Source: an uncultured Thermoleophilia bacterium
Lineage (GTDB): Bacteria; Actinomycetota; Thermoleophilia; UBA2241
Length of the DNA stretch: 64,000 bases
NCBI GenBank assembly: GCA_963696935.1
Contig: CAVOMB010000041.1
Coordinates: forward strand, 9,066-73,065
Reading direction: 5' to 3'
The position numbers were made by a program, and so were the translations under genes. A model generated the notes under the pieces. That model ran no database searches and was not told the origin of the DNA. It was given only the letters and a program-made list of their open reading frames with translations. Every line of letters starts with the position of its first letter. Position 1 is the stretch's first letter. This document shows positions 1 through 64,000 of the stretch, piece by piece.

Positions 1-247
1 AAATGAGAGGGTAGTGCGCGGCAACGAGGTAGTCGGCGGCGGCGTCGACCGCCGCGTCGAGCGTGGCCGGCTGCCCATCGATGAGCGCCGCCGGATAGTT
101 CGCCTCCGCGCCGTGATGGGTGAACCAAGCTCCGCCCAAAGCGCAGGTGCGCTTCGCTTTGACGATGGCATCTCCCTCGGTATGCACCTCGATGTCGTCG
201 CACACGCAGCCGCAGAACGTACACACTGCATCGGTGACCATCGCCAT
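1..247 (-). CDS. FwdB/FmdB-like molybdo-/tungstopterin oxidoreductase subunit, N-terminal fragment (continues past left edge)
   Basis: Not in the ORF track because no stop lies in the window. My own translation from ATG 247 is MAMVTDAVCTFCGCVCDDIEVHTEGDAIVKAKRTCALGGAWFTHHGAEANYPAALIDGQPATLDAAVDAAADYLVAAHYPLI. The Cys-rich CTFCGCVCDD N-terminus resembles formylmethanofuran dehydrogenase subunit B. AAGGAG lies 7 nt upstream. Confidence 0.6.
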   Translation of the reverse strand, partial: MAMVTDAVCTFCGCVCDDIEVHTEGDAIVKAKRTCALGGAWFTHHGAEANYPAALIDGQPATLDAAVDAAADYLVAAHYPLI

Positions 248-316
248 AGCTCGCTCCTTAGCCGATCAGTCTTCCGGACTCAGCCGGACGCCCGCACGGG
301 GCGCCGCCCTGAATGC

Positions 317-484
317 TCACCCCAAGGCGCCGCCGGGGTGACTGCCACGGACGCGGCGAGGGAGCCACAAGTCGTCTCCGATGTTCTCCCAGGCGAGAAT
401 CTCCTCGCCCTGTGATGAGCCGGGCTCTCCGACAGGTCGTGCCAACCGACTCTCGTCGTGAGCCAGCCTTGTAGATTGCTTCAT
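317..484 (-). CDS. hypothetical small protein (55 aa) between the fwdD-like and fwdB-like genes
   Basis: Internal ATG of ORF 317..604(-): MKQSTRLAHDESRLARPVGEPGSSQGEEILAWENIGDDLW. GAAGGAG lies ~11 nt upstream. No family recognised; it may simply be spacer. Confidence 0.25.
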   Translation of the reverse strand: MKQSTRLAHDESRLARPVGEPGSSQGEEILAWENIGDDLWLPRRVRGSHPGGALG

Positions 485-503
485 GCGCGTCACGCTCCTT
501 CGC

Positions 504-863
504 CTATACCGCGGGCTGGATATACGCCGGCTGATCCGTGGTCGGTTCGACGTCGACCTCCCAGTTCTTCTGCGAGGGCATTCCAGTGCCGCTGGTCTCA
601 CCACTCATGAGCGGACCGGTCGGTGGGCCGTAAGGGACGAAGACCATGCCCCGGGGAATGTCTCCCTCGGCGCACCGGTACACCGTCTCCCCCCACTCAC
701 TGCGCACTCGGACCGACTGGCCGGACGTAAGCCCCATCTCCGCGAGATCCTGCGGGTTCATGTCGAGAGTGCTGACGACCTCGAGATACTCATCTCTGAG
801 CTTGCCCATGTTCTCTTGCTGACCCTGCTTGATCGTGCGCCCGGCTATGAACAGGCAACGCAT
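504..863 (-). CDS. FwdD/FmdD-like molybdopterin-dinucleotide-binding domain protein
   Basis: ORF 504..923(-), with the start moved to ATG 863 (GAAGGAGG 4 nt upstream). MRCLFIAGRTIKQGQ...GMVFVPYGPP...TGMPSQKNWEVDVE matches the ~120-130 aa subunit D pattern of formylmethanofuran dehydrogenases. Confidence 0.65.
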   Translation of the reverse strand: MRCLFIAGRTIKQGQQENMGKLRDEYLEVVSTLDMNPQDLAEMGLTSGQSVRVRSEWGETVYRCAEGDIPRGMVFVPYGPPTGPLMSGETSGTGMPSQKNWEVDVEPTTDQPAYIQPAV

Positions 864-1233
864 AGGACCTCCTTCACGCCGGTTGTGCCGTGAATCTCTT
901 GCCGCGAGGACATGATACCTCATCCGTGTGCCCAGAAGGTCGATGAGAGCACCCTAGCGATTCACCACGCCGGGCGGCCGCTCGGGACGTCGCCGGGCGG
1001 CGGACTACCCTGCCGTCGGCGCGATCGTTGCCTCGGGCGACCGGCGCTGAGCCGCCCATCCTCGCGCGCGTCCCGCGCGCGAGAGAACTCCCGGAGCGCT
1101 TGACATCACCCTGCAGGGGTTAGACGATGCCCATGATGCGGTCGAGCTAATCCGCATCGTGAGAATCTCATCTGGAACCGGGCGCGCTCGGCCGTCGCTC
1201 CCCGTTCCGGCAAGCGACCATGGGGAGGTGGGT

Positions 1234-3831
1234 ATGGCGGAGGACATGAGCACGACCGGTACTTCCGGCGAAACGACCCTCATCCGGGACATCAGCTTCT
1301 GCGGCGTCCCCGAGAACGGGTCCAACGCGTCGATGGTGGACGTCAAGGACGGCAAGATCGTCCGCATCCGCCCGATGCACTACGACTGGAAGTACAAGAA
1401 GGCGGAGCTCAACCCCTGGAAGTTCGAGGTGCGCGGCAGCACCTTCGAGCCCAGCACGAAGACCCTGATCCCGCCGTACAGCATCGCCTACAAGAAGCGC
1501 GTCTACTCTCCCGCGCGCATCCGCTACCCGATGATGCGTGTGGACTTCGACCCCAACGGCGAGCGCAACCCGCAGAACCGCGGCGTGAGCAAGTACAGGC
1601 GCATCTCCTGGGACGAGGCTCTGGACGTCATCACCAGCGAGATGAACCGCATCAAGGAGAAGTACGGCCCGACCGCCCTGCTCTACCAGTGCGACCAGCA
1701 CGGCGAGAACAAGGTCGTGCAGGCCTGCCACGGCGCCGGCCGCAAGCTCCTGCGCGCTTGGGGCGGCTTCACCCTCCAGATCCGCCAGCCCGACAGCTGG
1801 GAAGGCTGGTGGTGGGGCAACAAACACTTCTGGGGCTGCGAGCCCGTCGGCCAGGGCCAGCAGAGCAACCTGCTGTGGGACATCTCCAAGAACGCCGAGC
1901 TCCTGCTGTTCTGGGGCTGCGACCAGGAGACGACCCCGTGGGGCTGGCAGGGCCAGCTCCCCAGCCGCCTGAGCTACTGGTGGAGTGAGATCGGCATCAA
2001 GCAGATCTACGTCTGCCCCGACCTCAACTACGCCGCCGCCGTGCACGCCGACCGGTGGATCCCGGTGCTTCCCAACACGGACGCCGCACTCTACCTGGCG
2101 ATCACGCACCGCTGGTTCAAGCAGGGCACCTACGACAAGGAGTACCTCGACACCCACGCCGTTGGCGTCGACAAGTACGAGGCCTACGTCATGGGCGAGA
2201 CCGACGGCGTCGCGAAGTCGCCGGAGTGGGCGGAGCCCATCTGCGGCGTCAAGGCGCGCGTCATCAAAGCCCTCGCCGACGAGTGGGCGAGCAAACGCAC
2301 CACGGTCGTCATCGGCAACGGCGGCCCCGGCATCCGCGGCCCCTACGCCACCGAGCCGGCGCGCCTGCAGGGCATCTGCCTCGCCATGCAGGGCCTCGGC
2401 AAGCCGGGTCAGAACCAGGCCAAGATGATCGAGTGGGGCCTGTTCGACAAGCCCGACCAGTACGCCCAGCCCAAGCCGCTGCGCGTACCGTACCTGCGCA
2501 AGGCCTACACCGGCGGCCACCCGGACGAGAGCAACCACCCGTCGTTCATCCCCAAGACGTACGTCCCCAGGGCGATCCTCGAGGGCGAGTGCGACTGGTG
2601 GGGCTGCGAGTCCGAGACCGCCGACCGCGTCAACCAGTTCGAGCACTACAAGTACCCGGCCGACGGCTGCTCGAAGGTCCACATGGTGTGGACCGACTCG
2701 CCGAGCTGGATCACCTGCTGGAACGCGGGCAACGACTACGTGGAGTCCATGCGCCACCCGGACATCGAGTTCATGTTCGCGCAGCACCCGTGGCTCGAGA
2801 ACGACTGCCTGTTGGCCGACGTCATCCTCCCCGTCAACACCAAGCTCGAAGAGGACGACATCGCGGGCGACATCTTCAGCGGCCAGACCAACCTGCTCTT
2901 TCCCGAACACAAGTGCGTGGAGCCCCTCGGCGAGAGCTTCAGCGACTACGAGATCGTCGTCATGCTCTCCGAGCGCCTCGGCCTCAAAGAGGAGTACACC
3001 GGCGGCAAGACCATCCCCGAGCTCATCAAGTACGGGTACGAGACCTCGCGCTGCGAGGACCTCATCACCTGGGACGAGCTCAACGAGAAGGGCTATTACG
3101 CGGTGCCGACGGATGAGGGCTGGGAGGACATCCCGGCCGGGTTCTACAACTTCTACAAGGACCCGGAAAAGTACCCGCTCACCACGCCGACCGGCAAGCT
3201 GGAGTTCGAGGCGTCGGGCCTTCTCGAGAACTTCCCGGACGACCTCGAGCGGCCGCCGGTCCCCGGCTGGGTCGCCCAAGGCATCAGCCACGAGGAGACC
3301 ATCGGTACGGAGCGCGCCAAGAAGTATCCGATGCTCACCATCTCCAACCACCCGCGGTGGAGCGTCCACTCGCAGCACGAGGACATCACGTGGCTGCGTG
3401 AGATCGAGACCTGCAAGGTCACCGGTCCGGACGGCTACCAGTACCACCCGGTCTGGCTGCACCCGTCGACCGCCGAGAAGCACGGCATCAAGAACGGCGA
3501 CGTGGTCACCATCTTCAACGACCGCGGCGCCGTGCTCTCCGGCGCCTACATCACCGAGCGCATCATGCCGGACGTCGTGTACATCGACCACGGCGCCAAG
3601 TGGGACCCGATCGTCCCCGGCGAGCTCGACCGTGGCGGAGCGATCAACACCATCGTGCCGCGCAGCACCACCTCGAAGAACGCCGTCGGCCACGCGGTCA
3701 GCGGCTTCCTCGTGGACATCGAGAAGACCGACATGGAAGCACTGAAAGCCAAGTATCCGGAAGCGTTCGAGAAGCCGTTCCACCCGTGTGCGGGACCCGG
3801 CTTGGAAGCCTGCATCTGGGGGAGGGCGTGA
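1234..3831 (+). CDS. pyrogallol hydroxytransferase (transhydroxylase) large-subunit-like bis-MGD molybdoenzyme; no twin-arginine signal
   Basis: ORF 1159..3831(+), start set at ATG 1234 (GGGGAGGTGGGT upstream). As I recall it, the motifs RISWDEALDVITSEMNRIKEKYGP and PDSWEGWWWGNKHFWG closely resemble Pelobacter AthL. About 865 aa. The N-terminus MAEDMSTTGTSGETT lacks an RR motif. Confidence 0.75.
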   Translation: MAEDMSTTGTSGETTLIRDISFCGVPENGSNASMVDVKDGKIVRIRPMHYDWKYKKAELNPWKFEVRGSTFEPSTKTLIPPYSIAYKKRVYSPARIRYPMMRVDFDPNGERNPQNRGVSKYRRISWDEALDVITSEMNRIKEKYGPTALLYQCDQHGENKVVQACHGAGRKLLRAWGGFTLQIRQPDSWEGWWWGNKHFWGCEPVGQGQQSNLLWDISKNAELLLFWGCDQETTPWGWQGQLPSRLSYWWSEIGIKQIYVCPDLNYAAAVHADRWIPVLPNTDAALYLAITHRWFKQGTYDKEYLDTHAVGVDKYEAYVMGETDGVAKSPEWAEPICGVKARVIKALADEWASKRTTVVIGNGGPGIRGPYATEPARLQGICLAMQGLGKPGQNQAKMIEWGLFDKPDQYAQPKPLRVPYLRKAYTGGHPDESNHPSFIPKTYVPRAILEGECDWWGCESETADRVNQFEHYKYPADGCSKVHMVWTDSPSWITCWNAGNDYVESMRHPDIEFMFAQHPWLENDCLLADVILPVNTKLEEDDIAGDIFSGQTNLLFPEHKCVEPLGESFSDYEIVVMLSERLGLKEEYTGGKTIPELIKYGYETSRCEDLITWDELNEKGYYAVPTDEGWEDIPAGFYNFYKDPEKYPLTTPTGKLEFEASGLLENFPDDLERPPVPGWVAQGISHEETIGTERAKKYPMLTISNHPRWSVHSQHEDITWLREIETCKVTGPDGYQYHPVWLHPSTAEKHGIKNGDVVTIFNDRGAVLSGAYITERIMPDVVYIDHGAKWDPIVPGELDRGGAINTIVPRSTTSKNAVGHAVSGFLVDIEKTDMEALKAKYPEAFEKPFHPCAGPGLEACIWGRA

Positions 3832-4658
3832 TGGGTAAGGTCCTCGTCATCGACTACACCATCTGCAACGGCTGCTACAACTGCCAGGTGGCCTGCAAGG
3901 ACGAGCACGTCGGCAACGACTGGTCGCCCATCGCCAAGCCGCAGCCGGACACCGGCCAGTTCTGGAACAAGATCGACGACATGGTGCGCGGCCAGGTGCC
4001 CAAGGTGAAGGTCACCTACCTGCACAGCATCTGCCAGCACTGCGACGACGCGCCCTGCATCCCGGCGTGCAACGTCGACGCGATCTACCAGCGCCAGGAC
4101 GGGGCCGTGGTCATCGACCCCGACAAGTGCCGCGGCAACCAGCTGTGCATGGAAGCGTGCCCCTACGACAACGTCATCTACTTCAACGACTCGCTGAACA
4201 TCGCCCAGAAGTGCACGTTCTGCGCGCACCTCCTGGACGACGGCTGGACCGAGCCGCGCTGCGTGGACGCCTGCCCAACCGGGGCGTTCCGGTTCGGCGA
4301 CGAGAACGACCCCGAGATCCAGGCGCTCATCACCAGGGCCGAGGCGCTCAAGCCGGAGCTCGACGTCAAGCCGCGCGTGTACCACATCGGCCTTCCCAAG
4401 CCGTTCATCGCCGGCGCCGTGTTCGACAGCGAGGCCGACGAGTGCACCGGCGACGCCAGGGTCACGGCCCAGAAGGTCGGCAACGGCAAGGTGTATGAGG
4501 CCGTCACCGACAGCTACGGCGACTTCTGGCTCAACGACGTGGAGCCCGGCGAGTACACGGTGCTCGTGGAGAAGGACGGCTACCTGCCCCAGAAGCTGGG
4601 CCCGGTGGACGCCACCAAGGACGTCAACGTCGGCGACATCGCCGTCTGGAAGAAGTAA
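3831..4658 (+). CDS. transhydroxylase small-subunit-like protein: multi-[4Fe-4S] ferredoxin domain plus C-terminal carboxypeptidase-regulatory-like beta domain
   Basis: ATG 3831 overlaps the upstream TGA (TGATG). It has Cys clusters CNGCYNCQVACKDEH, CQHCDDAPCIPAC, CRGNQLCMEACP and CTFCAHLLDDGWTEPRCVDACP. The C-terminal segment YEAVTDSYGDFWLNDVEPGEYTVLVEKDGY resembles the BthL architecture. Confidence 0.75.
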   Translation: MGKVLVIDYTICNGCYNCQVACKDEHVGNDWSPIAKPQPDTGQFWNKIDDMVRGQVPKVKVTYLHSICQHCDDAPCIPACNVDAIYQRQDGAVVIDPDKCRGNQLCMEACPYDNVIYFNDSLNIAQKCTFCAHLLDDGWTEPRCVDACPTGAFRFGDENDPEIQALITRAEALKPELDVKPRVYHIGLPKPFIAGAVFDSEADECTGDARVTAQKVGNGKVYEAVTDSYGDFWLNDVEPGEYTVLVEKDGYLPQKLGPVDATKDVNVGDIAVWKK

Positions 4659-4704
4659 GGGCAGCTCTGTCCGTCAGGCGCTGGAAGCGTGCCTGACCCG
4701 GGCA

Positions 4705-4750
4705 GACGCGCGAAGGGCCGGGTCCCTGGGGACCCGGCCCTTCGCGCGTC
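4705..4750 (+). terminator. perfect 21-bp-arm hairpin after the Mo-enzyme pair
   Basis: gacgcgcgaagggccgggtcc-ctgg-ggacccggcccttcgcgcgtc, read directly. There is no T-tract, which is common in high-GC genomes. Confidence 0.5.
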
Positions 4751-4881
4751 CGGGGCCGGCGGGCGCCCGCCACGGCGGGAGCTTGATTGCCGGGGAGGCA
4801 GGCCCTACAGTGTGAAGTGCGACAGCGTCAACGGCTGCGCGTACCGCAGCCGCGGCGCGTGGAGAGACGGGAGACTAGGAC

Positions 4882-5094
4882 ATGCCAAACCTCGGTGCAC
4901 CAGAACTCATCATCATCGCTCTGGTGATTCTGCTGCTCTTCGGCGCGACACGGCTGCCGAAGCTCGGCAAGTCGATGGGCCAGAGCATCAAGGGGTTCAA
5001 GGACGGCCTCAGCGAGGCATCCGAAGACGACGACATCGTGGACATCAAGAAGGACGCCACGGCCGAGTCCAAGGACGACGCCAAGGCCTCCTGA
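4882..5094 (+). CDS. tatA: twin-arginine translocase subunit TatA/E
   Basis: 70 aa. MPNLGAPELIIIALVILLLFGATRLPKLGKSMGQSIKGFK is the classic TatA TM plus amphipathic helix, followed by an acidic tail. Confidence 0.9.
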   Translation: MPNLGAPELIIIALVILLLFGATRLPKLGKSMGQSIKGFKDGLSEASEDDDIVDIKKDATAESKDDAKAS

Positions 5095-5115
5095 GTCACG
5101 CGGCAGAGAACATGC

Positions 5116-5140
5116 GACGGCCCGCCTCCGGCGGGCCGTC
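5116..5140. terminator. GC hairpin between convergent tatA and ispF
   Basis: gacggcccgcc-tcc-ggcgggccgtc, followed by gtcgtt. Confidence 0.4.
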
Positions 5141-5192
5141 GTCGTTAAGACACCGGCCCGCGGGGCCGCCCGGCCCGCGGGGACCGCGGACC

Positions 5193-5666
5193 TCAGCGGC
5201 TGAGCAGGCAGACGGCGTGGGCGGCGATGCCCTCCCCACGCCCCTCGAAGCCCATGCCCTCGGTGGTGGTCGCCTTGACGCTCACGGCGTCGCTGCCCAC
5301 CCTGAGCGCCCCCGCGATCCGCTCGCGCATCTCCAGGCGGTATCCGGAAAGCCGCGGCCGCTCGCACACGATGGTCACGTCGGCGTTCTCGAAGCACCAG
5401 CCGGCGTTGGAAAGCCAGGCCACCACCCGCTCGAGCAGCAGCATGCTGGACGCGCCCTCGAAGGCGGGGTCGGTGTCGGGGAACAGCTCGCCGATGTCGC
5501 CGAGGCCGGCGGCGCCGAGCAGGGCATCCATGAGCGCGTGCACGGCGACGTCGGCGTCGGAGTGCCCGGCCAGGCCCTGCGCGTGGTCGATGCCGACCCC
5601 GCAAAGCACGAGGTCGCGCCCGTCGGCGAAGCGATGTGCGTCGTAGCCGCCGCCGACCCTATACGT
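5193..5666 (-). CDS. ispF: 2-C-methyl-D-erythritol 2,4-cyclodiphosphate synthase; conserved N-terminus has no canonical start codon
   Basis: ORF 5193..5609(-) begins at an internal GTG. The same frame upstream reads T-Y-R-V-G-G-G-Y-D-A-H-R-F, which aligns with the MRIGHGFDVHAF-type N-terminus carrying the Zn ligands. The only start-like codon is ACG at 5664..5666, overlapping the ispD stop. Confidence 0.8.
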   Translation of the reverse strand, partial: TYRVGGGYDAHRFADGRDLVLCGVGIDHAQGLAGHSDADVAVHALMDALLGAAGLGDIGELFPDTDPAFEGASSMLLLERVVAWLSNAGWCFENADVTIVCERPRLSGYRLEMRERIAGALRVGSDAVSVKATTTEGMGFEGRGEGIAAHAVCLLSR

Positions 5667-6375
5667 CTTTCTCGACCTCCCAGGACAGCAGCGCGCCGGC
5701 GAGCGGCAGGTCTGCGGGCGTCGTGATCTTGACGTTGGCCGGTGTGGACGGGACGAGCGCTACCGTGTAGGCGGCGCGCTCGAGCAGCATGGCGTCGTCG
5801 GTGGCCCCGTTCAGGTCGGTGCGCTTGTACACGTCGCGCAGGGCCGCGGCGCGGAACACTTGTGGGGTCTGCGCCGCCCACAGGCCGGCGCGGTCCACGG
5901 TACCCGCCACCGCGCCGCCGTCGCCCTCGCGCTTGAGCGTGTCGCTGACTTCGACGGCCGGCACGGCGCCGTCGGCCGTCGCGAGCACTTCCAGGCAGTG
6001 CTCGAACACGTGCCTGGCGAAGAGCGGCCGGGCGCCGTCGTGCACGGCTATGGCCGTGGCGCTCTGCGGCACCAGTTCGAGGCCGGCGCGCACCGAGTCG
6101 GAGCGCGTGGTGCCGCCCTCCGCCACCAGCAGCGGCTTGGAGTCGTCGAAGAGGCTCAGCTCGTTGGAGAAGCGCACCGTGTGCGACGGATGCAGCACGA
6201 CGACGATGCCGTGGACGCAGTCCATGGCGAGCAGGCGCTCCACCGAGTGCGACAGGATGGTCTCGCCGCCCAGACGCAGGAACTGCTTGGACTCTCCGTC
6301 CGGCAGCCCCATCCTCCGGCTCTCACCGGCGGCGGCGACGATGACCCAGGTCTCCGCGGCTTGCTGGTCCTCCAT
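5659..6375 (-). CDS. ispD: 2-C-methyl-D-erythritol 4-phosphate cytidylyltransferase
   Basis: 238 aa. VIVAAAGESRRMG...KQFLRLGGETIL is the typical IspD signature. It ends with TAG. Confidence 0.9.
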   Translation of the reverse strand: MEDQQAAETWVIVAAAGESRRMGLPDGESKQFLRLGGETILSHSVERLLAMDCVHGIVVVLHPSHTVRFSNELSLFDDSKPLLVAEGGTTRSDSVRAGLELVPQSATAIAVHDGARPLFARHVFEHCLEVLATADGAVPAVEVSDTLKREGDGGAVAGTVDRAGLWAAQTPQVFRAAALRDVYKRTDLNGATDDAMLLERAAYTVALVPSTPANVKITTPADLPLAGALLSWEVEKDV

Positions 6376-6394
6376 GCCCGTACCTCTCTCCCTG

Positions 6395-7273
6395 TCAGTT
6401 GCCAGCCGGCGGAGCGGCGCTCACGCGGCTGAAGATCATCTTGCCCGAGGGACTCTGCAGCACACTGGTCACCTCGGCCTTGACAAGCGAGCCCACCAGG
6501 CCGCTGCCGGACTCGACGACGATCATGGTGCCGTCGTCGAGGTAGCCGACGCCCTGGTCCTGCTCGCGCCCTTCTCTCAGGATCTTGACTTCGATGACCT
6601 CGCCCGGCAGCACGGCCGGCTTGACCGAGTTGGCGAGGTCGTTGACGTTGAGGAGCTTGACGCCCTGGATCTCGGCGACCTTCTTGAGCGTGTAATCGGT
6701 GCTCACGATCTGGGCGCCGGTGTCCTTGGCGAAGCGCACGAGCTTGGCGTCGACGGCATCGATGTCCGCATAGTCCGTGCCGTCGATGGTAACGGCGCCC
6801 GAGCTGTTCTGCAGGCGCTTGACGAAGTCGAGCCCGCGGCGGCCGCGCACGCGCTTCTCCGCGTCCGCGGAGTCGGCGAGCCGCTGCAACTCCTCGACGA
6901 CGAAGCGCGGCACGAGCAACTCTCCCTCGACGAACCCGGTGTCGATGATGTCCAGGATGCGCCCGTCGATGATGGCGCTGGAGTCGAGGAGCTTGGCCGG
7001 CGTGAGGCCCGGGATGACCTCGAACGCGCCGCGCACGCCGAGCAGCCGCAGGATCTCGATGTGCTTCTTGGCGGCGAGATACGCGGTGAAGTACCCGGCG
7101 AGCAGGTAGATCGGCACCGTGAGGTAGGGCCCCACGATGGGGATGCGCACGAGGGCGACGCTGATGAGGGTGGCGATGAAGAGGCCGACCACCACGCCGC
7201 CGATGCCGACGACGACCTCGGCGCCCGTGGCGCGCACCATGACCTCGTCCACACGGTCGAGGCCGCGGCGCAT
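6395..7273 (-). CDS. PIN/TRAM-domain membrane protein (YacL-like), intact-ORF portion; the N-terminal TM region continues upstream in another frame
   Basis: 292 aa with two TM segments, a PIN domain (LLDSSAIIDGRILDI...GELLVPRFVVEELQ) and a C-terminal TRAM-like domain. It sits between carD and ispD, as yacL does in Firmicutes. See the finding on the frameshift near 7378-7392. Confidence 0.8.
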   Translation of the reverse strand: MRRGLDRVDEVMVRATGAEVVVGIGGVVVGLFIATLISVALVRIPIVGPYLTVPIYLLAGYFTAYLAAKKHIEILRLLGVRGAFEVIPGLTPAKLLDSSAIIDGRILDIIDTGFVEGELLVPRFVVEELQRLADSADAEKRVRGRRGLDFVKRLQNSSGAVTIDGTDYADIDAVDAKLVRFAKDTGAQIVSTDYTLKKVAEIQGVKLLNVNDLANSVKPAVLPGEVIEVKILREGREQDQGVGYLDDGTMIVVESGSGLVGSLVKAEVTSVLQSPSGKMIFSRVSAAPPAGN

Positions 7274-7501
7274 GAGGCGCGAGATGAGGACGCCCAGCAG
7301 GTAGCCGACAAGAAGGCCCGCCGCGGTGAAGACGACGAGCCAGATGATCTTACCGTCCTGGTCGAGGACGGAGAGAACGACGACGCGCGGACCCGGTCGG
7401 CCAGCTGGTACCCGACGAGGGCGCCGAGCAGCGCGAAGACCGCGCGGATGGCAGGCTGCAGGACGCCGCGCGCCCGGCGCGGCTTGCCGCCCGCGCCGGG
7501 C

Positions 7502-8044
7502 TCAGACGACGGGAGCGGGCTCTCGGGAGTCGTCGGCGTCGGCAAGAGCGGGTCCGTCCACGTGGATGTCCTCGAGCACGGTCTCCAGGAACGCGTTCGC
7601 CTCGTCCTCGTCGAAGTCCCGCGCGTACATGAGCTCGCTGGCGAGGATCTTCTTGGCCTTGGAGAACATCTGCTTCTCACCGGTCGACAGCCCCTTGTCG
7701 GCGTGGCGGATGGCCAGATTGCGGACCACCTCGGCGACCTCGAAGATGTCTCCGGTCTTGAGCTTGTCGCGGTTGTGTTTGTAGCGACGGCTCCAGTTCT
7801 TGGGCATCTTGGTGGGGTCGCCGCGCAGGACCTCGAGGACCCTGTCGACGACGTCGCTCTCGATGACCTTGCGCAGGCCGGCGCGATCGGCGTTCTCGAC
7901 GGGGACCATGACGGTCATGTCGTTGTGCAGGATCTGGATGGTGAGGTAGTCGCGCCGCTGGCCGAGCACTTCTTTCTGCTCGATATTCATGATCTTGCCA
8001 GCGCCGTGGTGCGGATAGACGACCTTGTCTCCGACTGAATACAT
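7502..8044 (-). CDS. carD: CarD/CdnL-family RNA-polymerase-binding transcription regulator
   Basis: Start at ATG 8044 (MYSVGDKVVYPHHGAGKI...), overlapping the radA stop as TGATG. Confidence 0.9.
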   Translation of the reverse strand: MYSVGDKVVYPHHGAGKIMNIEQKEVLGQRRDYLTIQILHNDMTVMVPVENADRAGLRKVIESDVVDRVLEVLRGDPTKMPKNWSRRYKHNRDKLKTGDIFEVAEVVRNLAIRHADKGLSTGEKQMFSKAKKILASELMYARDFDEDEANAFLETVLEDIHVDGPALADADDSREPAPVV

Positions 8045-9453
8045 CAAACCCCCCACTCGTCGTTCGTGGCCCCGAAGGCCGAACGGGACGTGTCGCCGAG
8101 GGTGGCGGCGAACGCTCCTCGCAGGTCTGCCACGCCGGTAACGCCCCCACCGGCACGGCGCGCATCGGACGAGGGTACGACCACACGGTTGAAGCCTGCG
8201 CGCCTGGCTTCAGCGGTGCGTCGTTCGCTCTGGCTGCAGGATCGAAGTGAGCCGGTCAGGCTGATCTCCCCGAACACCGCCGCTCCGGCGGGAAACGGTG
8301 TGTCGTACTGCGCTGAGGCGATAGCGAGTGCGACCGCGAGGTCCGCCGCGGGCTCGTCGATGCGAATTCCACCTGCAATTGTAACAAAAACGTCGTAGGA
8401 GGACAACTTGACTCCTGCATGCCTCCCGAGGACGGCGACCAGCATTGCCAAACGGTTACGGTCGAAGCCGACGGCGACCCGTCGCGGCATGGCCAGTTCC
8501 GTCTGATGGACGAGCGCCTGGATCTCGACGAGAAAGCAGCGGGTGCCCTCGACGGCGACGTGCACCACGGAGCCGGCGGACGGCGCCGCCTCGCCCAGGA
8601 AGAGGGCGGAGGGGTCGGGCACCGTCTTGAGGCCCGACCCGGTCATCTCGAAGATGCCGAGCTCGTTGGTGGAGCCGAACCGGTTCTTGGCGGCGCGCAG
8701 CGTGCGGTAGAAGCGGTAGCGGTCGCCCTCGAACTGGAGCACGGTGTCGACCATGTGCTCCAGTACCCGGGGGCCGGCGATCGCGCCCTCTTTGGTGACG
8801 TGGCCGACGAGGAAGACGGCGGCGCCGGTGTCCTTGGCCAGGCGGAGGAAGCGACCCGCCGCTTCGCGCACCTGGCTCACGCTGCCCGGCGCCGACGTGA
8901 ACGAGTCGCTGTAGAGCGTCTGCACCGAGTCGACGACCACCAGCGCGGGGCGCGCGGCGGCGACTGACTCGAGCACGGTCTCCAACTCGGTCTCGGCGAG
9001 GACGTCGATGTTGCCCGCGCCCTTGCAGATGCGCTCCGCGCGCATCTTGACCTGCGCCGCCGACTCCTCGCCGCAGACGAGCAGCGCCGGGCGGCCTGCA
9101 GCGACCTTGTCCAGCACCTGAAGGAGCAGGGTGGACTTGCCGATGCCGGGCTCGCCGCCGACGAGGACCAGCGAGCCCGGGACGATGCCGCCGCCGAGCA
9201 CCCGGTCGAGCTCGTCGATGCCGCTCGAGAACCGCTCCGCGGCCGACGACTGCACCTCGGACAGACGCACGGGGCCGGCGGCCGTGTGGCCGCCGGCCCC
9301 GCTGCTGCTCTTGCCGCCGCGGCCCCTGGGGGCCGCCGCGACGCTCTCTTCCACGAACGAGTCCCAAGCGCCGCAGTCCGGGCAGTGGCCGAGCCACTTG
9401 GCCTCTCGGCGGCCGCACTCGCCGCAGACGAAGACGGACTGCGTCTTCGCCAC
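8044..9453 (-). CDS. radA: DNA repair protein RadA
   Basis: 469 aa with a zinc ribbon (FVCGECGRREAKWLGHCPDCGAW), Walker A (GGEPGIGKST), a KNRFG motif and a Lon-like C-terminal domain. Confidence 0.95.
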   Translation of the reverse strand: MAKTQSVFVCGECGRREAKWLGHCPDCGAWDSFVEESVAAAPRGRGGKSSSGAGGHTAAGPVRLSEVQSSAAERFSSGIDELDRVLGGGIVPGSLVLVGGEPGIGKSTLLLQVLDKVAAGRPALLVCGEESAAQVKMRAERICKGAGNIDVLAETELETVLESVAAARPALVVVDSVQTLYSDSFTSAPGSVSQVREAAGRFLRLAKDTGAAVFLVGHVTKEGAIAGPRVLEHMVDTVLQFEGDRYRFYRTLRAAKNRFGSTNELGIFEMTGSGLKTVPDPSALFLGEAAPSAGSVVHVAVEGTRCFLVEIQALVHQTELAMPRRVAVGFDRNRLAMLVAVLGRHAGVKLSSYDVFVTIAGGIRIDEPAADLAVALAIASAQYDTPFPAGAAVFGEISLTGSLRSCSQSERRTAEARRAGFNRVVVPSSDARRAGGGVTGVADLRGAFAATLGDTSRSAFGATNDEWGV

Positions 9454-9500
9454 GGTCAGCGGCCCTCGCGGCCGCCCGCGTGGGACGTCGTCACGACCCC

Positions 9501-12071
9501 TCAGACGCCGGCGGCCGCGCCGCCGGCGTCGGGACCTTCGCCCTCTCCCCCGGACGGCGGGCCCGACGAGCCCACGCCCTGCGAGACCGGCTCGTCGAGG
9601 CCGACCATGGGCAGCTCGACGCTGCCGCCGACCACCTCGCCGTTGACGGTGAGCACCGTGTCTTCGTTCTGGCCGTCGACCAGCACCACGGTGCCCTGGG
9701 GGAACGCCCGCTCGAGCATCGCGTCGCTGAGCTTGTCCTCGATGTACCGCTGGATCGCGCGGCGCAGCGGACGCGCGCCGAGCATGGGGTCGTACCCCTT
9801 CTCGACGAGCACGTCGCGGCCGGCGTCGGTGAGCTCGATGTCGACCCCGCTCACCTTGAGCTGCTGCCGCAGCCGGTCGATCATCAGGTCGACGATCTGG
9901 CCGATCTCCGGGCGCTCCAGCTTGTGGAAGACGATGACCTCATCCACGCGGTTCAGGAACTCGGGCTTGAAGACACGCTTGAGCTCGCCGGTGATGCGGC
10001 CCTTCATGTCGTCGTAGGTCATGCCCTTGTTGGCCGTCTGCGTGAAGCCGAGCGGCGTGTCCTTGGTGATCATCGAGGCGCCGATGTTGCTCGTCATGAT
10101 GAGGATGGCGTTGCGGAAGTCCACGGTGCGGCCCTGCGAGTCTGTGAGCCGGCCGTCCTCCAGGATCTGCAGGAGGATGTTGAACACGTCCGGGTGCGCC
10201 TTCTCGATCTCGTCGAACAGGATGACGCTGTACGGCTTGCGGCGCACGATCTCGGTGAGCTGGCCGCCCTCGTCGTGCCCGACGTAGCCGGGCGGCGAAC
10301 CGACGAGGCGGGACACGGAGTGCTTCTCCATGTACTCGCTCATGTCGATCTGCACGAGGTGGTCCTCGTCGCCGAAGAGGAAGTTCGACAGCGTGCGGGC
10401 GAGCTCCGTCTTCCCCACGCCCGAAGGACCCAGGAAGATGAACGAGCCGGTGGGCCGCCGCGGGTCCTTGAGCCCGGCGCGGCTGCGCCGGATGGCCTTG
10501 CTGACGGCGCGGACCGCCGGATCCTGGCCGACAAGCCTCGTGTGCAGCTCGTCCTCCATGCGGAGGAGCTTCTTGGTCTCGGCCTCGGTGATCTTGACCA
10601 CCGGGATGCCGGTCCACATGCTGACGATCTCGGCGATCTCGTCGTCGCCGATGCTGGCGCGCATGCCCTCGTCGCTGGTCTTCCAGGCGTCCTCGAGCTC
10701 GAGCTTCTTGTGGCTCAGCTTGCGCTCCGTGTCGCGCAGGTTGGCCGCCTTCTCGAACTCCTGCGCCTCGATGGCCGCCTCTTTCTCCTTGCGCACGGAG
10801 GCGATCTCTTCCTCGAACTCGCGGTAACTGGGCGGAGCGGTCATGGTGCGGATGCGCATACGGCTGGCGGCCTCGTCGATGAGGTCGATGGCCTTGTCGG
10901 GCAGGAACCGGTCGCTGATGTAGCGGTCGGCGAGCTCGGCGGCGGAGCTGAGAGCCTCGTCGGTGATGCGGATGCGGTGGTGGGCCTCGTAGCGGTCGCG
11001 GAGCCCCTTGAGGATCTCGACGGTCTCCTCGACCGACGGCTCGGCCACCTTGATCTGCATGAAGCGCCGCTCGAGGGCGGCGTCGCGCTCGAGGTACTTG
11101 CGGTACTCGTCCAGTGTGGTGGCGCCGACGGTCTGCAACTCGCCGCGGGCCAGCGCCGGCTTGAGGATGCTGGCCGCGTCGATGGCGCCCTCGGCGGCGC
11201 CCGCGCCGACGAGGTTGTGGAGCTCGTCGATGAACAGGATGATGTCGCCCGTCTCGCGGATCTCCTTCATGACCTTCTTGAGGCGCTCCTCGAACTCGCC
11301 GCGATACTTGCTGCCGGCGACGAGAGCCGCGAGGTCAAGTGTCCACACCTGCTTGCCCTTGAGCAGTTCTGGGACCTCGTGGTTGGCGATGCGCTGGGCG
11401 AAGCCCTCGACGATGGCCGTCTTGCCGACGCCGGGCTCGCCGATGAGCACGGGGTTGTTCTTGGTGCGCCGGCTGAGGATCTGCATGACCCGCTCGATCT
11501 CGGTCTGGCGGCCGATGCACGGGTCGAGCTTGCCCTCTTCAGCGAGCTTGGTGAGGTTGCGGCCGAACTGGTCGAGCACCTTGGCGGCGCGTTTGCCGCC
11601 CTCGCCGCCGCCGCTGGCCTGCGAGCTGCGGCGGCCGGGGCCGCTGAGTGCGCGCATGACCTCGTTGCGGATCTTCTCGGGCTCGGCGTCCAGGTCGAGC
11701 AGGATGCGCGCGGCCACGCCCTCGTCCTCGCGCACGAGGCCGAGCAGGATATGCTCGGTGCCGATGTAGTTGTGGCCGAGGCTGAGAGCCTCACGGAGCG
11801 CCAGCTCGAGGACCTTCTTGGCGCGCGGGGTGAACGGGATCTGGCCCTGCGGCGACTCCTCGCCGGAGCCGACGATGCGCACGACCGCGGCGCGGACCTC
11901 CTCGACGGACACTTCGAGCCCGTCGAGCACGCGCGCGGCTACGCCCTCCTCCTCGCGGAGCAGGCCGAGCAGCAGGTGCTCGGTGCCGATGTAGTTGTGC
12001 TTGAGGGAACGGGCCTCTTCTTGCGCGAGGACCACGACTTGTCTGGCGCGTTCGGTGAAGCGTTCGAACAT
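9501..12071 (-). CDS. clpC: ATP-dependent Clp protease ATP-binding subunit ClpC
   Basis: 856 aa with a duplicated Clp_N repeat ([15 protein letters not shown] / [15 protein letters not shown]), two AAA+ modules ([18 protein letters not shown]) and a UVR linker. Confidence 0.97.
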
Positions 12072-12209
12072 GCGGCCACTCCTTCACGATACGGGTACCG
12101 CTCACGCGCGTCGGGGGGGACGGAGTCGGCAACCGGTGCTTGCTCTTCAGTCTCCGACATACCCGATGACGCCCTGCCGGAGACATGACGTAGGTACATG
12201 GTACCCGAT

Positions 12210-12688
12210 TCACCCGGGGACGCGACCCGCAGCGCACATCACGACGATGACGAGCACGTAGGCGAAGACCGGCGGGCGCTCACCGGCGGACAGGTGCGGC
12301 CGGAGCCAGCAAAGCGTGATCACACCGACGGCGCCGAAGCACAGCTGCGCCGGGAGGAACGCCAGCGGCGGGTGGGCCTACGGTCCAGAAGGCGGCCGTG
12401 CTGGCGACGTGAGCAAGGAGAAAGGCGCCGAGCCCTCCGAAGAACACGCGCTCGGCGCCCGAGAGCAACAGCGCGTCCCCCGCCCAGCTCAGGAGAAGCG
12501 CGGCCCAGGACATGCCTCCCGTAGGTCGTCGTGGTGGCCCCGAGGGAGACTGCGAACAAGACGAAGGCCGAACTCGCGCAGAGCTTGCACACCGCTCTCG
12601 CCCCGCCCGCCTGCCAGTGCTCGGCAAGGAGCGGGCCGCTCACGAAGACGGCACACGCGACCACAGCGAGGGCGGAGACGGTGCCCAT
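12210..12688 (-). pseudogene. YhhN-family (lysoplasmalogenase-like) membrane protein remnant, frameshifted and C-terminally truncated
   Basis: Three frames must be joined: [21 protein letters not shown]...[14 protein letters not shown]; then [41 protein letters not shown] (the YhhN GDxxL...FxxGxxxFxxxH signature); then [49 protein letters not shown]-stop. Confidence 0.5.
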
Positions 12689-12717
12689 CAGCAGGGGCGA
12701 CGCCCAGCGCCGGGCCT

Positions 12718-14215
<1,498 letters not shown>

Positions 14216-14226
14216 GGCGGGGTACG

Positions 14227-14706
14227 TCAGGCCTTGTCGATGTCCAGGATCTTGAACTTCTTGGAACCCTGGGGTACCGCGACGGTGACCTTGTCGCCCG
14301 GCTTGTGACCGATGATGGCACGGCCCACCGGCGACTCGTTGGACAGCTTGTGCGCGCCCGGGTCCGCCTCGGCGGAGCCGACGATGGAGTACTGCACGAT
14401 GTCGCCGCGCTGCATGTCCTGCAGCGTGACCTTGGTGCCGACGCCGACGACGTCGGTCGCGACGCTGTCCGAGTCGATGACGATGGCGCTGCGCAGGCGC
14501 TCCTCGAGCGAGAAGATGCGCGCTTCCAGCATGGCCTGTTCGTTCTTGGCGTCGTCGTACTCGGAGTTCTCCGAGATGTCGCCGAAGTCGCGGGCCGCAC
14601 GGATACGCTCGGCGACCTCGTCGCGCTTGACGGACGAGAGATACTCGACCTCTTCCTTGAGGCGCTGGAAGCCCTCAGGGGTGAGGATGATCTCGCGATC
14701 GACCAC
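14227..14706 (-). CDS. greA: transcription elongation factor GreA
   Basis: 159 aa with a GTG start. [16 protein letters not shown]...[18 protein letters not shown] is the canonical GreA pattern. GAGGGAGGAA RBS. Confidence 0.95.
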
Positions 14707-14773
14707 TGGATTCCTCCCTCTTCAAAGCGGCAACGCGGCCCCGATGTGGAGCCGCGTGCCGAAGTGGCGAGCA

Positions 14774-14802
14774 AGTATAGGGCATGCCCGTAGAATGCGC
14801 AA
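14774..14802 (-). promoter_or_regulatory. putative sigma-70-type promoter for greA-lysS
   Basis: The minus strand reads TTGCGC-17 nt-TATACT about 65 nt upstream of the greA start. The -35 sits in a direct repeat ccgtttgcgc x2, and the spacer contains the palindrome gggcatgccc. Confidence 0.4.
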
Positions 14803-14823
14803 ACGGAGCGCAAACGGTGTGTG

Positions 14824-15792
14824 TCAGAGGCCGAGGAGCGCGCGCAGCGAGGCCTCATCGCGCGCTCGCATCAGCTCCAGTGAGAGCGGCTTGTCGAGAG
14901 CGCCGTGCCGGCGGAACTTCGGCCAGAACTGACGCAGGTGGCCGACGGCGTGGCCGCCGAGCTCGTCGAGCGCCTCCGCCGAGAAGCGGCGGACCTCCTC
15001 GTCCTTGACGGCGGCCGTGGGCTCGGCCGCGCCCAGCACCTGCGCGAACAGCCAGGGCGCGCCCACGGCGCCGCGGGCCAGCATCACCGCCGCGGCGCCG
15101 CCCTCGAGGAGCCTGAGCGCCGCCTCCCGCCCCTCCACGTCGCCGGAGGCGATCACGGGGACGGGGAGCTCGGAGGCCAGAGCGAACGTCACGGCGTGGT
15201 CGGCGAGCCCGCGGTACAACTGCGCGGCCGTGCGCGGGTGGATGCAGACCCCCGCGGCGCCGGCCTCGGCCAGCCGCACCGCCGCCGCCCGCCCGAGCCC
15301 GTCGCCGTCGCGCAGGCCCGAGCGGATCTTGACGGTCACGGGCACGGGCCGTCCCGGCGAAGCCGCCTCGACGGCCCGCACGACGTCGGCGACCATGGCC
15401 GCCGCACGCACGGGGTCGCCCAGCAGTGCCGCACCGGCGCCGGTCTTGACGACCTTGCGCACGGGACACGCCATATTGAGGTCTACCAGGTCGGCGCCGG
15501 CCTCGACGGCGCGCGCGGCAGCGTGGGCGAGCACGTCCGCGTCGGCTCCGAACAGCTGGAACCCCAGCGGGTGCTCGTCCTCTCCGTGCAGAAAGTAGTC
15601 GAGCGTGCGCCGGTTGTCGTAGTACACACCGTAGGCGGAGATCATCTCGGTGAAGACGAGGCCGGCGCCCCAGCGGCGCACGCTGCGCCGAAACGCCGGC
15701 GTGGTGAGCCCGGCCATGGGCGCCATCACCAGGCGGCGGTCGAGTTCGAGCCCGCCGATCGAGAGTGGCCGCAGCAGCGGGTCGCCGGTCAC
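14824..15792 (-). CDS. dus: tRNA-dihydrouridine synthase
   Basis: 322 aa. LVMAPMAGLTTPAFR...DLNMACPVRKV...VTVKIR are Dus family motifs. Confidence 0.9.
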   Translation of the reverse strand: MTGDPLLRPLSIGGLELDRRLVMAPMAGLTTPAFRRSVRRWGAGLVFTEMISAYGVYYDNRRTLDYFLHGEDEHPLGFQLFGADADVLAHAAARAVEAGADLVDLNMACPVRKVVKTGAGAALLGDPVRAAAMVADVVRAVEAASPGRPVPVTVKIRSGLRDGDGLGRAAAVRLAEAGAAGVCIHPRTAAQLYRGLADHAVTFALASELPVPVIASGDVEGREAALRLLEGGAAAVMLARGAVGAPWLFAQVLGAAEPTAAVKDEEVRRFSAEALDELGGHAVGHLRQFWPKFRRHGALDKPLSLELMRARDEASLRALLGL

Positions 15793-15828
15793 GGGTCCGG
15801 GCGTTCCACGCCCGTCACGCCCGCCGGC

Positions 15829-16602
15829 TCAGCTCCGCTGCTGGCGCCGCATCACGATCTCGATGCCGCGCAGCGTGAGGAACTGGTCGACCTTCTCGAT
15901 GACGTCGGTGTGGCGCGCGATCATCTCGGCGAGGCCGCCGGTGGCGACGACGGGGCACTTCTCCCCCAGCTCGCCCCAGATGGCGTGCACCACACCCTCC
16001 ACCTCGCCGGCGAAGCCGTACACGGCGCCGGACTGCAGCGCCTCGATGGTCGACTTGCCGATGGCGTGGTCGGGTTCGATCAGCTCGACCTTGACCAGCT
16101 TGGCCGCGCGCGTGGTGAGCGCCTCCAACGAGACCTCGATGCCGGGGGCGATGGCCCCGCCGAGGTAGTCGCCCTCGGCGGAGATGACGTCAAAGGTGGT
16201 GGCCGTGCCGTAGTCCGCGACGATGCACGGCCCGCCGTACATCTCATAGGCGGCGACAGCGTTGACGATGCGGTCGGCGCCCACCTCGGCCGGGTTACGC
16301 GTCTTGATGCGCATGCCGGTCCGGGCTCCGGGGCCGACGACGAACGCCGCGAACCCGAGGTGCTTCTCGCACATCTCCTCCCACTGCTGCGTGAGTCGTG
16401 GGACCACGGAGGCGACGCCCACCTCGTCGATGACCTCCTTGAGGCGCTCTCCCTTGAGCGAGAACAACCCCTGGAGCATGCCGGCGATCTCGTCGCTGGT
16501 GCGGTGCCGCACGGTCGCCATGCGCCACTCATCGTGGACCTGGCCACCGTCGATGACGCCGATGTGCGTCTGGGTGTTGCCGACGTCGACGACCAGCAGC
16601 AC
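15829..16602 (-). CDS. coaX: type III pantothenate kinase
   Basis: Start set at GTG 16602, giving (M)LLVVDVGNTQTHIG, the canonical CoaX N-terminus, 1 nt after the nadC stop. The 5' extension in the ORF track is Pro/Ser-rich junk. Confidence 0.9.
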   Translation of the reverse strand: MLLVVDVGNTQTHIGVIDGGQVHDEWRMATVRHRTSDEIAGMLQGLFSLKGERLKEVIDEVGVASVVPRLTQQWEEMCEKHLGFAAFVVGPGARTGMRIKTRNPAEVGADRIVNAVAAYEMYGGPCIVADYGTATTFDVISAEGDYLGGAIAPGIEVSLEALTTRAAKLVKVELIEPDHAIGKSTIEALQSGAVYGFAGEVEGVVHAIWGELGEKCPVVATGGLAEMIARHTDVIEKVDQFLTLRGIEIVMRRQQRS

Positions 16603-16603
16603 G

Positions 16604-17443
16604 TCATACCCCCAGGTCGAGGGCGAAGTCGATCCAGGGGGCGCGCGTGGTGAGCGCGCCGGCGGAGATGACGTCCACGCCGGCCTCGGCGAGCTCGCGG
16701 ACGCGCTCGACCCGTACACCGCCGGAGACCTCGACGAGGGCGCGGCCGGCCACACGCTCCACGGCCGCGACCACGGTGGGCGTGTCCATATTGTCGAGCA
16801 GAACGATGGTGGCGCCGGCGGCCAGGGCCTCGTCCAGCTGCTCAAGCGTGTCGACCTCGACCTCGAGTGCGTGCAGGTGCGCCGCGCCGGCGCGCACGCG
16901 CACGATCGCGGCGGCGACGCCGCCGGCCGCCGCCACGTGGTTGTCCTTGACCATCACGCCGTCGAACAGGCCGAAACGGTGCGGCGTGCCGCCGCCGTCA
17001 ACCACGGCCTGCTTCTCGAGGGCGCGCAGGCCCGGCGTGGTCTTGCGCGTCGCGGCGATGCGTGCCCTGGTGCCGACCGTCTCCGCCGCGTAGGTGGCCG
17101 TGAGCGTGGCCACGCCGCTCAGGCGGCAGAGGAAGTTGAGCGCGGTACGTTCGGCGGCGAGGATCGCCGCGAGCGGGCCGCGCAACTCGGCGATGGCATC
17201 TCCGGCCGTGAAGCGCTCGCCGTCGTGGATGAAGACCTCCACGGCGAGCGCCGCATCCACCTGGCGCGCCGTCTCCTCCAACGCGGCGATACCGGAGAGC
17301 ACGCCCGCCTCGCGGGCGACCACGCGAGCAACCCCGTCGCCCTCGAACGCCGAGCCGGTGAGGTCGCCGTACCCGGCGAGGTCCTCACGCAGGGCGCGGC
17401 GTACGGCCACTTTGGCGGCCTCCCGGTAGCTGCGCGCGCTCAT
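16604..17443 (-). CDS. nadC: nicotinate-nucleotide pyrophosphorylase (carboxylating)
   Basis: Start at ATG 17443 (GAAGAGGAGG 4 nt upstream). TRKTTPGLR...DNH...VEVSGG motifs. Confidence 0.93.
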   Translation of the reverse strand: MSARSYREAAKVAVRRALREDLAGYGDLTGSAFEGDGVARVVAREAGVLSGIAALEETARQVDAALAVEVFIHDGERFTAGDAIAELRGPLAAILAAERTALNFLCRLSGVATLTATYAAETVGTRARIAATRKTTPGLRALEKQAVVDGGGTPHRFGLFDGVMVKDNHVAAAGGVAAAIVRVRAGAAHLHALEVEVDTLEQLDEALAAGATIVLLDNMDTPTVVAAVERVAGRALVEVSGGVRVERVRELAEAGVDVISAGALTTRAPWIDFALDLGV

Positions 17444-17492
17444 GACGCCTCCTCTTCCGGCGTACACGAGCGGGCCGTCGTAGGCAGACCGC

Positions 17493-19154
17493 TCATCCGG
17501 CCTCGCCCCGGCCGCGGTGCGGCGTCACCTTGCCGACGCCCTCCGTGCGCTCGTGCTCGGGCAGCCGCAGAGTGATGTGCGTGCGCCAGCGCTCGTCGTC
17601 CAGTTCGGGGAAGTCCTCGCGCAGGTGCACGCCGCGCGACTCCTCGCGCAGCAGCGCGCACTTGGCGATCTGCGTGCCCAGCGTGAGCATGTTGAGCAGT
17701 TCGTACTCGGGCTCGCCCATGTGCGCGAAGCGCAGCTCGGACGTCAGCTCGCCGAGCTCGTCCAGCGCGGCCTGCAGGTCGGCGGCGCGGCGCAGCACGC
17801 CGACCTTCTCCTGCATGACCGTGGTGAGCCGCTCTCGGGCGGCGGCCGCGTCGCTGCCGCGGCCGCTCGCGACCGCCTCCGGGATGTCGAAGCTGAGGCG
17901 GCGCACGTCTTCGCCCAGCCGCCCGATGTAGCGGTCCAGGTCGCGGACGACGCGGTCGCTGAACACGAGGCCCTCGAGCAGCGAGTTGCTGGCCAGCCGG
18001 TTGGCGCCGTGCACGCCGGTACTCGCCACCTCGCCGCTGGCGTACAGGCCGGGTACCGTGGTGCGGCCCCAGACGTCGGTCACCACGCCGCCGACGAAGT
18101 AGTGACACACCGGAGCCACGGGGACGAGCTCCGTCGCCAGGTCCAGTCCGTGCTCGAGCAGGCCCGCGGTCACGCTCGGGAACCTCTCCGCCAGATACAC
18201 CGGCTCGAGGTGCGTCGCGTCGAGGTAGACGTGGTCCGAGTCTTCCTTGCGCATCTCGGCGACCATGCCACGCACGACGATGTCGCGCGAGGCGAGCTCG
18301 CCACGCGGGTCGACGTCGAGCATGAAGCGCTCCCCTGCCTCGTTGCGCAGGTACGCGCCCTCGCCGCGCAGGGCCTCGGTGATGAGCTGCACCGTCTGCT
18401 GCCCCGGCACGGCCAGGCCCGTGGGGTGGAACTGCACGAACTCGAGGTCGCGGATCGCGGCGCCGGCACGATAGGCCATAGCCACGCCGTCGCCGGTGGC
18501 CACGGCGGGGTTTGTCGTGCGCCCATACACCCGCCCGGCGCCGCCGGTGGCGAGCACGGTCACCATGGCGACGTTGAGCGTGAGCCCGCCGTCGGTCAGG
18601 TTGAGGGTGAGCGCGCCCACACAGCGGCCGTCCACGGTGAGCAGGTCGATGACGAACTCGTCCTCGTAGAGCTGCACCCGGCTGCCGACGCGGGCGGCCT
18701 CGGCCAGGGCGCTGGAGACCTCACTGCCGGTGGCGTCGCCGCCGGCGTGCACGATGCGCGGCAGCGAGTGGGCGCCCTCGCGCCCCAGCACGATCTGCCC
18801 GTCGACCTTGTCGAAGCGCGGGCAGATCTCCATGAGCTCGCGCACGCGGTCCGGACCCTCGTTGACCAGGACGCGCACGGCCTCCTCGTCGCAGAGCCCT
18901 GCGCCGGCCAGGAGGGTGTCGTCGAAGTGCAGGTCGGGGGAGTCGCCCTCGCCGATAGCGGCGGCGATGCCGCCCTGGGCGAGGAACGTGGTGGTCTCCT
19001 CGAAGGTGGACTTGGTGAGCAGGCCCACGCGCCAGCGGCGCGCGGCGCCGATGGCCGCGGTGAGGCCGGCGATGCCGCCGCCGAGCACGAGCACGTCGAA
19101 ACTCCGGCGGTGCAGCGGCTCGCCGGAACTGCTGGCAACGTAGGGGCGGGTCAT
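17493..19154 (-). CDS. nadB: L-aspartate oxidase
   Basis: 553 aa. FAD-binding DVLVLGGGIAGLTAA, and HPTG...RGEG succinate-dehydrogenase/fumarate-reductase flavoprotein family motifs. Confidence 0.95.
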   Translation of the reverse strand: MTRPYVASSSGEPLHRRSFDVLVLGGGIAGLTAAIGAARRWRVGLLTKSTFEETTTFLAQGGIAAAIGEGDSPDLHFDDTLLAGAGLCDEEAVRVLVNEGPDRVRELMEICPRFDKVDGQIVLGREGAHSLPRIVHAGGDATGSEVSSALAEAARVGSRVQLYEDEFVIDLLTVDGRCVGALTLNLTDGGLTLNVAMVTVLATGGAGRVYGRTTNPAVATGDGVAMAYRAGAAIRDLEFVQFHPTGLAVPGQQTVQLITEALRGEGAYLRNEAGERFMLDVDPRGELASRDIVVRGMVAEMRKEDSDHVYLDATHLEPVYLAERFPSVTAGLLEHGLDLATELVPVAPVCHYFVGGVVTDVWGRTTVPGLYASGEVASTGVHGANRLASNSLLEGLVFSDRVVRDLDRYIGRLGEDVRRLSFDIPEAVASGRGSDAAAARERLTTVMQEKVGVLRRAADLQAALDELGELTSELRFAHMGEPEYELLNMLTLGTQIAKCALLREESRGVHLREDFPELDDERWRTHITLRLPEHERTEGVGKVTPHRGRGEAG

Positions 19155-19192
19155 AGGACGCGCCTCAGCGCCGGCTCATCATCGGTCACCGC

Positions 19193-19690
19193 TCATCCTT
19201 CCGTGGCGTCGTACAGCCTCACCCGCTGGGTACGGGAGGTCGCCTCGCCCAGCCCGGCGACGTCGATGTCCGTCATGCCCTCGGCGTGTTCCCAGATCTC
19301 CGCCAGCGGCACGAGCACGAAGGCCCGCTTGACCATGCGCGGATGCGGGAGCGTGAGCGCGGGGTCGTCGGACTCGGCATCTTGGAAGAGCAGTATATCG
19401 ATGTCGAGCGTGCGTGGCCCGAAGCGCAGCTCGCGGGTGCGTCCGTGCTCGCGTTCGATGCGCTGGCACTCGTGCAGCAGGTCCAGCGGCTGGAGGCCGG
19501 TGTCCAGGCACGCGACCTGGTTGAGGAACGCCTCCTGGTCGGGAAGCTCCTGCGGCGCCGTCTCGTAGATGCGGGAGACGGCGACGACGGTGGTGCCGGG
19601 CAGCGCCGAGAGCGCTTCGCGCGCGGCGCGCAGGTAGCCCACCCGGTCGCCGAGGTTCGAGCCGAGCGAGACGAACACGCGCTTGCTCAC
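19193..19690 (-). CDS. folK: 2-amino-4-hydroxy-6-hydroxymethyldihydropteridine diphosphokinase
   Basis: 165 aa, with GTG overlapping the folB stop. SLGSNLGDR...RFGPRTLDIDILL...LPHPRM. Confidence 0.93.
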   Translation of the reverse strand: MSKRVFVSLGSNLGDRVGYLRAAREALSALPGTTVVAVSRIYETAPQELPDQEAFLNQVACLDTGLQPLDLLHECQRIEREHGRTRELRFGPRTLDIDILLFQDAESDDPALTLPHPRMVKRAFVLVPLAEIWEHAEGMTDIDVAGLGEATSRTQRVRLYDATEG

Positions 19691-20052
19691 GAGGTGCGCA
19701 CCACTTCGACCCGCGCCGCATGCACCGGCAGCGAGACCGGCGGCGCGATCTTGCTCACGGCCACCTCGACCAGCACCGGGTCAAACTCGTCCCAGAGCCC
19801 GTCGCAGAGCACCGTGGCGAGGCGCTCGAGCAGATGGAACTCACTGCCCTCGACGACGCCGCGCACGTAGTTCACGATCTTGCTGTAGTTGACGGTGTCG
19901 TCCAGGTCGTCGCTCTGGCCGGCGCCGCGCGGCTGCGGGTCCAGGCGCACGTCGATCGACAGCGTCTGACCTATGGCACGCTCCTCGGCGGTCACTCCGC
20001 AGCGCCCGCGCAGCTCTATCCCGTTGAGGATGATGGAAAGGGTCCGCGTCAT
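19687..20052 (-). CDS. folB: dihydroneopterin aldolase
   Basis: 121 aa. GVTAEERAIGQTLSIDV...DDLDDTVNYSKI is the typical FolB pattern. Confidence 0.9.
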   Translation of the reverse strand: MTRTLSIILNGIELRGRCGVTAEERAIGQTLSIDVRLDPQPRGAGQSDDLDDTVNYSKIVNYVRGVVEGSEFHLLERLATVLCDGLWDEFDPVLVEVAVSKIAPPVSLPVHAARVEVVRTS

Positions 20053-20085
20053 CTGGGGCCTCCTTGCCCTCGGCCGCCGTCCCCG

Positions 20086-20928
20086 TCAGGGGGCGACGAC
20101 ACCCTCGCGCACGGCCAGCGCGATCCGCAGCGCCTCGAAGTTCGGTTTGACGTCATGCACTCTGAAGACGTGCGCCCCGGCCAGGTAGCCGATCACCGTC
20201 GTCGCCACCGTGCCGGTAGCGCGGCCGGCCGGCTCGGCGCCCAGGATGGCGCCCAGGAACCGTTTGCGCGAGGCGCCGAGCAGCACGGGCCGGCCGAGTG
20301 CGGTGAACCGGTCGAGGCCGTCCAGCAGCGCCAGGTTGTGGGCCACCGTCTTGCCGAACCCTATGCCGGGGTCCACCATGATCTGCTCCTCGCGCACGCC
20401 GCGCGCCAGCGCGAAGGCCATGCGCTCCTCGAGAAAGCCGAGCACCTCATCCACCACGTCGTCGTAGCGCGGGTCCTCCTGCATGGTCTTGGGCATGCCC
20501 TGCATGTGCATGAGGCAGACGGGGCACCCGGTCTCGGCCACGACGTCGACCAGCTCGTCGTCGAACCGCAGGGCGCTCACGTCGTTGATGAGCGCGGCGC
20601 CGGCGGCCAGCGTGCGGCGGGCGACGCCGGCCTTCATCGTGTCGACGGAGATCGGCACGCCGACACTGCCGGCGAGCGCCTCGACCACCGGCAGCACGCG
20701 GCGCAGCTCCTCATCCAGTGTGACCAGCTCGGAGCCCGGCCGCGTGGACTCGCCGCCGATGTCGACGATGGCGGCTCCCTCACGCACCAGCGTGAGGGCC
20801 TGCGCCAGGGCGTCGTCGGCGGCGAAGAACTGCCCGCCGTCCGAGAACGAATCGGGTGTGACATTGACGATCCCCATGACGGCGGGGAACTGGAGGTCGA
20901 GCGAGAAGGTCGGCGCAGCCGTCGACAT
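20086..20928 (-). CDS. folP: dihydropteroate synthase
   Basis: Start at ATG 20928 (MSTAAPTF...VMGIVNVTPDSFSDGG...DIGGESTRPG). The 5' extension in the ORF track overlaps folE and is Arg-rich junk. Confidence 0.93.
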   Translation of the reverse strand: MSTAAPTFSLDLQFPAVMGIVNVTPDSFSDGGQFFAADDALAQALTLVREGAAIVDIGGESTRPGSELVTLDEELRRVLPVVEALAGSVGVPISVDTMKAGVARRTLAAGAALINDVSALRFDDELVDVVAETGCPVCLMHMQGMPKTMQEDPRYDDVVDEVLGFLEERMAFALARGVREEQIMVDPGIGFGKTVAHNLALLDGLDRFTALGRPVLLGASRKRFLGAILGAEPAGRATGTVATTVIGYLAGAHVFRVHDVKPNFEALRIALAVREGVVAP

Positions 20929-20945
20929 CGGTGGGCGGCGCGTCG

Positions 20946-21515
20946 TCAGCGCTGGGCGTTGATGAGCGCGAACACCTCGGCCCGCGTGGCGTCGTTGCTC
21001 TGGATGAGGCCACGCACCGCGCTGGTGACCGTCTTGGCGCCCGGCGTACGCACGCCGCGCATGCTCATGCACAGGTGCTCGGCCTCGATGAGAACGAGCG
21101 CGCCCATGGGCCTGAGCGCAGTCTCGATGGCGTCGGCGACCTCGCTGGTGATGCGCTCCTGCAGCTGCGGCCTCGCCGCCACCTGGCGGACGACCCGCGC
21201 CAGCTTGCTGAGGCCGGCGATGTGGCCGTGGGCGCTCGGGATGTAGGCCACGTGCGCGACCCCGTGGAACGGCAGCAGGTGGTGCTCGCACATCGAGTAG
21301 AAGTCGATGTCCCGGATGAGCACCATCTCACGATGGTGGTCGCCGGGGATCGCCTTGAGCAGCTCGGCCGGGTCGGGCGCGTGGATGCCCGAGAAGATGT
21401 CCTCGTACATGTCCGCCACGCGCTGCGGGGTCTTGAGCAGTCCCGGCCTTTCGGGATCTTCGCCGATCCCCTCGAGGATCAGACGTACCCCCGCCTTGAT
21501 CTTTTCCTGGTCCAT
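20946..21515 (-). CDS. folE: GTP cyclohydrolase I
   Basis: 189 aa. [13 protein letters not shown]...[12 protein letters not shown]...RPQLQERIT. Confidence 0.95.
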
Positions 21516-21543
21516 GTGTCGCAGAGGGAGCGCGCCCGGAGGC

Positions 21544-23745
<2,202 letters not shown>

Positions 23746-23841
23746 CGTGACCCTTCTTGACGGGGATGGTCCCCGGAGAGCTCATGCTGGCTGATATGCC
23801 TGCAAATCAGAGCGTCCGGTGACGCTAACATACCCTCACGA

Positions 23842-24408
23842 CTACAGCAAAGAACCCGCTTGGTCGAGAATCTCGTCGGCAGCCTCCTGCGTGAGGACGC
23901 CGATGTAGTCGAGAGTGCGGAAATGGTCGGCGAGGTCGAGGCCGTAGCCGACCACGAACTTGTCGGGGATCTCGAAGCCGACGTACTTGCACGGGATCTC
24001 CGTGCGCCGGCGCGACGGTTTGGTGAGCAGCGCGCAGATCTCGAGCGAGGCCGGCTTGCGGCTGCGCAGGTTCTTGAGCAGGTAGCTCAGCGTGAGGCCC
24101 GAGTCGATGATGTCCTCGACGATGAGCACGTCCCGGCCGGCGATCTCGAGATCGAGGTCCTTGAGGATGCGCACCACGCCGGACGAGTCCGTCGACGAGC
24201 CGTAGCTCGAGACGGCCATGAAGTCGAGGGCCACCGGGACGTCGATGCGCCGCGCCAGGTCGGCCATGAAGAACACCGCCCCCTTGAGCACACCCACGAG
24301 GAGGATCTCCTTGCCCTCGTAGTCCCGGGTGATCTGGGTGGCGAGTTCGTCGATACGGGTGGCCAGAGCCTCCCGGTCGACGAGCACTTCCTCAATCGGC
24401 ACGTTCAC
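23842..24408 (-). CDS. hpt: hypoxanthine phosphoribosyltransferase
   Basis: 188 aa. PRPP motif VLIVEDIIDSGLTL. Confidence 0.93.
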   Translation of the reverse strand: MNVPIEEVLVDREALATRIDELATQITRDYEGKEILLVGVLKGAVFFMADLARRIDVPVALDFMAVSSYGSSTDSSGVVRILKDLDLEIAGRDVLIVEDIIDSGLTLSYLLKNLRSRKPASLEICALLTKPSRRRTEIPCKYVGFEIPDKFVVGYGLDLADHFRTLDYIGVLTQEAADEILDQAGSLL

Positions 24409-25847
24409 GTTCCCTCCTGGACTACGTGCACTGTCAAAAGACTACTGTGGGGCACCCGGTAGCTGTGCGCAACCCTGCCGGGGGGCGCGGCGGGGCCGCC
24501 GACCCAGGCCGCCGCGCCGTCCACGTCGAGCACCACGGCGCGGGGACGCAGGGACGCAGGCACCCGGGCGGCGGCGAGAAAGCGCGCTACCGTGGTCTCC
24601 TCGCCGAGACCTGACGGGGCGAAACGCTCGCCGCGGCGGGGGTGCCGCAGGGTCACGCGCCGGGGCACCGCGGAGACGCCGGCGAAGGCCTCTCCGGCCA
24701 ACGCTGCCCGGCGGTCGAAGGCCGCGCCGGGCAGCAGGCGCAGGCGCCAGCGGCCGCCACAGAACCCGGCCGCGACGCCGGCCGCGCCGGCCGCCTCCAG
24801 AGCCGCTCCGTCCACCGCGACCGGCGCGCACTCGTGCGGCGGTGCGCCCGGGCGCACGTGCAGCAGGCCGCGCTCGCGCACCGCGACCAGGCCGCGACCC
24901 AGGTCGGCGCGCCCGGCGTCGTCCTGGCGCGCCGCGAGCTTCAGGAGCGCCTGCACCAGAGCGCGCTCGACGAGCGCGTCGCCGCCCATCGCGTCGCGCA
25001 CTACCTCATGCAGCACGAGCGCGCGCAGCGCCTCAGGCTCGGCCGCCAGCGCGGCCACGTCCACGGCCGCGAACTCACCCGGCGCCGGCGGGCGCAGCAC
25101 CCGCGCCCGCGCCTCGGCGGTGACGGCGGCCAGCATGTCGGTCTGGGCCGCGGCGAGCTCGGCGCCGGCCGCAAGCGTCTCCGTGAGGCGGGGATTCAGC
25201 GCCTCGAGCAGCGGCAGGACCTCTAGGCGCAGCCGGTTGCGCGCGTACACGCTCGACGCGTTGCTGACGTCCTCCCCGTACTCGACGCCGGCGAGCCGGC
25301 AGTACTCGCGGACTTCCCCGGCGCCCAGCCCGAGCAGCGGCCGCGCCACGTCCCCGTCCCGCGGCCGCATGCCGGCCAAGCCTCGCGGCGAGGCATACTT
25401 GACGAGCCGATACACGACGGTCTCGGCCTGGTCGTCGCGGTTGTGCGCAGTCACCAGCACGTCGCAAGCGTGCCCGGCGGCCACGTCGCGGGCACGGGCG
25501 TACCGGTACTCGCGCGCCCGCGCCTGGAAGTCGGAGCCTGTGAGCGCGCCGTGGAGGCGCTCGACGTACAGTGGCACGCCGGCGGCTGCACAGGCGCGCT
25601 CGACGATGCCCCGGTCGCGGTCCGACCCGGCGCCGCGCAGACCGTAGTCCACGTGGAAGGCCGCGAGGGTCAGACCGAGGTCGAGGCAGCAGTCGGCGGC
25701 GGCGAGCAGCGAGAGCAGCGCCATGGAGTCTGCGCCGCCGGAGAGCATCAGGAGGGCGTGCTCGCCCGCGTGCAGTGCTCCGGTACGCGTGAGGTCGTCC
25801 TCCACACGGCGCCGGAGCCTGAGACACGCGGAGGGCAGACGCGTCAC
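24405..25847 (-). CDS. tilS: tRNA(Ile)-lysidine synthase
   Basis: Start placed at GTG 25847, just after the DsrE-like stop. PP-loop LMLSGGADSMAL. The stop overlaps the hpt start (ATGA). Confidence 0.85.
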   Translation of the reverse strand: MTRLPSACLRLRRRVEDDLTRTGALHAGEHALLMLSGGADSMALLSLLAAADCCLDLGLTLAAFHVDYGLRGAGSDRDRGIVERACAAAGVPLYVERLHGALTGSDFQARAREYRYARARDVAAGHACDVLVTAHNRDDQAETVVYRLVKYASPRGLAGMRPRDGDVARPLLGLGAGEVREYCRLAGVEYGEDVSNASSVYARNRLRLEVLPLLEALNPRLTETLAAGAELAAAQTDMLAAVTAEARARVLRPPAPGEFAAVDVAALAAEPEALRALVLHEVVRDAMGGDALVERALVQALLKLAARQDDAGRADLGRGLVAVRERGLLHVRPGAPPHECAPVAVDGAALEAAGAAGVAAGFCGGRWRLRLLPGAAFDRRAALAGEAFAGVSAVPRRVTLRHPRRGERFAPSGLGEETTVARFLAAARVPASLRPRAVVLDVDGAAAWVGGPAAPPGRVAHSYRVPHSSLLTVHVVQEGT

Positions 25848-25857
25848 TACGAGATCC

Positions 25858-26205
25858 TCAGAACGAGAGGACGCGCTCGCAGCGCACGGTGGCTTCGGCG
25901 AGGTCGTGGATGGTCGCCACGCGTGCGTGCGCGACCAATTCAGCCTCGGTGAGCCCACGGGTCGTGCAGCAGGTGCCGCAGCAACTGACGTCCACGCCCT
26001 TCTCGAGCAGCGCGGCGAGCATGTGCTCGAGCGACACGTGGGCGCCGCGCGGGTCCTGGCCGGCGCGCGCGGCGTTCACCGCGTCGCCCATGAGGAAGAC
26101 CTCGACGTGCTGGTCGCGCACCGCGAGCGCGTCCGCGAGGCGGAACGCGTTGTACGGTCCCTCGCTCCCGTAGGGCGGGGTGTTGACCACCAGCAGCACC
26201 GACAT
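25858..26205 (-). CDS. DsrE/DsrF (YchN)-like sulfur-relay family protein
   Basis: Start at ATG 26205 (AAGGAGG upstream), 115 aa: MSVLLVVNTPPYGSEGPYNAFRLA...SCCGTCCTTRG. Confidence 0.7.
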   Translation of the reverse strand: MSVLLVVNTPPYGSEGPYNAFRLADALAVRDQHVEVFLMGDAVNAARAGQDPRGAHVSLEHMLAALLEKGVDVSCCGTCCTTRGLTEAELVAHARVATIHDLAEATVRCERVLSF

Positions 26206-26341
26206 GTCAAGCCTCCTTGCGAGCCGGCGCCGCGGCGCCGGGGGTGCGACGAGCATAACAGAGGCCGGGGCGCCGGCAGGACCGCCGGAGGCGGCTTCAC
26301 CGGCGCCCCGGCCCCGTGTGGCCGAGCCGCTGTGGCGAGGG

Positions 26342-27091
26342 CTACTCCGTAGCCTCGCCCGGGCCCTCGATCTTGTCGCGCTGGTCCACCTTGACCTCGA
26401 GCAGGTAGCGATAGGCCAAGCCGCCCAGGATGCCACCGACGATCGGGAACACGATGAACACCCAGAGCTGGCTGAGCGCCCAGCCGCGCACGAAAAGCGC
26501 CGGGGCGAGCGAACGGGCGGGGTTCACCGAGGTGTTGTCCACCGGGATCGCGATCAGGTGGATGAGCGTCAGTGTGAGGCCGACGGCCAGCGGTGCAAGG
26601 CCGACCGGCGCTCGGCGGTCCGTGACGCCGTGGATGACGAGTACGAAGACAAGGGTGAGGAGGATCTCGATGACGATGGCCGCCGCGAGGCTGTACCCGG
26701 CCGGCGAGTGCGCGCCGTAGCCGTTCGCGGCGAAGCCGTCGGACAGACTGAAGCCTGCCTTACCGCTCGCGACCACGTAGAGCACGGCGCTCGCGCAGAT
26801 GGCGCCGATCACCTGGGCGACGATGTAGATCGCGACCTTGCCGCCCGGGAACCTCCCGCCGGCCCACAGGCCGATGGTGATCGCCGGGTTGAAGTGCGCT
26901 CCGGAGATGTGGCCGACGGCATAGGCCATGGTCACCACGGTGAGCCCAAACGCGAGCGCCACGCCGAGCCAGCCGATACCGCTGTTGCCCACCGAGGCCG
27001 CAAGTACGGCGGCGCCGGTACCCCCGAAGACGAGCCAGAAGGTGCCGAAGAACTCAGCCACCGCGGCTTTGCCTGTGTTCATATCCACCAC
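26342..27091 (-). CDS. aqpZ: aquaporin Z / MIP-family water channel
   Basis: Two NPA boxes ([18 protein letters not shown]). The start may be the second ATG at 27082. Confidence 0.93.
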
Positions 27092-27191
27092 TTCTTGACG
27101 TTATCTACTATCGACGCGGTGGTTACCGGATGCACCGCGATTCACACCCGGCGGCCGCGTCACGCGGCATCCCGCTCGTGCCGACGAGCCC

Positions 27192-27223
27192 CGAAACAAG
27201 AAAGGCGCCCGAGAGGGCACCCA
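27192..27223 (-). terminator. rho-independent-type terminator after tRNA-fMet
   Basis: The minus-strand RNA reads GGGUGCC-CUCUCG-GGCGCCU followed by UUCUUGUUU. Confidence 0.5.
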
Positions 27224-27233
27224 GAGAAGAAGA

Positions 27234-27310
<77 letters not shown>

Positions 27311-27402
27311 ACGTTGGACGACAGATTGTATACGTAGCGACACTCGATTGTAAAGTTACCCGGCAGGGACCCTCCTCACGCGCGGCGTAAAGGGCAGGCG
27401 GG

Positions 27403-28527
27403 ATGTTCCGATACACTTCTTTGATGATGGTCGGGCTCAGGGGGACAGGCAAGGGGCACTCCAGGCGGTCGGCGGCGCTCGCCGCCGGTCTTGCCGCGTG
27501 CGTGCTCACCATCCTGGTGCTGGGCGCGGCCCTCGTGCCCGCCGCCGCGCCAGCCTCTCCCTCCGTGGACGACCTCGAATCCCAGGCGGACTCCGTGCGC
27601 CGCGAGGTCGCGCGGCTCGACCACCGCGCCGAGGTGCTCACCGAGAAATACGACGCGGCACGCGCGGCGCTCGACGCGCTCAACATCCGCCTCGGGCAGA
27701 CGCGCGCCGACCTCGAGCGCTCGAGGGCGCAGCTCGACGCGGCCCAGGCGCTGCGCAACGAGCGGCTCGTGACCATGTACAAGAGCGACGACTACGACCT
27801 GCTCGACGTCCTCTTCAACCTCGACGACCTCGGAGACGCCGGCACCCAGCTGGGCTACTTCCGCGCGATCGACAAGGCCGACCAGGACACGGTCACCCGT
27901 ATCACGGCCATGCAGAAGCAGATCCAGAGGCTCACTCGGCAGGCCGAGGACGACCGCGCCGACGCGCTCAAGCGGGAGATGGGCCTGCGCGAGCAGCAGG
28001 CCGCCATCGAGGACGAGCTCGGCGCGCGTCAGCAGTTGCTCACCGACCTCGACGCGCAGGTCAAGAAGCTGCTCGCGCAGCAAGCCAGGCTCGACGCCAC
28101 CGCGTCCGCCCGCCTGGCCAGGGCCGCCGGCGTGGACATGGCCACCATCCACGGCACGCCGGCCCAGATCGCCGTGGTCAAGGAGACGATGAAGTACCTC
28201 GGCATCCCCTACGTGTGGGCCGGGGCGACGCCCTCGGGCGGGTTCGACTGCTCGGGCCTGGTGCTCTACGTGTACGCCAAGTTCGGCATCCAGTTCCCGC
28301 ACGGCGCCACCATGCAGGCGCACATGGGCCACCCCGTGCCCATGCCGCAGGCCCAGCCGGGCGACCTGGTCTTCTTCGGCTATCCGGCCTTCTACCACCA
28401 CGTCGGCATCTACATCGGCAACGGCCTGTTCATCGAGGCGCCGCACACCGGCGACGTCGTCAAGGTGAGCGTGCTGGCCGGCCGCGGCTGCGCGCTCGTC
28501 TGCCGCTACTCGCTCCGCATGCCTTGA
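27403..28527 (+). CDS. secreted NlpC/P60 (C40) peptidoglycan endopeptidase with long N-terminal coiled coil (RipA-like)
   Basis: 374 aa with a signal/TM segment (AALAAGLAACVLTILVLGAAL), a coiled-coil region, and the C-terminal catalytic segment YVWAGATPSGGFDCSGLVLYVY...HHVGIYIG. Confidence 0.88.
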   Translation: MFRYTSLMMVGLRGTGKGHSRRSAALAAGLAACVLTILVLGAALVPAAAPASPSVDDLESQADSVRREVARLDHRAEVLTEKYDAARAALDALNIRLGQTRADLERSRAQLDAAQALRNERLVTMYKSDDYDLLDVLFNLDDLGDAGTQLGYFRAIDKADQDTVTRITAMQKQIQRLTRQAEDDRADALKREMGLREQQAAIEDELGARQQLLTDLDAQVKKLLAQQARLDATASARLARAAGVDMATIHGTPAQIAVVKETMKYLGIPYVWAGATPSGGFDCSGLVLYVYAKFGIQFPHGATMQAHMGHPVPMPQAQPGDLVFFGYPAFYHHVGIYIGNGLFIEAPHTGDVVKVSVLAGRGCALVCRYSLRMP

Positions 28528-28582
28528 CCCCGGTGCTGACGACGGACTGTCGCCGTCCGGCTCGACGCGGTACACTCCGGGC

Positions 28583-28933
28583 ATGCCTTGGTACGTAGTA
28601 CTCATCGTTGCTCTGGTCAGCGTCGCGTTCGTGGTGGCCGTGCTCGTCTCGGTCGGCCTCAAGGGCTGGCGCGTCGCCAAGCACGCCGCAGGCGTGTCGA
28701 GCCGCGTCACGCCCCTGGTCGACGGGCTCACCCGCAGGAGCGACGAGATCACGAACGCCGTGGAGCACCTCTCCGCCGACGCGGAGCAGCTCAACGAGAG
28801 CATCGCCAGCATGCAGCGGTCGCTGGCGCGTCTGCAAGCCATCGGCAAGATGGTCAACGACGCCCTGCGCCCGTTCTACGTCATCTCCGGCTGGCTCTCC
28901 GGCGAGCGCGAGTGGGGCGGCTTGGGCTACTGA
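28583..28933 (+). CDS. hypothetical membrane-anchored protein (N-terminal TM plus helical domain)
   Basis: 116 aa. MPWYVVLIVALVSVAFVVAVLVSVGL followed by a helical, heptad-like region. Family uncertain (DUF948-like at best). Confidence 0.5.
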   Translation: MPWYVVLIVALVSVAFVVAVLVSVGLKGWRVAKHAAGVSSRVTPLVDGLTRRSDEITNAVEHLSADAEQLNESIASMQRSLARLQAIGKMVNDALRPFYVISGWLSGEREWGGLGY

Positions 28934-28978
28934 GTCTGTGACATCCGAGGCGGGCGGCGCAGCTGCCCCCGCCCGAAC

Positions 28979-29060
28979 GCGGACGGGCCCGGGACTCTCC
29001 TCGCGAGGTTCCCGGGCCCGTCCGCGTCTGCCGCCCGCCGCGGTACCTCCGGCGGGCGGC
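28979..29060. terminator. two strong GC hairpins between convergent genes (bidirectional terminator candidates)
   Basis: gcggacgggcccggga...tcccgggcccgtccgc (16-bp arms, 28979..29025) and gccgcccgcc-gcggtacctcc-ggcgggcggc (29030..29060). Confidence 0.5.
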
Positions 29061-29069
29061 CCGTCTGCT

Positions 29070-30815
29070 CTAGTCCTCGAGCGGCGGCAGGTCCCCCCAG
29101 CCGCGCAGGGCGTAGTAGTCCTCGAGCATGGAGACCATCTCCTCCTGCGGGAAGGTCAGGGCTCCCTCGTCCTCCATGGGCTTGTCGGTGACCCACTCGG
29201 GCAGCTTCTCGGTCTGACGGCCGATGCCGCGCGCCGCGTTGAAATCGTGCGTCATGGTGATGATGCGGTTGGCGATCCCGTGCAGGTCGTCCTCGGTGTA
29301 GTCGGTGCCGCTGACGGCGTTGACGACCGCCGTGATGTACGGCCACTGCACCAGGTCGCGGTAGAAGCGGCAGTAGACCAGCGTGTCCATGATGGTCAGG
29401 CGGTCTTCCCAGTCCACGTACACCGGCGGCTTGTCGGCGGTCTCGCCGAAGGTCGTGACGCCCATGAGCTCCGGCTTGTACATGGTGGCGCGCAGGTGGC
29501 AGGCGCCGCGGGCGGTGGTCGCGAACCCCAGGCCCATGCCCTTCATCTTGCGCGGCTCGTAGCCGGCAGGCGTCATGCCCTTCGCGTGTACCACGAGGTC
29601 CTCGAGGCCGTACTCGCTGGCCACTGCGGCCGCGCCCTCAGCCCACAGGTCGCCTATGCCCTCGCGCAAGCAGAGCTTCTCCAGGAAGGCGCCGACGCCG
29701 ACAGGGTCGTTCCAGCCGATCTTCTCGTCGATGAGGCCGCGCTCGGCGCACTCGATGGCGAGCGCGCAGAGATTGCCGGCGTCCATGGTGTCGACGCCGA
29801 GGCGGTCGCAGATGTCGTTGAGCCACATGATCTCGGAGAAATCGGTGATCTCGCAGAGGCCGCCGAACACGTAGGCGGTCTCGTACTCCGGACCCTCGAC
29901 CTCGAGCCCCTTGTGCCGGCCCTCGAAGACGAAGTTGTGCTTGACGCACTTCATGACGCACGGCGGACACATCTCGTTGCGGGTGCCGTGCTCGGCGAGC
30001 ATGGTCTCCACGGTGATGCGCTCGAAGCCCTCGAGCGTACCCTTGCGCCAGTAGCGCGTGGGGAACGCATTGGCGCCGTTCATGATGCGCACCATGTTGA
30101 GGGTGCCGCCGCGCTGGTAGGCGGCCACGCCCGCGTCGTCCTTGCAGCGGTCGACGAGGTCGCGCACGACGGCCTTGAAGTCGTCCGGCCGGGCCACCTG
30201 CACCTTCTTCTCGCCATGCCAAGCGATGCCCTTGAGGTTCTTGGAGCCGTAGACGGCGCCCGGGCCGCCGCGGCCGAGCTGGTGCCAGTAGTTGTTGTTG
30301 ACGCAGGCGAACTTGACCAGCTTCTCGCCCGCCGGCCCGATGACGCAGGCCTGGGCCTTCTTGTTCCCGGTACGCGCGATGATCTCGTCCTCGGCCTTGA
30401 AGGCGTCCATACCCCAGAGGTCGGAGGCGTCGTGGAACCGCGCGCCCTCCTCGCTGATCTCCAGGTAGACGGGCGCGTCGGCCTTGCCCTCGACGATGAC
30501 CACCTTATAGCCCGTACGCGCGAACTGAGGCGTGAGGTTGCCGCCCGAGTAGCACTCGCCGTAGCCGCCGGTGAGCGGCGAGGCGAAGTACAGGGCGTAG
30601 CGGTTGCTGCCGAACATCGGCGTCCCGCCCATTGGACCGACGACGAAGATCAGCTTGTTCTCCGGACTCAGTGGATCGACCTCGGGCGCGACCTCCTGGA
30701 TGAGGTAGTGCGTGCCGATGCCCTTGCCGCCGATGAGCTCCTTGATGAGCTGCGGCGGGACCGTCTCCTCCGAGGTTGTACACGTGGAGAGATCGATACG
30801 TAGTAGATCGCCCAT
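29070..30815 (-). CDS. aldehyde:ferredoxin oxidoreductase family (tungstopterin) enzyme
   Basis: 581 aa. The N-terminal AFOR_N pattern (LLRIDLS...GGKGIGTHYL...PLSPENKLIFVVGPMGGT) and the C-terminal AFOR_C region are typical of AOR. Confidence 0.85.
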   Translation of the reverse strand: MGDLLRIDLSTCTTSEETVPPQLIKELIGGKGIGTHYLIQEVAPEVDPLSPENKLIFVVGPMGGTPMFGSNRYALYFASPLTGGYGECYSGGNLTPQFARTGYKVVIVEGKADAPVYLEISEEGARFHDASDLWGMDAFKAEDEIIARTGNKKAQACVIGPAGEKLVKFACVNNNYWHQLGRGGPGAVYGSKNLKGIAWHGEKKVQVARPDDFKAVVRDLVDRCKDDAGVAAYQRGGTLNMVRIMNGANAFPTRYWRKGTLEGFERITVETMLAEHGTRNEMCPPCVMKCVKHNFVFEGRHKGLEVEGPEYETAYVFGGLCEITDFSEIMWLNDICDRLGVDTMDAGNLCALAIECAERGLIDEKIGWNDPVGVGAFLEKLCLREGIGDLWAEGAAAVASEYGLEDLVVHAKGMTPAGYEPRKMKGMGLGFATTARGACHLRATMYKPELMGVTTFGETADKPPVYVDWEDRLTIMDTLVYCRFYRDLVQWPYITAVVNAVSGTDYTEDDLHGIANRIITMTHDFNAARGIGRQTEKLPEWVTDKPMEDEGALTFPQEEMVSMLEDYYALRGWGDLPPLED

Positions 30816-31023
30816 TCATGCTCCTTCGTGCCGTGAAACAGACACCGCCCCGGCACTCCTCCCGATGCGCCGCGGCCACCCCTGGTCGGCGGAGCCCACC
30901 GTGGCGGGGCGTCACGCACCCCGAACGGAAGGAGCCGCGCCCGGACCTTGCGTCCGTGCGCGGCTCCATTCAATCAGCTTGGCTCAGCAGCGGCCAGTGG
31001 CCGCTGCGTAACCCAATGCTGGC

Positions 31024-32145
31024 TCAGGCGAGCACTTTGTCCAGCGGCGTGTACTTCATCTTGTGAGCCTCGGCCACCGACGGGATGGTGAGCTTGCCAC
31101 GGTACACGTTGACGCCGAGGGCGAGGGCCGCGTCGTCCTTGACGGCCTGCTCGAAGCCCTTGTTGGCGATCGCGAGGCCGTAGGGCAGGGTCGCGCCGGC
31201 CAGCGCCATCGTGGAGGTACGGGCCACGGCGCCAGGCATGTTGGCGACGCAGTAGTGGATCACGCCGTCGACCACATACGTGGGATCGGTGTGCGTGGTG
31301 GGCTTGGAGGTCTCGAAGCAGCCGCCCTGGTCGATGGCGACGTCGACGATCACGCAGCCCGGCATCATGGTCTTGAGCATACTCTTCTTGATCAGGTGCG
31401 GAGCCTGCGCGCCACCGGGGAGGAGGACGCCGCCGACGACGATGTCGGCGTCGACGATCTGCTCGGCGATCGCGGCCTGGGTGGAGAGCACGGTCTCGAC
31501 GGCGCCACCGAAGACGTCGTCGAGATAGGTGAGGCGGGGTGCGTAGCTGTCCATGATGACCGTGCGCGCGCCCATGCCGACGGCGACCTTCGCCGCGTTG
31601 GTGCCCACGGTGCCGCCGCCGATGACGACGACCTTGGCCTTAGGTACGCCGGTCACGCCGCCGATGAGGACACCGCGGCCGCCGTTGTTCTTCTGCAGGT
31701 GCGTGGCGCCAGCCTGGATGGCCAGCTTGCCGGCGACTTCACTCATCGGGAAGAGGAGCGGGTGCGCGCCGTTGGTGAGCTCGACGGTCTCGAACGCGAT
31801 ACCGCGGATGTCGGCCTTGAGCATGCCCTTGGTGAGGTCCTTGGCGTACGCGGCGGCGAGGTGCAGGTACGTGTAGAGGATCTGACCCGGCTTGAACATC
31901 GGCCACTCTTCCGGGAGCGGCTCCTTGACCTTGTAGATCATGTCGGCCTTGGCGAAGACGTCCTTCACCGGAGCAAGGGTCGCGCCGGCGGCCTCGTACT
32001 CTTTGTCGCTGAAGCCCGAGCCGAGGCCGGCGCCGGCCTCGACGATGACCGTGTGGCCCGCGGCCACGAAGTCCTTGACGCCGTTCGGCGTCATTCCGAC
32101 GCGGTACTCCTCGTTCTTGATCTCCTTGGGACAACCGACGATCAT
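31024..32145 (-). CDS. ald: alanine dehydrogenase
   Basis: 373 aa. MIVGCPKEIKNEEYRVGMTP...VVVIGGGTVGTNAA. A 9-bp-arm hairpin (cagcggcca-g-tggccgctg, 30988..31006) follows the stop. Confidence 0.95.
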   Translation of the reverse strand: MIVGCPKEIKNEEYRVGMTPNGVKDFVAAGHTVIVEAGAGLGSGFSDKEYEAAGATLAPVKDVFAKADMIYKVKEPLPEEWPMFKPGQILYTYLHLAAAYAKDLTKGMLKADIRGIAFETVELTNGAHPLLFPMSEVAGKLAIQAGATHLQKNNGGRGVLIGGVTGVPKAKVVVIGGGTVGTNAAKVAVGMGARTVIMDSYAPRLTYLDDVFGGAVETVLSTQAAIAEQIVDADIVVGGVLLPGGAQAPHLIKKSMLKTMMPGCVIVDVAIDQGGCFETSKPTTHTDPTYVVDGVIHYCVANMPGAVARTSTMALAGATLPYGLAIANKGFEQAVKDDAALALGVNVYRGKLTIPSVAEAHKMKYTPLDKVLA

Positions 32146-32364
32146 GACTCCTCCTCGCTACTCATCCCATTCATGGGCTCATGCACGGATGTGCACATCG
32201 CTGTACGCGATTCGGCAGTCTACCAACAACCATCGGCCCAGAAAAGCCCAAAAAGCAAAGAAAGCGCCCACTACTGAACGAAGGCACTGTCCCAAGCGGC
32301 TCAGACCCCGTGCCGCCTCTGGACCATACCAGGGGCTCTCCGCTATCGTAGGCACAGGGTCTGA

Positions 32365-33390
32365 GTGGAGGGGGGCCGGCGCGTGACCGATCGGGGCATC
32401 CAGGAGAGCATCGCGGCTGTCGCCGCTCGGCTCGGCGGCACCGTGGGGGTCGCGGCACGCAACCTTGCCAGTGGCGCCGAGGTTCACCACAACGCCGACG
32501 ACCTCTACCCCATGGCCAGCTGCTTCAAGATCCCGGCGATGGTGGAAGTCATGCGCCGGGTCGACGCCGGTACTCTCCGCCTCGACGACCGGCTCACGCT
32601 CACCGAGGCCGACAAGAGCCCCGGCAGCACGCTGATCCACTGCCACGAGGGGCTGCGGCCCAGCGTGCGCGACCTCCTCTACCTGATGATCACGCTGAGC
32701 GACAACACCGCCACCGACATGCTGTGGCGGCTGGTCGGCCTCGGCTCCGTCAACGAGACCATGCGCGGCCTCGGCCTCGAGACGATCGACTGCTTCATGC
32801 CCGACCGGGAGTACTTCCTCATCGAGTCCGGCGCCGGCGAGGAGTGGGCCGGCCTGAGCGGGCCGCAGATCGTCGCCCGATGGCGGGAGCTCGAGGCCCG
32901 CGGCGAGTACGAGGAGGCGCTCCGCCGCGTCCTCGAGGAGAACGCGCGGCTGAGCGGCGCGGGATTCCTGCACCTCTACGAGCGCCGCTGGGGGCGCGAC
33001 GAGTCGCTCGGCTACGACGACTCGTTCGCCGTCGACCAGGCACTCGACAACATGGGGTCGCCGCGCGACATGGCCGCGCTGCTCGCGATGATCGTGCAGC
33101 ACCAGTGCGCCACGGCGCCGTCGTGCCAGCTGATGCTCGAGGTCCTCGCACAGCAGGAGTGGCGCGAGAAGATCCCCGCCGGCCTGCCCGACGGCCTGCT
33201 GGTAGCCAACAAGACCGGCGGCGTGAGCGGCACCAGCAACGACGCCGCAATCGTCTTCACACCCTGCGGGGCACCACTGGTCATGGTCGTCTTCTGGAAA
33301 GGCCTGACGTACGCGGCCAAGCAGCAGGCCGACGCGGCGATCGCGGAGATCGCCGCCGTGCTGTACGAGCACCTCGGGGAGCCGGCGTGA
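32365..33390 (+). CDS. class A beta-lactamase-like serine hydrolase, no signal peptide
   Basis: SxxK (S52-C-F-K55), SDN (112-114) and KTG (283-285). The start is ambiguous between GTG 32365 and GTG 32383. Confidence 0.75.
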   Translation: MEGGRRVTDRGIQESIAAVAARLGGTVGVAARNLASGAEVHHNADDLYPMASCFKIPAMVEVMRRVDAGTLRLDDRLTLTEADKSPGSTLIHCHEGLRPSVRDLLYLMITLSDNTATDMLWRLVGLGSVNETMRGLGLETIDCFMPDREYFLIESGAGEEWAGLSGPQIVARWRELEARGEYEEALRRVLEENARLSGAGFLHLYERRWGRDESLGYDDSFAVDQALDNMGSPRDMAALLAMIVQHQCATAPSCQLMLEVLAQQEWREKIPAGLPDGLLVANKTGGVSGTSNDAAIVFTPCGAPLVMVVFWKGLTYAAKQQADAAIAEIAAVLYEHLGEPA

Positions 33391-34124
33391 AGCTCGCCGG
33401 CGCACGGGTGCTCGTGGTCGGCGGCGTCCGCCGCCTGGGACGCGCCGTCGCGCTCGACCTCGCCGCCCACGGCGCCGCGCTCGCTATCTCGACTCGCGCG
33501 CGCACGAGCGAGGCGGACGCCCAGCTCGAGGCGCTGCTCGCGGCGGGAGCGCCGGCGGCCCACCTCGTCGAGGGCGACGTGCAGGCCGCCTCTGCGGCCG
33601 CCGCCCTCGTCGCGGACGCCGCGGCCGCGCTGGGCGGCCTCGACGCGCTCGTCTTCGCGGCCAGCGGTCCGTTCGTGCCGCGGCAGCCGGAGGAGATCGA
33701 CGAGGCGATGTGGGACGCCTCCCTGGACACCATCGCCAAGGGCTTCTTTTTCACGGCCTGCGCCGCCCGCGAACGCCTGGCCACGGGCGGCGTCGTCGTC
33801 GCGCTCACCGACTTCCTGGGCCTGCAGCCGTGGGCCATGTTCGCCGCCCACGGCGCCGCCAAGGCGGCCGAGATCCACCTCGTCAAGGAACTCGCGCGCG
33901 CGTGGGCGCCGGCCGGCGTGCGTGTCTGCGGCGTGGCCCCCGGGCCGGTGGACCTGGACGACGACGAGCACCGCGCGGCCACGCTCCGAGCCGCCGCGCG
34001 CGTGGCCACCGAGCGCCTCGTCTCGCCCGCCGACATCGGCGCAGCCGTGCGCTTCTGCCTGGAGACCGAGGGGCTGACGGGCGCCAACATCGCCGTCGAC
34101 AACGGCTCGCTGGTCACGTCGTGA
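33387..34124 (+). CDS. SDR-family oxidoreductase
   Basis: GTG 33387 overlaps the upstream stop (GTGA). (M)KLAGARVLVVGGVRRLGRAVAL is a Rossmann fold; the AAHGAAKAA region occupies the position of the SDR YxxxK catalytic motif but has His where the Tyr is expected. Confidence 0.8.
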   Translation: MKLAGARVLVVGGVRRLGRAVALDLAAHGAALAISTRARTSEADAQLEALLAAGAPAAHLVEGDVQAASAAAALVADAAAALGGLDALVFAASGPFVPRQPEEIDEAMWDASLDTIAKGFFFTACAARERLATGGVVVALTDFLGLQPWAMFAAHGAAKAAEIHLVKELARAWAPAGVRVCGVAPGPVDLDDDEHRAATLRAAARVATERLVSPADIGAAVRFCLETEGLTGANIAVDNGSLVTS

Positions 34125-34162
34125 GGTGAGAAGAGCCGGCCGGCGCAGCGGGACCGGGGGGG

Positions 34163-35800
34163 TCAAGCGGTAGCCGGCTTGCCCTTTTTGGACTGGTCGA
34201 TGAGCTCCTTGGCCTTGAGCGCCAGCCAGAACTCCATGCGGTCCTGCGACTGGTTGAGGTCACGGCCGGTGATCTCCTCCACACGCTTCATGCGGTAGCG
34301 CAGCGTGTGGCGGTGGACGTAGAGCTTCTCCGCCGCGTCGCCCCAGTGGCCGTTGGCCTCCAGGAAGCAGGCGAGGCTCTTGACCAGGTCGCTCGAGTTC
34401 TGCTCGTCGTACTCCTGCAGCTTGCCGAGCACGCTGTCGTAGAAGACCTCCAGGGACAGCGTGTCCTGCAGCCCGAGCAGCAGGCCGTAGGAGCCGAGGT
34501 CGTCGAAGCTGGCGATGACCCTGGACTCGCCCTTGAGCCTGCGGATCTTGATGGCGTAGCTCGCCTCGTAGTAGCTCTGGCGCAGGTCGATGAGCTGGCG
34601 GTGCGGACGGCCGATGCCGATGGACACGGAGATCTCGGGCAGCATCTCGACGATGACCGCCTGCAGTTCGCCGGCCATCTTGATGATCTCGTGCGTGTCC
34701 ATCTTGCCGGGCTGCACGAGGATGACGACCGAGTCGCTGCGCGACGCGCTGATGCACAGGACATCGTGCCTGGCCATGAACTCGTCCACGCTCCAGTGCA
34801 GCCGCTCCTTGACCTCCTGGGCCGCCTCGGCGCCGGAACCGTCGCCCTGGTCGTCGATGTCGGCCAGTACGATGAGGTGCGGCGACTGCGGGTCGAGCCC
34901 GAAGAAGGCGAGTCGGCGGGCGATCTCCTCCTCGTAGAGGTCGCTGGCGATGAGCTCGTCGAAGAAGTCGCCGGCGAGTCGCTTCTCGGTCTCGGCCACG
35001 GCCTTCTTCTTGACCAACTCGAGCGCCGTGACGGTGACCACGTTGTGCAGGATGATGCGGTCGTACTCGCTGAAGTCGCCGCTGTCCTTGACCACGGCGA
35101 GGAACGCGCCGATACGGTGCGACGCGACCACGGGGTACACCTGGACCCCCGAGCCCACGCCCTCCATAGAGAGGGCGAATTTCTGGCGGTCGGCGCGGCG
35201 GTCGCTGATCATGCGCCAAAGATCGGCGATGAGCTCCGCGCCCAGGTGACGGCGGTACGCCACCTCGCAGAGCACGACGCCGTGGAAGTCGAAGAGTACG
35301 GCGGAGCAGCCGACCAGGGCCGAGAGCGTCGAGAGGATGGCCTCAAGGCCCTTCTCCTCCAGCACGATCTTGGTGAGCTTCTCGTGCACGGCGAGGCTGC
35401 GCTGCAGCAGCGAGTACTGCTCGTTGACGATCTTGGACGCAACGGCCTCGGTGATGGCGATGAACGGCACGTGGTAGGGCACCTCGAACAGCGGGAACTC
35501 GTACTCCTCCGCGACCTTGACGATGGCCCGCGGCGCCTTGTCGAAGCTGAACCCGGTGCCGAACCCGAGGCCGGAGATGTTGTGGTCGATGAGGCGCTTG
35601 ATCTGCGCCACCTGCTGCTCTTCCGTGCCGACGAACCCGTAGCCGGTGGTGAGGAGGAGCTCGCCGCCCTTGAGCCACTTGGTGGGGTCCGGCACCTCGG
35701 TGATGTGGACCCAGCGGACCGGGTTGCTGGTGGACTTGCCGCCGGCCAGGAGTTTCAGGTTGAGCTCGGGGATCTCGAGGATGTCCTGTATCGTGATCAT
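34163..35800 (-). CDS. PucR-family transcriptional regulator
   Basis: 545 aa. N-terminal PucR purine-catabolism-regulator-like domain (ILEIPELNLKLLAGG...WVHITE) and C-terminal PucR HTH (HRHTLRYRMKRVEEITGRDL). Confidence 0.85.
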   Translation of the reverse strand: MITIQDILEIPELNLKLLAGGKSTSNPVRWVHITEVPDPTKWLKGGELLLTTGYGFVGTEEQQVAQIKRLIDHNISGLGFGTGFSFDKAPRAIVKVAEEYEFPLFEVPYHVPFIAITEAVASKIVNEQYSLLQRSLAVHEKLTKIVLEEKGLEAILSTLSALVGCSAVLFDFHGVVLCEVAYRRHLGAELIADLWRMISDRRADRQKFALSMEGVGSGVQVYPVVASHRIGAFLAVVKDSGDFSEYDRIILHNVVTVTALELVKKKAVAETEKRLAGDFFDELIASDLYEEEIARRLAFFGLDPQSPHLIVLADIDDQGDGSGAEAAQEVKERLHWSVDEFMARHDVLCISASRSDSVVILVQPGKMDTHEIIKMAGELQAVIVEMLPEISVSIGIGRPHRQLIDLRQSYYEASYAIKIRRLKGESRVIASFDDLGSYGLLLGLQDTLSLEVFYDSVLGKLQEYDEQNSSDLVKSLACFLEANGHWGDAAEKLYVHRHTLRYRMKRVEEITGRDLNQSQDRMEFWLALKAKELIDQSKKGKPATA

Positions 35801-35915
35801 CGCCGGGATTCTACACGATGTCCAAGTCCAGAGCGAGAGGACAGGACCTCAATACCGGGCGGATTTTGTACATGCTGGCAGGACCGCAGAGGCGCGCGCC
35901 GGGCCCGCGCACCCG

Positions 35916-37562
35916 TCAGGTGCGCGTGAGCACGCGCCCGGGCAGCTCGCCGGTGACCTCGCCGTCGTCCAGCACCGGCACGCCGTTGACCACCACGAGG
36001 TCCATCCCCTCGGGCGAGCCGTGCGGGATGTTCTCGAACGGGAACGCGTGCGGGTACAGGTTGGTGGCGCGGTCGTGAACGCGGTCGAGGTCGAAGACGA
36101 CGAGGTCCGCCTTGAGCCCGGGGCGCAGCGCGCCGCGGTCGAACAGGCGGAACCGCTGCGCCGGGAAGGAGGTCATCTTGCGAACGGCCTCCTCGAGGCG
36201 CAGCACCGGCTCTTCGCGCACGTAGCGCTCGAGCACGCCCGGGTACTCCCCGTAGCTGCACGGCCAGTACACGGAGGGGTCGTCCAGCTGCTCCGGCGGC
36301 TGCATGACGAGCCCGTCCGACGAGATCATGGCGATGGGGCTCTGCAGCAGCGCCCGGATGTTCTTCTCCTCGATGTAGTCGAAGAGCCCGATGATGTCGT
36401 CGTCCTCCTCGACGATGAGGTCGAGGAAGGTGTCGAAGGCGTCGGCGCCGCGCCGGGCGGCGATGTCGGCGACGGAGCGGCCGCGCAGCTCCGGGTGGCG
36501 GCCGGCGTGGAACACCACGATGCGCTCGAAGCGGCCGTGCCGCACCAGACCGGCGTAACCGGCGCCGGGCAGCGTGTCCTCCTCGATCTCCCGGCGGAGG
36601 GCCACGCGCGCCTCCGGGTCCGAGAGTAGCGCGATCAGCGCGTCGTGGTCCAGGTCGAGCACCGGCTGCGGCAGCGCCCGCGAGAGACGCGGCGCCAGGT
36701 CGGTGTGCACGTCGTTGTCGGTGGTCACGTCGAGGCCGTCGCGGCGGGCCCGCTCGATGAGACCGAGGTTGGCCGCCGCGTCCTCAGGCGCGCCCCACTT
36801 GGGCGCGTTGTGCGACACCTCCACGGGGCAGCCCGCGGCGCGCCCCAGCTCGAGAGCCTCGGCGACAGCCTGAAGGATGGTCTCGCGCTCGCCGCGCACG
36901 TGCGACGTGTAGATGCCCTGGTGCCGCGCGACCACCCGGCAGAGCCGCAGCAGCTCCTCCGTGCTCGCGAAGCAGCCCGGCGGGTACACCAGACCGCTGG
37001 ACATACCGTGCGCGCCGGCGCGCATGCTGGCGTCCAGCAGCCGCTCCATGCGCGCCAGCTCGCGCTCGGTCACGGCCCGCTCGGCGAAGCCCGCCACGGC
37101 GAGCCGCAGCGCGCCGTGGCCGACGAGCGGCACGAGGTTGATGGCGTGGCCGCCGCGGCGCAGCGCGGCCAGGTACTGGCCGAACGTGCGCCAGTCCCAG
37201 GCCACGTGCTCCAGCCCCCACGCGTAGTGCGCCCAGTTGTGCACCGCGTCCACGCGGTGCTTCTCCGTCAGCGGCGCCGCCGACATGCCGCAGTTGCCGA
37301 TGACCTGCGTGGTGACGCCCTGCCGCACGGCCGTCTCCGCGCGCGGGTGCAGCAGGATGGTCAGGTCCGAGTGCGTGTGCGGGTCGATGAAGCCGGGTGT
37401 GACGTAGCGGTCGGCGGCGTCGACGACGCGCCGGCCGCGCAGCGTGCCCGGCGCGCCGACGGCCGCGATGCGGCCGCCGCGGATGCCGACGTCGCCGCGG
37501 TACCAGGGATTGCCGCAGCCGTCGACGATGCGCCCGTTGGCGACGACCAGGTCGTGGACCAT
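35916..37562 (-). CDS. N-acyl-D-amino-acid deacylase (D-aminoacylase) family amidohydrolase
   Basis: Start at ATG 37562 (MVHDLVVANGRIVDG...), overlapping the upstream TGA. GFIDPHTHSD, GVTTQVIGNCG and IYTSHVRGE motifs. Confidence 0.85.
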   Translation of the reverse strand: MVHDLVVANGRIVDGCGNPWYRGDVGIRGGRIAAVGAPGTLRGRRVVDAADRYVTPGFIDPHTHSDLTILLHPRAETAVRQGVTTQVIGNCGMSAAPLTEKHRVDAVHNWAHYAWGLEHVAWDWRTFGQYLAALRRGGHAINLVPLVGHGALRLAVAGFAERAVTERELARMERLLDASMRAGAHGMSSGLVYPPGCFASTEELLRLCRVVARHQGIYTSHVRGERETILQAVAEALELGRAAGCPVEVSHNAPKWGAPEDAAANLGLIERARRDGLDVTTDNDVHTDLAPRLSRALPQPVLDLDHDALIALLSDPEARVALRREIEEDTLPGAGYAGLVRHGRFERIVVFHAGRHPELRGRSVADIAARRGADAFDTFLDLIVEEDDDIIGLFDYIEEKNIRALLQSPIAMISSDGLVMQPPEQLDDPSVYWPCSYGEYPGVLERYVREEPVLRLEEAVRKMTSFPAQRFRLFDRGALRPGLKADLVVFDLDRVHDRATNLYPHAFPFENIPHGSPEGMDLVVVNGVPVLDDGEVTGELPGRVLTRT

Positions 37563-38665
37563 CAGGCGTCGCCCATCTCGAACACCTGGTACTCGTTCTC
37601 GCAAGGCGGCCCGGCGCACGCGTACATGCGCCGCTCGTCCAAGTCGCAGATGAGGCTGCCGACGGTCATGCCCTGGTCGGCCGGCGGCAGCGCGAGGTCA
37701 GGGTGGCCGCAGATGCAGTCGTCGGGAGACGGGTCATGCACGCGCAGCACGCGGGCGACGAGGTCCACAGGGTCGTCGCCGGCCGCGAGGCCCTGGGCCA
37801 GCATCCGCTCCGCCGTGGCGAGCCGCACCTCCGACTCCCCTCCCCCGTACCCCTCATAGGCCTGCATCGCCGGCGAGACGTAGTGGTTGGAGTGCGCCAT
37901 GAAGCCGGCCGCGGTGTGGTCGGCCAGGTCGAACGCGGTGGCCGAGGTCTCGAGGTCCCACAGCCGGCCGCCGGTGTCGGCGAAGAACTGGTTGGTGCCA
38001 CGGGCGCGGGCGGCCAGCAGGCCCCTGTCCCGCGCCTCCTCGATCGTGCGCGCGTCCAGCGAGGACCGGCGCACGAACACGTTGGGCACGCCGACGCGGT
38101 TGTCGGTGGAGTGCACTGAGTTGCTCACGTTGCCGAGGCCGTGGTTGTTCATGCCGAGCATGAGCAGGTACGGCGCGCCGGCCAGTCCCATGACGCGTGT
38201 GCCGTCCGGGCCGGTGAGGTCGAACAGGACGTTGTTGACGGCGTCGATGACGTACCAGTCCATGTTGTGGCCGACGATGTGCCGGCCTCCGCTGACGACG
38301 GCCACGGCCGTGCAGTGGTCGCCGGAGTGCGGGCTGTGGGCCGGCGCGGGAGCGGTGGGCTCGTCGGCGGTGAATTCCTCACCGCAGTTGAGGACCAGCA
38401 GACGGGAGAACGGCACACCGGAGCCCTCCGCGAGACCCTCGAGCTCCTCCACGTACTGCGGCAGCCAGCGGCGCGCCGCGTCCGCGTAGGCAGGCGCCTG
38501 CCGCTCGGCCTCTTCGAAGGTCAGGCGCCCCTTGGTGAGCGCCGGCAAGTCGGCGCGGAAGAACTCGACGGAGGCCAGTACCTGCTCGCGCGCGGCCTCG
38601 CCGACGGCGCGGCCTAGCTCGCGGTGGGTCCCACTGGCCTGGACGTGGACGAACGGGATCGCCAT
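37562..38665 (-). CDS. peptidase C45 / acyl-CoA:6-aminopenicillanic-acid acyltransferase-family Ntn hydrolase
   Basis: 367 aa. N-terminal propeptide-like region, then the candidate nucleophile in SGDHCTAVAV, followed by GHNMDW. Family call is by pattern recollection. Confidence 0.65.
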   Translation of the reverse strand: MAIPFVHVQASGTHRELGRAVGEAAREQVLASVEFFRADLPALTKGRLTFEEAERQAPAYADAARRWLPQYVEELEGLAEGSGVPFSRLLVLNCGEEFTADEPTAPAPAHSPHSGDHCTAVAVVSGGRHIVGHNMDWYVIDAVNNVLFDLTGPDGTRVMGLAGAPYLLMLGMNNHGLGNVSNSVHSTDNRVGVPNVFVRRSSLDARTIEEARDRGLLAARARGTNQFFADTGGRLWDLETSATAFDLADHTAAGFMAHSNHYVSPAMQAYEGYGGGESEVRLATAERMLAQGLAAGDDPVDLVARVLRVHDPSPDDCICGHPDLALPPADQGMTVGSLICDLDERRMYACAGPPCENEYQVFEMGDA

Positions 38666-38674
38666 GGCCGCAGT

Positions 38675-40150
38675 CTACAGCCCGAGCACGAGGCGCGGGT
38701 CGGGATGGTCGCCGATGCCGAGCTCGGCGGCGCAATGGTCGATGAGTCTGGCGAGCTCGTCCACCACGTCGCCGGGCAGCCCCACCGGCTCGCGGTCGGT
38801 GAACTCCTCGACGCGATCGGCGGCGAGGTCGACGATGCCGGAGCGTCCGGCGGCGAGCCAGTCGCCCATGCCGCCGCGGTAGCTCAGCGAGGGGCTGACG
38901 AACTCCGAGCGGATGTAGCGGCGCGTGTGCTTGGTGCCGAGGAACCCGCGCCCCGAGAGCACCCCGTCCACCATCGCCTCCACGTCGAGCACGTCACGGT
39001 CCCACGGGCGCGGGGCGACCGCGTACAGAGCGTTGTTCAGCACCTCGTCGTCGATGACGAGGACTTCGAGACAGCTGGCGACGCCAGCCTGGATCTCGCC
39101 GATGCCGGAGAGCAGGCGCGGGTGCGGCGACAGCCCCAGCACGGCGTTGACGGCGCGCTCGAACCCGAACTGCGCGTCGACGACCTTGCTGTCGCTGCAC
39201 GGACCGTAGCAGTCGCAGGCAAGGCCGCAGCGCCGCGCCAGCAGCACGGCGGCCACGGAGCCGACGCCGGTCTCCGGCGTGCCGCTGACGACGACGCCGC
39301 TGCGCGGGTCGACGGCGCTCAGACGTGGGCCGTAGTACACCGGCGTGCCCGGCGAGGCCAGCTGCGTGAGGACGACCCCGGCGAGCACCTCGGCGTGCTG
39401 CTGCGCCAACGCCGGCGAGAGCGCCCCGGGCGCCGTGGTGGCGGCGGCGGGGCACGGCAGGATCTCCACCGCCACGCCACCGCGGCGCACCTGCTCCACC
39501 AGCGCGTCGGAGACGTCGCCTCCCAAGATCAGCGGGCTCACCGGCGAGAAGGCGAGGTCGACGGGATAGGTCCCGTCACTGCCGCCCGCGCCGGTGACGG
39601 CCACGGCCATCTCCTGCAGGTACAGCGCCTGGAAGGCGTGCGAGATGCCGGGCCCGCCGATGGCCTTGTCTGTCTCGTGGGCGAGGATGAGGTAGGAGTA
39701 GAGCGGCTCGAGAAGGTCGGGCACGTCCTCGGGCTGCCAGAGCGACGTGACCTGCTGCTGGTGCGCCAGGTGGTGCATCACACGGGTGGCGAGCACCTGG
39801 TCGCGCAGCGTCGCACGACGCCCGGCACCGCTGCGCGGGTCGACCACGTCTCGAGCCCCGCCCAGGTTGTGCACGTAGGTCTGGGCGGGATCGGGATCCA
39901 TGGACAGGGACTTCTCGGGGTCGCGCGCGGCGAGCACGTACTCGCGCGGGCACGCGGCGAGCGCGTCGTCCACGACGGCGCGCGGGATGCTCACGCGCTC
40001 CTGCGCGCCGAGGCTGCAGCCCGCCGCGAGGAAGAGCTCCCGCGCGGCGGGAGACTCGACGCGCACCCCGGCCCGCTCGAGCAGCGTGAGCGCCGCCAGG
40101 TGCATCGCCTCGATTGCTTCGTCGGGCCAGAGTGCAGCGAGCTCGGTCAT
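38675..40150 (-). CDS. MttB-superfamily (trimethylamine methyltransferase-like) protein, non-pyrrolysine type
   Basis: 491 aa uninterrupted ORF with no in-frame TAG. The N-terminal pattern EAMHLAALTLLERAGVRVESPAARELFLAAGC and the overall length are typical of MttB/MtgB-like TIM-barrel methyltransferases. Confidence 0.8.
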   Translation of the reverse strand: MTELAALWPDEAIEAMHLAALTLLERAGVRVESPAARELFLAAGCSLGAQERVSIPRAVVDDALAACPREYVLAARDPEKSLSMDPDPAQTYVHNLGGARDVVDPRSGAGRRATLRDQVLATRVMHHLAHQQQVTSLWQPEDVPDLLEPLYSYLILAHETDKAIGGPGISHAFQALYLQEMAVAVTGAGGSDGTYPVDLAFSPVSPLILGGDVSDALVEQVRRGGVAVEILPCPAAATTAPGALSPALAQQHAEVLAGVVLTQLASPGTPVYYGPRLSAVDPRSGVVVSGTPETGVGSVAAVLLARRCGLACDCYGPCSDSKVVDAQFGFERAVNAVLGLSPHPRLLSGIGEIQAGVASCLEVLVIDDEVLNNALYAVAPRPWDRDVLDVEAMVDGVLSGRGFLGTKHTRRYIRSEFVSPSLSYRGGMGDWLAAGRSGIVDLAADRVEEFTDREPVGLPGDVVDELARLIDHCAAELGIGDHPDPRLVLGL

Positions 40151-40184
40151 GCGTGTCTCCTCCTCGTGGCGCGGGATGCGCCGG

Positions 40185-42047
40185 TCATGCGTCTTCCGTG
40201 GTCTTCGGGCGGCGCCTCAGCACCGCGAACCCTACGGCCGCGATGGCGATACCTCCGGCCACCAGGCCCCACACCCAGGCCCTGGAGGCCGGCGGTACAG
40301 GCCGCGCGGCCTGCAACGGCCGCAGGGAGATGTACGTGGAGCGCAACTGGTTCCAGAACGGCGACCCGTCCCCGCCCGGCGCCAGTACGTAGCCGGCCCA
40401 CCGGTCCGTGCGGAAGGCCTGCAGGTTCACGTTGTACCAGAGCACGACGTACGGGTCGTCGCGGTACAGGAGCTTCTGCATGGCGACGATCAGGTCCCTG
40501 CGGTGCGCGGTGTCCGTCGGGTCCGCCGGGTCGACCGCCTGCGACTGCAGCGTGTACAGGCGGTCGTACACCGGGTCCGAGTACTGGCTGTCGCTCCAGC
40601 TCATGATCTGCCGGGTGGTGAAGGTGCTCAGGATGAAGCCGGGGTCGACGTCGCCGCCCCAGCTCCAGACGAACAGGTCGTAGTCGGCGTCGTCGTAGAT
40701 GCGGTCGCTGAAATCGGCCTCGCTCATGACCTGCAGGTGCAGGGCGATGCCCACGTCGCGGCACCAGCCCACGATCATGCGCGCCGCCTCCTGGTCCGCA
40801 GGGTACTCGGTGAGCGCCGCCAAGCGGAACGAGAGCTTGCGGCCGGCGGCGTCCTCGCGGATGCCGTCGGCGTCACGGTCGCTGTACCCGGCGTCCTCCA
40901 GTATCTGCTTGGCGCGCTGGGGGTCGTAGGAGTACCGCGCGTTCTCGGGGACCTCCCAGTACCAGTCGCCCTGCGCCGGAGAGACGACCGAACCGCCGGG
41001 CACCGCCAGGCCGGCCATGGCACTGGCCACGATCTTGTCGTCGTCGATGGCCCAGTGGACGGCGCGGCGGATGGAGGCGTCGCGGAGCAGCGGGTCGCCC
41101 TTGCTCCGCGGGCTCTGCCAGCAGTTGAACCCCAGCTCGTGGAACCCGATGGCCGGTGAGGCGACCGTGCTGGAGCCGGCCACCTCCGCGTAGGCGGGCT
41201 GCATGGTGGCCGGGAAGTCGGTCACCGCGTCGAGCCTGCCGGCCCGGTAGTCCTCGAGCAGCGCCTGGGCGTCGCGCCCGACCTCGAACGTGAGCCGTGT
41301 GACGGTGGGCGGGCCGCCCAGCGCCTGCGGGTACACGGGATTGGGCTCCAGCGTGACGTCACGCCCGGCCTGGAGCCCGGTCACCCGGAACGGCCCCGAC
41401 CCGACGAACGGCAGGTTGGAGTACTCAGCCAGACGGTCGGGGTCCACCTTGCTCCAGATGTGCTCCGGCAGGATCGGGATGGCGATGGCCAGCATGTCGG
41501 CCTTGGGGCGCCGGGTGGTGATCACCACGGTGGCGTCGTCCGGCGCCTGCACGTCCTTCACGCCCGAGAGATACTGGATGTAGGCGGGCTGGTGCGTCTT
41601 CAGCACGAGGTCGTAGGTGAAGACGACGTCCCGCGCGGTGAGCGGCACCCCGTCCTGCCACTCCATGCCGTCGCGCAGGTGGAAGGTCCAAGCGAGGCCG
41701 TCTTCAGAGGGCTCCCAGCTCGTGGCTATGTCCGGAGCGGGCCGGTAGTCGGCGTCGTACCAGGTGAGGAAGTCGTAGCCGAGGCGGAAGCACTCCCACG
41801 ACACGGCGCTCCAGGAGCGGAAGGGATTGACCCCGTCGCAGTCCTGCGACGTGCCGATGCTGTAGGCGAGCGGGCCCGACGCCGGCGACGCGGCGGCGTC
41901 CGGAGAGGACGCCGCGGCCGGGAGCGCCGCCGCGAGGCACAGGACGGCCGCGACCAGTAGCGTCGGCGCGGCCGCGGCCCACGCGAGGCGCCGGCGGCTC
42001 CGCGCCGCCGCCCCGTCGTTGCGTGTCGTCTCCCGGTGGTTTCGCAT
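40185..42047 (-). CDS. ABC transporter substrate-binding protein, family 5 (peptide/nickel type), with N-terminal RR-containing signal and C-terminal TM anchor
   Basis: 620 aa. SRRRLAWAAAAPTLLVAAVLCLAAAL signal, SBP_bac_5 core (ATSWEPSEDGLAWTFHLRDGMEWQDG), and C-terminal WVWGLVAGGIAIAAVGFAVLRRRPK. Confidence 0.88.
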   Translation of the reverse strand: MRNHRETTRNDGAAARSRRRLAWAAAAPTLLVAAVLCLAAALPAAASSPDAAASPASGPLAYSIGTSQDCDGVNPFRSWSAVSWECFRLGYDFLTWYDADYRPAPDIATSWEPSEDGLAWTFHLRDGMEWQDGVPLTARDVVFTYDLVLKTHQPAYIQYLSGVKDVQAPDDATVVITTRRPKADMLAIAIPILPEHIWSKVDPDRLAEYSNLPFVGSGPFRVTGLQAGRDVTLEPNPVYPQALGGPPTVTRLTFEVGRDAQALLEDYRAGRLDAVTDFPATMQPAYAEVAGSSTVASPAIGFHELGFNCWQSPRSKGDPLLRDASIRRAVHWAIDDDKIVASAMAGLAVPGGSVVSPAQGDWYWEVPENARYSYDPQRAKQILEDAGYSDRDADGIREDAAGRKLSFRLAALTEYPADQEAARMIVGWCRDVGIALHLQVMSEADFSDRIYDDADYDLFVWSWGGDVDPGFILSTFTTRQIMSWSDSQYSDPVYDRLYTLQSQAVDPADPTDTAHRRDLIVAMQKLLYRDDPYVVLWYNVNLQAFRTDRWAGYVLAPGGDGSPFWNQLRSTYISLRPLQAARPVPPASRAWVWGLVAGGIAIAAVGFAVLRRRPKTTEDA

Positions 42048-42117
42048 AGGCCGAACGCGGGCCGACCGGGGCGGCGCAGGCGCCTCACGGCGCCGCCGCC
42101 CCGGCCGGCCCTCTCCG

Positions 42118-43158
42118 CTAGTTGTTGATCCGCAGACAGGCGGCGTAGTGGTCGCCGCGGATGTGGACGTCTTCGGGGTCGGTCTCTTTACAGGCGTCGA
42201 TCGCCTCGGGGCAGCGCGGGTGGAACCGGCAACCCGTCGGGATGTCCACGGGGTTGGGCGTCTCTCCCTTGAGGATGACGTGCTCGCGCTTGGCCAGCGG
42301 ATCCGGCACCGGGATGACGCTGATGAGCGCCTTGGTGTAGGGATGCTGCGGGTTGGCCACGACCTCTTCGGTCTCGCCGATCTCGACGATGCGCCCGAGG
42401 TACATCACGGCGATGCGGTCGCTGATCACCCACGCCAGCGAGAGGTCGTGCGTGATGAAGATGTACGTGACCCCGAGCTTCTCCTTCTCCTCCACCATCA
42501 GCTTGAGGATGTCGTTGCGGATGGAGACGTCGAGGGAGGCGACCGGCTCGTCGGCGACGATCACGTCCGGGTCGAGCACGGTGGCGCCGGCGATGCACAC
42601 GCGTTGCCGCTGCCCGCCCGAGAGCTCGTGCGGGTAGCGGTACAGGTACTCCGTCGCCGGCCTGAGGCCCGCCTCGTTGATGGCGGTGATGACCCGGTCT
42701 TCCTTCTCCCGCTCGCTCGAGGTGATGTTGTTGACCTCGAGCGGCTCGGCGACGATGTCGAAGATCGTCTGCTTGGGATTGATGGAGTTGTACGGGTCCT
42801 GGAAGATGATCTGCGCCTTCTTGCGGTACTCGCGCAGCTCCTTGCCGCTGAACTTCCGGACCGGCTTGCCCTTGTAGATGATCTCGCCGCCGGTGGCGTC
42901 TTCCAGGCGCAGGAGGGTGCGGCCGGTCGTCGTCTTGCCGCACCCCGACTCCCCGACCAGCGCGAGGATCTCACCCTTCATGATCTGGAAGGTGATGTGG
43001 TCGACCGCCTTCACGAACTTCTTCTCGGTGGCGACCATGCTTTTGAAGAAGCCTTGCTGGATCGGGAAGTACACCTCGAGGTCCTTGATGTCGAAGAGCA
43101 CCTCGCCGGCCTCGGGCGCGAGCTTGAGGTCCGGACGGTCGGTCTGCTCCGTGGCCAT
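42118..43158 (-). CDS. oligopeptide/dipeptide ABC transporter ATP-binding protein (OppF/DppF-like)
   Basis: Start at ATG 43158. Walker [10 protein letters not shown], signature LSGGQRQR, and the C-terminal oligo_HPY motif NPQHPYTKAL. Confidence 0.92.
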   Translation of the reverse strand: MATEQTDRPDLKLAPEAGEVLFDIKDLEVYFPIQQGFFKSMVATEKKFVKAVDHITFQIMKGEILALVGESGCGKTTTGRTLLRLEDATGGEIIYKGKPVRKFSGKELREYRKKAQIIFQDPYNSINPKQTIFDIVAEPLEVNNITSSEREKEDRVITAINEAGLRPATEYLYRYPHELSGGQRQRVCIAGATVLDPDVIVADEPVASLDVSIRNDILKLMVEEKEKLGVTYIFITHDLSLAWVISDRIAVMYLGRIVEIGETEEVVANPQHPYTKALISVIPVPDPLAKREHVILKGETPNPVDIPTGCRFHPRCPEAIDACKETDPEDVHIRGDHYAACLRINN

Positions 43159-43160
43159 CG

Positions 43161-44243
43161 TCACACCTCCACCGGTTCGGGGGTGGGCTCGTCGTCCGGC
43201 GCGACCACGGCACCGGCCATGCGCTTCGCGAGGAGGCAGCGCACGAAGTGACCCGGCTCGACCTCGGTGAGGCCCGGGTGGTCCGTCCTGCAGCTCTCGA
43301 TCCGCACGTCGCATCGCGGCTCGAACGCGCAGCCCGGCGGCGGGCTGATGAGGTTGGGCGGGTCGCCCTTGATCGAGCTCACCATCTCGCGCTTCTCGTG
43401 GATGTTGGGGAACGCCTTGATCAGTTGGCGCGTGTAGGGGTGCGTCGCGTTGTTGAAGATGTCGGCGGTGGTGCCGCTCTCCACGACCTCGCCGGCGTAC
43501 ATGACGACGCCCTTGTCGCAGGTCTCCGCCATGACCGAGAGGTCGTGGCTGATGAGGATGAAGGAGAGGTCGAGCTCCTTGCGCAGGCGCCCGATGAGCT
43601 CCAGGATCTGCGCCTGCACCATCACGTCGAGCGCCGTCGTCGGCTCGTCGCCGATGACCAGCTTGGGGTTGCACGCCAGCGCCATGGCGATCATGGCGCG
43701 CTGGCGCATGCCTCCCGACAGCTGGTGCGGGAAGTCCATGACCCGCTTGGGGTTGATGCCCACGAGGTCGAAGAGCTCCCGCGCGCGCACCATGGCCTGC
43801 TTCTCGCTGAGGCCCTCGTGCAGGCGGATGGGCTCGGCGATCTGCTTGCCGGTCTCCTGGACCGGGTTCAGAGCGTTCATCGCCCCCTGGAAGATGATGC
43901 TGATCTCCTTCCAGCGGATCTTGCTCATGCCGTACTCGGTGCGCTTGGCGAGGTTCCTGCCGTCGAAGAGGACGTCGCCGCTGACGATGCGGCCGTTCTC
44001 CGGCAGGAGCTTGAGCAGGCTCAGGGCCGCCGTCGTCTTGCCGCAGCCGGACTCGCCGGCGAGGCCGAGGCTCTCGCCGGGCTTGAGCGTGAAGCTCACG
44101 TCCTGCACGGCCTTGACGTCGCCGACGCCGAGCTTGAAGTAGGTGGTGAGCCCGCGGACGTCGAGCAGGCCTTCGTGCTCGATCCGTTCCACGGCCTTCT
44201 TCTCGGAGGCGGGCTTCGCTTTGGTGGCTGACCTGGCCATCAC
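43161..44243 (-). CDS. oligopeptide/dipeptide ABC transporter ATP-binding protein (OppD/DppD-like)
   Basis: 360 aa. [17 protein letters not shown] and THPYTRQL. Confidence 0.92.
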
Positions 44244-45814
44244 TCGCCCCCCTGCTCGTCGTCCTCTATGTGGCCGCCTACCCAGCCCCCGCCGCCCTCA
44301 GGATGGATGGAGCCGCCGGCCGGCTGGTTGAAGTCGGGCATGGCGTCGTCGGTCTGCTGACCCGGCGTGAACAAGCCGGCGCTGCCGCCCACGCCACCGC
44401 CGCCGGCCACGGCCACCTGCGGCTCACCGCGGGCCGTGAAGCGGCTCTCGCCGGTGCTGTCCTCGCGCTTGCGCAGCTTGGGATCGAGCACCTCGTCGTA
44501 GGCCGTGCCGATGAACGTGAACGCGAGCACCACCAGGATGATGGCGATGCCCGGCGGGAGCAGGTACCACCACGCGGGCAGGCCGGCGGCACCGTTGACC
44601 CACGCGTTGTGCAGCATGGTGCCCCAGCTGAAGTTGAGCGGGTCGCCGAGCCCCAGGAACGACAGGGTCGTCTCCGAGAGGATCGCGATGGCGACCACGA
44701 GCACCAGGTTGGCGAAGATCAGCGGCATCACGTTGGGCAGCACGTGCTTGCTCATGATGTGCCCGTTCTTGGAGCCGATGGCCCTGGCCCGCTCGATGAA
44801 GCTGAGCTCGCGCACGCGCAGGACGTCCGAGCGGACCACGCGCGCCGTACCCGGCCAGCTGGTGATACCGATGATGACGATGATGAGCCAGAAGTTCTGA
44901 CCCCAGGCCGCGACCAGCACCATGGCGAGCGGCAGCCAGGGGATGACCAGGAACGCGTCTGTTAACCGCATCCACGCTTCGCCTTGCCACCCCCCGTAGA
45001 AGCCTGCGGCGATGCCGATGCCGGCGCCGAGGACGGTGGCCATGAGGGCTGCGAGCAGCCCAACCAGCAGCGAGATGCGCGCGCTCCAGATGAACTCCGC
45101 GAGCACGCTCTGGCCCACCTGGTCGGTGCCGAACCAGTTGTAGTAGTACGCGGTCGGCGGGTGATACGGGCCGTAGAGCTCGCCCGTCGCGGGGTCCTTG
45201 ATCTGAGCATTGGGATCGAGCAGCGCGTGGTCGGCGAGGAACGGCGCCAGCAGAGCCATGGCCAGGAACACGATGAGGATGCCGAGGCCGATGATGCCCT
45301 GCATGTTGCCGCGGTACAGCCGCCACACCTGATGCGTGTTCCAGGTGGTGAGTTCCGCGCGCTCGGGGTTGCCGGCGGCCCAGAAGTACACGGTGACGCC
45401 GCCGAGCAGGATGGCCACCGTCTGGACGGCCCAGTTGTAGGTGATCACGTTCTCGCCGGCGGACCAGCCGCCGAACCCGCCGCCGGCGAGCACGGCCCAC
45501 ACGACGAACAGGGCGCCCTCGACCAGCAGGAGCACATTGAAGGTCACAGCCTTGCTGCGGCGCACCAGGCCGATGACGCCGGCGGCGAAGCAGCAGATGG
45601 CAAGGAGGATCATGACCCACGGCGGGTAGGCGCCGACGGTCTCGGCGAAGAACCCCTTGATCACCGCACGGAAGCCGCTGGTGATCGGGACGGTCTTTGG
45701 ATACGTGAGCAACTCGAGGACGATCCAGAGCATGATCGTCCAGAAGACGACCCAGTTGCGGAAGCGACGGGGCACGAGCGGTGCTGCGGCGTGGTCCTTG
45801 CCTTGCCCGTTCAT
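44240..45814 (-). CDS. ABC transporter permease (OppC/DppC-like) with ~160-aa extra N-terminal 4-TM module and Gly-rich C-terminal tail
   Basis: 524 aa. The canonical core starts near WRLYRGNMQGIIGLGIL and contains an EAA-like loop (IERARAIGSKNGHIMSKHVLPN). The N-terminus has four hydrophobic segments. Confidence 0.88.
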   Translation of the reverse strand: MNGQGKDHAAAPLVPRRFRNWVVFWTIMLWIVLELLTYPKTVPITSGFRAVIKGFFAETVGAYPPWVMILLAICCFAAGVIGLVRRSKAVTFNVLLLVEGALFVVWAVLAGGGFGGWSAGENVITYNWAVQTVAILLGGVTVYFWAAGNPERAELTTWNTHQVWRLYRGNMQGIIGLGILIVFLAMALLAPFLADHALLDPNAQIKDPATGELYGPYHPPTAYYYNWFGTDQVGQSVLAEFIWSARISLLVGLLAALMATVLGAGIGIAAGFYGGWQGEAWMRLTDAFLVIPWLPLAMVLVAAWGQNFWLIIVIIGITSWPGTARVVRSDVLRVRELSFIERARAIGSKNGHIMSKHVLPNVMPLIFANLVLVVAIAILSETTLSFLGLGDPLNFSWGTMLHNAWVNGAAGLPAWWYLLPPGIAIILVVLAFTFIGTAYDEVLDPKLRKREDSTGESRFTARGEPQVAVAGGGGVGGSAGLFTPGQQTDDAMPDFNQPAGGSIHPEGGGGWVGGHIEDDEQGGE

Positions 45815-46800
45815 GCCTGCACCCTTGGGTCGAGGTAGTAGTACATGATGTCGGCGATGAGGTTGGCGACGATCACCGCGACGCTGGCGATGAGGAACAC
45901 GGCCTGCATCACGGGGTAGTCGCGCTTCTGCATCGAGTCGTAGGACAGCAAGCCCAGACCCGGCCAGTTGAAGACGCTCTCCGCGAGGATCGCGCCCGAC
46001 ATCACGAACCCGAGGTTCATCATCACGATGGTCACCGTGGGCAGCATCGCGTTGGGCACCACGTGCCGCCAGAGGACCGAGTTCTCACTCAGGCCCTTGG
46101 CGCGGGCGGTGAGTGCGAAATCCTCCTTCATCACGCCGGTGATGGAGCTGCGCATGATGAGGTGGTACTCGCCGACGTAGGCGACGGCGAACGTGAACGC
46201 CGGCAGGAACAGGTGCTTCATCAGCGACTGGAAGGCGGCGAAGCCGCTGAGCTCCACCCCCGGCTCTTCCATGCGCCCGGTGGGGAACCAGCGGAGCTTG
46301 GTCGCGAACAGCATGATCATCAGGAGGCCGAACCAGAAGGTAGGCATGGCGTACAACACCATGCCTAAGTTGGTACTCACAACATCGTAAGTGCCGTTGC
46401 GTCTCCACCCCGCGAAGACGCCGGTGATCATACCTATGATGGTGGCAAAGACCGTGCCCACCCCCACGAGTAGGATGGTGGGCCAGATGCGCTCTGCGAC
46501 GACCTCGGTGACGGGGCGCTTCTCGGAGAACGACATGCCGAACTTGCCCTGGATGGTGTCGCGCCAGTAGTAGAGGAACTGGACCTGCAGAGGCTTGTCG
46601 AGGTTGAACGTCTTGCGCTGGCGCTCGATGACCGACGGGTCCGTCTTCCCTTTGGGGAGCAGGAGCCTGGCCGGGTCGCCCGGGAGGATGCGGAAGAGCG
46701 CGAAGTTGAACGAGGCCACGAGGACGACCGTGAGGACCGCGTTCAGGATCTTCCGGATGAAGTACCTGCGTTTGTCCACGTCACTGCGGGCCCCCCTCAC
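45811..46800 (-). CDS. ABC transporter permease (OppB/DppB-like)
   Basis: 329 aa. YFIRKILNAVLTVVLVASFNFALFRILPGDP is the typical OppB N-terminus. The true start may be the internal GTG (VDKRRY...) about 21 nt downstream. Confidence 0.9.
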   Translation of the reverse strand: MRGARSDVDKRRYFIRKILNAVLTVVLVASFNFALFRILPGDPARLLLPKGKTDPSVIERQRKTFNLDKPLQVQFLYYWRDTIQGKFGMSFSEKRPVTEVVAERIWPTILLVGVGTVFATIIGMITGVFAGWRRNGTYDVVSTNLGMVLYAMPTFWFGLLMIMLFATKLRWFPTGRMEEPGVELSGFAAFQSLMKHLFLPAFTFAVAYVGEYHLIMRSSITGVMKEDFALTARAKGLSENSVLWRHVVPNAMLPTVTIVMMNLGFVMSGAILAESVFNWPGLGLLSYDSMQKRDYPVMQAVFLIASVAVIVANLIADIMYYYLDPRVQA

Positions 46801-47003
46801 TCCCCTCGGAGCGCTGCGGACCCTTACCCCCTTCTCACATCCGTGGTTGCCGGACCCCTGATGACACTCGAAATGCCGTACCAGATAGACGGCTCTGGAG
46901 AGAGCCTCGTGTGGTTAGACGGAAGCCTCTCCCGGTTCCGTCGGGTGAGTGCCTCAGAATATGCGCGCCGGGGAGGCGCGGCAAGGCGAGCGGTGCGGGT
47001 GGG

Positions 47004-48116
47004 TCAGACCCCGGGCAGCCGCGCCTCGCGGCCGGCGCGCCGCAGCGACTCCACGAGCCGGTCGAGCGGCAGCTCATAGGCGGTGTTGCCGTCGCGGCCC
47101 ACCGTGGTCGTGGCGGCCGTGAGGGCGTTGCAGACGCTCTCGGCCGTGGCGTCCACCGCGGCCTCGAAGAGCTCGAACATCTGGTCGTTGGTCACGGCCG
47201 CGAGGGTGAAGAGCTCGTCCGCCTTGCGCGGCAGCCGAAAGGCGGTGGAGAACGCGACCATGATCTCGCCGCTGCCGTCGGACGCGTAGGAGCCCGTCGC
47301 GGCCAGCCCCAGGGAGCAGCGCTTGGCCATGCGCTCGCACTGGCGGGCGGTGAGCGGCGCGTCCGTGGCCAGTACCACGATGCACGACCCCTCCCTGTTC
47401 TCCAGCGGCATGAGGTCGGGTATGTCGCGGCCCACGGGGACGCCGTCCACACTCAGGCGGTGGCGCACGCCGAAGTTGGTGAGCGCCAGCACCCCGACCG
47501 TCCACTGGGCACCGTGCGCCGTGGCCACCCGGGACGAGGTGCCGATGCCGGCCTTGAAGTCGAAGCACGACATGCCGGCGCCGGCCCCGACGCAGCCTTC
47601 GGCCACGGGGCCGGCCTCCGCGGAGTCGAGCGCCGCGCGGACGTGCTCCTCGCGCACGTGCATGCCGCGCAGGTCGTTGAGGAACCCGTCGTCGCACTCG
47701 CCGACCACGGGCATCACGGCGTCCTCGATGCCGGCGGACGGCTCCCGGTCGAGCACCCAGCGCACGGTCGCGTCGTACACGGCGCCGGCGCTCTGCGAGT
47801 TGGTGAGCAGGATGGGTGTCTCGATGAGGCCCCACTCACGGATGGCGCTGATGCCGATGACCTCGCCGACGCCGTTGGCGGCGTGGGCGCCGGCGACGAC
47901 ACGCTGGCGCCAGAGGTCGCCGGAGTGCGGGAAGATGGCGGTGACGCCCGTGCGGGCGGGCCCGCTGCCGGAAGGCAGCTCGGGCCCGCCCCACGAGACG
48001 GTGCTGTGGCCGACGCGCACGCCGGGCACGTCGGTGATCGCGTTGAGCGATCCGGCCGGCAGCCTGCCGACGGCGACGCCGAGGTCGCGCAGGCGACAGC
48101 GCTCCGGCGCGGTCAT
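47004..48116 (-). CDS. DmpA/BapA-type (peptidase S58, P1) L-aminopeptidase/D-esterase-family Ntn hydrolase
   Basis: 370 aa. ITDVPGVRVGH...TGVTAI...GECDDGFLND...GSCIVVLATDAPL, where the self-cleavage G/S-type site is expected. Confidence 0.8.
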   Translation of the reverse strand: MTAPERCRLRDLGVAVGRLPAGSLNAITDVPGVRVGHSTVSWGGPELPSGSGPARTGVTAIFPHSGDLWRQRVVAGAHAANGVGEVIGISAIREWGLIETPILLTNSQSAGAVYDATVRWVLDREPSAGIEDAVMPVVGECDDGFLNDLRGMHVREEHVRAALDSAEAGPVAEGCVGAGAGMSCFDFKAGIGTSSRVATAHGAQWTVGVLALTNFGVRHRLSVDGVPVGRDIPDLMPLENREGSCIVVLATDAPLTARQCERMAKRCSLGLAATGSYASDGSGEIMVAFSTAFRLPRKADELFTLAAVTNDQMFELFEAAVDATAESVCNALTAATTTVGRDGNTAYELPLDRLVESLRRAGREARLPGV

Positions 48117-48123
48117 GGTCCTG

Positions 48124-48942
48124 TTACTCCAGGATGCCGGCGCGGTGGGCCTTGAGGTATGCGCCGCAGAAGTTGTCCTCGCCGCGGAGCGCCTCGACCG
48201 ACTTGATGGTCGCCATCATCTGCTTGTTGCGCACGTCGACGATGAGGCCGTCGAGGCCGAGGCCGGCGCACATGGCCACGAAGGTGCGGTTGAGCAGGCC
48301 GCGGTTCGGCAGGCCGAAGCTCACGTTGCTGAGACCGCCGGTGGTGCGGGACGGCAGACGGTCCTTGACCAGCTTGAGCGTCTCCATGGTGACGCCCGGA
48401 GCGGACGGATCGGCGGACACGGCCATGACCAGCGGGTCGACCCAGAGGTCCTCAGCCGGAAGGCCGGCGCCGGTGCACAGGTCGAAGATCTTCTGCGCGA
48501 CGGCAAAGCGGTCCTCGGCGGTCGGCGGGATGCCCTCGTCGCTCAGGCAGAGGCCGACGACCGGGCACTTGTGCTTCTCCACCAGCGGGAGCACGGCGTC
48601 GATGCGCGGCTGCTCACCGGAGATCGAGTTGATGAACGGCACCTTGCCGCCCTTGTCGATGATGGCCTGTACCCCGGCGTCGAGCGCCTTGGGGTTGGCC
48701 GAGTCGACCATGAGCTGCATGTCGGTGACGCCCATGACGACCTCGATGAGCCACAAGAGGTCCTCGACCTCGTTGCCGCCGGCGACGCCGCCGTTGACAT
48801 CGAGAAGACCGGCGCCGGCGTCGATCTGGTCCTGCGCCAAGGCCTTGATGAACTCCACGTCACGCGCCTGGATCGCCTCGGCGACCGCCTTGCGCGTCCC
48901 GTTGATCGATTCACCCATCAACAGCATCTCAACAACCTCCAC
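48124..48942 (-). CDS. pterin-binding methyltetrahydrofolate:corrinoid methyltransferase (MeTr/MtgA/MtqA-like)
   Basis: 272 aa. LLMGESINGTRKAVAEAIQARDVEFIKALAQDQIDAGAGLLDVNGG is the classic Pterin_bind N-terminus. ATG 48927 is the likelier start, with GGAGG 8 nt upstream. Confidence 0.85.
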   Translation of the reverse strand: MEVVEMLLMGESINGTRKAVAEAIQARDVEFIKALAQDQIDAGAGLLDVNGGVAGGNEVEDLLWLIEVVMGVTDMQLMVDSANPKALDAGVQAIIDKGGKVPFINSISGEQPRIDAVLPLVEKHKCPVVGLCLSDEGIPPTAEDRFAVAQKIFDLCTGAGLPAEDLWVDPLVMAVSADPSAPGVTMETLKLVKDRLPSRTTGGLSNVSFGLPNRGLLNRTFVAMCAGLGLDGLIVDVRNKQMMATIKSVEALRGEDNFCGAYLKAHRAGILE

Positions 48943-49063
48943 GACGATTACCCGGGACGGACGCCTGTGAGTATATGCGAAGGTTTGTGCGCTAGTGAAC
49001 CTGATCCGGCGGGCGCCGGGCGCGGCGAGGCTGGAGGGTCGCGGCGGAGGTCGCGGGAGGAGC

Positions 49064-49309
49064 TCAGACGCCGTCGGGCGGCGGGACGATCCAAGCCGGC
49101 GGGCGGCGGCGGCGGTCCTCGCGGCGGCGCTCGCGGGCCCGCGGCCCGCCCTCGCGGCGGCGCTCCTCTACCCGGCGGTCGATCCTGACCTCGACGTCGT
49201 CTCGCCCGCTGAAGAGCGCGGCGAAGTGCTCGTAGAGCCGCTCGCGCTGCGGCCCGGTCACGAAGAGCACGTGCTCGGCATGTACGGTTTTCACGCTCTC
49301 GTTCACCAC
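49064..49309 (-). CDS. hypothetical small protein with Arg-rich C-terminal tail
   Basis: 81 aa: MVNESVKTVHAEHVLFVTGPQRERLYEHFAALFSGRDDVEVRIDRRVEERRRE.... It sits in operon context between ALDH and MeTr. No family named with confidence. Confidence 0.4.
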   Translation of the reverse strand: MVNESVKTVHAEHVLFVTGPQRERLYEHFAALFSGRDDVEVRIDRRVEERRREGGPRARERRREDRRRRPPAWIVPPPDGV

Positions 49310-49378
49310 ATCGGTACTGTACCCCGCGCGGACGGCAGTGACAGACGCGGGCGTAGCCGGGCCTGTGCACGCGACTGC

Positions 49379-50821
49379 TCAGGCGTAGGTGATGTACACC
49401 GTCTTGATGCGCGTGTAGAAGTCGCGCGCGGCCGGGCCCTGCTCCTTGAACGTGTTGGCGCTGGACTGTTTGAAGCCGCCGAACGGCGCCTGCAGGGCGA
49501 GGCCGGTGGTCGGCTCGTTGACCTTGACCACGCCGGCCTCGATGCGGTCGACGAACGTCAGCGCCCGGCGCAGGTCGTTGGTGACGACGCTGGCGGCGAG
49601 GCCGTAGCCGACGGCGTTGGCCTTGAAGATGGCGTCGTCGAGGTCCCGGGCGCGGATGATGCCGACCACTGGGCCGAAGATCTCCTCCTGAGCCAGACGG
49701 CTGTGGACCTCGACACTGTCGAAGACCGTGGGGCGCAGGAAGTGGCCGGCGTTCGCGGCGCGGCCGCCGCCGGCCAGCAGCTCCGCCCCCTCCTCGCGGC
49801 CGATGCGCACGTAGTCGAGGTCGGTCTCGAGCTGGTCCGCGCTGACGGCCGGACCCATCTGCACACCCTCCTCGAGGCCGTCGCCGATGTTGAGCGCGTC
49901 GGCGGCCTCGGCGAGAGCGTCGGCGAAGCGGTCGGCGATGCCCTCCTCGACGATCACCCGGCTCGTGGCCGTGCAGCTCTGCCCGGTGAGCCCGAAACCG
50001 CCCATGACCGCCAGCCGGACGGCCAGCCGCAGGTCTGCGTCGTCGAGGACGATGGTCGGGTTCTTGCCGCCCATCTCGAGCTGCACGCGCGCGAAGTGCT
50101 CCGCGGCGCGCGCGTAGATCCGCGACCCGGTGTCGCGCGACCCCGTGAAGGTGAGGCCCTGCACCACGGGGTCGCCGGAGAACGCCGCACCCACGACGGA
50201 GCCCGGGCCGGTGACCAGGTTGAGCACCCCGGCCGGCAGACCGGCGTCGACGAGACACTCCACCAGGCGCAGTGCCGTGAGCGGCGTGTCGCTGGCCGGT
50301 TTGAAGACGACGGTGTCGCCGTAGGCGAGCGCCGGGGCGATCTTCCAGGCGGGGATGGCGATGGGGAAGTTCCACGGCGTGATGGCGGCGACGACCCCGA
50401 GCGGCTCGCGGCGGCTGAACAGCATGCCGTCCGGGGCGTTGGGCGGCAGGACGTCGCCGCCCATGCGCCAGCCCTCACCGCCGAAGTACCGCAGGATGTC
50501 GCGCGCGCGGACGACCTCGCCGGTGGCCTCGGCGAGAGTCTTGCCCTCCTCGCGCGTGAGCGTGCGCGCCACCTCGTCGAGACGCTCGGTGAGCAACTCC
50601 GCGGCCTTGAAGAGGATGGCGCCGCGGTTCGGCGCCGGCGTGAGCCGCCAGGCGGGGGACGCCTCGGCCGCCGCGGCAGCGGCCTGAGCCGCGTCGGCGG
50701 CGGTCGCGCTCGGGAACACGGCGAGGACCTCGTCCGGGGCGGCCGGGTTCCTCGTCTCGAAGCTGGCGTGGTCGCTGGAGCCGACCCACTCGCCGCCGAT
50801 CAGATTCTTGCACGTCTCCAT
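49379..50821 (-). CDS. NAD(P)+-dependent aldehyde dehydrogenase
   Basis: 480 aa. ITPWNFP, FTGS, catalytic ELGG-equivalent LEMGGKNP, and Cys in GQSCTA. Confidence 0.92.
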
Positions 50822-50876
50822 CGTCTGCCCCCCCGTCGCGATGCGTGGCCCGCCTCACGCAACGATACTACGGGCT

Positions 50877-51704
50877 TTACGCCTCCGGCAGCGGGACGAG
50901 CACGCGATCCGAGAGGCGAAGCGTCTCGCGATACCCCGCCTCCCGGGCGTGGCCGATGGCCTCGCCCCAGGCGCGCGCCACGTGCTCAACCTCGTGCGCG
51001 TCCGAGTCGATGGTCAGAGGGATGCCGCGCGCGCGAGCGCCGTGCAGTATCTCGAGCGACGGGTACATGACGCCGGCCGCGTCGGTGAAGCGGTCCGTGT
51101 TCAGCTCGATGGCGGCGCCGCAGGCCGCGAGCGCGTCCAGCGCCGCGTCGATCTCCGGCAGGACCGCCGCACCAGGCCGGTGCCCCCACAGGCCGATGTA
51201 GTCCATGTGCGCGAGGATGTCGAAGCGCCCCCACTCGGCCGCCCGCCGAACGGTGCGGTAGTAGGCGGCCAGCAAGGCGTCCGGGTCGTCCCAACGAGGG
51301 TCCTTGCGCAGAGCCGGGTCGTCGAAGATGAACCCGTCCACTTCGTGCACTCCGAGGACGACGACCTCGAACGGCCAGGCGGCGAGCAGTTCCTCGAGTT
51401 GCTGCTCCTGGCCGGCCACGTACTCGGCTTCCAGCCCGAGGAGCACCTTCACGTCGTCGTGACGCGCCGCCACGGCGTGCACCTCGTCCAGGTACTCGCC
51501 GAGCCGCTCCGGCCGCAGCCACCAGTCCTCGCCCAGGCCCGGCGCCGGCGTTACGTGCTCGGCGACGGCGATCTCGGGCAGGCCGAGCTCGGCGGCCCGG
51601 CGGGCGACGTCCTCGACGCTGCCCCTGCCGTCCGACCACTCCGTGTGGATGTGGTAGTCGCCGGGCGTGACCAGGCGAGCGGCGTCCGGCCTGGGCGCGG
51701 TCAT
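50877..51704 (-). CDS. PHP-domain (histidinol-phosphatase-like) metal-dependent phosphoesterase
   Basis: Start at ATG 51704, overlapping the upstream stop (ATGA): MTAPRPDAARLVTPGDYHIHTEWSDG...AEHV...LAHMDY...IDSDAH. Confidence 0.8.
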   Translation of the reverse strand: MTAPRPDAARLVTPGDYHIHTEWSDGRGSVEDVARRAAELGLPEIAVAEHVTPAPGLGEDWWLRPERLGEYLDEVHAVAARHDDVKVLLGLEAEYVAGQEQQLEELLAAWPFEVVVLGVHEVDGFIFDDPALRKDPRWDDPDALLAAYYRTVRRAAEWGRFDILAHMDYIGLWGHRPGAAVLPEIDAALDALAACGAAIELNTDRFTDAAGVMYPSLEILHGARARGIPLTIDSDAHEVEHVARAWGEAIGHAREAGYRETLRLSDRVLVPLPEA

Positions 51705-53026
51705 TCCTCGACCTCGCGCCCGCTCCCGCGCCGCTTGAGAAGCACGACGACGAACGATCCGCCGATCAGGACGACGACGCCGATCACCACCCAGGCCGTC
51801 GTCGACAGCCCGCCGCTCTCTGCCGCCGCGGTCGCTGCTACCTTGGGCCTCACGGTCAGGTAGCTCTGGCGGTCGATCATGTTGGCCCACACGCTGCCGC
51901 CCACGTAAGGCTGCCAGCCCTCCCACCGTGATGTGTTCACAGCCTGCAGCACGGAGGGGTAGTCGATCACGATCATGGGCTGCTCCGCGTACATGACGGC
52001 CTGGCCCTACTTGAGCAGTTCCATGCACTTCGCGGTGTCCATCTCGCGGTACTGCTCCTCCGTGAGCTTGTCGTACTGCGCGTTCGACCAGTTCATCTCG
52101 TTGTAGTTCTCGATCTGGTCGGTGGTGAAGCAGGCCGCGGAGTCGCCCGGGTCGATGTAGCCCATGAAGTCCCAGAGCGCGAGGTCGTAGTCGGGCGCGT
52201 ACGTGTCGCCCTTGTAGTTCCAGATGGCGTCGCCCAGCGCGCCCTCGTCGACCACGGAGAGCTTGACGTCGTCGTTGGTGTAGTACTGGAAGATGACCTC
52301 GTCGATGCTGGGCTGCTTGCCCCAGTAGGAGGGGTCGCGGACCATCTTCACGTAGTCGTCCTTCTTGAACTCCACGGTCTGGAACGGCCCCGAGCCGACG
52401 ATCGGCGTGGGGTTGCGGAACGTGGTGTTCAGCTGGCTGGGAGTCAGCTTGCCCCAGATGTGCTCGGGCAGGACGTAGATGTAGATCTGCGTCGTGAGCA
52501 TGTTGGCCTTGGGCTGCGTGCAGCACACCTTGAGCGTGGTGTCGTCGACGGCGACGGCCTTCTTCACGCCCTTGAGGTAGACGGAGGTGCTCAGATCGTC
52601 CCTGAGGATGGTGTTGAACGTCCAGGCCGCGTCGGCGGCGGTGAGCGGCTGGCCGTCCTGCCACTTCACGCCGGGCCGGATCTTGAACGTCCACTTCTTC
52701 TGGTCCGGCGAGAGCGACCAGTCCTCCGCGAGGCCGGTCTCCTTGGACGGGAGCCCGTCGGCGCCGATGCCGACCAGCGTGTCGTAGTTGAGCATCCAGA
52801 TCTCATAGGACGTGCTGTAGCCGACGAAGGGGTTGAGGTTGAGCGGCCCCTCGTTCCAGCCCAGCCGCAGGGTGACCTTGCCGGAGGCGGGCGTCGCCGC
52901 CGGCGAGGACGTGGCGGCGAAGACCGTCGCTACACAGGCGGCCAGGAGTGTGAGCAGGACGATGACGGTGATGGTGAGTGTGACGACGCCCTGCCGTCCG
53001 CGCCGGCCGGTGTCTCGTCTGTTCAT
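51701..53026 (-). pseudogene. second family-5 substrate-binding protein with C-terminal TM anchor, interrupted by an in-frame TAG at 52007..52009
   Basis: ORF 52007..53047(-) and ORF 51701..51994(-) are in the same frame and separated only by TAG: ...DTAKCMELLK-TAG-GQAVMYAEQPMIVIDYPSVLQAV.... The alignment to the first SBP (RRDLIVAMQKLLYRDDPYVVLWYNVNLQAF) is collinear across the stop. Start at ATG 53026 (MNRRDTGRR...). Confidence 0.8.
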
Positions 53027-53091
53027 GGTGGGTCCCCAATGTACCACTGGTCGGCGCCGGCCGGGTCGGCCGCGGCGCCGCGGACTCGCGC

Positions 53092-53121
53092 ACGCTACCG
53101 GGCGCGCAGGCGCTCCGTCAA
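53092..53121 (-). promoter_or_regulatory. candidate promoter for the SBP2-led operon
   Basis: The minus strand reads TTGACG-18 nt-TAGCGT about 70 nt upstream of ATG 53026. Sequence match only. Confidence 0.3.
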
Positions 53122-53423
53122 CTGTCCGCCGCGCCCAAGTATGGCGCGCTCGTATGAGGGCGACGTGAGCGGCGGCCGCGGCGCGCCGGGGATGTGTCGA
53201 TCCGGAGTCGGAGCCTTCGCCGGCACCTTGGATGGCGCCAGCGATGGTGCCATCCAGGGCTCATACTCCTGGAGCACATCACCCCCGGGGCGCAGAGGTC
53301 GGGGCGGCGTGACCCCGGCTTAGAACCCCGCCGCAAGCCGAGGGGGGCCTGAGCCGGGCGGGGCCTCCGCCGCGAGCCGGACGGCCGGACCCAAGTCGGG
53401 AAGGCGGGGCCGAGAACGGCGAA

Positions 53424-53483
53424 GGCCGGCGGTGCATGCGCACCGCCGGCCCTGCCGGACGCGAAAGAGGCTTTGCTCTTTCG
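53424..53483 (-). terminator. two hairpins downstream of groEL
   Basis: cgaaagag-gctttg-ctctttcg (53462..53483) and ggccggcggtgc-atgc-gcaccgccggcc (53424..53451). There is no clear U-tract. Confidence 0.45.
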
Positions 53484-53565
53484 ATATATGTCGCCTCGAG
53501 CTGACGCGGCTCAAGACTCGCCGAAGGCGGAGTTTCTAGGCGATCACCACCGCAGGTGAATCGAC

Positions 53566-55209
<1,644 letters not shown>

Positions 55210-55222
55210 TCAGCCTCCCTTC

Positions 55223-55519
55223 CTATTTCTCGACTACGGCCAGGATCTCGCTGGCGCGCAGAATCAGCAGTTCGTCACCGTCGGCGGTCTTGTACTCGGT
55301 GCCCGCGTACTTGCCGTAGATGACCTTGTCGCCTTTCTTGACGTCCATGGGAACGCGCTTCTTGCCGTCCTCGTCCCACTTGCCGTCTCCGGCGGCGACG
55401 ACCTCACCCATCATCGGCTTCTCTTTCGCCGTGTCGGGGAGAACGATGCCGCTGGCAGTCTTCTCCTCTTCCTGGACCGCCTTGATGATGACGCGGTCTT
55501 CGAGCGGCTTGAGCTTCAT
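55223..55519 (-). CDS. groES: co-chaperonin GroES
   Basis: 98 aa. [13 protein letters not shown]...[12 protein letters not shown]. Confidence 0.97.
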
Positions 55520-55567
55520 GCAGCAACCCTCCTTGGTGTGTACACCGTGGTTTCTCTCACACTTCTT

Positions 55568-55594
55568 CTAGCACTCTCGGGGAGAGAGTGCTAA
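55568..55594 (-). promoter_or_regulatory. CIRCE element (HrcA operator)
   Basis: CTAGCACTC-tcggggaga-GAGTGCTAA, compared with the consensus TTAGCACTC-N9-GAGTGCTAA. It lies ~50 nt upstream of the groES start. Confidence 0.9.
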
Positions 55595-55609
55595 TCCACA
55601 CAGCTCGAT

Positions 55610-55638
55610 ATGGTATGACCGGTCCCGGAAGATGTCAA
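55610..55638 (-). promoter_or_regulatory. putative groESL promoter
   Basis: The minus strand reads TTGACA-17 nt-TACCAT, ending ~15 nt upstream of CIRCE. Confidence 0.5.
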
Positions 55639-55819
55639 ACCATCTCGGAGCAAGACATGAGCAGGGCATGAGCGGACGGCTAAAGGACTGTTTTCCAGGT
55701 ATTTCACCCCGTCCAAGGAGCGTGCTCCTGTGTGTCAATCCGGGTCTTCGAGTGCCGCCCCCCTGGTCGCCGGCAGGCGCAGGGCCTAGGATGTGGGCGA
55801 TGGGACCGGGGCCGCGCAC

Positions 55820-56263
55820 ATGAGGGTGCTGCTGCAGCGGGTGAGCCGCGCGTCCGTCGCCGTGGACGGCGTGGAGCGCGGCGCGGTGGGCCGCGGGTTC
55901 CTCGCCCTAGTGGGGGTCGCCCACGGAGACGACGCCGCCGCGGCCCGCAGACTCGCGGCCAAGACGGCGCGGCTGCGCGTGTTCGCCGGCGACGCCGGGC
56001 TCATGAACCTGGCGCTCGGCGACGTCGGCGGCGAGGTGCTCGCCGTATCGCAGTTCACGCTGTACGCCGACACCCGCCGGGGCAACCGTCCGAGCTTCAC
56101 AGACGCCGCCCCTCCGGAGCTGGGGGAGGCTGTGTACGAGACCTACGTGGAGGCGCTGCGCGCCGAGGGTGTGCCGGTGCGGACCGGCGTGTTCGGCGCG
56201 CACATGCAGGTCGACCTGGTCAACGACGGTCCCGTGACGATCCTGCTGGAGGCGACACCATGA
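55820..56263 (+). CDS. dtd: D-aminoacyl-tRNA deacylase
   Basis: Start at ATG 55820 ([13 protein letters not shown]...[17 protein letters not shown]...). Confidence 0.93.
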
Positions 56264-56673
56264 CCGAGCAAAGCTACGGACGCCTCATCGACCACGTCCA
56301 CCTCAGAGTGAAGGACCTGGAGGCGAGCGCGCGCTTCTACGAGACCGTGCTGCGCGCGCTCGACCCGACGATCCTGGTGGAGCGGGGAGACGCCTGGGTA
56401 CAGGCGGACGAGCTGTTCCTGAGCGCCGACGGCACACCGCACCCGATCCACCTCGCCTTCCAGGCGGAGGACGAGGAGGCGGTGCGCCGCTTTTGGGAGG
56501 CGGGGCTGGCCGCCGGCGGCGTGGACAACGGCCCGCCGGGCGTGCGCACCTACCACCCGGGCTACTACGCCGCCTACCTGCTGGACCCCGACGACAACAA
56601 CGTCGAGGCGGTGTTCCACGGGCCCAGGCTGTCCGGCGAGTCTGCCGGGCTCACCTCGGTCGTCCAGCCCTGA
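56260..56673 (+). CDS. VOC/glyoxalase-family protein
   Basis: ATG 56260 overlaps the dtd stop (ATGA). [22 protein letters not shown]...[19 protein letters not shown]. Confidence 0.8.
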
Positions 56674-56764
56674 CTCCGGCCCGCCCGCCGGCGGACCTCC
56701 GGACGACGAGAAGGAGCCGGGGCGCCCGCGGCGCCCCGGCTCCTTTGTCACTCTGAAGAGTCGC

Positions 56765-57238
56765 TCAGCCCGCCTGCGGCGCGCGGACCTTGTTGTCGAT
56801 GTCCGCCGGCGAGTCGTACGGCTTGACGGACTTCTGCAGCGAGATGCCGCCGAAGATACCGGAGATCCAGGCGAGCACCCAAGGAGCCGCCCAGTAGTAG
56901 AAGTAGGGCATCCAGCGCGTGCGCAGCGGGTCGCCCATGAACGGCGGGCGGCCGCGGTCGTACACGGAGATGAGGCCGATCAGGGCGCCGGTGCAGACGA
57001 TACCGATGCCGAGCGCCGGCCACCTGAAGGCCAGCAGGCCGCCGATGACCATGATGGCCCCGAGGCCCACCAGGGCGTGGACGCCCGACAGGTAGTCGCT
57101 GTAGATGAACAGGAAGCTCGGGATGCCGAAGACCGGCTGCGGACTCTGGAAGTGGGCATACAGCCCGCCGCCGATGGCGGCAAGGCCGCCGAGGATGCCG
57201 ACGACGGCGGCGATGCGCGCGTAAGTCTGGCTGCTCAC
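56765..57238 (-). CDS. hypothetical integral membrane protein (4 predicted TM)
   Basis: 157 aa, hydrophobic. The start overlaps the permease stop by 4 nt. No family recognised. Confidence 0.55.
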   Translation of the reverse strand: MSSQTYARIAAVVGILGGLAAIGGGLYAHFQSPQPVFGIPSFLFIYSDYLSGVHALVGLGAIMVIGGLLAFRWPALGIGIVCTGALIGLISVYDRGRPPFMGDPLRTRWMPYFYYWAAPWVLAWISGIFGGISLQKSVKPYDSPADIDNKVRAPQAG

Positions 57239-58659
57239 GCCGTCCTCCCTTCAACAGCCGCACCGAACGGCGTCAGTTCTCCCTCGGGCGTGAGGGTCGA
57301 GCCCTCGAGGGCCTCGTCGGTCACGCCCTTGTACACGCTCTTGAAGATGAGGTAGGCGATGGGGCCGGTGAGCACGCCGGCGAGACCGCCGATCATCCAG
57401 TCGGTGCCGTTGACGAACAGCGCGATGATGGCGATGGCGATCGGGAAGAAGACCCACACCCCCAGCGCCCAGGTGGGCAGCGGCACGCGGAAGGCCCGTG
57501 ACGCGTTGGGCTCCCGGATGCGCAGGATCATGGCCGTCAGGTAGATGAGCACGTAGGGGAACATGAGCAGGAACACGTCGATGGTGATGAGTGCGCTGAA
57601 GTTGAAGTTGATCAGCACGGCGTTGACGAAGCCCATGACGAGGATGGCCACCCACGGGGTGCCCCAACTCGGGTGCGTCTTGCCGAAGACCCGCGGGAAC
57701 AGACGGTCGCGCGACATCTGGTACGCGGGCCGCGCGCCCGTCGCCAGGTACCCGGCGTACAGACCGATGTTGGAGAAGATGGCCGAGATGAGCAGCAGGT
57801 AGCCGAGGACGTTGCCCCCGACCAGCTTGGCCGCCACGACGAAGTCGACGCCGCCGCCGCCGGTCCACATGTTCATCCAGTTGTCCGGGCCGTCGACGCG
57901 AGCGATGCGGATGGAGGCCCAGACCGTGACGAAGTACACGAAGATGACGATCGGCGTGGTGATGAGCAGCGCCCTGGGGATGATCCTCTGCGGGTTCTCG
58001 ATCTCGCCGGCGACAGTGCCGATGGACTCCCAGCCCGAGTACATCCACATCATGATCGCCAGCCCGAGGTTGAGCGACGTGAGCACACTCTCGCCCGGCA
58101 CGAGGACGGGCGAGAACGAGTTGCCCGTGCCTTTGAAGACGCCGTACACGGTGAAGATGAGCAGCGGCACCAGCACGACGATCTGGATGACGATGAGCGC
58201 CCAGCCCGTCAGGTCGAGGCCCCTGATGTTGATGAAGGTGAACACGGCGACGATCGCTATGCCGATGGCCGCTCGCTCGGCGGCGCCGAACCCCCACTGG
58301 TTCTGCATGTAGTCGAGGGCCATGGCGACGTAGACGGCGGAGTCGACGTACAGCGACAGCGTCCACCACCAACCGGCCTGGAAGCTCCAGTACTCGCCCA
58401 TGCCCCGGCGGATCCAGCGGTACAGGCCGCCGGCCTCGGGGATCATCGCCGAGAGCTCCGACGAGACAAACGCGAGCGGTACGCTCCAGACCAGCGGCAG
58501 CACCAGGATCATGATGAGCGTGAGTCCCGGACCGGAGGACGAGATCACGTCCTCCATGCCGAACGAACCGGAGCAGGTCAGCGTGAAGACGAAGACGACC
58601 GCGGTGATCAGCCGCATCCGAACGCGCTTGAGCCCCTCGTTGCGGAGCATTTCGGTCAT
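57235..58659 (-). CDS. APC-superfamily amino acid/polyamine permease
   Basis: 474 aa, about 12 TM. SGSFGMEDVISSSGPG...ELSAMIPEAGGLYRW is the typical APC N-terminal motif. Confidence 0.88.
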   Translation of the reverse strand: MTEMLRNEGLKRVRMRLITAVVFVFTLTCSGSFGMEDVISSSGPGLTLIMILVLPLVWSVPLAFVSSELSAMIPEAGGLYRWIRRGMGEYWSFQAGWWWTLSLYVDSAVYVAMALDYMQNQWGFGAAERAAIGIAIVAVFTFINIRGLDLTGWALIVIQIVVLVPLLIFTVYGVFKGTGNSFSPVLVPGESVLTSLNLGLAIMMWMYSGWESIGTVAGEIENPQRIIPRALLITTPIVIFVYFVTVWASIRIARVDGPDNWMNMWTGGGGVDFVVAAKLVGGNVLGYLLLISAIFSNIGLYAGYLATGARPAYQMSRDRLFPRVFGKTHPSWGTPWVAILVMGFVNAVLINFNFSALITIDVFLLMFPYVLIYLTAMILRIREPNASRAFRVPLPTWALGVWVFFPIAIAIIALFVNGTDWMIGGLAGVLTGPIAYLIFKSVYKGVTDEALEGSTLTPEGELTPFGAAVEGRTA

Positions 58660-58692
58660 CCGGACCCCCCCCCGAGTACGTTTGACTAAGTT

Positions 58693-60396
58693 CTAAGACA
58701 GCGCCTCAGGGGCGAGTTGCCAGAGGTCGACCGCCAGCTTGTCGTTCTCACCGTAATCTATCGGGACGTCGATGACAACGGGTCCGGGGTGCCGGAGGGC
58801 GCGGGCGAGGAGGGGTTTGACGTCGCCGGCCTTCTCGGCGCGGAAGCCCTGGACGCCGAACGAGCTGGCGAGCATCACCATGTCGGGGTTGTCGAAGCGC
58901 GTGCCGGCGATGCGCCCGTACTTGCGCCTCTGATGCATCTCGATGAGGCCGTAGCCGCCATCGCTCCAGACCACGACGACGAAGGGTAGGCCGAGGCGGC
59001 GCGCCGTCTCCAGTTCCTGGACGTTCATCAGGAAGCCGCCGTCGCCGGTGATGCAGACGACCTTGCTGCGGCCGCGGCGCGCCAGCGCCGCGGCGATGCT
59101 GGCCGGCAGGCCGAAGCCCATGGCGGCGAACCCGTTGCTGATGAGCACCGTGTTGGGCTCGCGCGCCTCCCAGAAGCGCGCCACCCAGAGCTTGTGCGCG
59201 CCGACGTCGCTGACCAGGACGTCCTCCGGCGACATGAGCTCGCGCAGGTCGTGCAGCACGCGCTGCGGCTTGATGGGGAAGTCGTCGTCGGTGCCGGCGT
59301 GCAGGACGCGGCTGAAGGCGGCGCGATACGGCCGCGTCTCAAGGCTCGCGACCTCCTTGCCCTCGAGCAGCCCGGTGAGCTGGAACAGGATGCGTGAGAG
59401 ATCGCCGATGAGCTCGACCTCGGGCACGAAGTTGCCGTCGATCTCGGGCAGCACCGTGTCGATGCAGACGATGCGCTGCCGCCCGTCCGGGTTCCAGGCG
59501 GAGGGCGGCCACTCGATCATGTCGTAGCCCACGGCGATGACCAGGTCCGCGCGGCCGAGCAGGCCCTGCGGGTAGTCCTGGCGGCGCAGGCCGGCGGTGA
59601 ACAGGAAGTGCGGGTCCGAGGCGTCGAGCACGCCCTTGCCCATGAAGGTCGTGATGACGTGCAGCCCGGTCGACTCGCAGAAGGCGCGCAGCGCGGGCGC
59701 CGCCGCCTGGCGCACCACCCCGTTGCCGGCGAGGATGACCGGCTGCCGGGCGCCCTGGATGATCTCGGCGGCGCGCAGCAGGCTCACAGGGTCGGCCTCG
59801 ATCATGGCCTGCGGGCCGTGGGGCAGCGGCGCGCCGATGACGGGCGTGCCCATGATGTCCTCGGGGAGCTCCAGGTGCGTGGCGCCCGGCTTCTCCGCCG
59901 CGGCGATGCTGAACGCCTTGCGCACGGCCTCGGGCACCATGCGCGGGTGATGGATGCGCGTGTTCCACTTGGTCATGGGGCGCAGCATGTCGACGGTGTC
60001 GATGAACTGGTGGGTGGTCTCTTTGTGCATGCCGGCGAGGCCGGTCTGCCCGGTGATGGCGACCAGCGGGGCGTGGTCCAGATTGGCGTCGCCGATACCC
60101 GTGGCGAGGTTGCTGGCGCCCGGGCCCAGTGTCGCCAGACACACCCCCGGGCGCCCGGTGAGGCGGCCGTAGGCGTCCGCTATGAACGCCGCGCCCTGCT
60201 CGTGCCGCGTGGGCACGAAGGTGATGAGCTGCGAGCGGTCGAGCGCCTCGCTCAGGTCCAGCGTCTCCTCGCCGGGGATGCCGAACACGAACTCGACCCC
60301 CTCGTTCTCCAGGCAGTCGACGAAGAGGTCGGCCGCGGTACGAGGGTTCTCGCCGGGGGGCGCGGGAGGGAAGACGGAGTCGGGGCGGTGGGTCAT
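58693..60396 (-). CDS. thiamine-diphosphate-dependent enzyme, acetolactate synthase large subunit-like
   Basis: 567 aa. FGIPGEETLDL...RHEQGAAFIADAYGR...GPGASNL, and the TPP-binding segment GDGGFLMNVQELETA. Confidence 0.85.
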   Translation of the reverse strand: MTHRPDSVFPPAPPGENPRTAADLFVDCLENEGVEFVFGIPGEETLDLSEALDRSQLITFVPTRHEQGAAFIADAYGRLTGRPGVCLATLGPGASNLATGIGDANLDHAPLVAITGQTGLAGMHKETTHQFIDTVDMLRPMTKWNTRIHHPRMVPEAVRKAFSIAAAEKPGATHLELPEDIMGTPVIGAPLPHGPQAMIEADPVSLLRAAEIIQGARQPVILAGNGVVRQAAAPALRAFCESTGLHVITTFMGKGVLDASDPHFLFTAGLRRQDYPQGLLGRADLVIAVGYDMIEWPPSAWNPDGRQRIVCIDTVLPEIDGNFVPEVELIGDLSRILFQLTGLLEGKEVASLETRPYRAAFSRVLHAGTDDDFPIKPQRVLHDLRELMSPEDVLVSDVGAHKLWVARFWEAREPNTVLISNGFAAMGFGLPASIAAALARRGRSKVVCITGDGGFLMNVQELETARRLGLPFVVVVWSDGGYGLIEMHQRRKYGRIAGTRFDNPDMVMLASSFGVQGFRAEKAGDVKPLLARALRHPGPVVIDVPIDYGENDKLAVDLWQLAPEALS

Positions 60397-60519
60397 ATTG
60401 ACTGCGAGTCTAGCAGGCCGGTATGGAGGCGTGCGTCCGCGCAGCGATGGTGTCCAGCCTGTTCGGACGGACGGACGATCGGGAGGCGGGGCGCGCCCGT
60501 GTGCCGGGAGCGACGCCGG

Positions 60520-61554
60520 TCAGGAGCCGCGGGCGGCACGCTTGCGCGGCGGCCGCGCCGCCTTGGCCTCGGCGTCGCTGGCGAAGGCGTCCAGGCCGAG
60601 GTACTCCGGCCAGGGCAGCGCCGGCAGGAAGCCGGCCGCCAGGCCGATCATGCCGGCGTTGTCGGTGCACAGGCTGAGCGGCGGCAGCGAGAGCTGCAGG
60701 CCCTCGGCCTCGCACGCTTCGGTAAGGGCGCCGCGCAGGCCGGAGTTGGCGGCGACGCCGCCGGCGACGGCGATCCGACGCAACCCCTCGTGCTCCGCAC
60801 CGGCCACCGTCTTCTCCACGAGCTGGCGGACGATGGCCGCCTGGTACGAGGCGGCGATGTCGGCGCGGTGCTGCTCGATCTCGGCCGCGTCGCGCGCCCT
60901 GAGGTCGTAGAGCAGCGCCGTCTTGAGACCGCTGAAGCTGAAGCCGCGGCCGCGCGTCACGGCGCGCGGAAAGCGGGCGAAGCCCGGATCGCCGCGCGCC
61001 GCCAGTTCATCGAGCTCCTTGCCGCCCGGGTAGCCCAGGCCCAGCAGCCGGGCGCCCTTGTCGAAGGCCTCGCCGGCCGCGTCGTCCATGGTCTTGGTGG
61101 CGACGCGGTACCGCACGCCCTCCTCCACCACGGCGAGCAGCGTGTGTCCGCCGCTGGCGACCAGGCACACGAACGGCGCCTCGACCCCATGGGCGTAGTT
61201 GGCGGCGATGTGCCCCTGGATGTGGTTCACGGGGATCAGGGGCAACCCGCGCCGGTAGGCGATGGACTTCGCCGTCGCCAGCCCGACCAGCAGGGCCCCG
61301 ATGAGACCGGGGCCCTGGGTGGAGGCGACGGCGCCGAGGTCGTCCCAGCCGGCGCCGGCCTGGCTCAGCGCCTCGGCGACGACCTCGTTGACCAACTCCG
61401 TGTGGCGGCGTGAGGCCACCTCCGGCACCACACCGCCGAACTGCGCGTGCAGCTCGTTCTGCGACGAGACGACGGACGAGAGGACCTCGCGTCCCCGGAC
61501 GACGGCGGCGCTGGTGTCGTCGCAGGACGTCTCGACGGCGAGGATGAGGCCCAT
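60520..61554 (-). CDS. tsaD: tRNA N6-adenosine threonylcarbamoyltransferase TsaD
   Basis: Start at ATG 61554 (MGLILAVETSCDDTSAAVV...VNHIQGHI...). The longer ORF-track extension is out of family. Confidence 0.95.
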   Translation of the reverse strand: MGLILAVETSCDDTSAAVVRGREVLSSVVSSQNELHAQFGGVVPEVASRRHTELVNEVVAEALSQAGAGWDDLGAVASTQGPGLIGALLVGLATAKSIAYRRGLPLIPVNHIQGHIAANYAHGVEAPFVCLVASGGHTLLAVVEEGVRYRVATKTMDDAAGEAFDKGARLLGLGYPGGKELDELAARGDPGFARFPRAVTRGRGFSFSGLKTALLYDLRARDAAEIEQHRADIAASYQAAIVRQLVEKTVAGAEHEGLRRIAVAGGVAANSGLRGALTEACEAEGLQLSLPPLSLCTDNAGMIGLAAGFLPALPWPEYLGLDAFASDAEAKAARPPRKRAARGS

Positions 61555-61562
61555 CGCCGTCG

Positions 61563-62051
61563 TCACGCCGAGTCGCCCTCCCAGTCCTTCCACATGATGG
61601 CCGCGTCCTCGCGGTCGTCGCTGTAGTAACCCGGGCGGACGCCCGTGGAGACGAACCCGAAGCTGCGGTACAGCTCGATGGCCGGCGTGTTGGACACGCG
61701 CACCTCGAGGGTGTGGCCGCGGTGACCCTTGCGCTCGGTGATCTCGAAGTAGGCCTCGACCAGCAGCGAGGCGACGTGCTGGTGGCGCATCTCCTCGGCG
61801 ACACAGAGGTTCATGAGGTGCCAGACGTCGACGAACATGTCGGCGATGAGGTAGGCGACGATGTGCCCGTCGTCCTCGCAGACCAGGCAGATGCCGGTCT
61901 CGCGCGCCAGTTGCCCATGGAAGATGGCCAGCGACCACGGGAGCGTGAAGCTGCGGGCCTCGAGCGCCGCGACAGCCTCCAGGTCGGTGAACTGCATGGG
62001 CCGGACGACGCGCTCGTGGCACACGTGGTCGGGCACGGCCTGGAGGCTCAT
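61563..62051 (-). CDS. rimI: ribosomal-protein-alanine N-acetyltransferase
   Basis: Start at ATG 62051, overlapping the tsaB stop. GNAT motif HRGHTLEVRVSNTPAIELYRSFGF. Confidence 0.88.
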   Translation of the reverse strand: MSLQAVPDHVCHERVVRPMQFTDLEAVAALEARSFTLPWSLAIFHGQLARETGICLVCEDDGHIVAYLIADMFVDVWHLMNLCVAEEMRHQHVASLLVEAYFEITERKGHRGHTLEVRVSNTPAIELYRSFGFVSTGVRPGYYSDDREDAAIMWKDWEGDSA

Positions 62052-62758
62052 GCGGCGCCTCCGGAGGCGGGCGGCGCGGCCGCGCGCGGCCGCGCGTCGG
62101 GGGCGCGGCCGTAGAGGGGCAGCACCGCGTCCGGGCCGCGGACGAGGCCGGGCGCGCCGCAGGCGACCGCCCGGCCGACCATGACAGCCGTCGGCGCGAC
62201 GACGCCGGCGGCCGGCAACGCCGAGCCCGGCAGCAGCTCGCCGTACAGCACCGCACCGTCGCCGCCCGTCACGACGTCCCCGCGGGCAGCGAGCCACCCG
62301 GCGAGGTCGTCGGCGCGGACCACGGAGACGTCCTCGACCTGGCGGAGGCCTGCGCCATCGCGGTCGAAGACGACCGCGAACACCTCGCGGCGGCGGCCGT
62401 CGATGAGCGGCACGAGCCGGCGGCCGACCGCCTCCGGAGCGTCCGCAAGCGCCAGCGCCAGCGCGGCCAGCGTGGGCACGCCGGCGAGGCCGGCTTTGCC
62501 GTCCGCCTGCGCCAGCGCCCGTGCCGTGGCGATGCCTATGCGCAGCCCGGTGAACGCGCCGGGGCCGAGGCCGACGGCGACGGTCTCGACGTCGTCCCAC
62601 CCGGCGCCGGCCTCCTCGAGGACCTCACGCACGAACGGCAGCAGCCGTTGCGAGTGCGCCGGGCCGTCCAGCGAGAGGCGCTCTGCGACGACGGAGCCGT
62701 CGGCGGCGCACAGCGCCGCCGAGCACGCCATCGTCGCCGTCTCCAGCGCGAGGATCAT
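62048..62758 (-). CDS. tsaB: tRNA threonylcarbamoyladenosine biosynthesis protein TsaB
   Basis: Start at ATG 62758 (MILALETATMACSAAL...GLGPGAFTGLRIG). Confidence 0.9.
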   Translation of the reverse strand: MILALETATMACSAALCAADGSVVAERLSLDGPAHSQRLLPFVREVLEEAGAGWDDVETVAVGLGPGAFTGLRIGIATARALAQADGKAGLAGVPTLAALALALADAPEAVGRRLVPLIDGRRREVFAVVFDRDGAGLRQVEDVSVVRADDLAGWLAARGDVVTGGDGAVLYGELLPGSALPAAGVVAPTAVMVGRAVACGAPGLVRGPDAVLPLYGRAPDARPRAAAPPASGGAA

Positions 62759-63270
62759 GCGCCCTCCCCCGCCGCGCTCCGGGCGCCGGCGGCCGCGCCG
62801 GCGATGCCTTGTTCGGCCGCGCCGGCCGTGACGGCGGCCTCGAGCCCAGCCGGGCCCGACAGGCGGGCGGCCCGGCTCCGCGACGTGCGATGCGCCAGCT
62901 CGATGCGCACGTCCGGGGCCGGGAGCGCTTCGCTGCCGGCCGCCGGCCACTCTACGAAGGTGATCGCGTCCGGCCCAAGGTAGTCGTCCCAAGCGAAGAG
63001 CTCCGCGTCCGCGCCGCGGCTCAGGCGGTACAGGTCGAGGTGGTGCAGTTGCTCTCCGTCGCGGCCGTGGTAGCTCTGCGCGAGCGTGAAGGAGGGGCTG
63101 GTGATGGCTCCGCGGACGCCGCGCGCGCGCAGGACCTCTCGCACCAGGGTCGTCTTGCCCGTGCCCAGGTCGCCCTCCACGGTCACGAGCAGAGGAGGGG
63201 TCAGGTACGCCGCCAGAACGCGGGCGAGCTTCCGCGTCTGGGCCGGTGAGGCGAGAGTGAGGACCACCAT
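62755..63270 (-). CDS. tsaE: tRNA threonylcarbamoyladenosine biosynthesis ATPase TsaE
   Basis: 171 aa. EGDLGTGKTTLVR...SPSFTL...HLDLYRL. Confidence 0.9.
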   Translation of the reverse strand: MVVLTLASPAQTRKLARVLAAYLTPPLLVTVEGDLGTGKTTLVREVLRARGVRGAITSPSFTLAQSYHGRDGEQLHHLDLYRLSRGADAELFAWDDYLGPDAITFVEWPAAGSEALPAPDVRIELAHRTSRSRAARLSGPAGLEAAVTAGAAEQGIAGAAAGARSAAGEGA

Positions 63271-64000
63271 CTAGAAGAGGCCGAGCTGCTCCGGTTCGGA
63301 CGGCAGCGCGGGTGGTGTGGCCGGGACGTCCGGCTTGGCGACCGTCTCCGTCTGTGGAGCCGGATCGGGCGTCACGAAAGGATCCTCTGCCGCGAGCATG
63401 GAGACGTCGGCTTGCGCAGCGTCGTCGTCGAAAGCGGGTGGCAGCTCGTCGACGTCCCACGGCGCCTCTTCGACGGGCGGCGCCTCTTCGACGGGCGGGG
63501 GAACGTCGTCGAACGCCGGTGGAACCTCGGACCTGGCAGCAGCCTCGCCGGGCTCCGGCGCGGCATCTTCGAGCGTGGGCGCGGCATCTTCGAGCGCGGG
63601 TGCCGCGGGCTGGGGCTGCGCCGCGGGGGCGACGTCCCGACGCAGACGCTCGGGCGGCGTCCAGGCCGGTCGCTCCGCGGCCGGCGGTGCGGCCGCCTCG
63701 TCGCCCGGCTGGGGCGCGGCCTGCGCCAGCAGCTGGGGCAGCCGGGCGAAGTCCACTTTGAGCGTGTCGAGCATGGACGGCGTGTACAGCGCGGCGGCGG
63801 GGTGGAAGATCGGGTACAGGTACAGCGGGTGTCCGCCGATGACCGTGGCCTTGGGCCGGCCGTGCACCCGGGTGATGCCCGTGGGGTCACCGCTCAGGAG
63901 CTTGGTGGAGAAGTTGCCGAGCGTGCAGATGACCTTGGGCCTGATGATCTCGACCTGCCGGAGGAGGTAGGGCCGGCAGGCCTCGATCTCCTCCGGACGC
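63271..64000 (-). CDS. family-4 uracil-DNA glycosylase (partial, N-terminus beyond right edge) with Pro/Ala/Glu-rich repetitive C-terminal tail
   Basis: My own translation of 63800..64000(-) is RPEEIEACRPYLLRQVEIIRPKVICTLGNFSTKLLSG...VHGRP...LYPIFHPAAALY, which carries UDG family 4 motifs. It is followed by a ~150-aa low-complexity tail ending at TAG 63271, directly abutting the tsaE ATG. Confidence 0.8.
   Translation of the reverse strand, partial: RPEEIEACRPYLLRQVEIIRPKVICTLGNFSTKLLSGDPTGITRVHGRPKATVIGGHPLYLYPIFHPAAALYTPSMLDTLKVDFARLPQLLAQAAPQPGDEAAAPPAAERPAWTPPERLRRDVAPAAQPQPAAPALEDAAPTLEDAAPEPGEAAARSEVPPAFDDVPPPVEEAPPVEEAPWDVDELPPAFDDDAAQADVSMLAAEDPFVTPDPAPQTETVAKPDVPATPPALPSEPEQLGLF
63461..63496. 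repeat. perfect 2 x 18 bp tandem repeat inside the UDG tail
   Basis: ggcgcctcttcgacgggc x2, encoding PPVEEA x2 on the minus strand. Confidence 0.9.
63560..63601. repeat. 2 x 21 bp near-perfect tandem repeat inside the UDG tail
   Basis: gcggcatcttcgagcgtgggc / gcggcatcttcgagcgcgggt, encoding the duplication (A)PTLEDAA / (A)PALEDAA. Confidence 0.85.

Follow-up and report, generated by a model that had tools for sequence, protein, structure and literature searches.

Why does a non-Pyl MttB-superfamily gene of a soil actinobacterium (class Thermoleophilia) sit with a gene for a pterin-binding methyltransferase (MeTr) among peptide-class ABC importer and atypical amidase genes, and do these genes act together? 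An earlier note on this DNA had proposed such a coupling and knew of no described system of that composition; none was found in full-text literature searches aimed at it. In the 64-kb window (the whole stretch of DNA analysed), Pfam, NCBIfam and PDB profile matches bore out the gene families and places assigned there, all on the minus strand (Table 1). The Opp genes carry the Pfam domains BPD_transp_1, OppC_N, ABC_tran and oligo_HPY. Read in the sequence, the junctions were also as described: a 1-nt overlap (TGATG) between C45 and Amidohydro_3, 9 nt from the MttB TAG to the C45 ATG, 7 nt from the MeTr TAA to the S58 ATG, an ATGA overlap between SBP2 and PHP, and gaps of 203 nt between S58 and OppB and 115 nt ahead of PucR. 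ATGA and GTGATG overlaps occur at junctions of the Opp genes. Genes for an NlpC/P60 protein, a class-A beta-lactamase-like protein and an alanine dehydrogenase lie nearby.

Table 1. Features of the locus, in window coordinates.
Feature	Position	Strand	Evidence
PucR-family transcription regulator	34163-35800	−	PF07905, PF17853, PF13556 (PucR, GGDEF_2, HTH_30)
Amidohydro_3 metallo-amidohydrolase, D-aminoacylase-like	35916-37562	−	Pfam; PDB 1m7j, 251 bits
C45 (AAT-type) self-processing Ntn hydrolase/acyltransferase	37562-38665	−	PF03417; NF040521, 177.5 bits
MTTB, non-Pyl superfamily protein	38675-40150	−	PF06253, 213 bits
SBP1, SBP_bac_5	40185-42047	−	PF00496, 261 bits
GC-rich inverted repeat, OppF stop to SBP1 start	42060-42110	−	read from sequence
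OppF, Opp/Dpp-type ABC ATPase/permease set	42118-43158	−	Pfam
OppD, Opp/Dpp-type ABC ATPase/permease set	43161-44243	−	Pfam
OppC, Opp/Dpp-type ABC ATPase/permease set	44240-45814	−	Pfam
OppB, Opp/Dpp-type ABC ATPase/permease set	45811-46800	−	Pfam
Promoter-like element, S58-OppB gap	46956-46984	−	alignment of 34 orthologous intergenic regions
S58 (DmpA/BapA-type) self-processing aminopeptidase/amidase	47004-48116	−	PF03576, 380 bits
Pterin_bind MeTr, MtxA/MeTr type	48124-48942	−	PF00809; NF005719, 284 bits
Small ORF, 81 aa	49064-49309	−	GC3 0.87; no family match
Aldedh (ALDH)	49379-50821	−	Pfam
PHP, HisJ-family phosphatase	50877-51704	−	Pfam; TIGR01856, 104 bits
SBP2, family-5 SBP remnant (pseudogene)	51701-53026	−	in-frame TAG; internal deletion

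The neighbourhood recurs in relatives. Counts for Actinomycetota refer to species-representative MAG loci with MttB identity of at least 60%. The conserved core (34163-49309) comprises the small ORF, MeTr-S58, OppBCDF-SBP-MttB-C45-Amidohydro_3 and PucR. MeTr and OppBCDF are each kept in 40 of 41 loci and S58 in 37 of 41; C45 is kept in 44/45 loci, Amidohydro_3 in 37/45, and PucR lies 3′ of the cluster in 44/45. Some lineages are devoid of S58 and Amidohydro_3, and the flanking ALDH, PHP and SBP2 vary. Since the core order is repeated in more than 40 species-level genomes, the grouping is not due to chance.

More distant relatives in the Anaerolineae, with MttB identities of 35-39%, display the same partners (Opp-type importer, C45, Amidohydro_3 and other deacylases) in rearranged order, in some cases with an adjoining corrinoid protein. 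One such locus (L077) carries Opp, SBP, C45 and a Creatininase-family gene followed by MttB-C45-MttB, in which the stop codon of one gene overlaps the start codon of the next. Another (L083) combines AAT, Amidohydro_3, Ala_racemase_N, several MttB genes, SBP5-OppBCDF and AstE_AspA; L084 has Opp, Amidohydro_3, MttB, AAT and M20, and L085 and L086 have MttB, SBP5-OppBCDF and AstE_AspA. The MttB-importer-hydrolase partnership recurs independently in this second phylum. No hydrolase genes surround the Chloroflexota orthologues of 63-66% identity, which are solitary beside MFS, AsnC or Na/H-exchanger genes, so the MttB-hydrolase coupling is not obligatory; inheritance, not selection, could account for part of the synteny within the class. 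The physical link of MttB and MeTr with importer and amidases is real and conserved, as the earlier note had it, and the coupling is probably functional too.

A single operon, as the operon-like spacing had been taken to indicate, is not what the intergenic regions point to. Alignment of 34 orthologous S58-OppB gaps revealed a conserved promoter-like element (TTGCCG-17 nt-TATTCT); the leader 3′ of it has no significant structure (z = -0.83) and no Rfam match. A conserved TATACT lies at 48970-48975, about 30 nt 5′ of MeTr, and PucR has its own conserved promoter-like TGTAGAAT near its ATG. Judging from these footprints, the block probably comprises three or four transcription units, all in one direction: the small ORF, MeTr-S58, OppBCDF-SBP-MttB-C45-Amidohydro_3 and PucR. 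PucR is likely the activator of the island, and the nearby alanine dehydrogenase could also be its target. The small ORF, found 5′ of MeTr in at least 31 of 41 loci, encodes a product with an N-terminal VLFVTGP..R..LY motif and a (D/E)RR-rich tail in the homologue alignment; it matches no Pfam or NCBIfam family, and its 62 homologues are all unnamed.

Among the hydrolases, S58 matches the PDB entries 2drh (320 bits), DmpA 1b65 (243 bits) and BapA 3n2w (226 bits); C45 scores well above the NF040521 cut-off of 85, and Amidohydro_3 resembles, besides the D-aminoacylase, the N-acyl-D-Glu deacylase 3gip (237 bits). SBP1 carries a hydrophobic anchor at its C-terminal end, remains under the Opp4A cut-off (172 bits, cut-off 650) and has no close structure of known ligand in the PDB (best AppA, 105 bits). 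We propose, giving it about an even chance of being right, that the island imports a small amide-linked methylated compound, probably a non-acidic one, hydrolyses it and removes an N-methyl group in a corrinoid-dependent manner, with tetrahydrofolate (THF) as the acceptor. N-methylated or D-/beta-amino-acid peptides, put forward in the earlier note, may be the substrate class. It counts against the proposal that family-5 SBPs and D-aminoacylase-like enzymes also serve non-peptide ligands (sugars, opines, de-N-acetylation substrates). The compound would be taken up by the family-5 SBP and the OppBCDF permease/ATPase set. Its amide bond(s) would next be cut by the Ntn hydrolases C45 and S58 and the D-aminoacylase-like metallo-amidohydrolase. 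The N-methyl group would then pass to a corrinoid protein through the MttB-superfamily TIM-barrel protein, and from the corrinoid to THF via the adjacent MeTr.

A rather unlikely alternative is that two unrelated functions lie side by side, Opp, SBP, S58, C45 and Amidohydro_3 scavenging D-, beta- or unusual peptides or N-acyl amino acids (e.g. cell-wall-derived) while MttB and MeTr demethylate a free small methylamine entering otherwise, the adjacency reflecting only inherited synteny or shared nitrogen regulation. The lone Chloroflexota orthologues, the NlpC/P60, beta-lactamase-like and alanine dehydrogenase neighbours, the seemingly separate promoters of MeTr-S58 and the Opp-to-Amidohydro_3 block, and further peptide hydrolases in relatives (an M55 DppA-type D-aminopeptidase in L003; M20, S9 and AstE_AspA in Anaerolineae loci) are all consistent with it. 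However, MttB sits tightly inside the series, 34 nt from SBP1 and 9 nt from C45, and this placement is kept in 44/45 loci. The same MttB clade is found with Opp-type importers and C45/Amidohydro_3 in the second phylum despite rearranged order, including the MttB-C45-MttB overlaps, and no betaine-type carrier (BCCT/OpuA) was seen near any clade member.

The one-pathway proposal takes the MttB homologue to be a methyltransferase. It aligns to the MTTB profile PF06253 over its full length (positions 33-499 of 500), scores under the cut-off of the TIGR02369 equivalog (244 bits, cut-off 525) and finds Pyl-MttB 7xcl as best PDB match (146 bits), with MtgB at 139 bits. The Pyl position is occupied by C318, which an ordinary sense codon specifies. 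Its partner MeTr passes the methyl-THF:corrinoid methyltransferase model NF005719 (cut-off 259) and stays below the AcsE model threshold (142 vs 370); in the PDB it matches D. hafniense 4o0q (158 bits) and AcsE (155 bits). Locus L042 is a minimal version (MeTr-SBP-MttB-PucR) that has lost permeases and hydrolases and retains MeTr, linking MeTr to MttB.

No corrinoid protein or activase is encoded in the 64-kb window, and in some 55 Thermoleophilia loci none lies 10 kb or less from MttB, with the only exception of a fragment in L060, a corrinoid-protein C-terminus directly 5′ of OppB. B12-binding proteins adjoin clade members in L075 and L082. In Thermoleophilia, corrinoid protein and reductive activase would be located elsewhere in the genome. 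In Ruegeria pomeroyi, the corrinoid component of the MtgB system is common to methionine synthesis (PMC12478193). For Stordalen Mire, expression of methylated-amine demethylation genes by Actinobacteriota has been reported, and Bog-752 is named as one of the three bacterial methylotroph genera with the highest activity there (PMC10805028); locus L076 comes from a MAG with the isolate name bog_752. It is improbable that the MttB homologue is instead a TIM barrel that has taken on a different catalytic or binding function in amide breakdown, with MeTr serving general C1 metabolism. The missing corrinoid neighbour in Thermoleophilia, the replacement of all four mapped MtgB substrate ligands and the lack of any characterised clade member in sequence comparison and literature searches would fit this; the full-length profile match, the MeTr linkage (40/41 loci, and L042) and the corrinoid proteins of L075, L082 and L060 argue against it.

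The replaced ligands bear directly on the substrate. The homologue shares only about 29% identity with MtgB, and its scores against MtgB or Pyl-MttB are not above those against the bulk of the superfamily, setting it apart from the characterised betaine methyltransferases. The glycine-betaine-binding residues Y97, R312, H348 and F356 of MtgB are all absent, replaced by G, D313, S348 and G356, unchanging across 120 homologues. R312 is the carboxylate-binding arginine kept in all characterised acidic-betaine enzymes; it is reported to be conserved in every superfamily member whose function has been established, and the R312L variant is inactive (PMC13080624). The clade has an Asp/Asn-VYG signature, with Asp or Asn at the R312 equivalent. 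With an invariant Asp there and Gly in place of aromatic ligands, an acidic betaine is probably not the methyl donor, which weakens the betaine-bearing substrate suggested earlier; a larger, non-acidic or cationic methylamine is more likely. We regard the protein as a putative substrate:corrinoid methyltransferase of an uncharacterised clade. That it is an ordinary demethylase for glycine betaine or a known acidic betaine (MtgB/MtcB/MtpB/MtyB-like), with peptide genes beside it by chance, is very improbable: superfamily, adjoining MeTr and the database label 'trimethylamine--corrinoid protein Co-methyltransferase' on homologues would agree, but identity, ligands and the absent betaine carrier do not.

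Upstream of the core, the earlier note had included SBP2, PHP and ALDH in the block. The SBP2 reading frame is interrupted by a TAG at 52007-52009, nothing in it corresponds to SBP1 residues 256-435 (a deletion of about 180 aa), and its Pfam match spans only model positions 5-174 of 368. As TAG is an ordinary stop here (9/44 genes, among them MttB and GroES), SBP2 is a pseudogene remnant and not a working gene; its position is empty in each of the five relatives whose loci were read up to this point (L023, L030, L035, L037, L039). ALDH and PHP are probably variable neighbours outside the system, one or both being missing from L010, L020, L035, L037 and L039 with the core intact. Hardly any credence can be given to the earlier note's alternative that they supply the MttB homologue with a betaine made from a phospho-alcohol or aldehyde, an idea favoured by their co-directional upstream position in this window: both genes are dispensable in relatives, PHP passes the HisJ-family histidinol-phosphatase model (TIGR01856, cut-off 90), ALDH has its top score with 2,5-dioxovalerate dehydrogenase (602 bits, cut-off 750) and fails the BADH cut-offs (427 bits, cut-off 669), and alcohol or choline dehydrogenase is absent.

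Taken together, the partnership in two phyla points to an undescribed methyl-stripping route for small amide-linked nitrogen compounds. Among the closest known systems is the MtgB-MtgC-MtgA glycine betaine:THF system of Desulfitobacterium hafniense, which likewise pairs a non-Pyl MttB-superfamily protein with a pterin-binding methylcorrinoid:THF methyltransferase. The island differs by the low identity and the four replaced ligands (R312 to Asp), by a corrinoid protein that does not adjoin, by an Opp-type importer in place of the betaine carrier and by embedded hydrolase genes. MtcB, MtpB, MtyB and MthB of Eubacterium limosum share the superfamily and presumably the corrinoid-dependent chemistry but retain the R312 equivalent for acidic substrates (PMC13080624), in contrast to Asp or Asn in the island clade. 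MtgBCD of R. pomeroyi, for aerobic glycine-betaine demethylation, is a precedent for a shared rather than dedicated corrinoid module, whereas clade, ligands and gene context are different and hydrolases or an Opp-type importer are not described there (PMC12478193). The Pyl-dependent trimethylamine MttB of Methanosarcina barkeri (7xcl) belongs to the same fold family; the island protein has Cys318 at the Pyl position, misses the TIGR02369 cut-off, and its own gene ends in TAG. On the importer side, Bacillus subtilis dppABCDE joins a dipeptide ABC importer to the D-aminopeptidase DppA; like the island, it pairs a peptide-class importer with a hydrolase, there one for D-amino-acid peptides, and L003 has an M55 DppA-type gene; dpp has no methyltransferase parts, and the island hydrolases are S58, C45 and Amidohydro_3.

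The genes of the region are all read from the minus strand, and every family previously assigned to them from the sequence alone was borne out by ORF listing and profile searches (see table). The junctions were also found as then described: the C45 and Amidohydro_3 genes overlap as TGATG, 9 nt separate MttB from C45 and 7 nt MeTr from S58, SBP2 and PHP overlap as ATGA, and gaps of 203 nt and 115 nt lie between S58 and OppB and ahead of PucR, respectively. Two further overlaps were observed, OppB/OppC (ATGA) and OppC/OppD (GTGATG). The window has a G+C content of ~70% and carries housekeeping genes for a ClpB-type AAA+ chaperone (Clp_N/AAA_2/ClpB_D2-small), FtsH, GroES/GroEL, CarD, GreA and NAD synthesis. 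The nearest relatives of its proteins are found in MAGs of uncultured Thermoleophilia and further Actinomycetota, recovered from soil, lake, peat and digester sources.

Features of the region and of its surroundings, with the Actinomycetota loci in which the gene is kept
Feature	Position	Strand	Basis or remark	Loci with the gene
Molybdopterin oxidoreductase, first domain pyrogallol-hydroxytransferase-like	1051-3831	+	no cluster link found	
NlpC/P60 cell-wall hydrolase	27391-28527	+	no cluster link found	
PucR	34163-35800	-	profile search	44/45
Amidohydro_3, D-aminoacylase-like	35916-37562	-	profile search	37/45
C45/AAT	37562-38665	-	profile search	44/45
MTTB (MttB homologue)	38675-40150	-	profile search	
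SBP_bac_5 (SBP1)	40185-42047	-	profile search	
GC-rich inverted repeat GGCCGGCCGGGGCGGCGGCGCC / GGCGCCTGCGCCGCCCCGGTCGGCC	42060-42110	-	within the 70-nt spacer from OppF stop to SBP1 start	
OppF, OppD, OppC, OppB	42118-46800	-	profile search	40/41
S58/DmpA	47004-48116	-	profile search	37/41
Pterin_bind MeTr	48124-48942	-	profile search	40/41
Small ORF (81 aa)	49064-49309	-	ORF listing	at least 31/41
Aldedh (ALDH)	49379-50821	-	profile search	
PHP	50877-51704	-	profile search	
SBP2 remnant	51701-53026	-		
D-Tyr-tRNA deacylase	55790-56263	+	no cluster link found	

The MttB homologue matched the MTTB profile over its full length (superfamily PF06253/COG5598; PF06253, 213 bits, E = 6e-63, positions 33-499 of 500). 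Its PDB matches included M. barkeri MttB (146 bits, E ~1e-41) and D. hafniense MtgB (139 bits, E ~1e-39), the latter with 29% identity. When 50%-identity cluster representatives were searched exhaustively, only about six full-length clusters were found at 43–53% identity and the next best at 37% or less; characterised enzymes of the superfamily would rank below the best 150 representatives. The protein was modelled with low confidence (pLDDT 48.7 from a 24-sequence alignment).

In MtgB, glycine betaine is held by Y97, R312, H348 and F356, and the R312L mutant is inactive; every superfamily member of known function retains R312, and the substrates of these members are all quaternary amines of acidic type (PMC13080624, 2026). 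In HMMER and MAFFT alignments the window protein has D313, S348 and G356 at the last three of these positions and, according to the alignment used, G or a gap at the first. Among 120 close homologues D313 and G356 never vary, and S348 is found in 119. The arginine of MtcB, MtpB, MtyB and MthB is likewise absent, with Asp in the window clade and Asn in an Anaerolineae sister group, the separation from these four enzymes being judged indirectly, from the R312 equivalent and from cluster identities, few of which exceed 44% before a drop to 37% or less. The ‘D/N-VYG’ signature at this position is common to the sister group and to many other uncharacterised representatives. By this signature and the ligand replacements, the protein is no disguised MtgB, MtcB, MtpB or MtyB. 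As for a pyrrolysine-dependent trimethylamine methyltransferase, Cys318 aligns with the pyrrolysine of 7xcl and the Pyl-MttB equivalog model TIGR02369 gave 244 bits, less than half its cut-off of 525, in line with the earlier description as a non-Pyl MttB-family protein. Judged from the aligned residues, the base of the pocket carries a predicted charge opposite to that of MtgB, MtcB, MtpB and MtyB, which would point to a non-acidic or cationic, probably bulkier, substrate.

To examine the neighbourhood, an alignment built from close MttB homologues was used to scan one genome per GTDB species, giving 78 loci onto which the window proteins were mapped by tblastn. Conservation was counted among Actinomycetota loci with an MttB of at least 60% identity and sufficient flank. 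Core genes were kept in most of them, as in the case of MeTr (40 of 41) and C45 (44 of 45), providing the neighbourhood conservation that the earlier note had named as a check on its reading. The extent it had proposed, 35916-53026, was not retained. ALDH and PHP come and go among relatives; the PHP protein passes a HisJ-family histidinol-phosphatase model, and ALDH, which scores best as a 2,5-dioxovalerate dehydrogenase, reaches the cut-off of neither betaine-aldehyde dehydrogenase model. For these reasons we place the conserved core at 34163-49309, leaving out also the decayed SBP2. The position immediately ahead of the small ORF is occupied by PHP in three loci (L010, L020, L035), and GroEL lies immediately ahead of the small ORF or MeTr in two others (L037, L039). 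A minimal version (L042) comprises ALDH, MeTr, SBP, MttB and PucR: permeases and hydrolases are lost and MeTr is still found with MttB.

Other variants carry a second C45 (L046, L058), an added M55 DppA-type D-aminopeptidase (L003) or extra SBPs. In L014 and L021 the stretch from Amidohydro_3 to PucR is interrupted by a second SBP5-MttB pair, whose MttB shares 52–53% identity with that of the window. The same MAGs also contain stand-alone SBP5-MttB paralogues (L067, L070, L072), with an M24 creatinase/prolidase-type gene as a neighbour in L070. In three MAG loci (L013, L062, L046) orthologues of S58, SBP1, C45, OppC, MttB and Amidohydro_3 appear split into adjoining pieces; such frameshift-like breaks, seen in several MAG loci, are most likely assembly indel errors rather than true pseudogenes.

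Beyond PucR, most Thermoleophilia loci (L001-L066) carry a beta-lactamase2-SDR pair on the opposite strand, alanine dehydrogenase and aldehyde:ferredoxin oxidoreductase (29070-34124 in the window). The latter gene also adjoins an MttB array in Anaerolineae (L082:2024-3859). Its presence next to the cluster suggests an anaerobic or facultative lifestyle. PucR itself is weakly similar to AdeR, an activator of alanine dehydrogenase.

The small ORF, nearly always just upstream of MeTr, codes for a protein without Pfam or NCBIfam family. It has the motif VLFVTGP.R..LY..F..LF.GRDDV.V..DRR..ERR...ERR..RR..P.W.VPP, whose (D/E)RR-rich tail suggests nucleic acid binding. Its 62 homologues, all unnamed, appear confined to this lineage.

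SBP2, counted by the earlier note as a gene of the cluster, has its frame broken by a TAG at 52007-52009. It also lacks any counterpart of SBP1 residues 256-435, an in-frame loss of ~180 residues, and Pfam covers only model positions 5-174 of 368. A pyrrolysine reading of this codon is ruled out by the size of the deletion and by the common use of TAG as a stop here (9 of the 44 confident window genes, including MttB and GroES). Thus, SBP2 is a pseudogene remnant. Its position is empty in all five relatives read that far upstream. The remnant still displays high GC3 and the overlap with PHP, and looks like a recently decayed paralogue.

Alignment of orthologous intergenic regions in search of conserved elements revealed TTGCCG-17 nt-TATTCT immediately after S58 (46984-46956), TATACT ~30 nt upstream of MeTr and TGTAGAAT beside the PucR start codon. 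Because of these three elements, the cluster would consist of about four co-directional units. The operon-like spacing described earlier holds; a single unit is not supported. A scan for consensus promoters and terminators was uninformative. No riboswitch or leader RNA was found: one tRNA is the sole Rfam match of the window, the gap between S58 and OppB gives none at E <= 1, and the predicted fold of the OppB leader is no more stable than that of shuffled sequence (z = -0.83). The inverted repeat ahead of SBP1 may form an intra-operon stem-loop setting the relative expression of the SBP-MttB-hydrolase part.

The Opp/Dpp-type ABC importer is complete, with a family-5 SBP, two permeases and two ATPases carrying the oligo_HPY C-terminal domain. 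The nearest structures to SBP1 score 105 bits or less. The C-terminus of SBP1, like that of the SBP2 remnant, consists of a hydrophobic helix with basic residues after it, a putative membrane anchor. At 524 aa OppC is longer than usual and has a ~160-aa N-terminal extension and a Gly-rich C-terminal tail. Among the hydrolases, C45 and S58 score above the cut-offs of their models (NF040521, 177.5 bits for a cut-off of 85, and PF03576, 380 bits for 23.9, respectively). The Amidohydro_3 protein matched D-aminoacylase 1m7j (251 bits), 3gip (237 bits) and the carbohydrate de-N-acetylase 9kb1 (182 bits) and did not reach the cut-off of NF006560. C45, S58 and D-aminoacylase-like enzymes act on N-acyl-amino-acid, N-terminal D-/beta-aminoacyl or similar small amide bonds. 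This chemistry fits the general idea of the earlier note, that small amide-containing compounds are imported and hydrolysed.

MeTr passes NF005719, the model of methyl-THF:corrinoid/iron-sulfur protein methyltransferases (284 bits for a cut-off of 259), falls short of the AcsE-specific model, and is similar to methyltransferase 4o0q of D. hafniense and to AcsE of Moorella. Encoded with the MttB homologue in nearly all Actinomycetota loci, it has the position of an MtxA-type partner. No B12-binding MtxC-type protein is encoded in the window. By tblastn and HMM searches of all loci, no corrinoid protein was found up to 10 kb from MttB in the Thermoleophilia loci, except a C-terminal fragment (GAPPTRAGADESGADGYAEDAL..., L060:2-103) located 357 nt upstream of OppB at a contig edge. 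Corrinoid proteins adjoin clade members in Anaerolineae (L075, L082). No RamA-type activase was noticed among the annotated genes of the window or loci. In the Ruegeria MtgB system, the corrinoid module is shared with another pathway (PMC12478193). Gaps that could have hidden a corrinoid protein in L059, L061 and L063 (3.3–3.6 kb; L059 scanned) and in L065 (3.1 kb upstream of MeTr) hold a GAF-GGDEF-HD-GYP protein instead. This signalling protein of ~1000 aa lies between the small ORF and MeTr in a group at 60–64% identity (L059:741-3917, L065:39-2876; also L061 and L063).

The association of MttB with importer and amidases could be simply inherited. Chloroflexota orthologues (L047-L051, L054, L064, labelled Chloroflexia, Limnocylindrales or Chloroflexota) are 63–66% identical, as close as some Actinomycetota copies, and adjoin AsnC, MFS or Na/H-exchanger genes, with no hydrolases or MeTr nearby. 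These contexts count against a functional link, and suggest that the methyltransferase gene alone was transferred between phyla. On the other side, the Anaerolineae sister group, at 35–39% identity, again combines MttB with an Opp-type importer and amide hydrolases in different arrangements. OppDCB, SBP, C45 and a Creatininase-family gene are divergent from MttB-C45-MttB with overlapping stop/start codons in L077. In L083, MttB-SBP5-OppBCDF-AstE_AspA has as neighbours two AAT, Amidohydro_3, Ala_racemase_N and additional MttB genes, three of them complete and one a fragment. SBP-OppBCDF, Amidohydro_3, MttB, AAT and M20 are found in L084, and MttB, SBP5-OppBCDF and AstE_AspA in L085 and L086. 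Recurrence in two phyla with shuffled order is hard to explain by inherited synteny, and it is mainly for this reason that we favour a single pathway.

Several Anaerolineae loci (L082 from JGI 3300039093, L083, L075, L077) contain arrays of 2–5 MttB paralogues. These comprise at least four sequence types, in which the R312 position is taken by N, S, H/I or C and never by Arg. L082 and L075 encode a single corrinoid protein each. These arrays, wholly uncharacterised, suggest multi-substrate or stepwise demethylation systems.

In the proposed pathway, SBP1 and OppBCDF would import the substrate, C45, S58 and the D-aminoacylase-like enzyme would cleave its amide bond(s), the MttB homologue would move a methyl group from nitrogen to a corrinoid protein and MeTr would pass it to THF, with PucR as the likely activator, though PucR may instead control the nearby alanine dehydrogenase. 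To our knowledge, no substrate has been assigned to most proteins of the MttB superfamily. It is conceivable, if somewhat unlikely, that the Asp/Asn clade defines a new substrate class of corrinoid demethylation, consisting of amide-linked or amide-derived N-methyl compounds, with Opp-type uptake and dedicated C45 co-processing, by a route common among Thermoleophilia and Anaerolineae of soils and wetlands. Candidate members would be N-methylated peptides, N-acyl amino compounds and their non-acidic amine products, possibly also non-quaternary methylamines handled without pyrrolysine.

The conserved cross-phylum association of this clade with a peptide-type importer and amide hydrolases is a testable lead to such a class, and suggests that methyl groups enter folate C1 metabolism by a new route in uncultured bacteria abundant in soil, peat and sediment. 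Related Actinobacteriota are reported to express methylated-amine demethylation genes in a methane-emitting mire, in a study where non-Pyl mttB genes are treated as quaternary-amine-specific (PMC10805028). The cluster is carried by a MAG isolate named bog_752 (L076). The association also cautions against taking any non-Pyl mttB gene in a metagenome for a glycine betaine or choline demethylase.

Full-text literature searches on MttB with peptidases or transporters, or in Thermoleophilia, Anaerolineae or Actinobacteria, found no such architecture described, in line with the earlier note, which knew of no system of this composition. The reaction is probably methyl transfer of the known, corrinoid-dependent kind; what is new with respect to characterised systems is the MttB clade, the predicted charge of its substrate, the type of importer and the embedded hydrolases.

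Follow-up and report, generated by a model that had tools for sequence, protein, structure and literature searches.

The cluster analysed here, which combines a gene for an MttB-family methyltransferase (MT1) with one for a folate-side methyltransferase (MT2) in a window of 64,000 nucleotides (the whole stretch of DNA under study), quite likely forms a single spoke, specific to one substrate, of a distributed methyl-transfer network that depends on cobalamin; the host would be an anaerobic member of the Thermoleophilia with a Wood-Ljungdahl pathway. Genes for corrinoid carriers and for an activase lie at other places in the genome; their products are probably shared, as has been described for other bacteria. 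The missing B12 carrier would then be not a puzzle but a shared-hub layout as seen from one of its spokes.

Both genes are located on the minus strand, as are all annotated genes described below, and belong to one cluster, as an earlier note on this DNA had read them; matches to PF06253 for the MttB-family gene (38675..40150, 491 aa) and to PF00809 and NF005719 for the MeTr-like gene (48124..48942, 272 aa) confirmed the assignments. The same note had stated that no corrinoid protein gene lies beside them, and this was borne out. When PF02310 and PF02607 were searched against all six reading frames of the genome, no match fell on the contig that holds the window (C41, 79,781 bp). An HMM built from eight of the genome's own corrinoid proteins was also negative for the window and for C41, with a positive control on contig C56 reaching 4e-94. 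Detection of a B12-binding domain by such a sensitive search had been named beforehand as a possible refutation; none of the cluster's proteins revealed one. Likewise, no RACo/RamA domain was found on C41, in agreement with the claimed lack of a RamA-type activase in the cluster.

Comparison with about 45 orthologous Thermoleophilia loci revealed the same gene order throughout; none of them has a gene for a corrinoid protein or for RamA at a distance of up to roughly 10 kb, so that the absence of a carrier is not an accident of assembly. No B12-binding domain was detected in 66 related loci (1.16 Mb). Nor is a missing carrier unusual for this genome, since about 20 of its 32 MttB-family places likewise have no corrinoid gene, neither within 8 kb nor on the contig that carries them. 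We regard it as very improbable that a corrinoid gene does lie beside the cluster and was missed, whether because the assembly is broken there, because its B12 domain has diverged very far, or because it is the small unannotated ORF at 49064-49309. Though the genome is a fragmented MAG of 115 contigs and this ORF, situated between the genes for an aldehyde dehydrogenase and MT2, is conserved and has no family match, the window lies inside its contig, on which the MttB gene is flanked by at least about 30 kb in both directions, and several of the orthologous loci, taken from contigs of 0.3-2 Mb, show the same order. The ORF itself encodes 81 aa rich in arginine, is missing from the small genomes, and matched neither Pfam, NCBIfam nor the corrinoid-protein HMM.

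Of the three explanations that had been offered for the absence, with no preference among them, a carrier encoded elsewhere fits best. The proposed genome-wide check for B12-binding proteins, a RamA-like activase and cobalamin genes identified all of them away from the cluster. The genome harbors 18 B12-binding and 12 B12-binding_2 matches, about 10 of which are small two-domain (B12-binding_2 + B12-binding) corrinoid proteins, a single RamA-type activase on contig C56, and two cobalamin riboswitches together with CobS and CbiB on contig C50; a separate RACo belongs to the acs/CODH cluster on contig C107. Of the features of a three-component system, corrinoid proteins, activase and cobamide supply are thus present in the genome, and the encoding of a corrinoid protein together with MT1 and MT2 is lacking. 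In the genus sample, all 49 genomes carried B12-binding_2 matches (2-28 each). Annotation also revealed 27 near-full-length MttB paralogues plus fragments, three of the others being true pyrrolysine-type MttBs; since the genome is 82.6% complete, these gene counts are lower bounds. With 27 MT1, about 10 carriers and one MT2 outside the acs cluster, and with most MT1 genes at a distance from any carrier gene, the layout corresponds to the hub-and-spoke type of Eubacterium limosum. Sister paralogues (44-54% identity) each lie beside a transporter of their own (Opp, MFS or APC), again without a carrier gene. The smallest relative possesses two corrinoid proteins, neither of which exceeds 49% identity to a corrinoid protein of this genome, so that no conserved hub carrier is obvious, and orthology assigned none of the approximately 10 candidates to the MttB of the window as its partner.

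Regarding MT2, a match to PF00809 (pterin-binding, 71.5 bits) and a score of 284 bits for NF005719 (methyl-THF:corrinoid/Fe-S protein methyltransferase, cut-off 259) indicated a methylcorrinoid:tetrahydrofolate methyltransferase of the MeTr/MtgA/MtqA type. Its best solved relatives are the MT2 of a Desulfitobacterium hafniense O-demethylase (4o0q, 2.5e-45) and MeTr (2e7f, 3e-44), with the folate domains of MetH (about 1e-26) behind both. In the alignment, the stretches DS.NP, INS.S, DPLV and GLSN.SFG match 4o0q; we take them to have a role in pterin binding. Apart from the acs cluster, it is the only MT2-type gene of the genome, the other MeTr-like gene being AcsE, which sits within the CODH/ACS/CFeSP/RACo cluster. 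Although a second copy could be unassembled in a genome that is 82.6% complete, the genus survey argues against this, as 23 of the 26 genomes of the genus with a completeness of 88% or more have exactly one MT2-type gene, always near FolP. Upstream, groES-groEL (53566..55519; Cpn10, Cpn60) forms a conserved anchor, and three small genomes (L072-L074) that do not have this MttB share the order groES-groEL-MT2-PucR, PucR being recorded next to MT2 in L072 and L073. Because MT2 stays beside groESL and PucR there, it looks like the single-copy hub shared by the genus, probably serving all MttB paralogues, and its adjacency to the MttB gene may be positional rather than functional. The MeTr-like gene thus looks like the single shared MT2 of the genus rather than the dedicated partner for which it had been taken.

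These data also bear on the second explanation, a relay without a carrier protein, in which free cob(I)amide would receive the methyl group from MttB, or MT2 would take it over from MttB without an intermediate. In about 45 species, MT1 and MT2 stay together and no carrier gene accompanies them, as such a relay would have it, but this linkage needs no special mechanism, because the position of MT2 is independent of the MttB and because MT2 is the only one available to about 27 MttB paralogues. Moreover, several corrinoid proteins occur in every genome examined, MtyB is unable to methylate free cobalamin (PMC8604678), and the literature searched yielded no MttB member acting independently of a corrinoid protein. 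The known substrate of the MT2 family is a methylated corrinoid protein, and we found no positive support for the relay, which we consider improbable. Slightly less probable still is its specific form, in which this MttB of the Asp313/Tyr315 type and MT2, whose pairing is conserved, would constitute a true two-enzyme relay, via free cobamide or direct hand-over, for a non-betaine, peptide-derived N-methyl amine; if true, no earlier branch of the MttB superfamily would have worked without a corrinoid protein.

The MttB itself is a divergent, non-pyrrolysine member of the superfamily. PF06253 matched with 213 bits (cut-off 25), residues 7-477 covering positions 33-499 of the 500 in the profile, and TIGR02369 for trimethylamine:corrinoid methyltransferase proper reached 244 bits, below its cut-off of 525. 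The column of Pyl334 is occupied by Cys318 (Thr or Asp in some orthologues); the protein shows neither the pyrrolysine (in-frame TAG) nor the equivalog score of an MttB proper. Identity to the other 26 paralogues of the genome is at most 32%, while the motif ACDCYGP is invariant among its orthologues; by sequence comparison, it belongs to a small, divergent, genus-restricted and uncharacterised subfamily. Its AF2 model (pLDDT 94.2) is predicted to adopt the TIM-barrel fold with the C-terminal extension of MttB and MtgB, and Foldseek aligned it to 7xcl, 9yce, 2qne and 4yyc with TM 0.88-0.91 and rmsd 2.2-2.4 over about 475-481 columns. Among the 26 paralogues, 59 columns reach a conservation of 75% or more; this MttB keeps 47 of them, the SD.K...D.Q.G.E stretch after the pocket strand included, and dN/dS of 0.10-0.22 indicated purifying selection. 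G97-G98 align with G110-T111 of Methanosarcina barkeri MttB, a pair that bonds to the corrin ring through its backbone N-H (PMC9842639). Judged from model and sequence, fold and superfamily core are intact and the gene is a working one.

In the substrate pocket, however, none of the four residues with which MtgB binds glycine betaine (Y97, R312, H348 and F356; PMC13080624) is kept, G98, D313, S348 and G356 taking their places; the offset of the alignment was checked against R312, H348 and F356, and the Y97 column adjoins a gap and is less certain. The structure model that had been suggested as a check therefore gave a divided answer, since fold and Gly-X corrin-contact element are retained and the active-site residues of MtgB are replaced. 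The same holds for the third explanation, a different chemistry, which the pocket favors at all four betaine positions and which the preserved fold, core and corrin-contacting Gly-X speak against. Taken furthest, it would turn the MttB into a non-methyltransferase enzyme or a non-catalytic subunit in an operon for the breakdown of D-peptides or amides, with MT2 unrelated to it. Such a change of job could account for the replaced pocket, the Cys, Thr or Asp in the pyrrolysine column, the low identity to any paralogue and the independent position of MT2, yet it is unlikely in view of the conserved columns, the full-length fold (TM about 0.9) and the purifying selection. In addition, an altered pocket is what a new substrate would lead one to expect, and MtcB, MtpB, MthB and MtyB do not conserve the aromatic pair either (PMC13080624).

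A new substrate is also suggested by the neighboring genes. Downstream of the MttB follow a C45-family autoproteolytic Ntn acyltransferase/hydrolase, 9 bases away (37562..38665; NF040521 with 177 bits at a cut-off of 85, PF03417, PDB 2x1d), a D-aminoacylase-like amidohydrolase (35916..37619; Amidohydro_3, PF07969), whose PDB relatives are D-aminoacylase (1m7j and 1rjp, 2e-73) and N-acyl-D-glutamate deacylase (3gip), and a PucR-family transcription regulator (34163..35800; PF07905, PF17853, PF13556). Between MttB and MT2, we identified a family-5 (peptide/nickel/opine-type) ABC substrate-binding protein (40185..42047; PF00496, 261 bits), whose solved relatives are all distant (best AppA, 3e-29), and an Opp/Dpp-type ABC importer (42118..46800; ABC_tran + oligo_HPY, BPD_transp_1, OppC_N) comprising the ATPases OppF (42118 to about 43170) and OppD (43161-44243) and the permeases OppC (44240-45814) and OppB (45811-46800), with 4-base overlaps between genes. 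A peptidase of family S58 (DmpA/BapA-type D- or beta-aminopeptidase; 47004..48116; PF03576, 380 bits) starts 7 bases downstream of MT2 and is related to a D-aminopeptidase (2drh, 1e-94), DmpA (1b65) and BapA (3n2w). Upstream of MT2, an aldehyde dehydrogenase (49379..50821; PF00171, 548 bits) remained below all NCBIfam equivalog cut-offs and is conserved in many orthologous loci.

Based on this gene neighborhood, the substrate is probably a peptide-like methylated amine. The binding protein and OppBCDF would import a peptide-like methylated nitrogen compound, from which the S58 aminopeptidase, the C45 hydrolase and the D-aminoacylase-like enzyme might free the methylated amine. The divergent MttB would then transfer one methyl group to Co(I) of a corrinoid protein from another locus, presumably one of the approximately 10 candidates, which the RamA-type activase on C56 would keep active, and MT2 would pass the methyl group on to tetrahydrofolate, feeding the acs/CODH pathway on C107. 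Partner protein, substrate class and order of reactions are those that we infer from the gene content.

The pocket Asp, at a position where characterised quaternary-amine enzymes keep a carboxylate-binding Arg, together with the peptide-type importer and the D-stereospecific-looking amidases to which this MttB is wired, suggests that the substrate is of a class so far not described for the MttB family. Furthermore, the one MT2 that is missing from the large MttB islands of genome and genus is located in the window. With pyrrolysine, about 27 MttB paralogues and a Wood-Ljungdahl pathway, uncultured Thermoleophilia of this kind look like anaerobic methylotrophs, which bears on the turnover of methylated nitrogen in soils and sediments. 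Seen this way, the unusual MttB and its folate-side partner lie within a peptide-uptake operon of an anaerobic soil actinobacterium.

Compared with known systems, the best structural match is M. barkeri MttB-MttC (7xcl, 7xcn; TM 0.89; PMC9842639), with which the MT1 of the window shares the corrin-contacting Gly-X backbone element and the C-terminal extension, but Cys318 stands in the pyrrolysine column and Ser348 replaces Tyr364. The MtgB-MtgC-MtgA system of D. hafniense (2qne, 9yce; PMC13080624) has the same MT1 fold (TM 0.91, about 26% identity), the same MT2 family (4o0q also comes from D. hafniense) and the same three-component logic, and differs in its cognate corrinoid protein MtgC, to which no gene at our locus corresponds, and in the four betaine-binding residues, all of them absent here. 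In Ruegeria pomeroyi, mtgB, mtgC, mtgD and ramA lie at scattered chromosomal positions (PMC12478193), so that MT1, carrier, pterin-binding methyltransferase and activase are encoded apart as in our genome, with carrier and pterin-binding methyltransferase shared; in contrast to our case, it is an aerobe, the components in common also serve as a split methionine synthase, and its substrate is glycine betaine. Most similar in layout is E. limosum, where MtpB, MtcB and MtyB have MtqC, MtqA and RamQ from separate clusters in common and each substrate presumably induces the MT1 that acts on it (PMC8604678). Differences concern MT2, which here lies in the strand-run of one MT1 next to groESL and PucR instead of next to an activase or genes for methyl-THF oxidation, and MT1, which carries an Asp for the carboxylate-binding Arg312 of the betaine enzymes and is placed among a peptide-type importer and three amidases in an actinobacterium. 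Both systems nevertheless have in common many MT1 paralogues of the MttB superfamily, few carriers, one MT2 and one activase in separate clusters, and the entry of methyl-THF into the Wood-Ljungdahl pathway of an anaerobe, which for our host would follow from its gene content.

The window (positions 9066-73065 of contig C41) belongs to a MAG, here G000, of 3.04 Mb on 115 contigs, whose completeness of 82.6% limits all gene counts given for it, and whose nearest kin in public data, uncultured Thermoleophilia (Actinomycetota), come from soils, lake sediments and digesters. Since the G+C content of the window is about 69%, real genes were chosen by third-position G+C first and by family matches second. 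All genes from 55519 down to 34163 are encoded on the minus strand, namely groES-groEL (53566-55519), a truncated family-5 binding protein (52007-53047), a PHP phosphatase (50877 to c. 51662), an aldehyde dehydrogenase (49379-50821), a small Arg-rich ORF (49064-49309), the methylcorrinoid:THF methyltransferase MT2 (48124-48942), an S58 DmpA-type aminopeptidase (47004-48116), OppB, OppC, OppD and OppF (42118-46800), a family-5 binding protein (40185-42047), MttB (38675-40150), a C45 Ntn hydrolase (37562-38665), a D-aminoacylase-like amidohydrolase (35916-37619), and a PucR regulator (34163-35800). Intergenic spacing ranges from 4-base overlaps to about 200 bases, so that the run fits one or two operons. 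At 51701-53047 (minus strand), the Pfam profile matched a family-5 binding-protein ORF over positions 5-174 of 368 only; this half-length ORF is followed by a separate 97-aa ORF, and the region is probably a second, broken binding-protein gene. On the strand opposite to PucR, about 800 bases downstream of its stop and beside the D-amino-acid-type hydrolases, lies a gene of the class-A beta-lactamase family (Beta-lactamase2, 201 bits; 32365-33390, plus strand).

A six-frame search of the whole genome yielded no match to PF02310, PF02607, or PF14574 on the 79.8 kb contig C41, and an HMM built from eight corrinoid proteins of G000 gave no hit either, in the window or elsewhere on C41 (positive control 4e-94). 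The statement of the earlier note that neither a corrinoid (B12-binding) carrier protein nor a RamA-type activase, the latter represented by PF14574, accompanies MttB and MT2 was thus confirmed. About 45 of 53 loci of other Thermoleophilia species kept the gene order (aldehyde dehydrogenase, small ORF, MT2, S58, OppBCDF, binding protein, MttB, C45, amidohydrolase, PucR) with an MttB identity of 71-94%, and no corrinoid protein or RamA was found within about 10 kb in these loci. Since the carrier is missing both from C41 and from the loci of the same order, its absence is real and conserved. A carrier gene hidden at the cluster would have to draw its support from this absence, which is already explained if the carrier belongs to a hub of shared parts encoded elsewhere. 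One candidate for such a gene, the putative 81-aa ORF at 49064-49309 (minus strand, between the aldehyde dehydrogenase and MT2), was rejected; it matched neither Pfam, NCBIfam, nor the corrinoid-protein HMM, carries an Arg-rich tail (DRR..ERRRE..RERRREDRRRR), and is missing from the small genomes. Across about 23 orthologous loci, this ORF is 50-73% conserved.

Three pterin-binding genes were identified in G000: FolP, the MT2 of the window, and a gene on C107 that is AcsE within a CODH-ACS-CFeSP-RACo-CooC cluster, which leaves the window gene as the one MT2 of G000 that does not belong to the Wood-Ljungdahl cluster. Among 26 genus genomes, each at least 88% complete, a single MT2-type match, in each case close to FolP, was detected in 23, and two matches in none. 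As two of the three exceptions also lacked FolP, an unassembled region is indicated in these. The FolP-type dihydropteroate synthase gene of the window (20155-20877, minus strand; Pterin_bind 293 bits) is separated from MT2 by about 27 kb, and the spacing across the genus is 10-28 kb. Three small genomes (L072-L074; 1.7-2.5 Mb, 98-100% complete) possessed no orthologue of this MttB; the order groES-groEL-MT2-PucR was found in L072 and L073, while L074 kept groES-groEL-MT2 and revealed no PucR match. Based on this order, a conserved MT2 on one side and the neighboring PucR on the other enclose a 10 kb module that consists of S58, Opp, MttB, C45, and amidohydrolase. Thus, the MeTr-like gene, previously taken as the partner of this MttB, is not private to it and probably serves all MttB paralogues. 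Both its occurrence as a single copy in the genus and its fixed position, kept also in genomes without this MttB, are new here.

Genome-wide, G000 encodes 27 near-full-length MttB paralogues plus fragments, 18 matches to B12-binding and 12 to B12-binding_2 (about ten of them small two-domain corrinoid proteins), and one RamA-type activase on C56. Two tandem cobalamin riboswitches (C50:18027-18717; 87 and 90 bits) are followed downstream by CobS (C50:20717-21445) and CbiB (C50:22563-23363). A corrinoid gene was located within 8 kb of 12 of the 32 MttB places, and the remaining ones had none, though several have over 10 kb of flanking sequence in either direction, so that an MttB without adjoining carrier is the rule in G000. 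Each of the 49 sampled genus genomes contained B12-binding_2 matches (2-28 per genome). B12-binding proteins, the activase, and the cobalamin genes are hence all present off C41, and the first explanation of the earlier note, a carrier encoded elsewhere, gains support from the roughly ten carriers and the RamA on C56. A carrier-free relay between MttB and MT2 could likewise appeal to the conserved absence, but as this is covered by the shared-hub model, the relay gains no further support. Which carrier forms a conserved hub could not be named, since the two corrinoid proteins of G032, the smallest relative, reached at best 49% identity with those of G000.

The MttB protein shares no more than 32% identity with any paralogue of G000, and orthologues of it were found in a single GTDB genus only, where 41 of 48 genomes carry one, against 0 of 32 genomes from other families of the class; in a search of 1.84 billion representatives, only about nine full-length clusters exceeded 33% identity. 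Outside the phylum, the sole hit (L059, labelled as Chloroflexota) was uninformative, its neighbors being a histidine kinase and a polysaccharide deacetylase. The AlphaFold model (pLDDT 94.2, pTM 0.92) superposed on M. barkeri MttB, D. hafniense MtgB, and S. meliloti 4yyc with TM 0.87-0.91, 47 of 59 columns conserved among 26 paralogues are kept, and dN/dS against five orthologues was 0.10-0.22. In the MttB-MttC complex, M. barkeri MttB bonds to the corrin ring through the N-H of its G110-T111 peptide (PMC9842639), and this peptide aligns with G97-G98. Together, these features predict a working superfamily member, and the alternative of an MttB with changed function would again have to lean on the conserved absence, which the shared-hub model accounts for.

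In regard to the pocket, which is newly mapped here onto the 2026 MtgB active-site work, all four glycine-betaine-binding residues of MtgB (Y97, R312, H348, F356; PMC13080624) are replaced, by G98, D313, S348, and G356. The substrate carboxylate is bound by R312, which MtcB, MtpB, MthB, and MtyB are reported to share (PMC13080624); with Asp in its place, known carboxylate betaines appear unlikely as substrates. D313 belongs to a D/N-x-Y-G motif common to a wider clade, and Cys318 occupies the Pyl334 column of M. barkeri MttB. An MtaB-like zinc site from the invariant C312-D313-C314 together with C318 was rejected: the wider clade keeps only D313 and Y315 of this stretch, C318 is replaced by Thr or Asp in some orthologues, and the model places residues 312-315 in a barrel strand, so that 312 and 314 should face away from the pocket.

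MttB is surrounded by a peptide-type importer and three amide-cleaving enzymes (S58, C45, D-aminoacylase-like), whose nearest solved relatives are D-aminopeptidases/beta-peptidyl aminopeptidases, D-aminoacylases, and isopenicillin-N acyltransferase. From this neighborhood, our best guess for the substrate, a tentative one, is a peptide-like or amide-linked methylated amine. The family-5 binding protein gave no ligand clue, its relatives being distant and generic for the family, and no literature linking MttB with D-aminopeptidase was found. A sister MttB subfamily (44-54% identity) occurs in many genus genomes (L075-L084), and its copies each adjoin a different transporter, i.e., Opp with a family-5 binding protein, MFS, or APC permease, with no carrier gene beside them, consistent with a pairing of each MT1 with a transporter of its own. 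In L081, the sister MttB adjoins a 1380-aa BadF/BcrA-type activase fusion.

G000 also harbors tRNA-Pyl (CUA; L071:7561-7633, i.e., C53:15560-15632) and tRNA-Sec (UCA; C100:12240-12337). Three MttB paralogues (C56:55156-56577, C14:6895-8307, C111:16437-17891) have a TAG codon in frame precisely at the pyrrolysine column, and two others (C56:52228-53676, C100:19692-21167) a TGA in frame that could specify selenocysteine. A Wood-Ljungdahl carbonyl branch that looks complete (L070:4811-15247, on C107) comprises CODH, ACS, both CFeSP subunits, RACo activase, a CooC-like ATPase, and AcsE; judging from these genes, the Thermoleophilia lineage would be anaerobic and capable of using methyl-THF. Literature pairing Thermoleophilia with MttB is scant.

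Altogether, MttB is a new MT1 of an already known system type. In E. limosum, MtpB, MtcB, and MtyB methylate the common carrier MtqC, which is demethylated by MtqA and reactivated by RamQ (PMC8604678), and according to the authors, mtqC and mtqA/ramQ form clusters apart from each other and from the MT1 genes (PMC8604678). As there, MT1s, carrier, MT2, and activase are encoded apart in G000, the hub parts probably being shared, and a similar dispersal and sharing of methyl-transfer parts is known from Ruegeria pomeroyi with MtgB, MtgC, MtgD, and RamA (PMC12478193).
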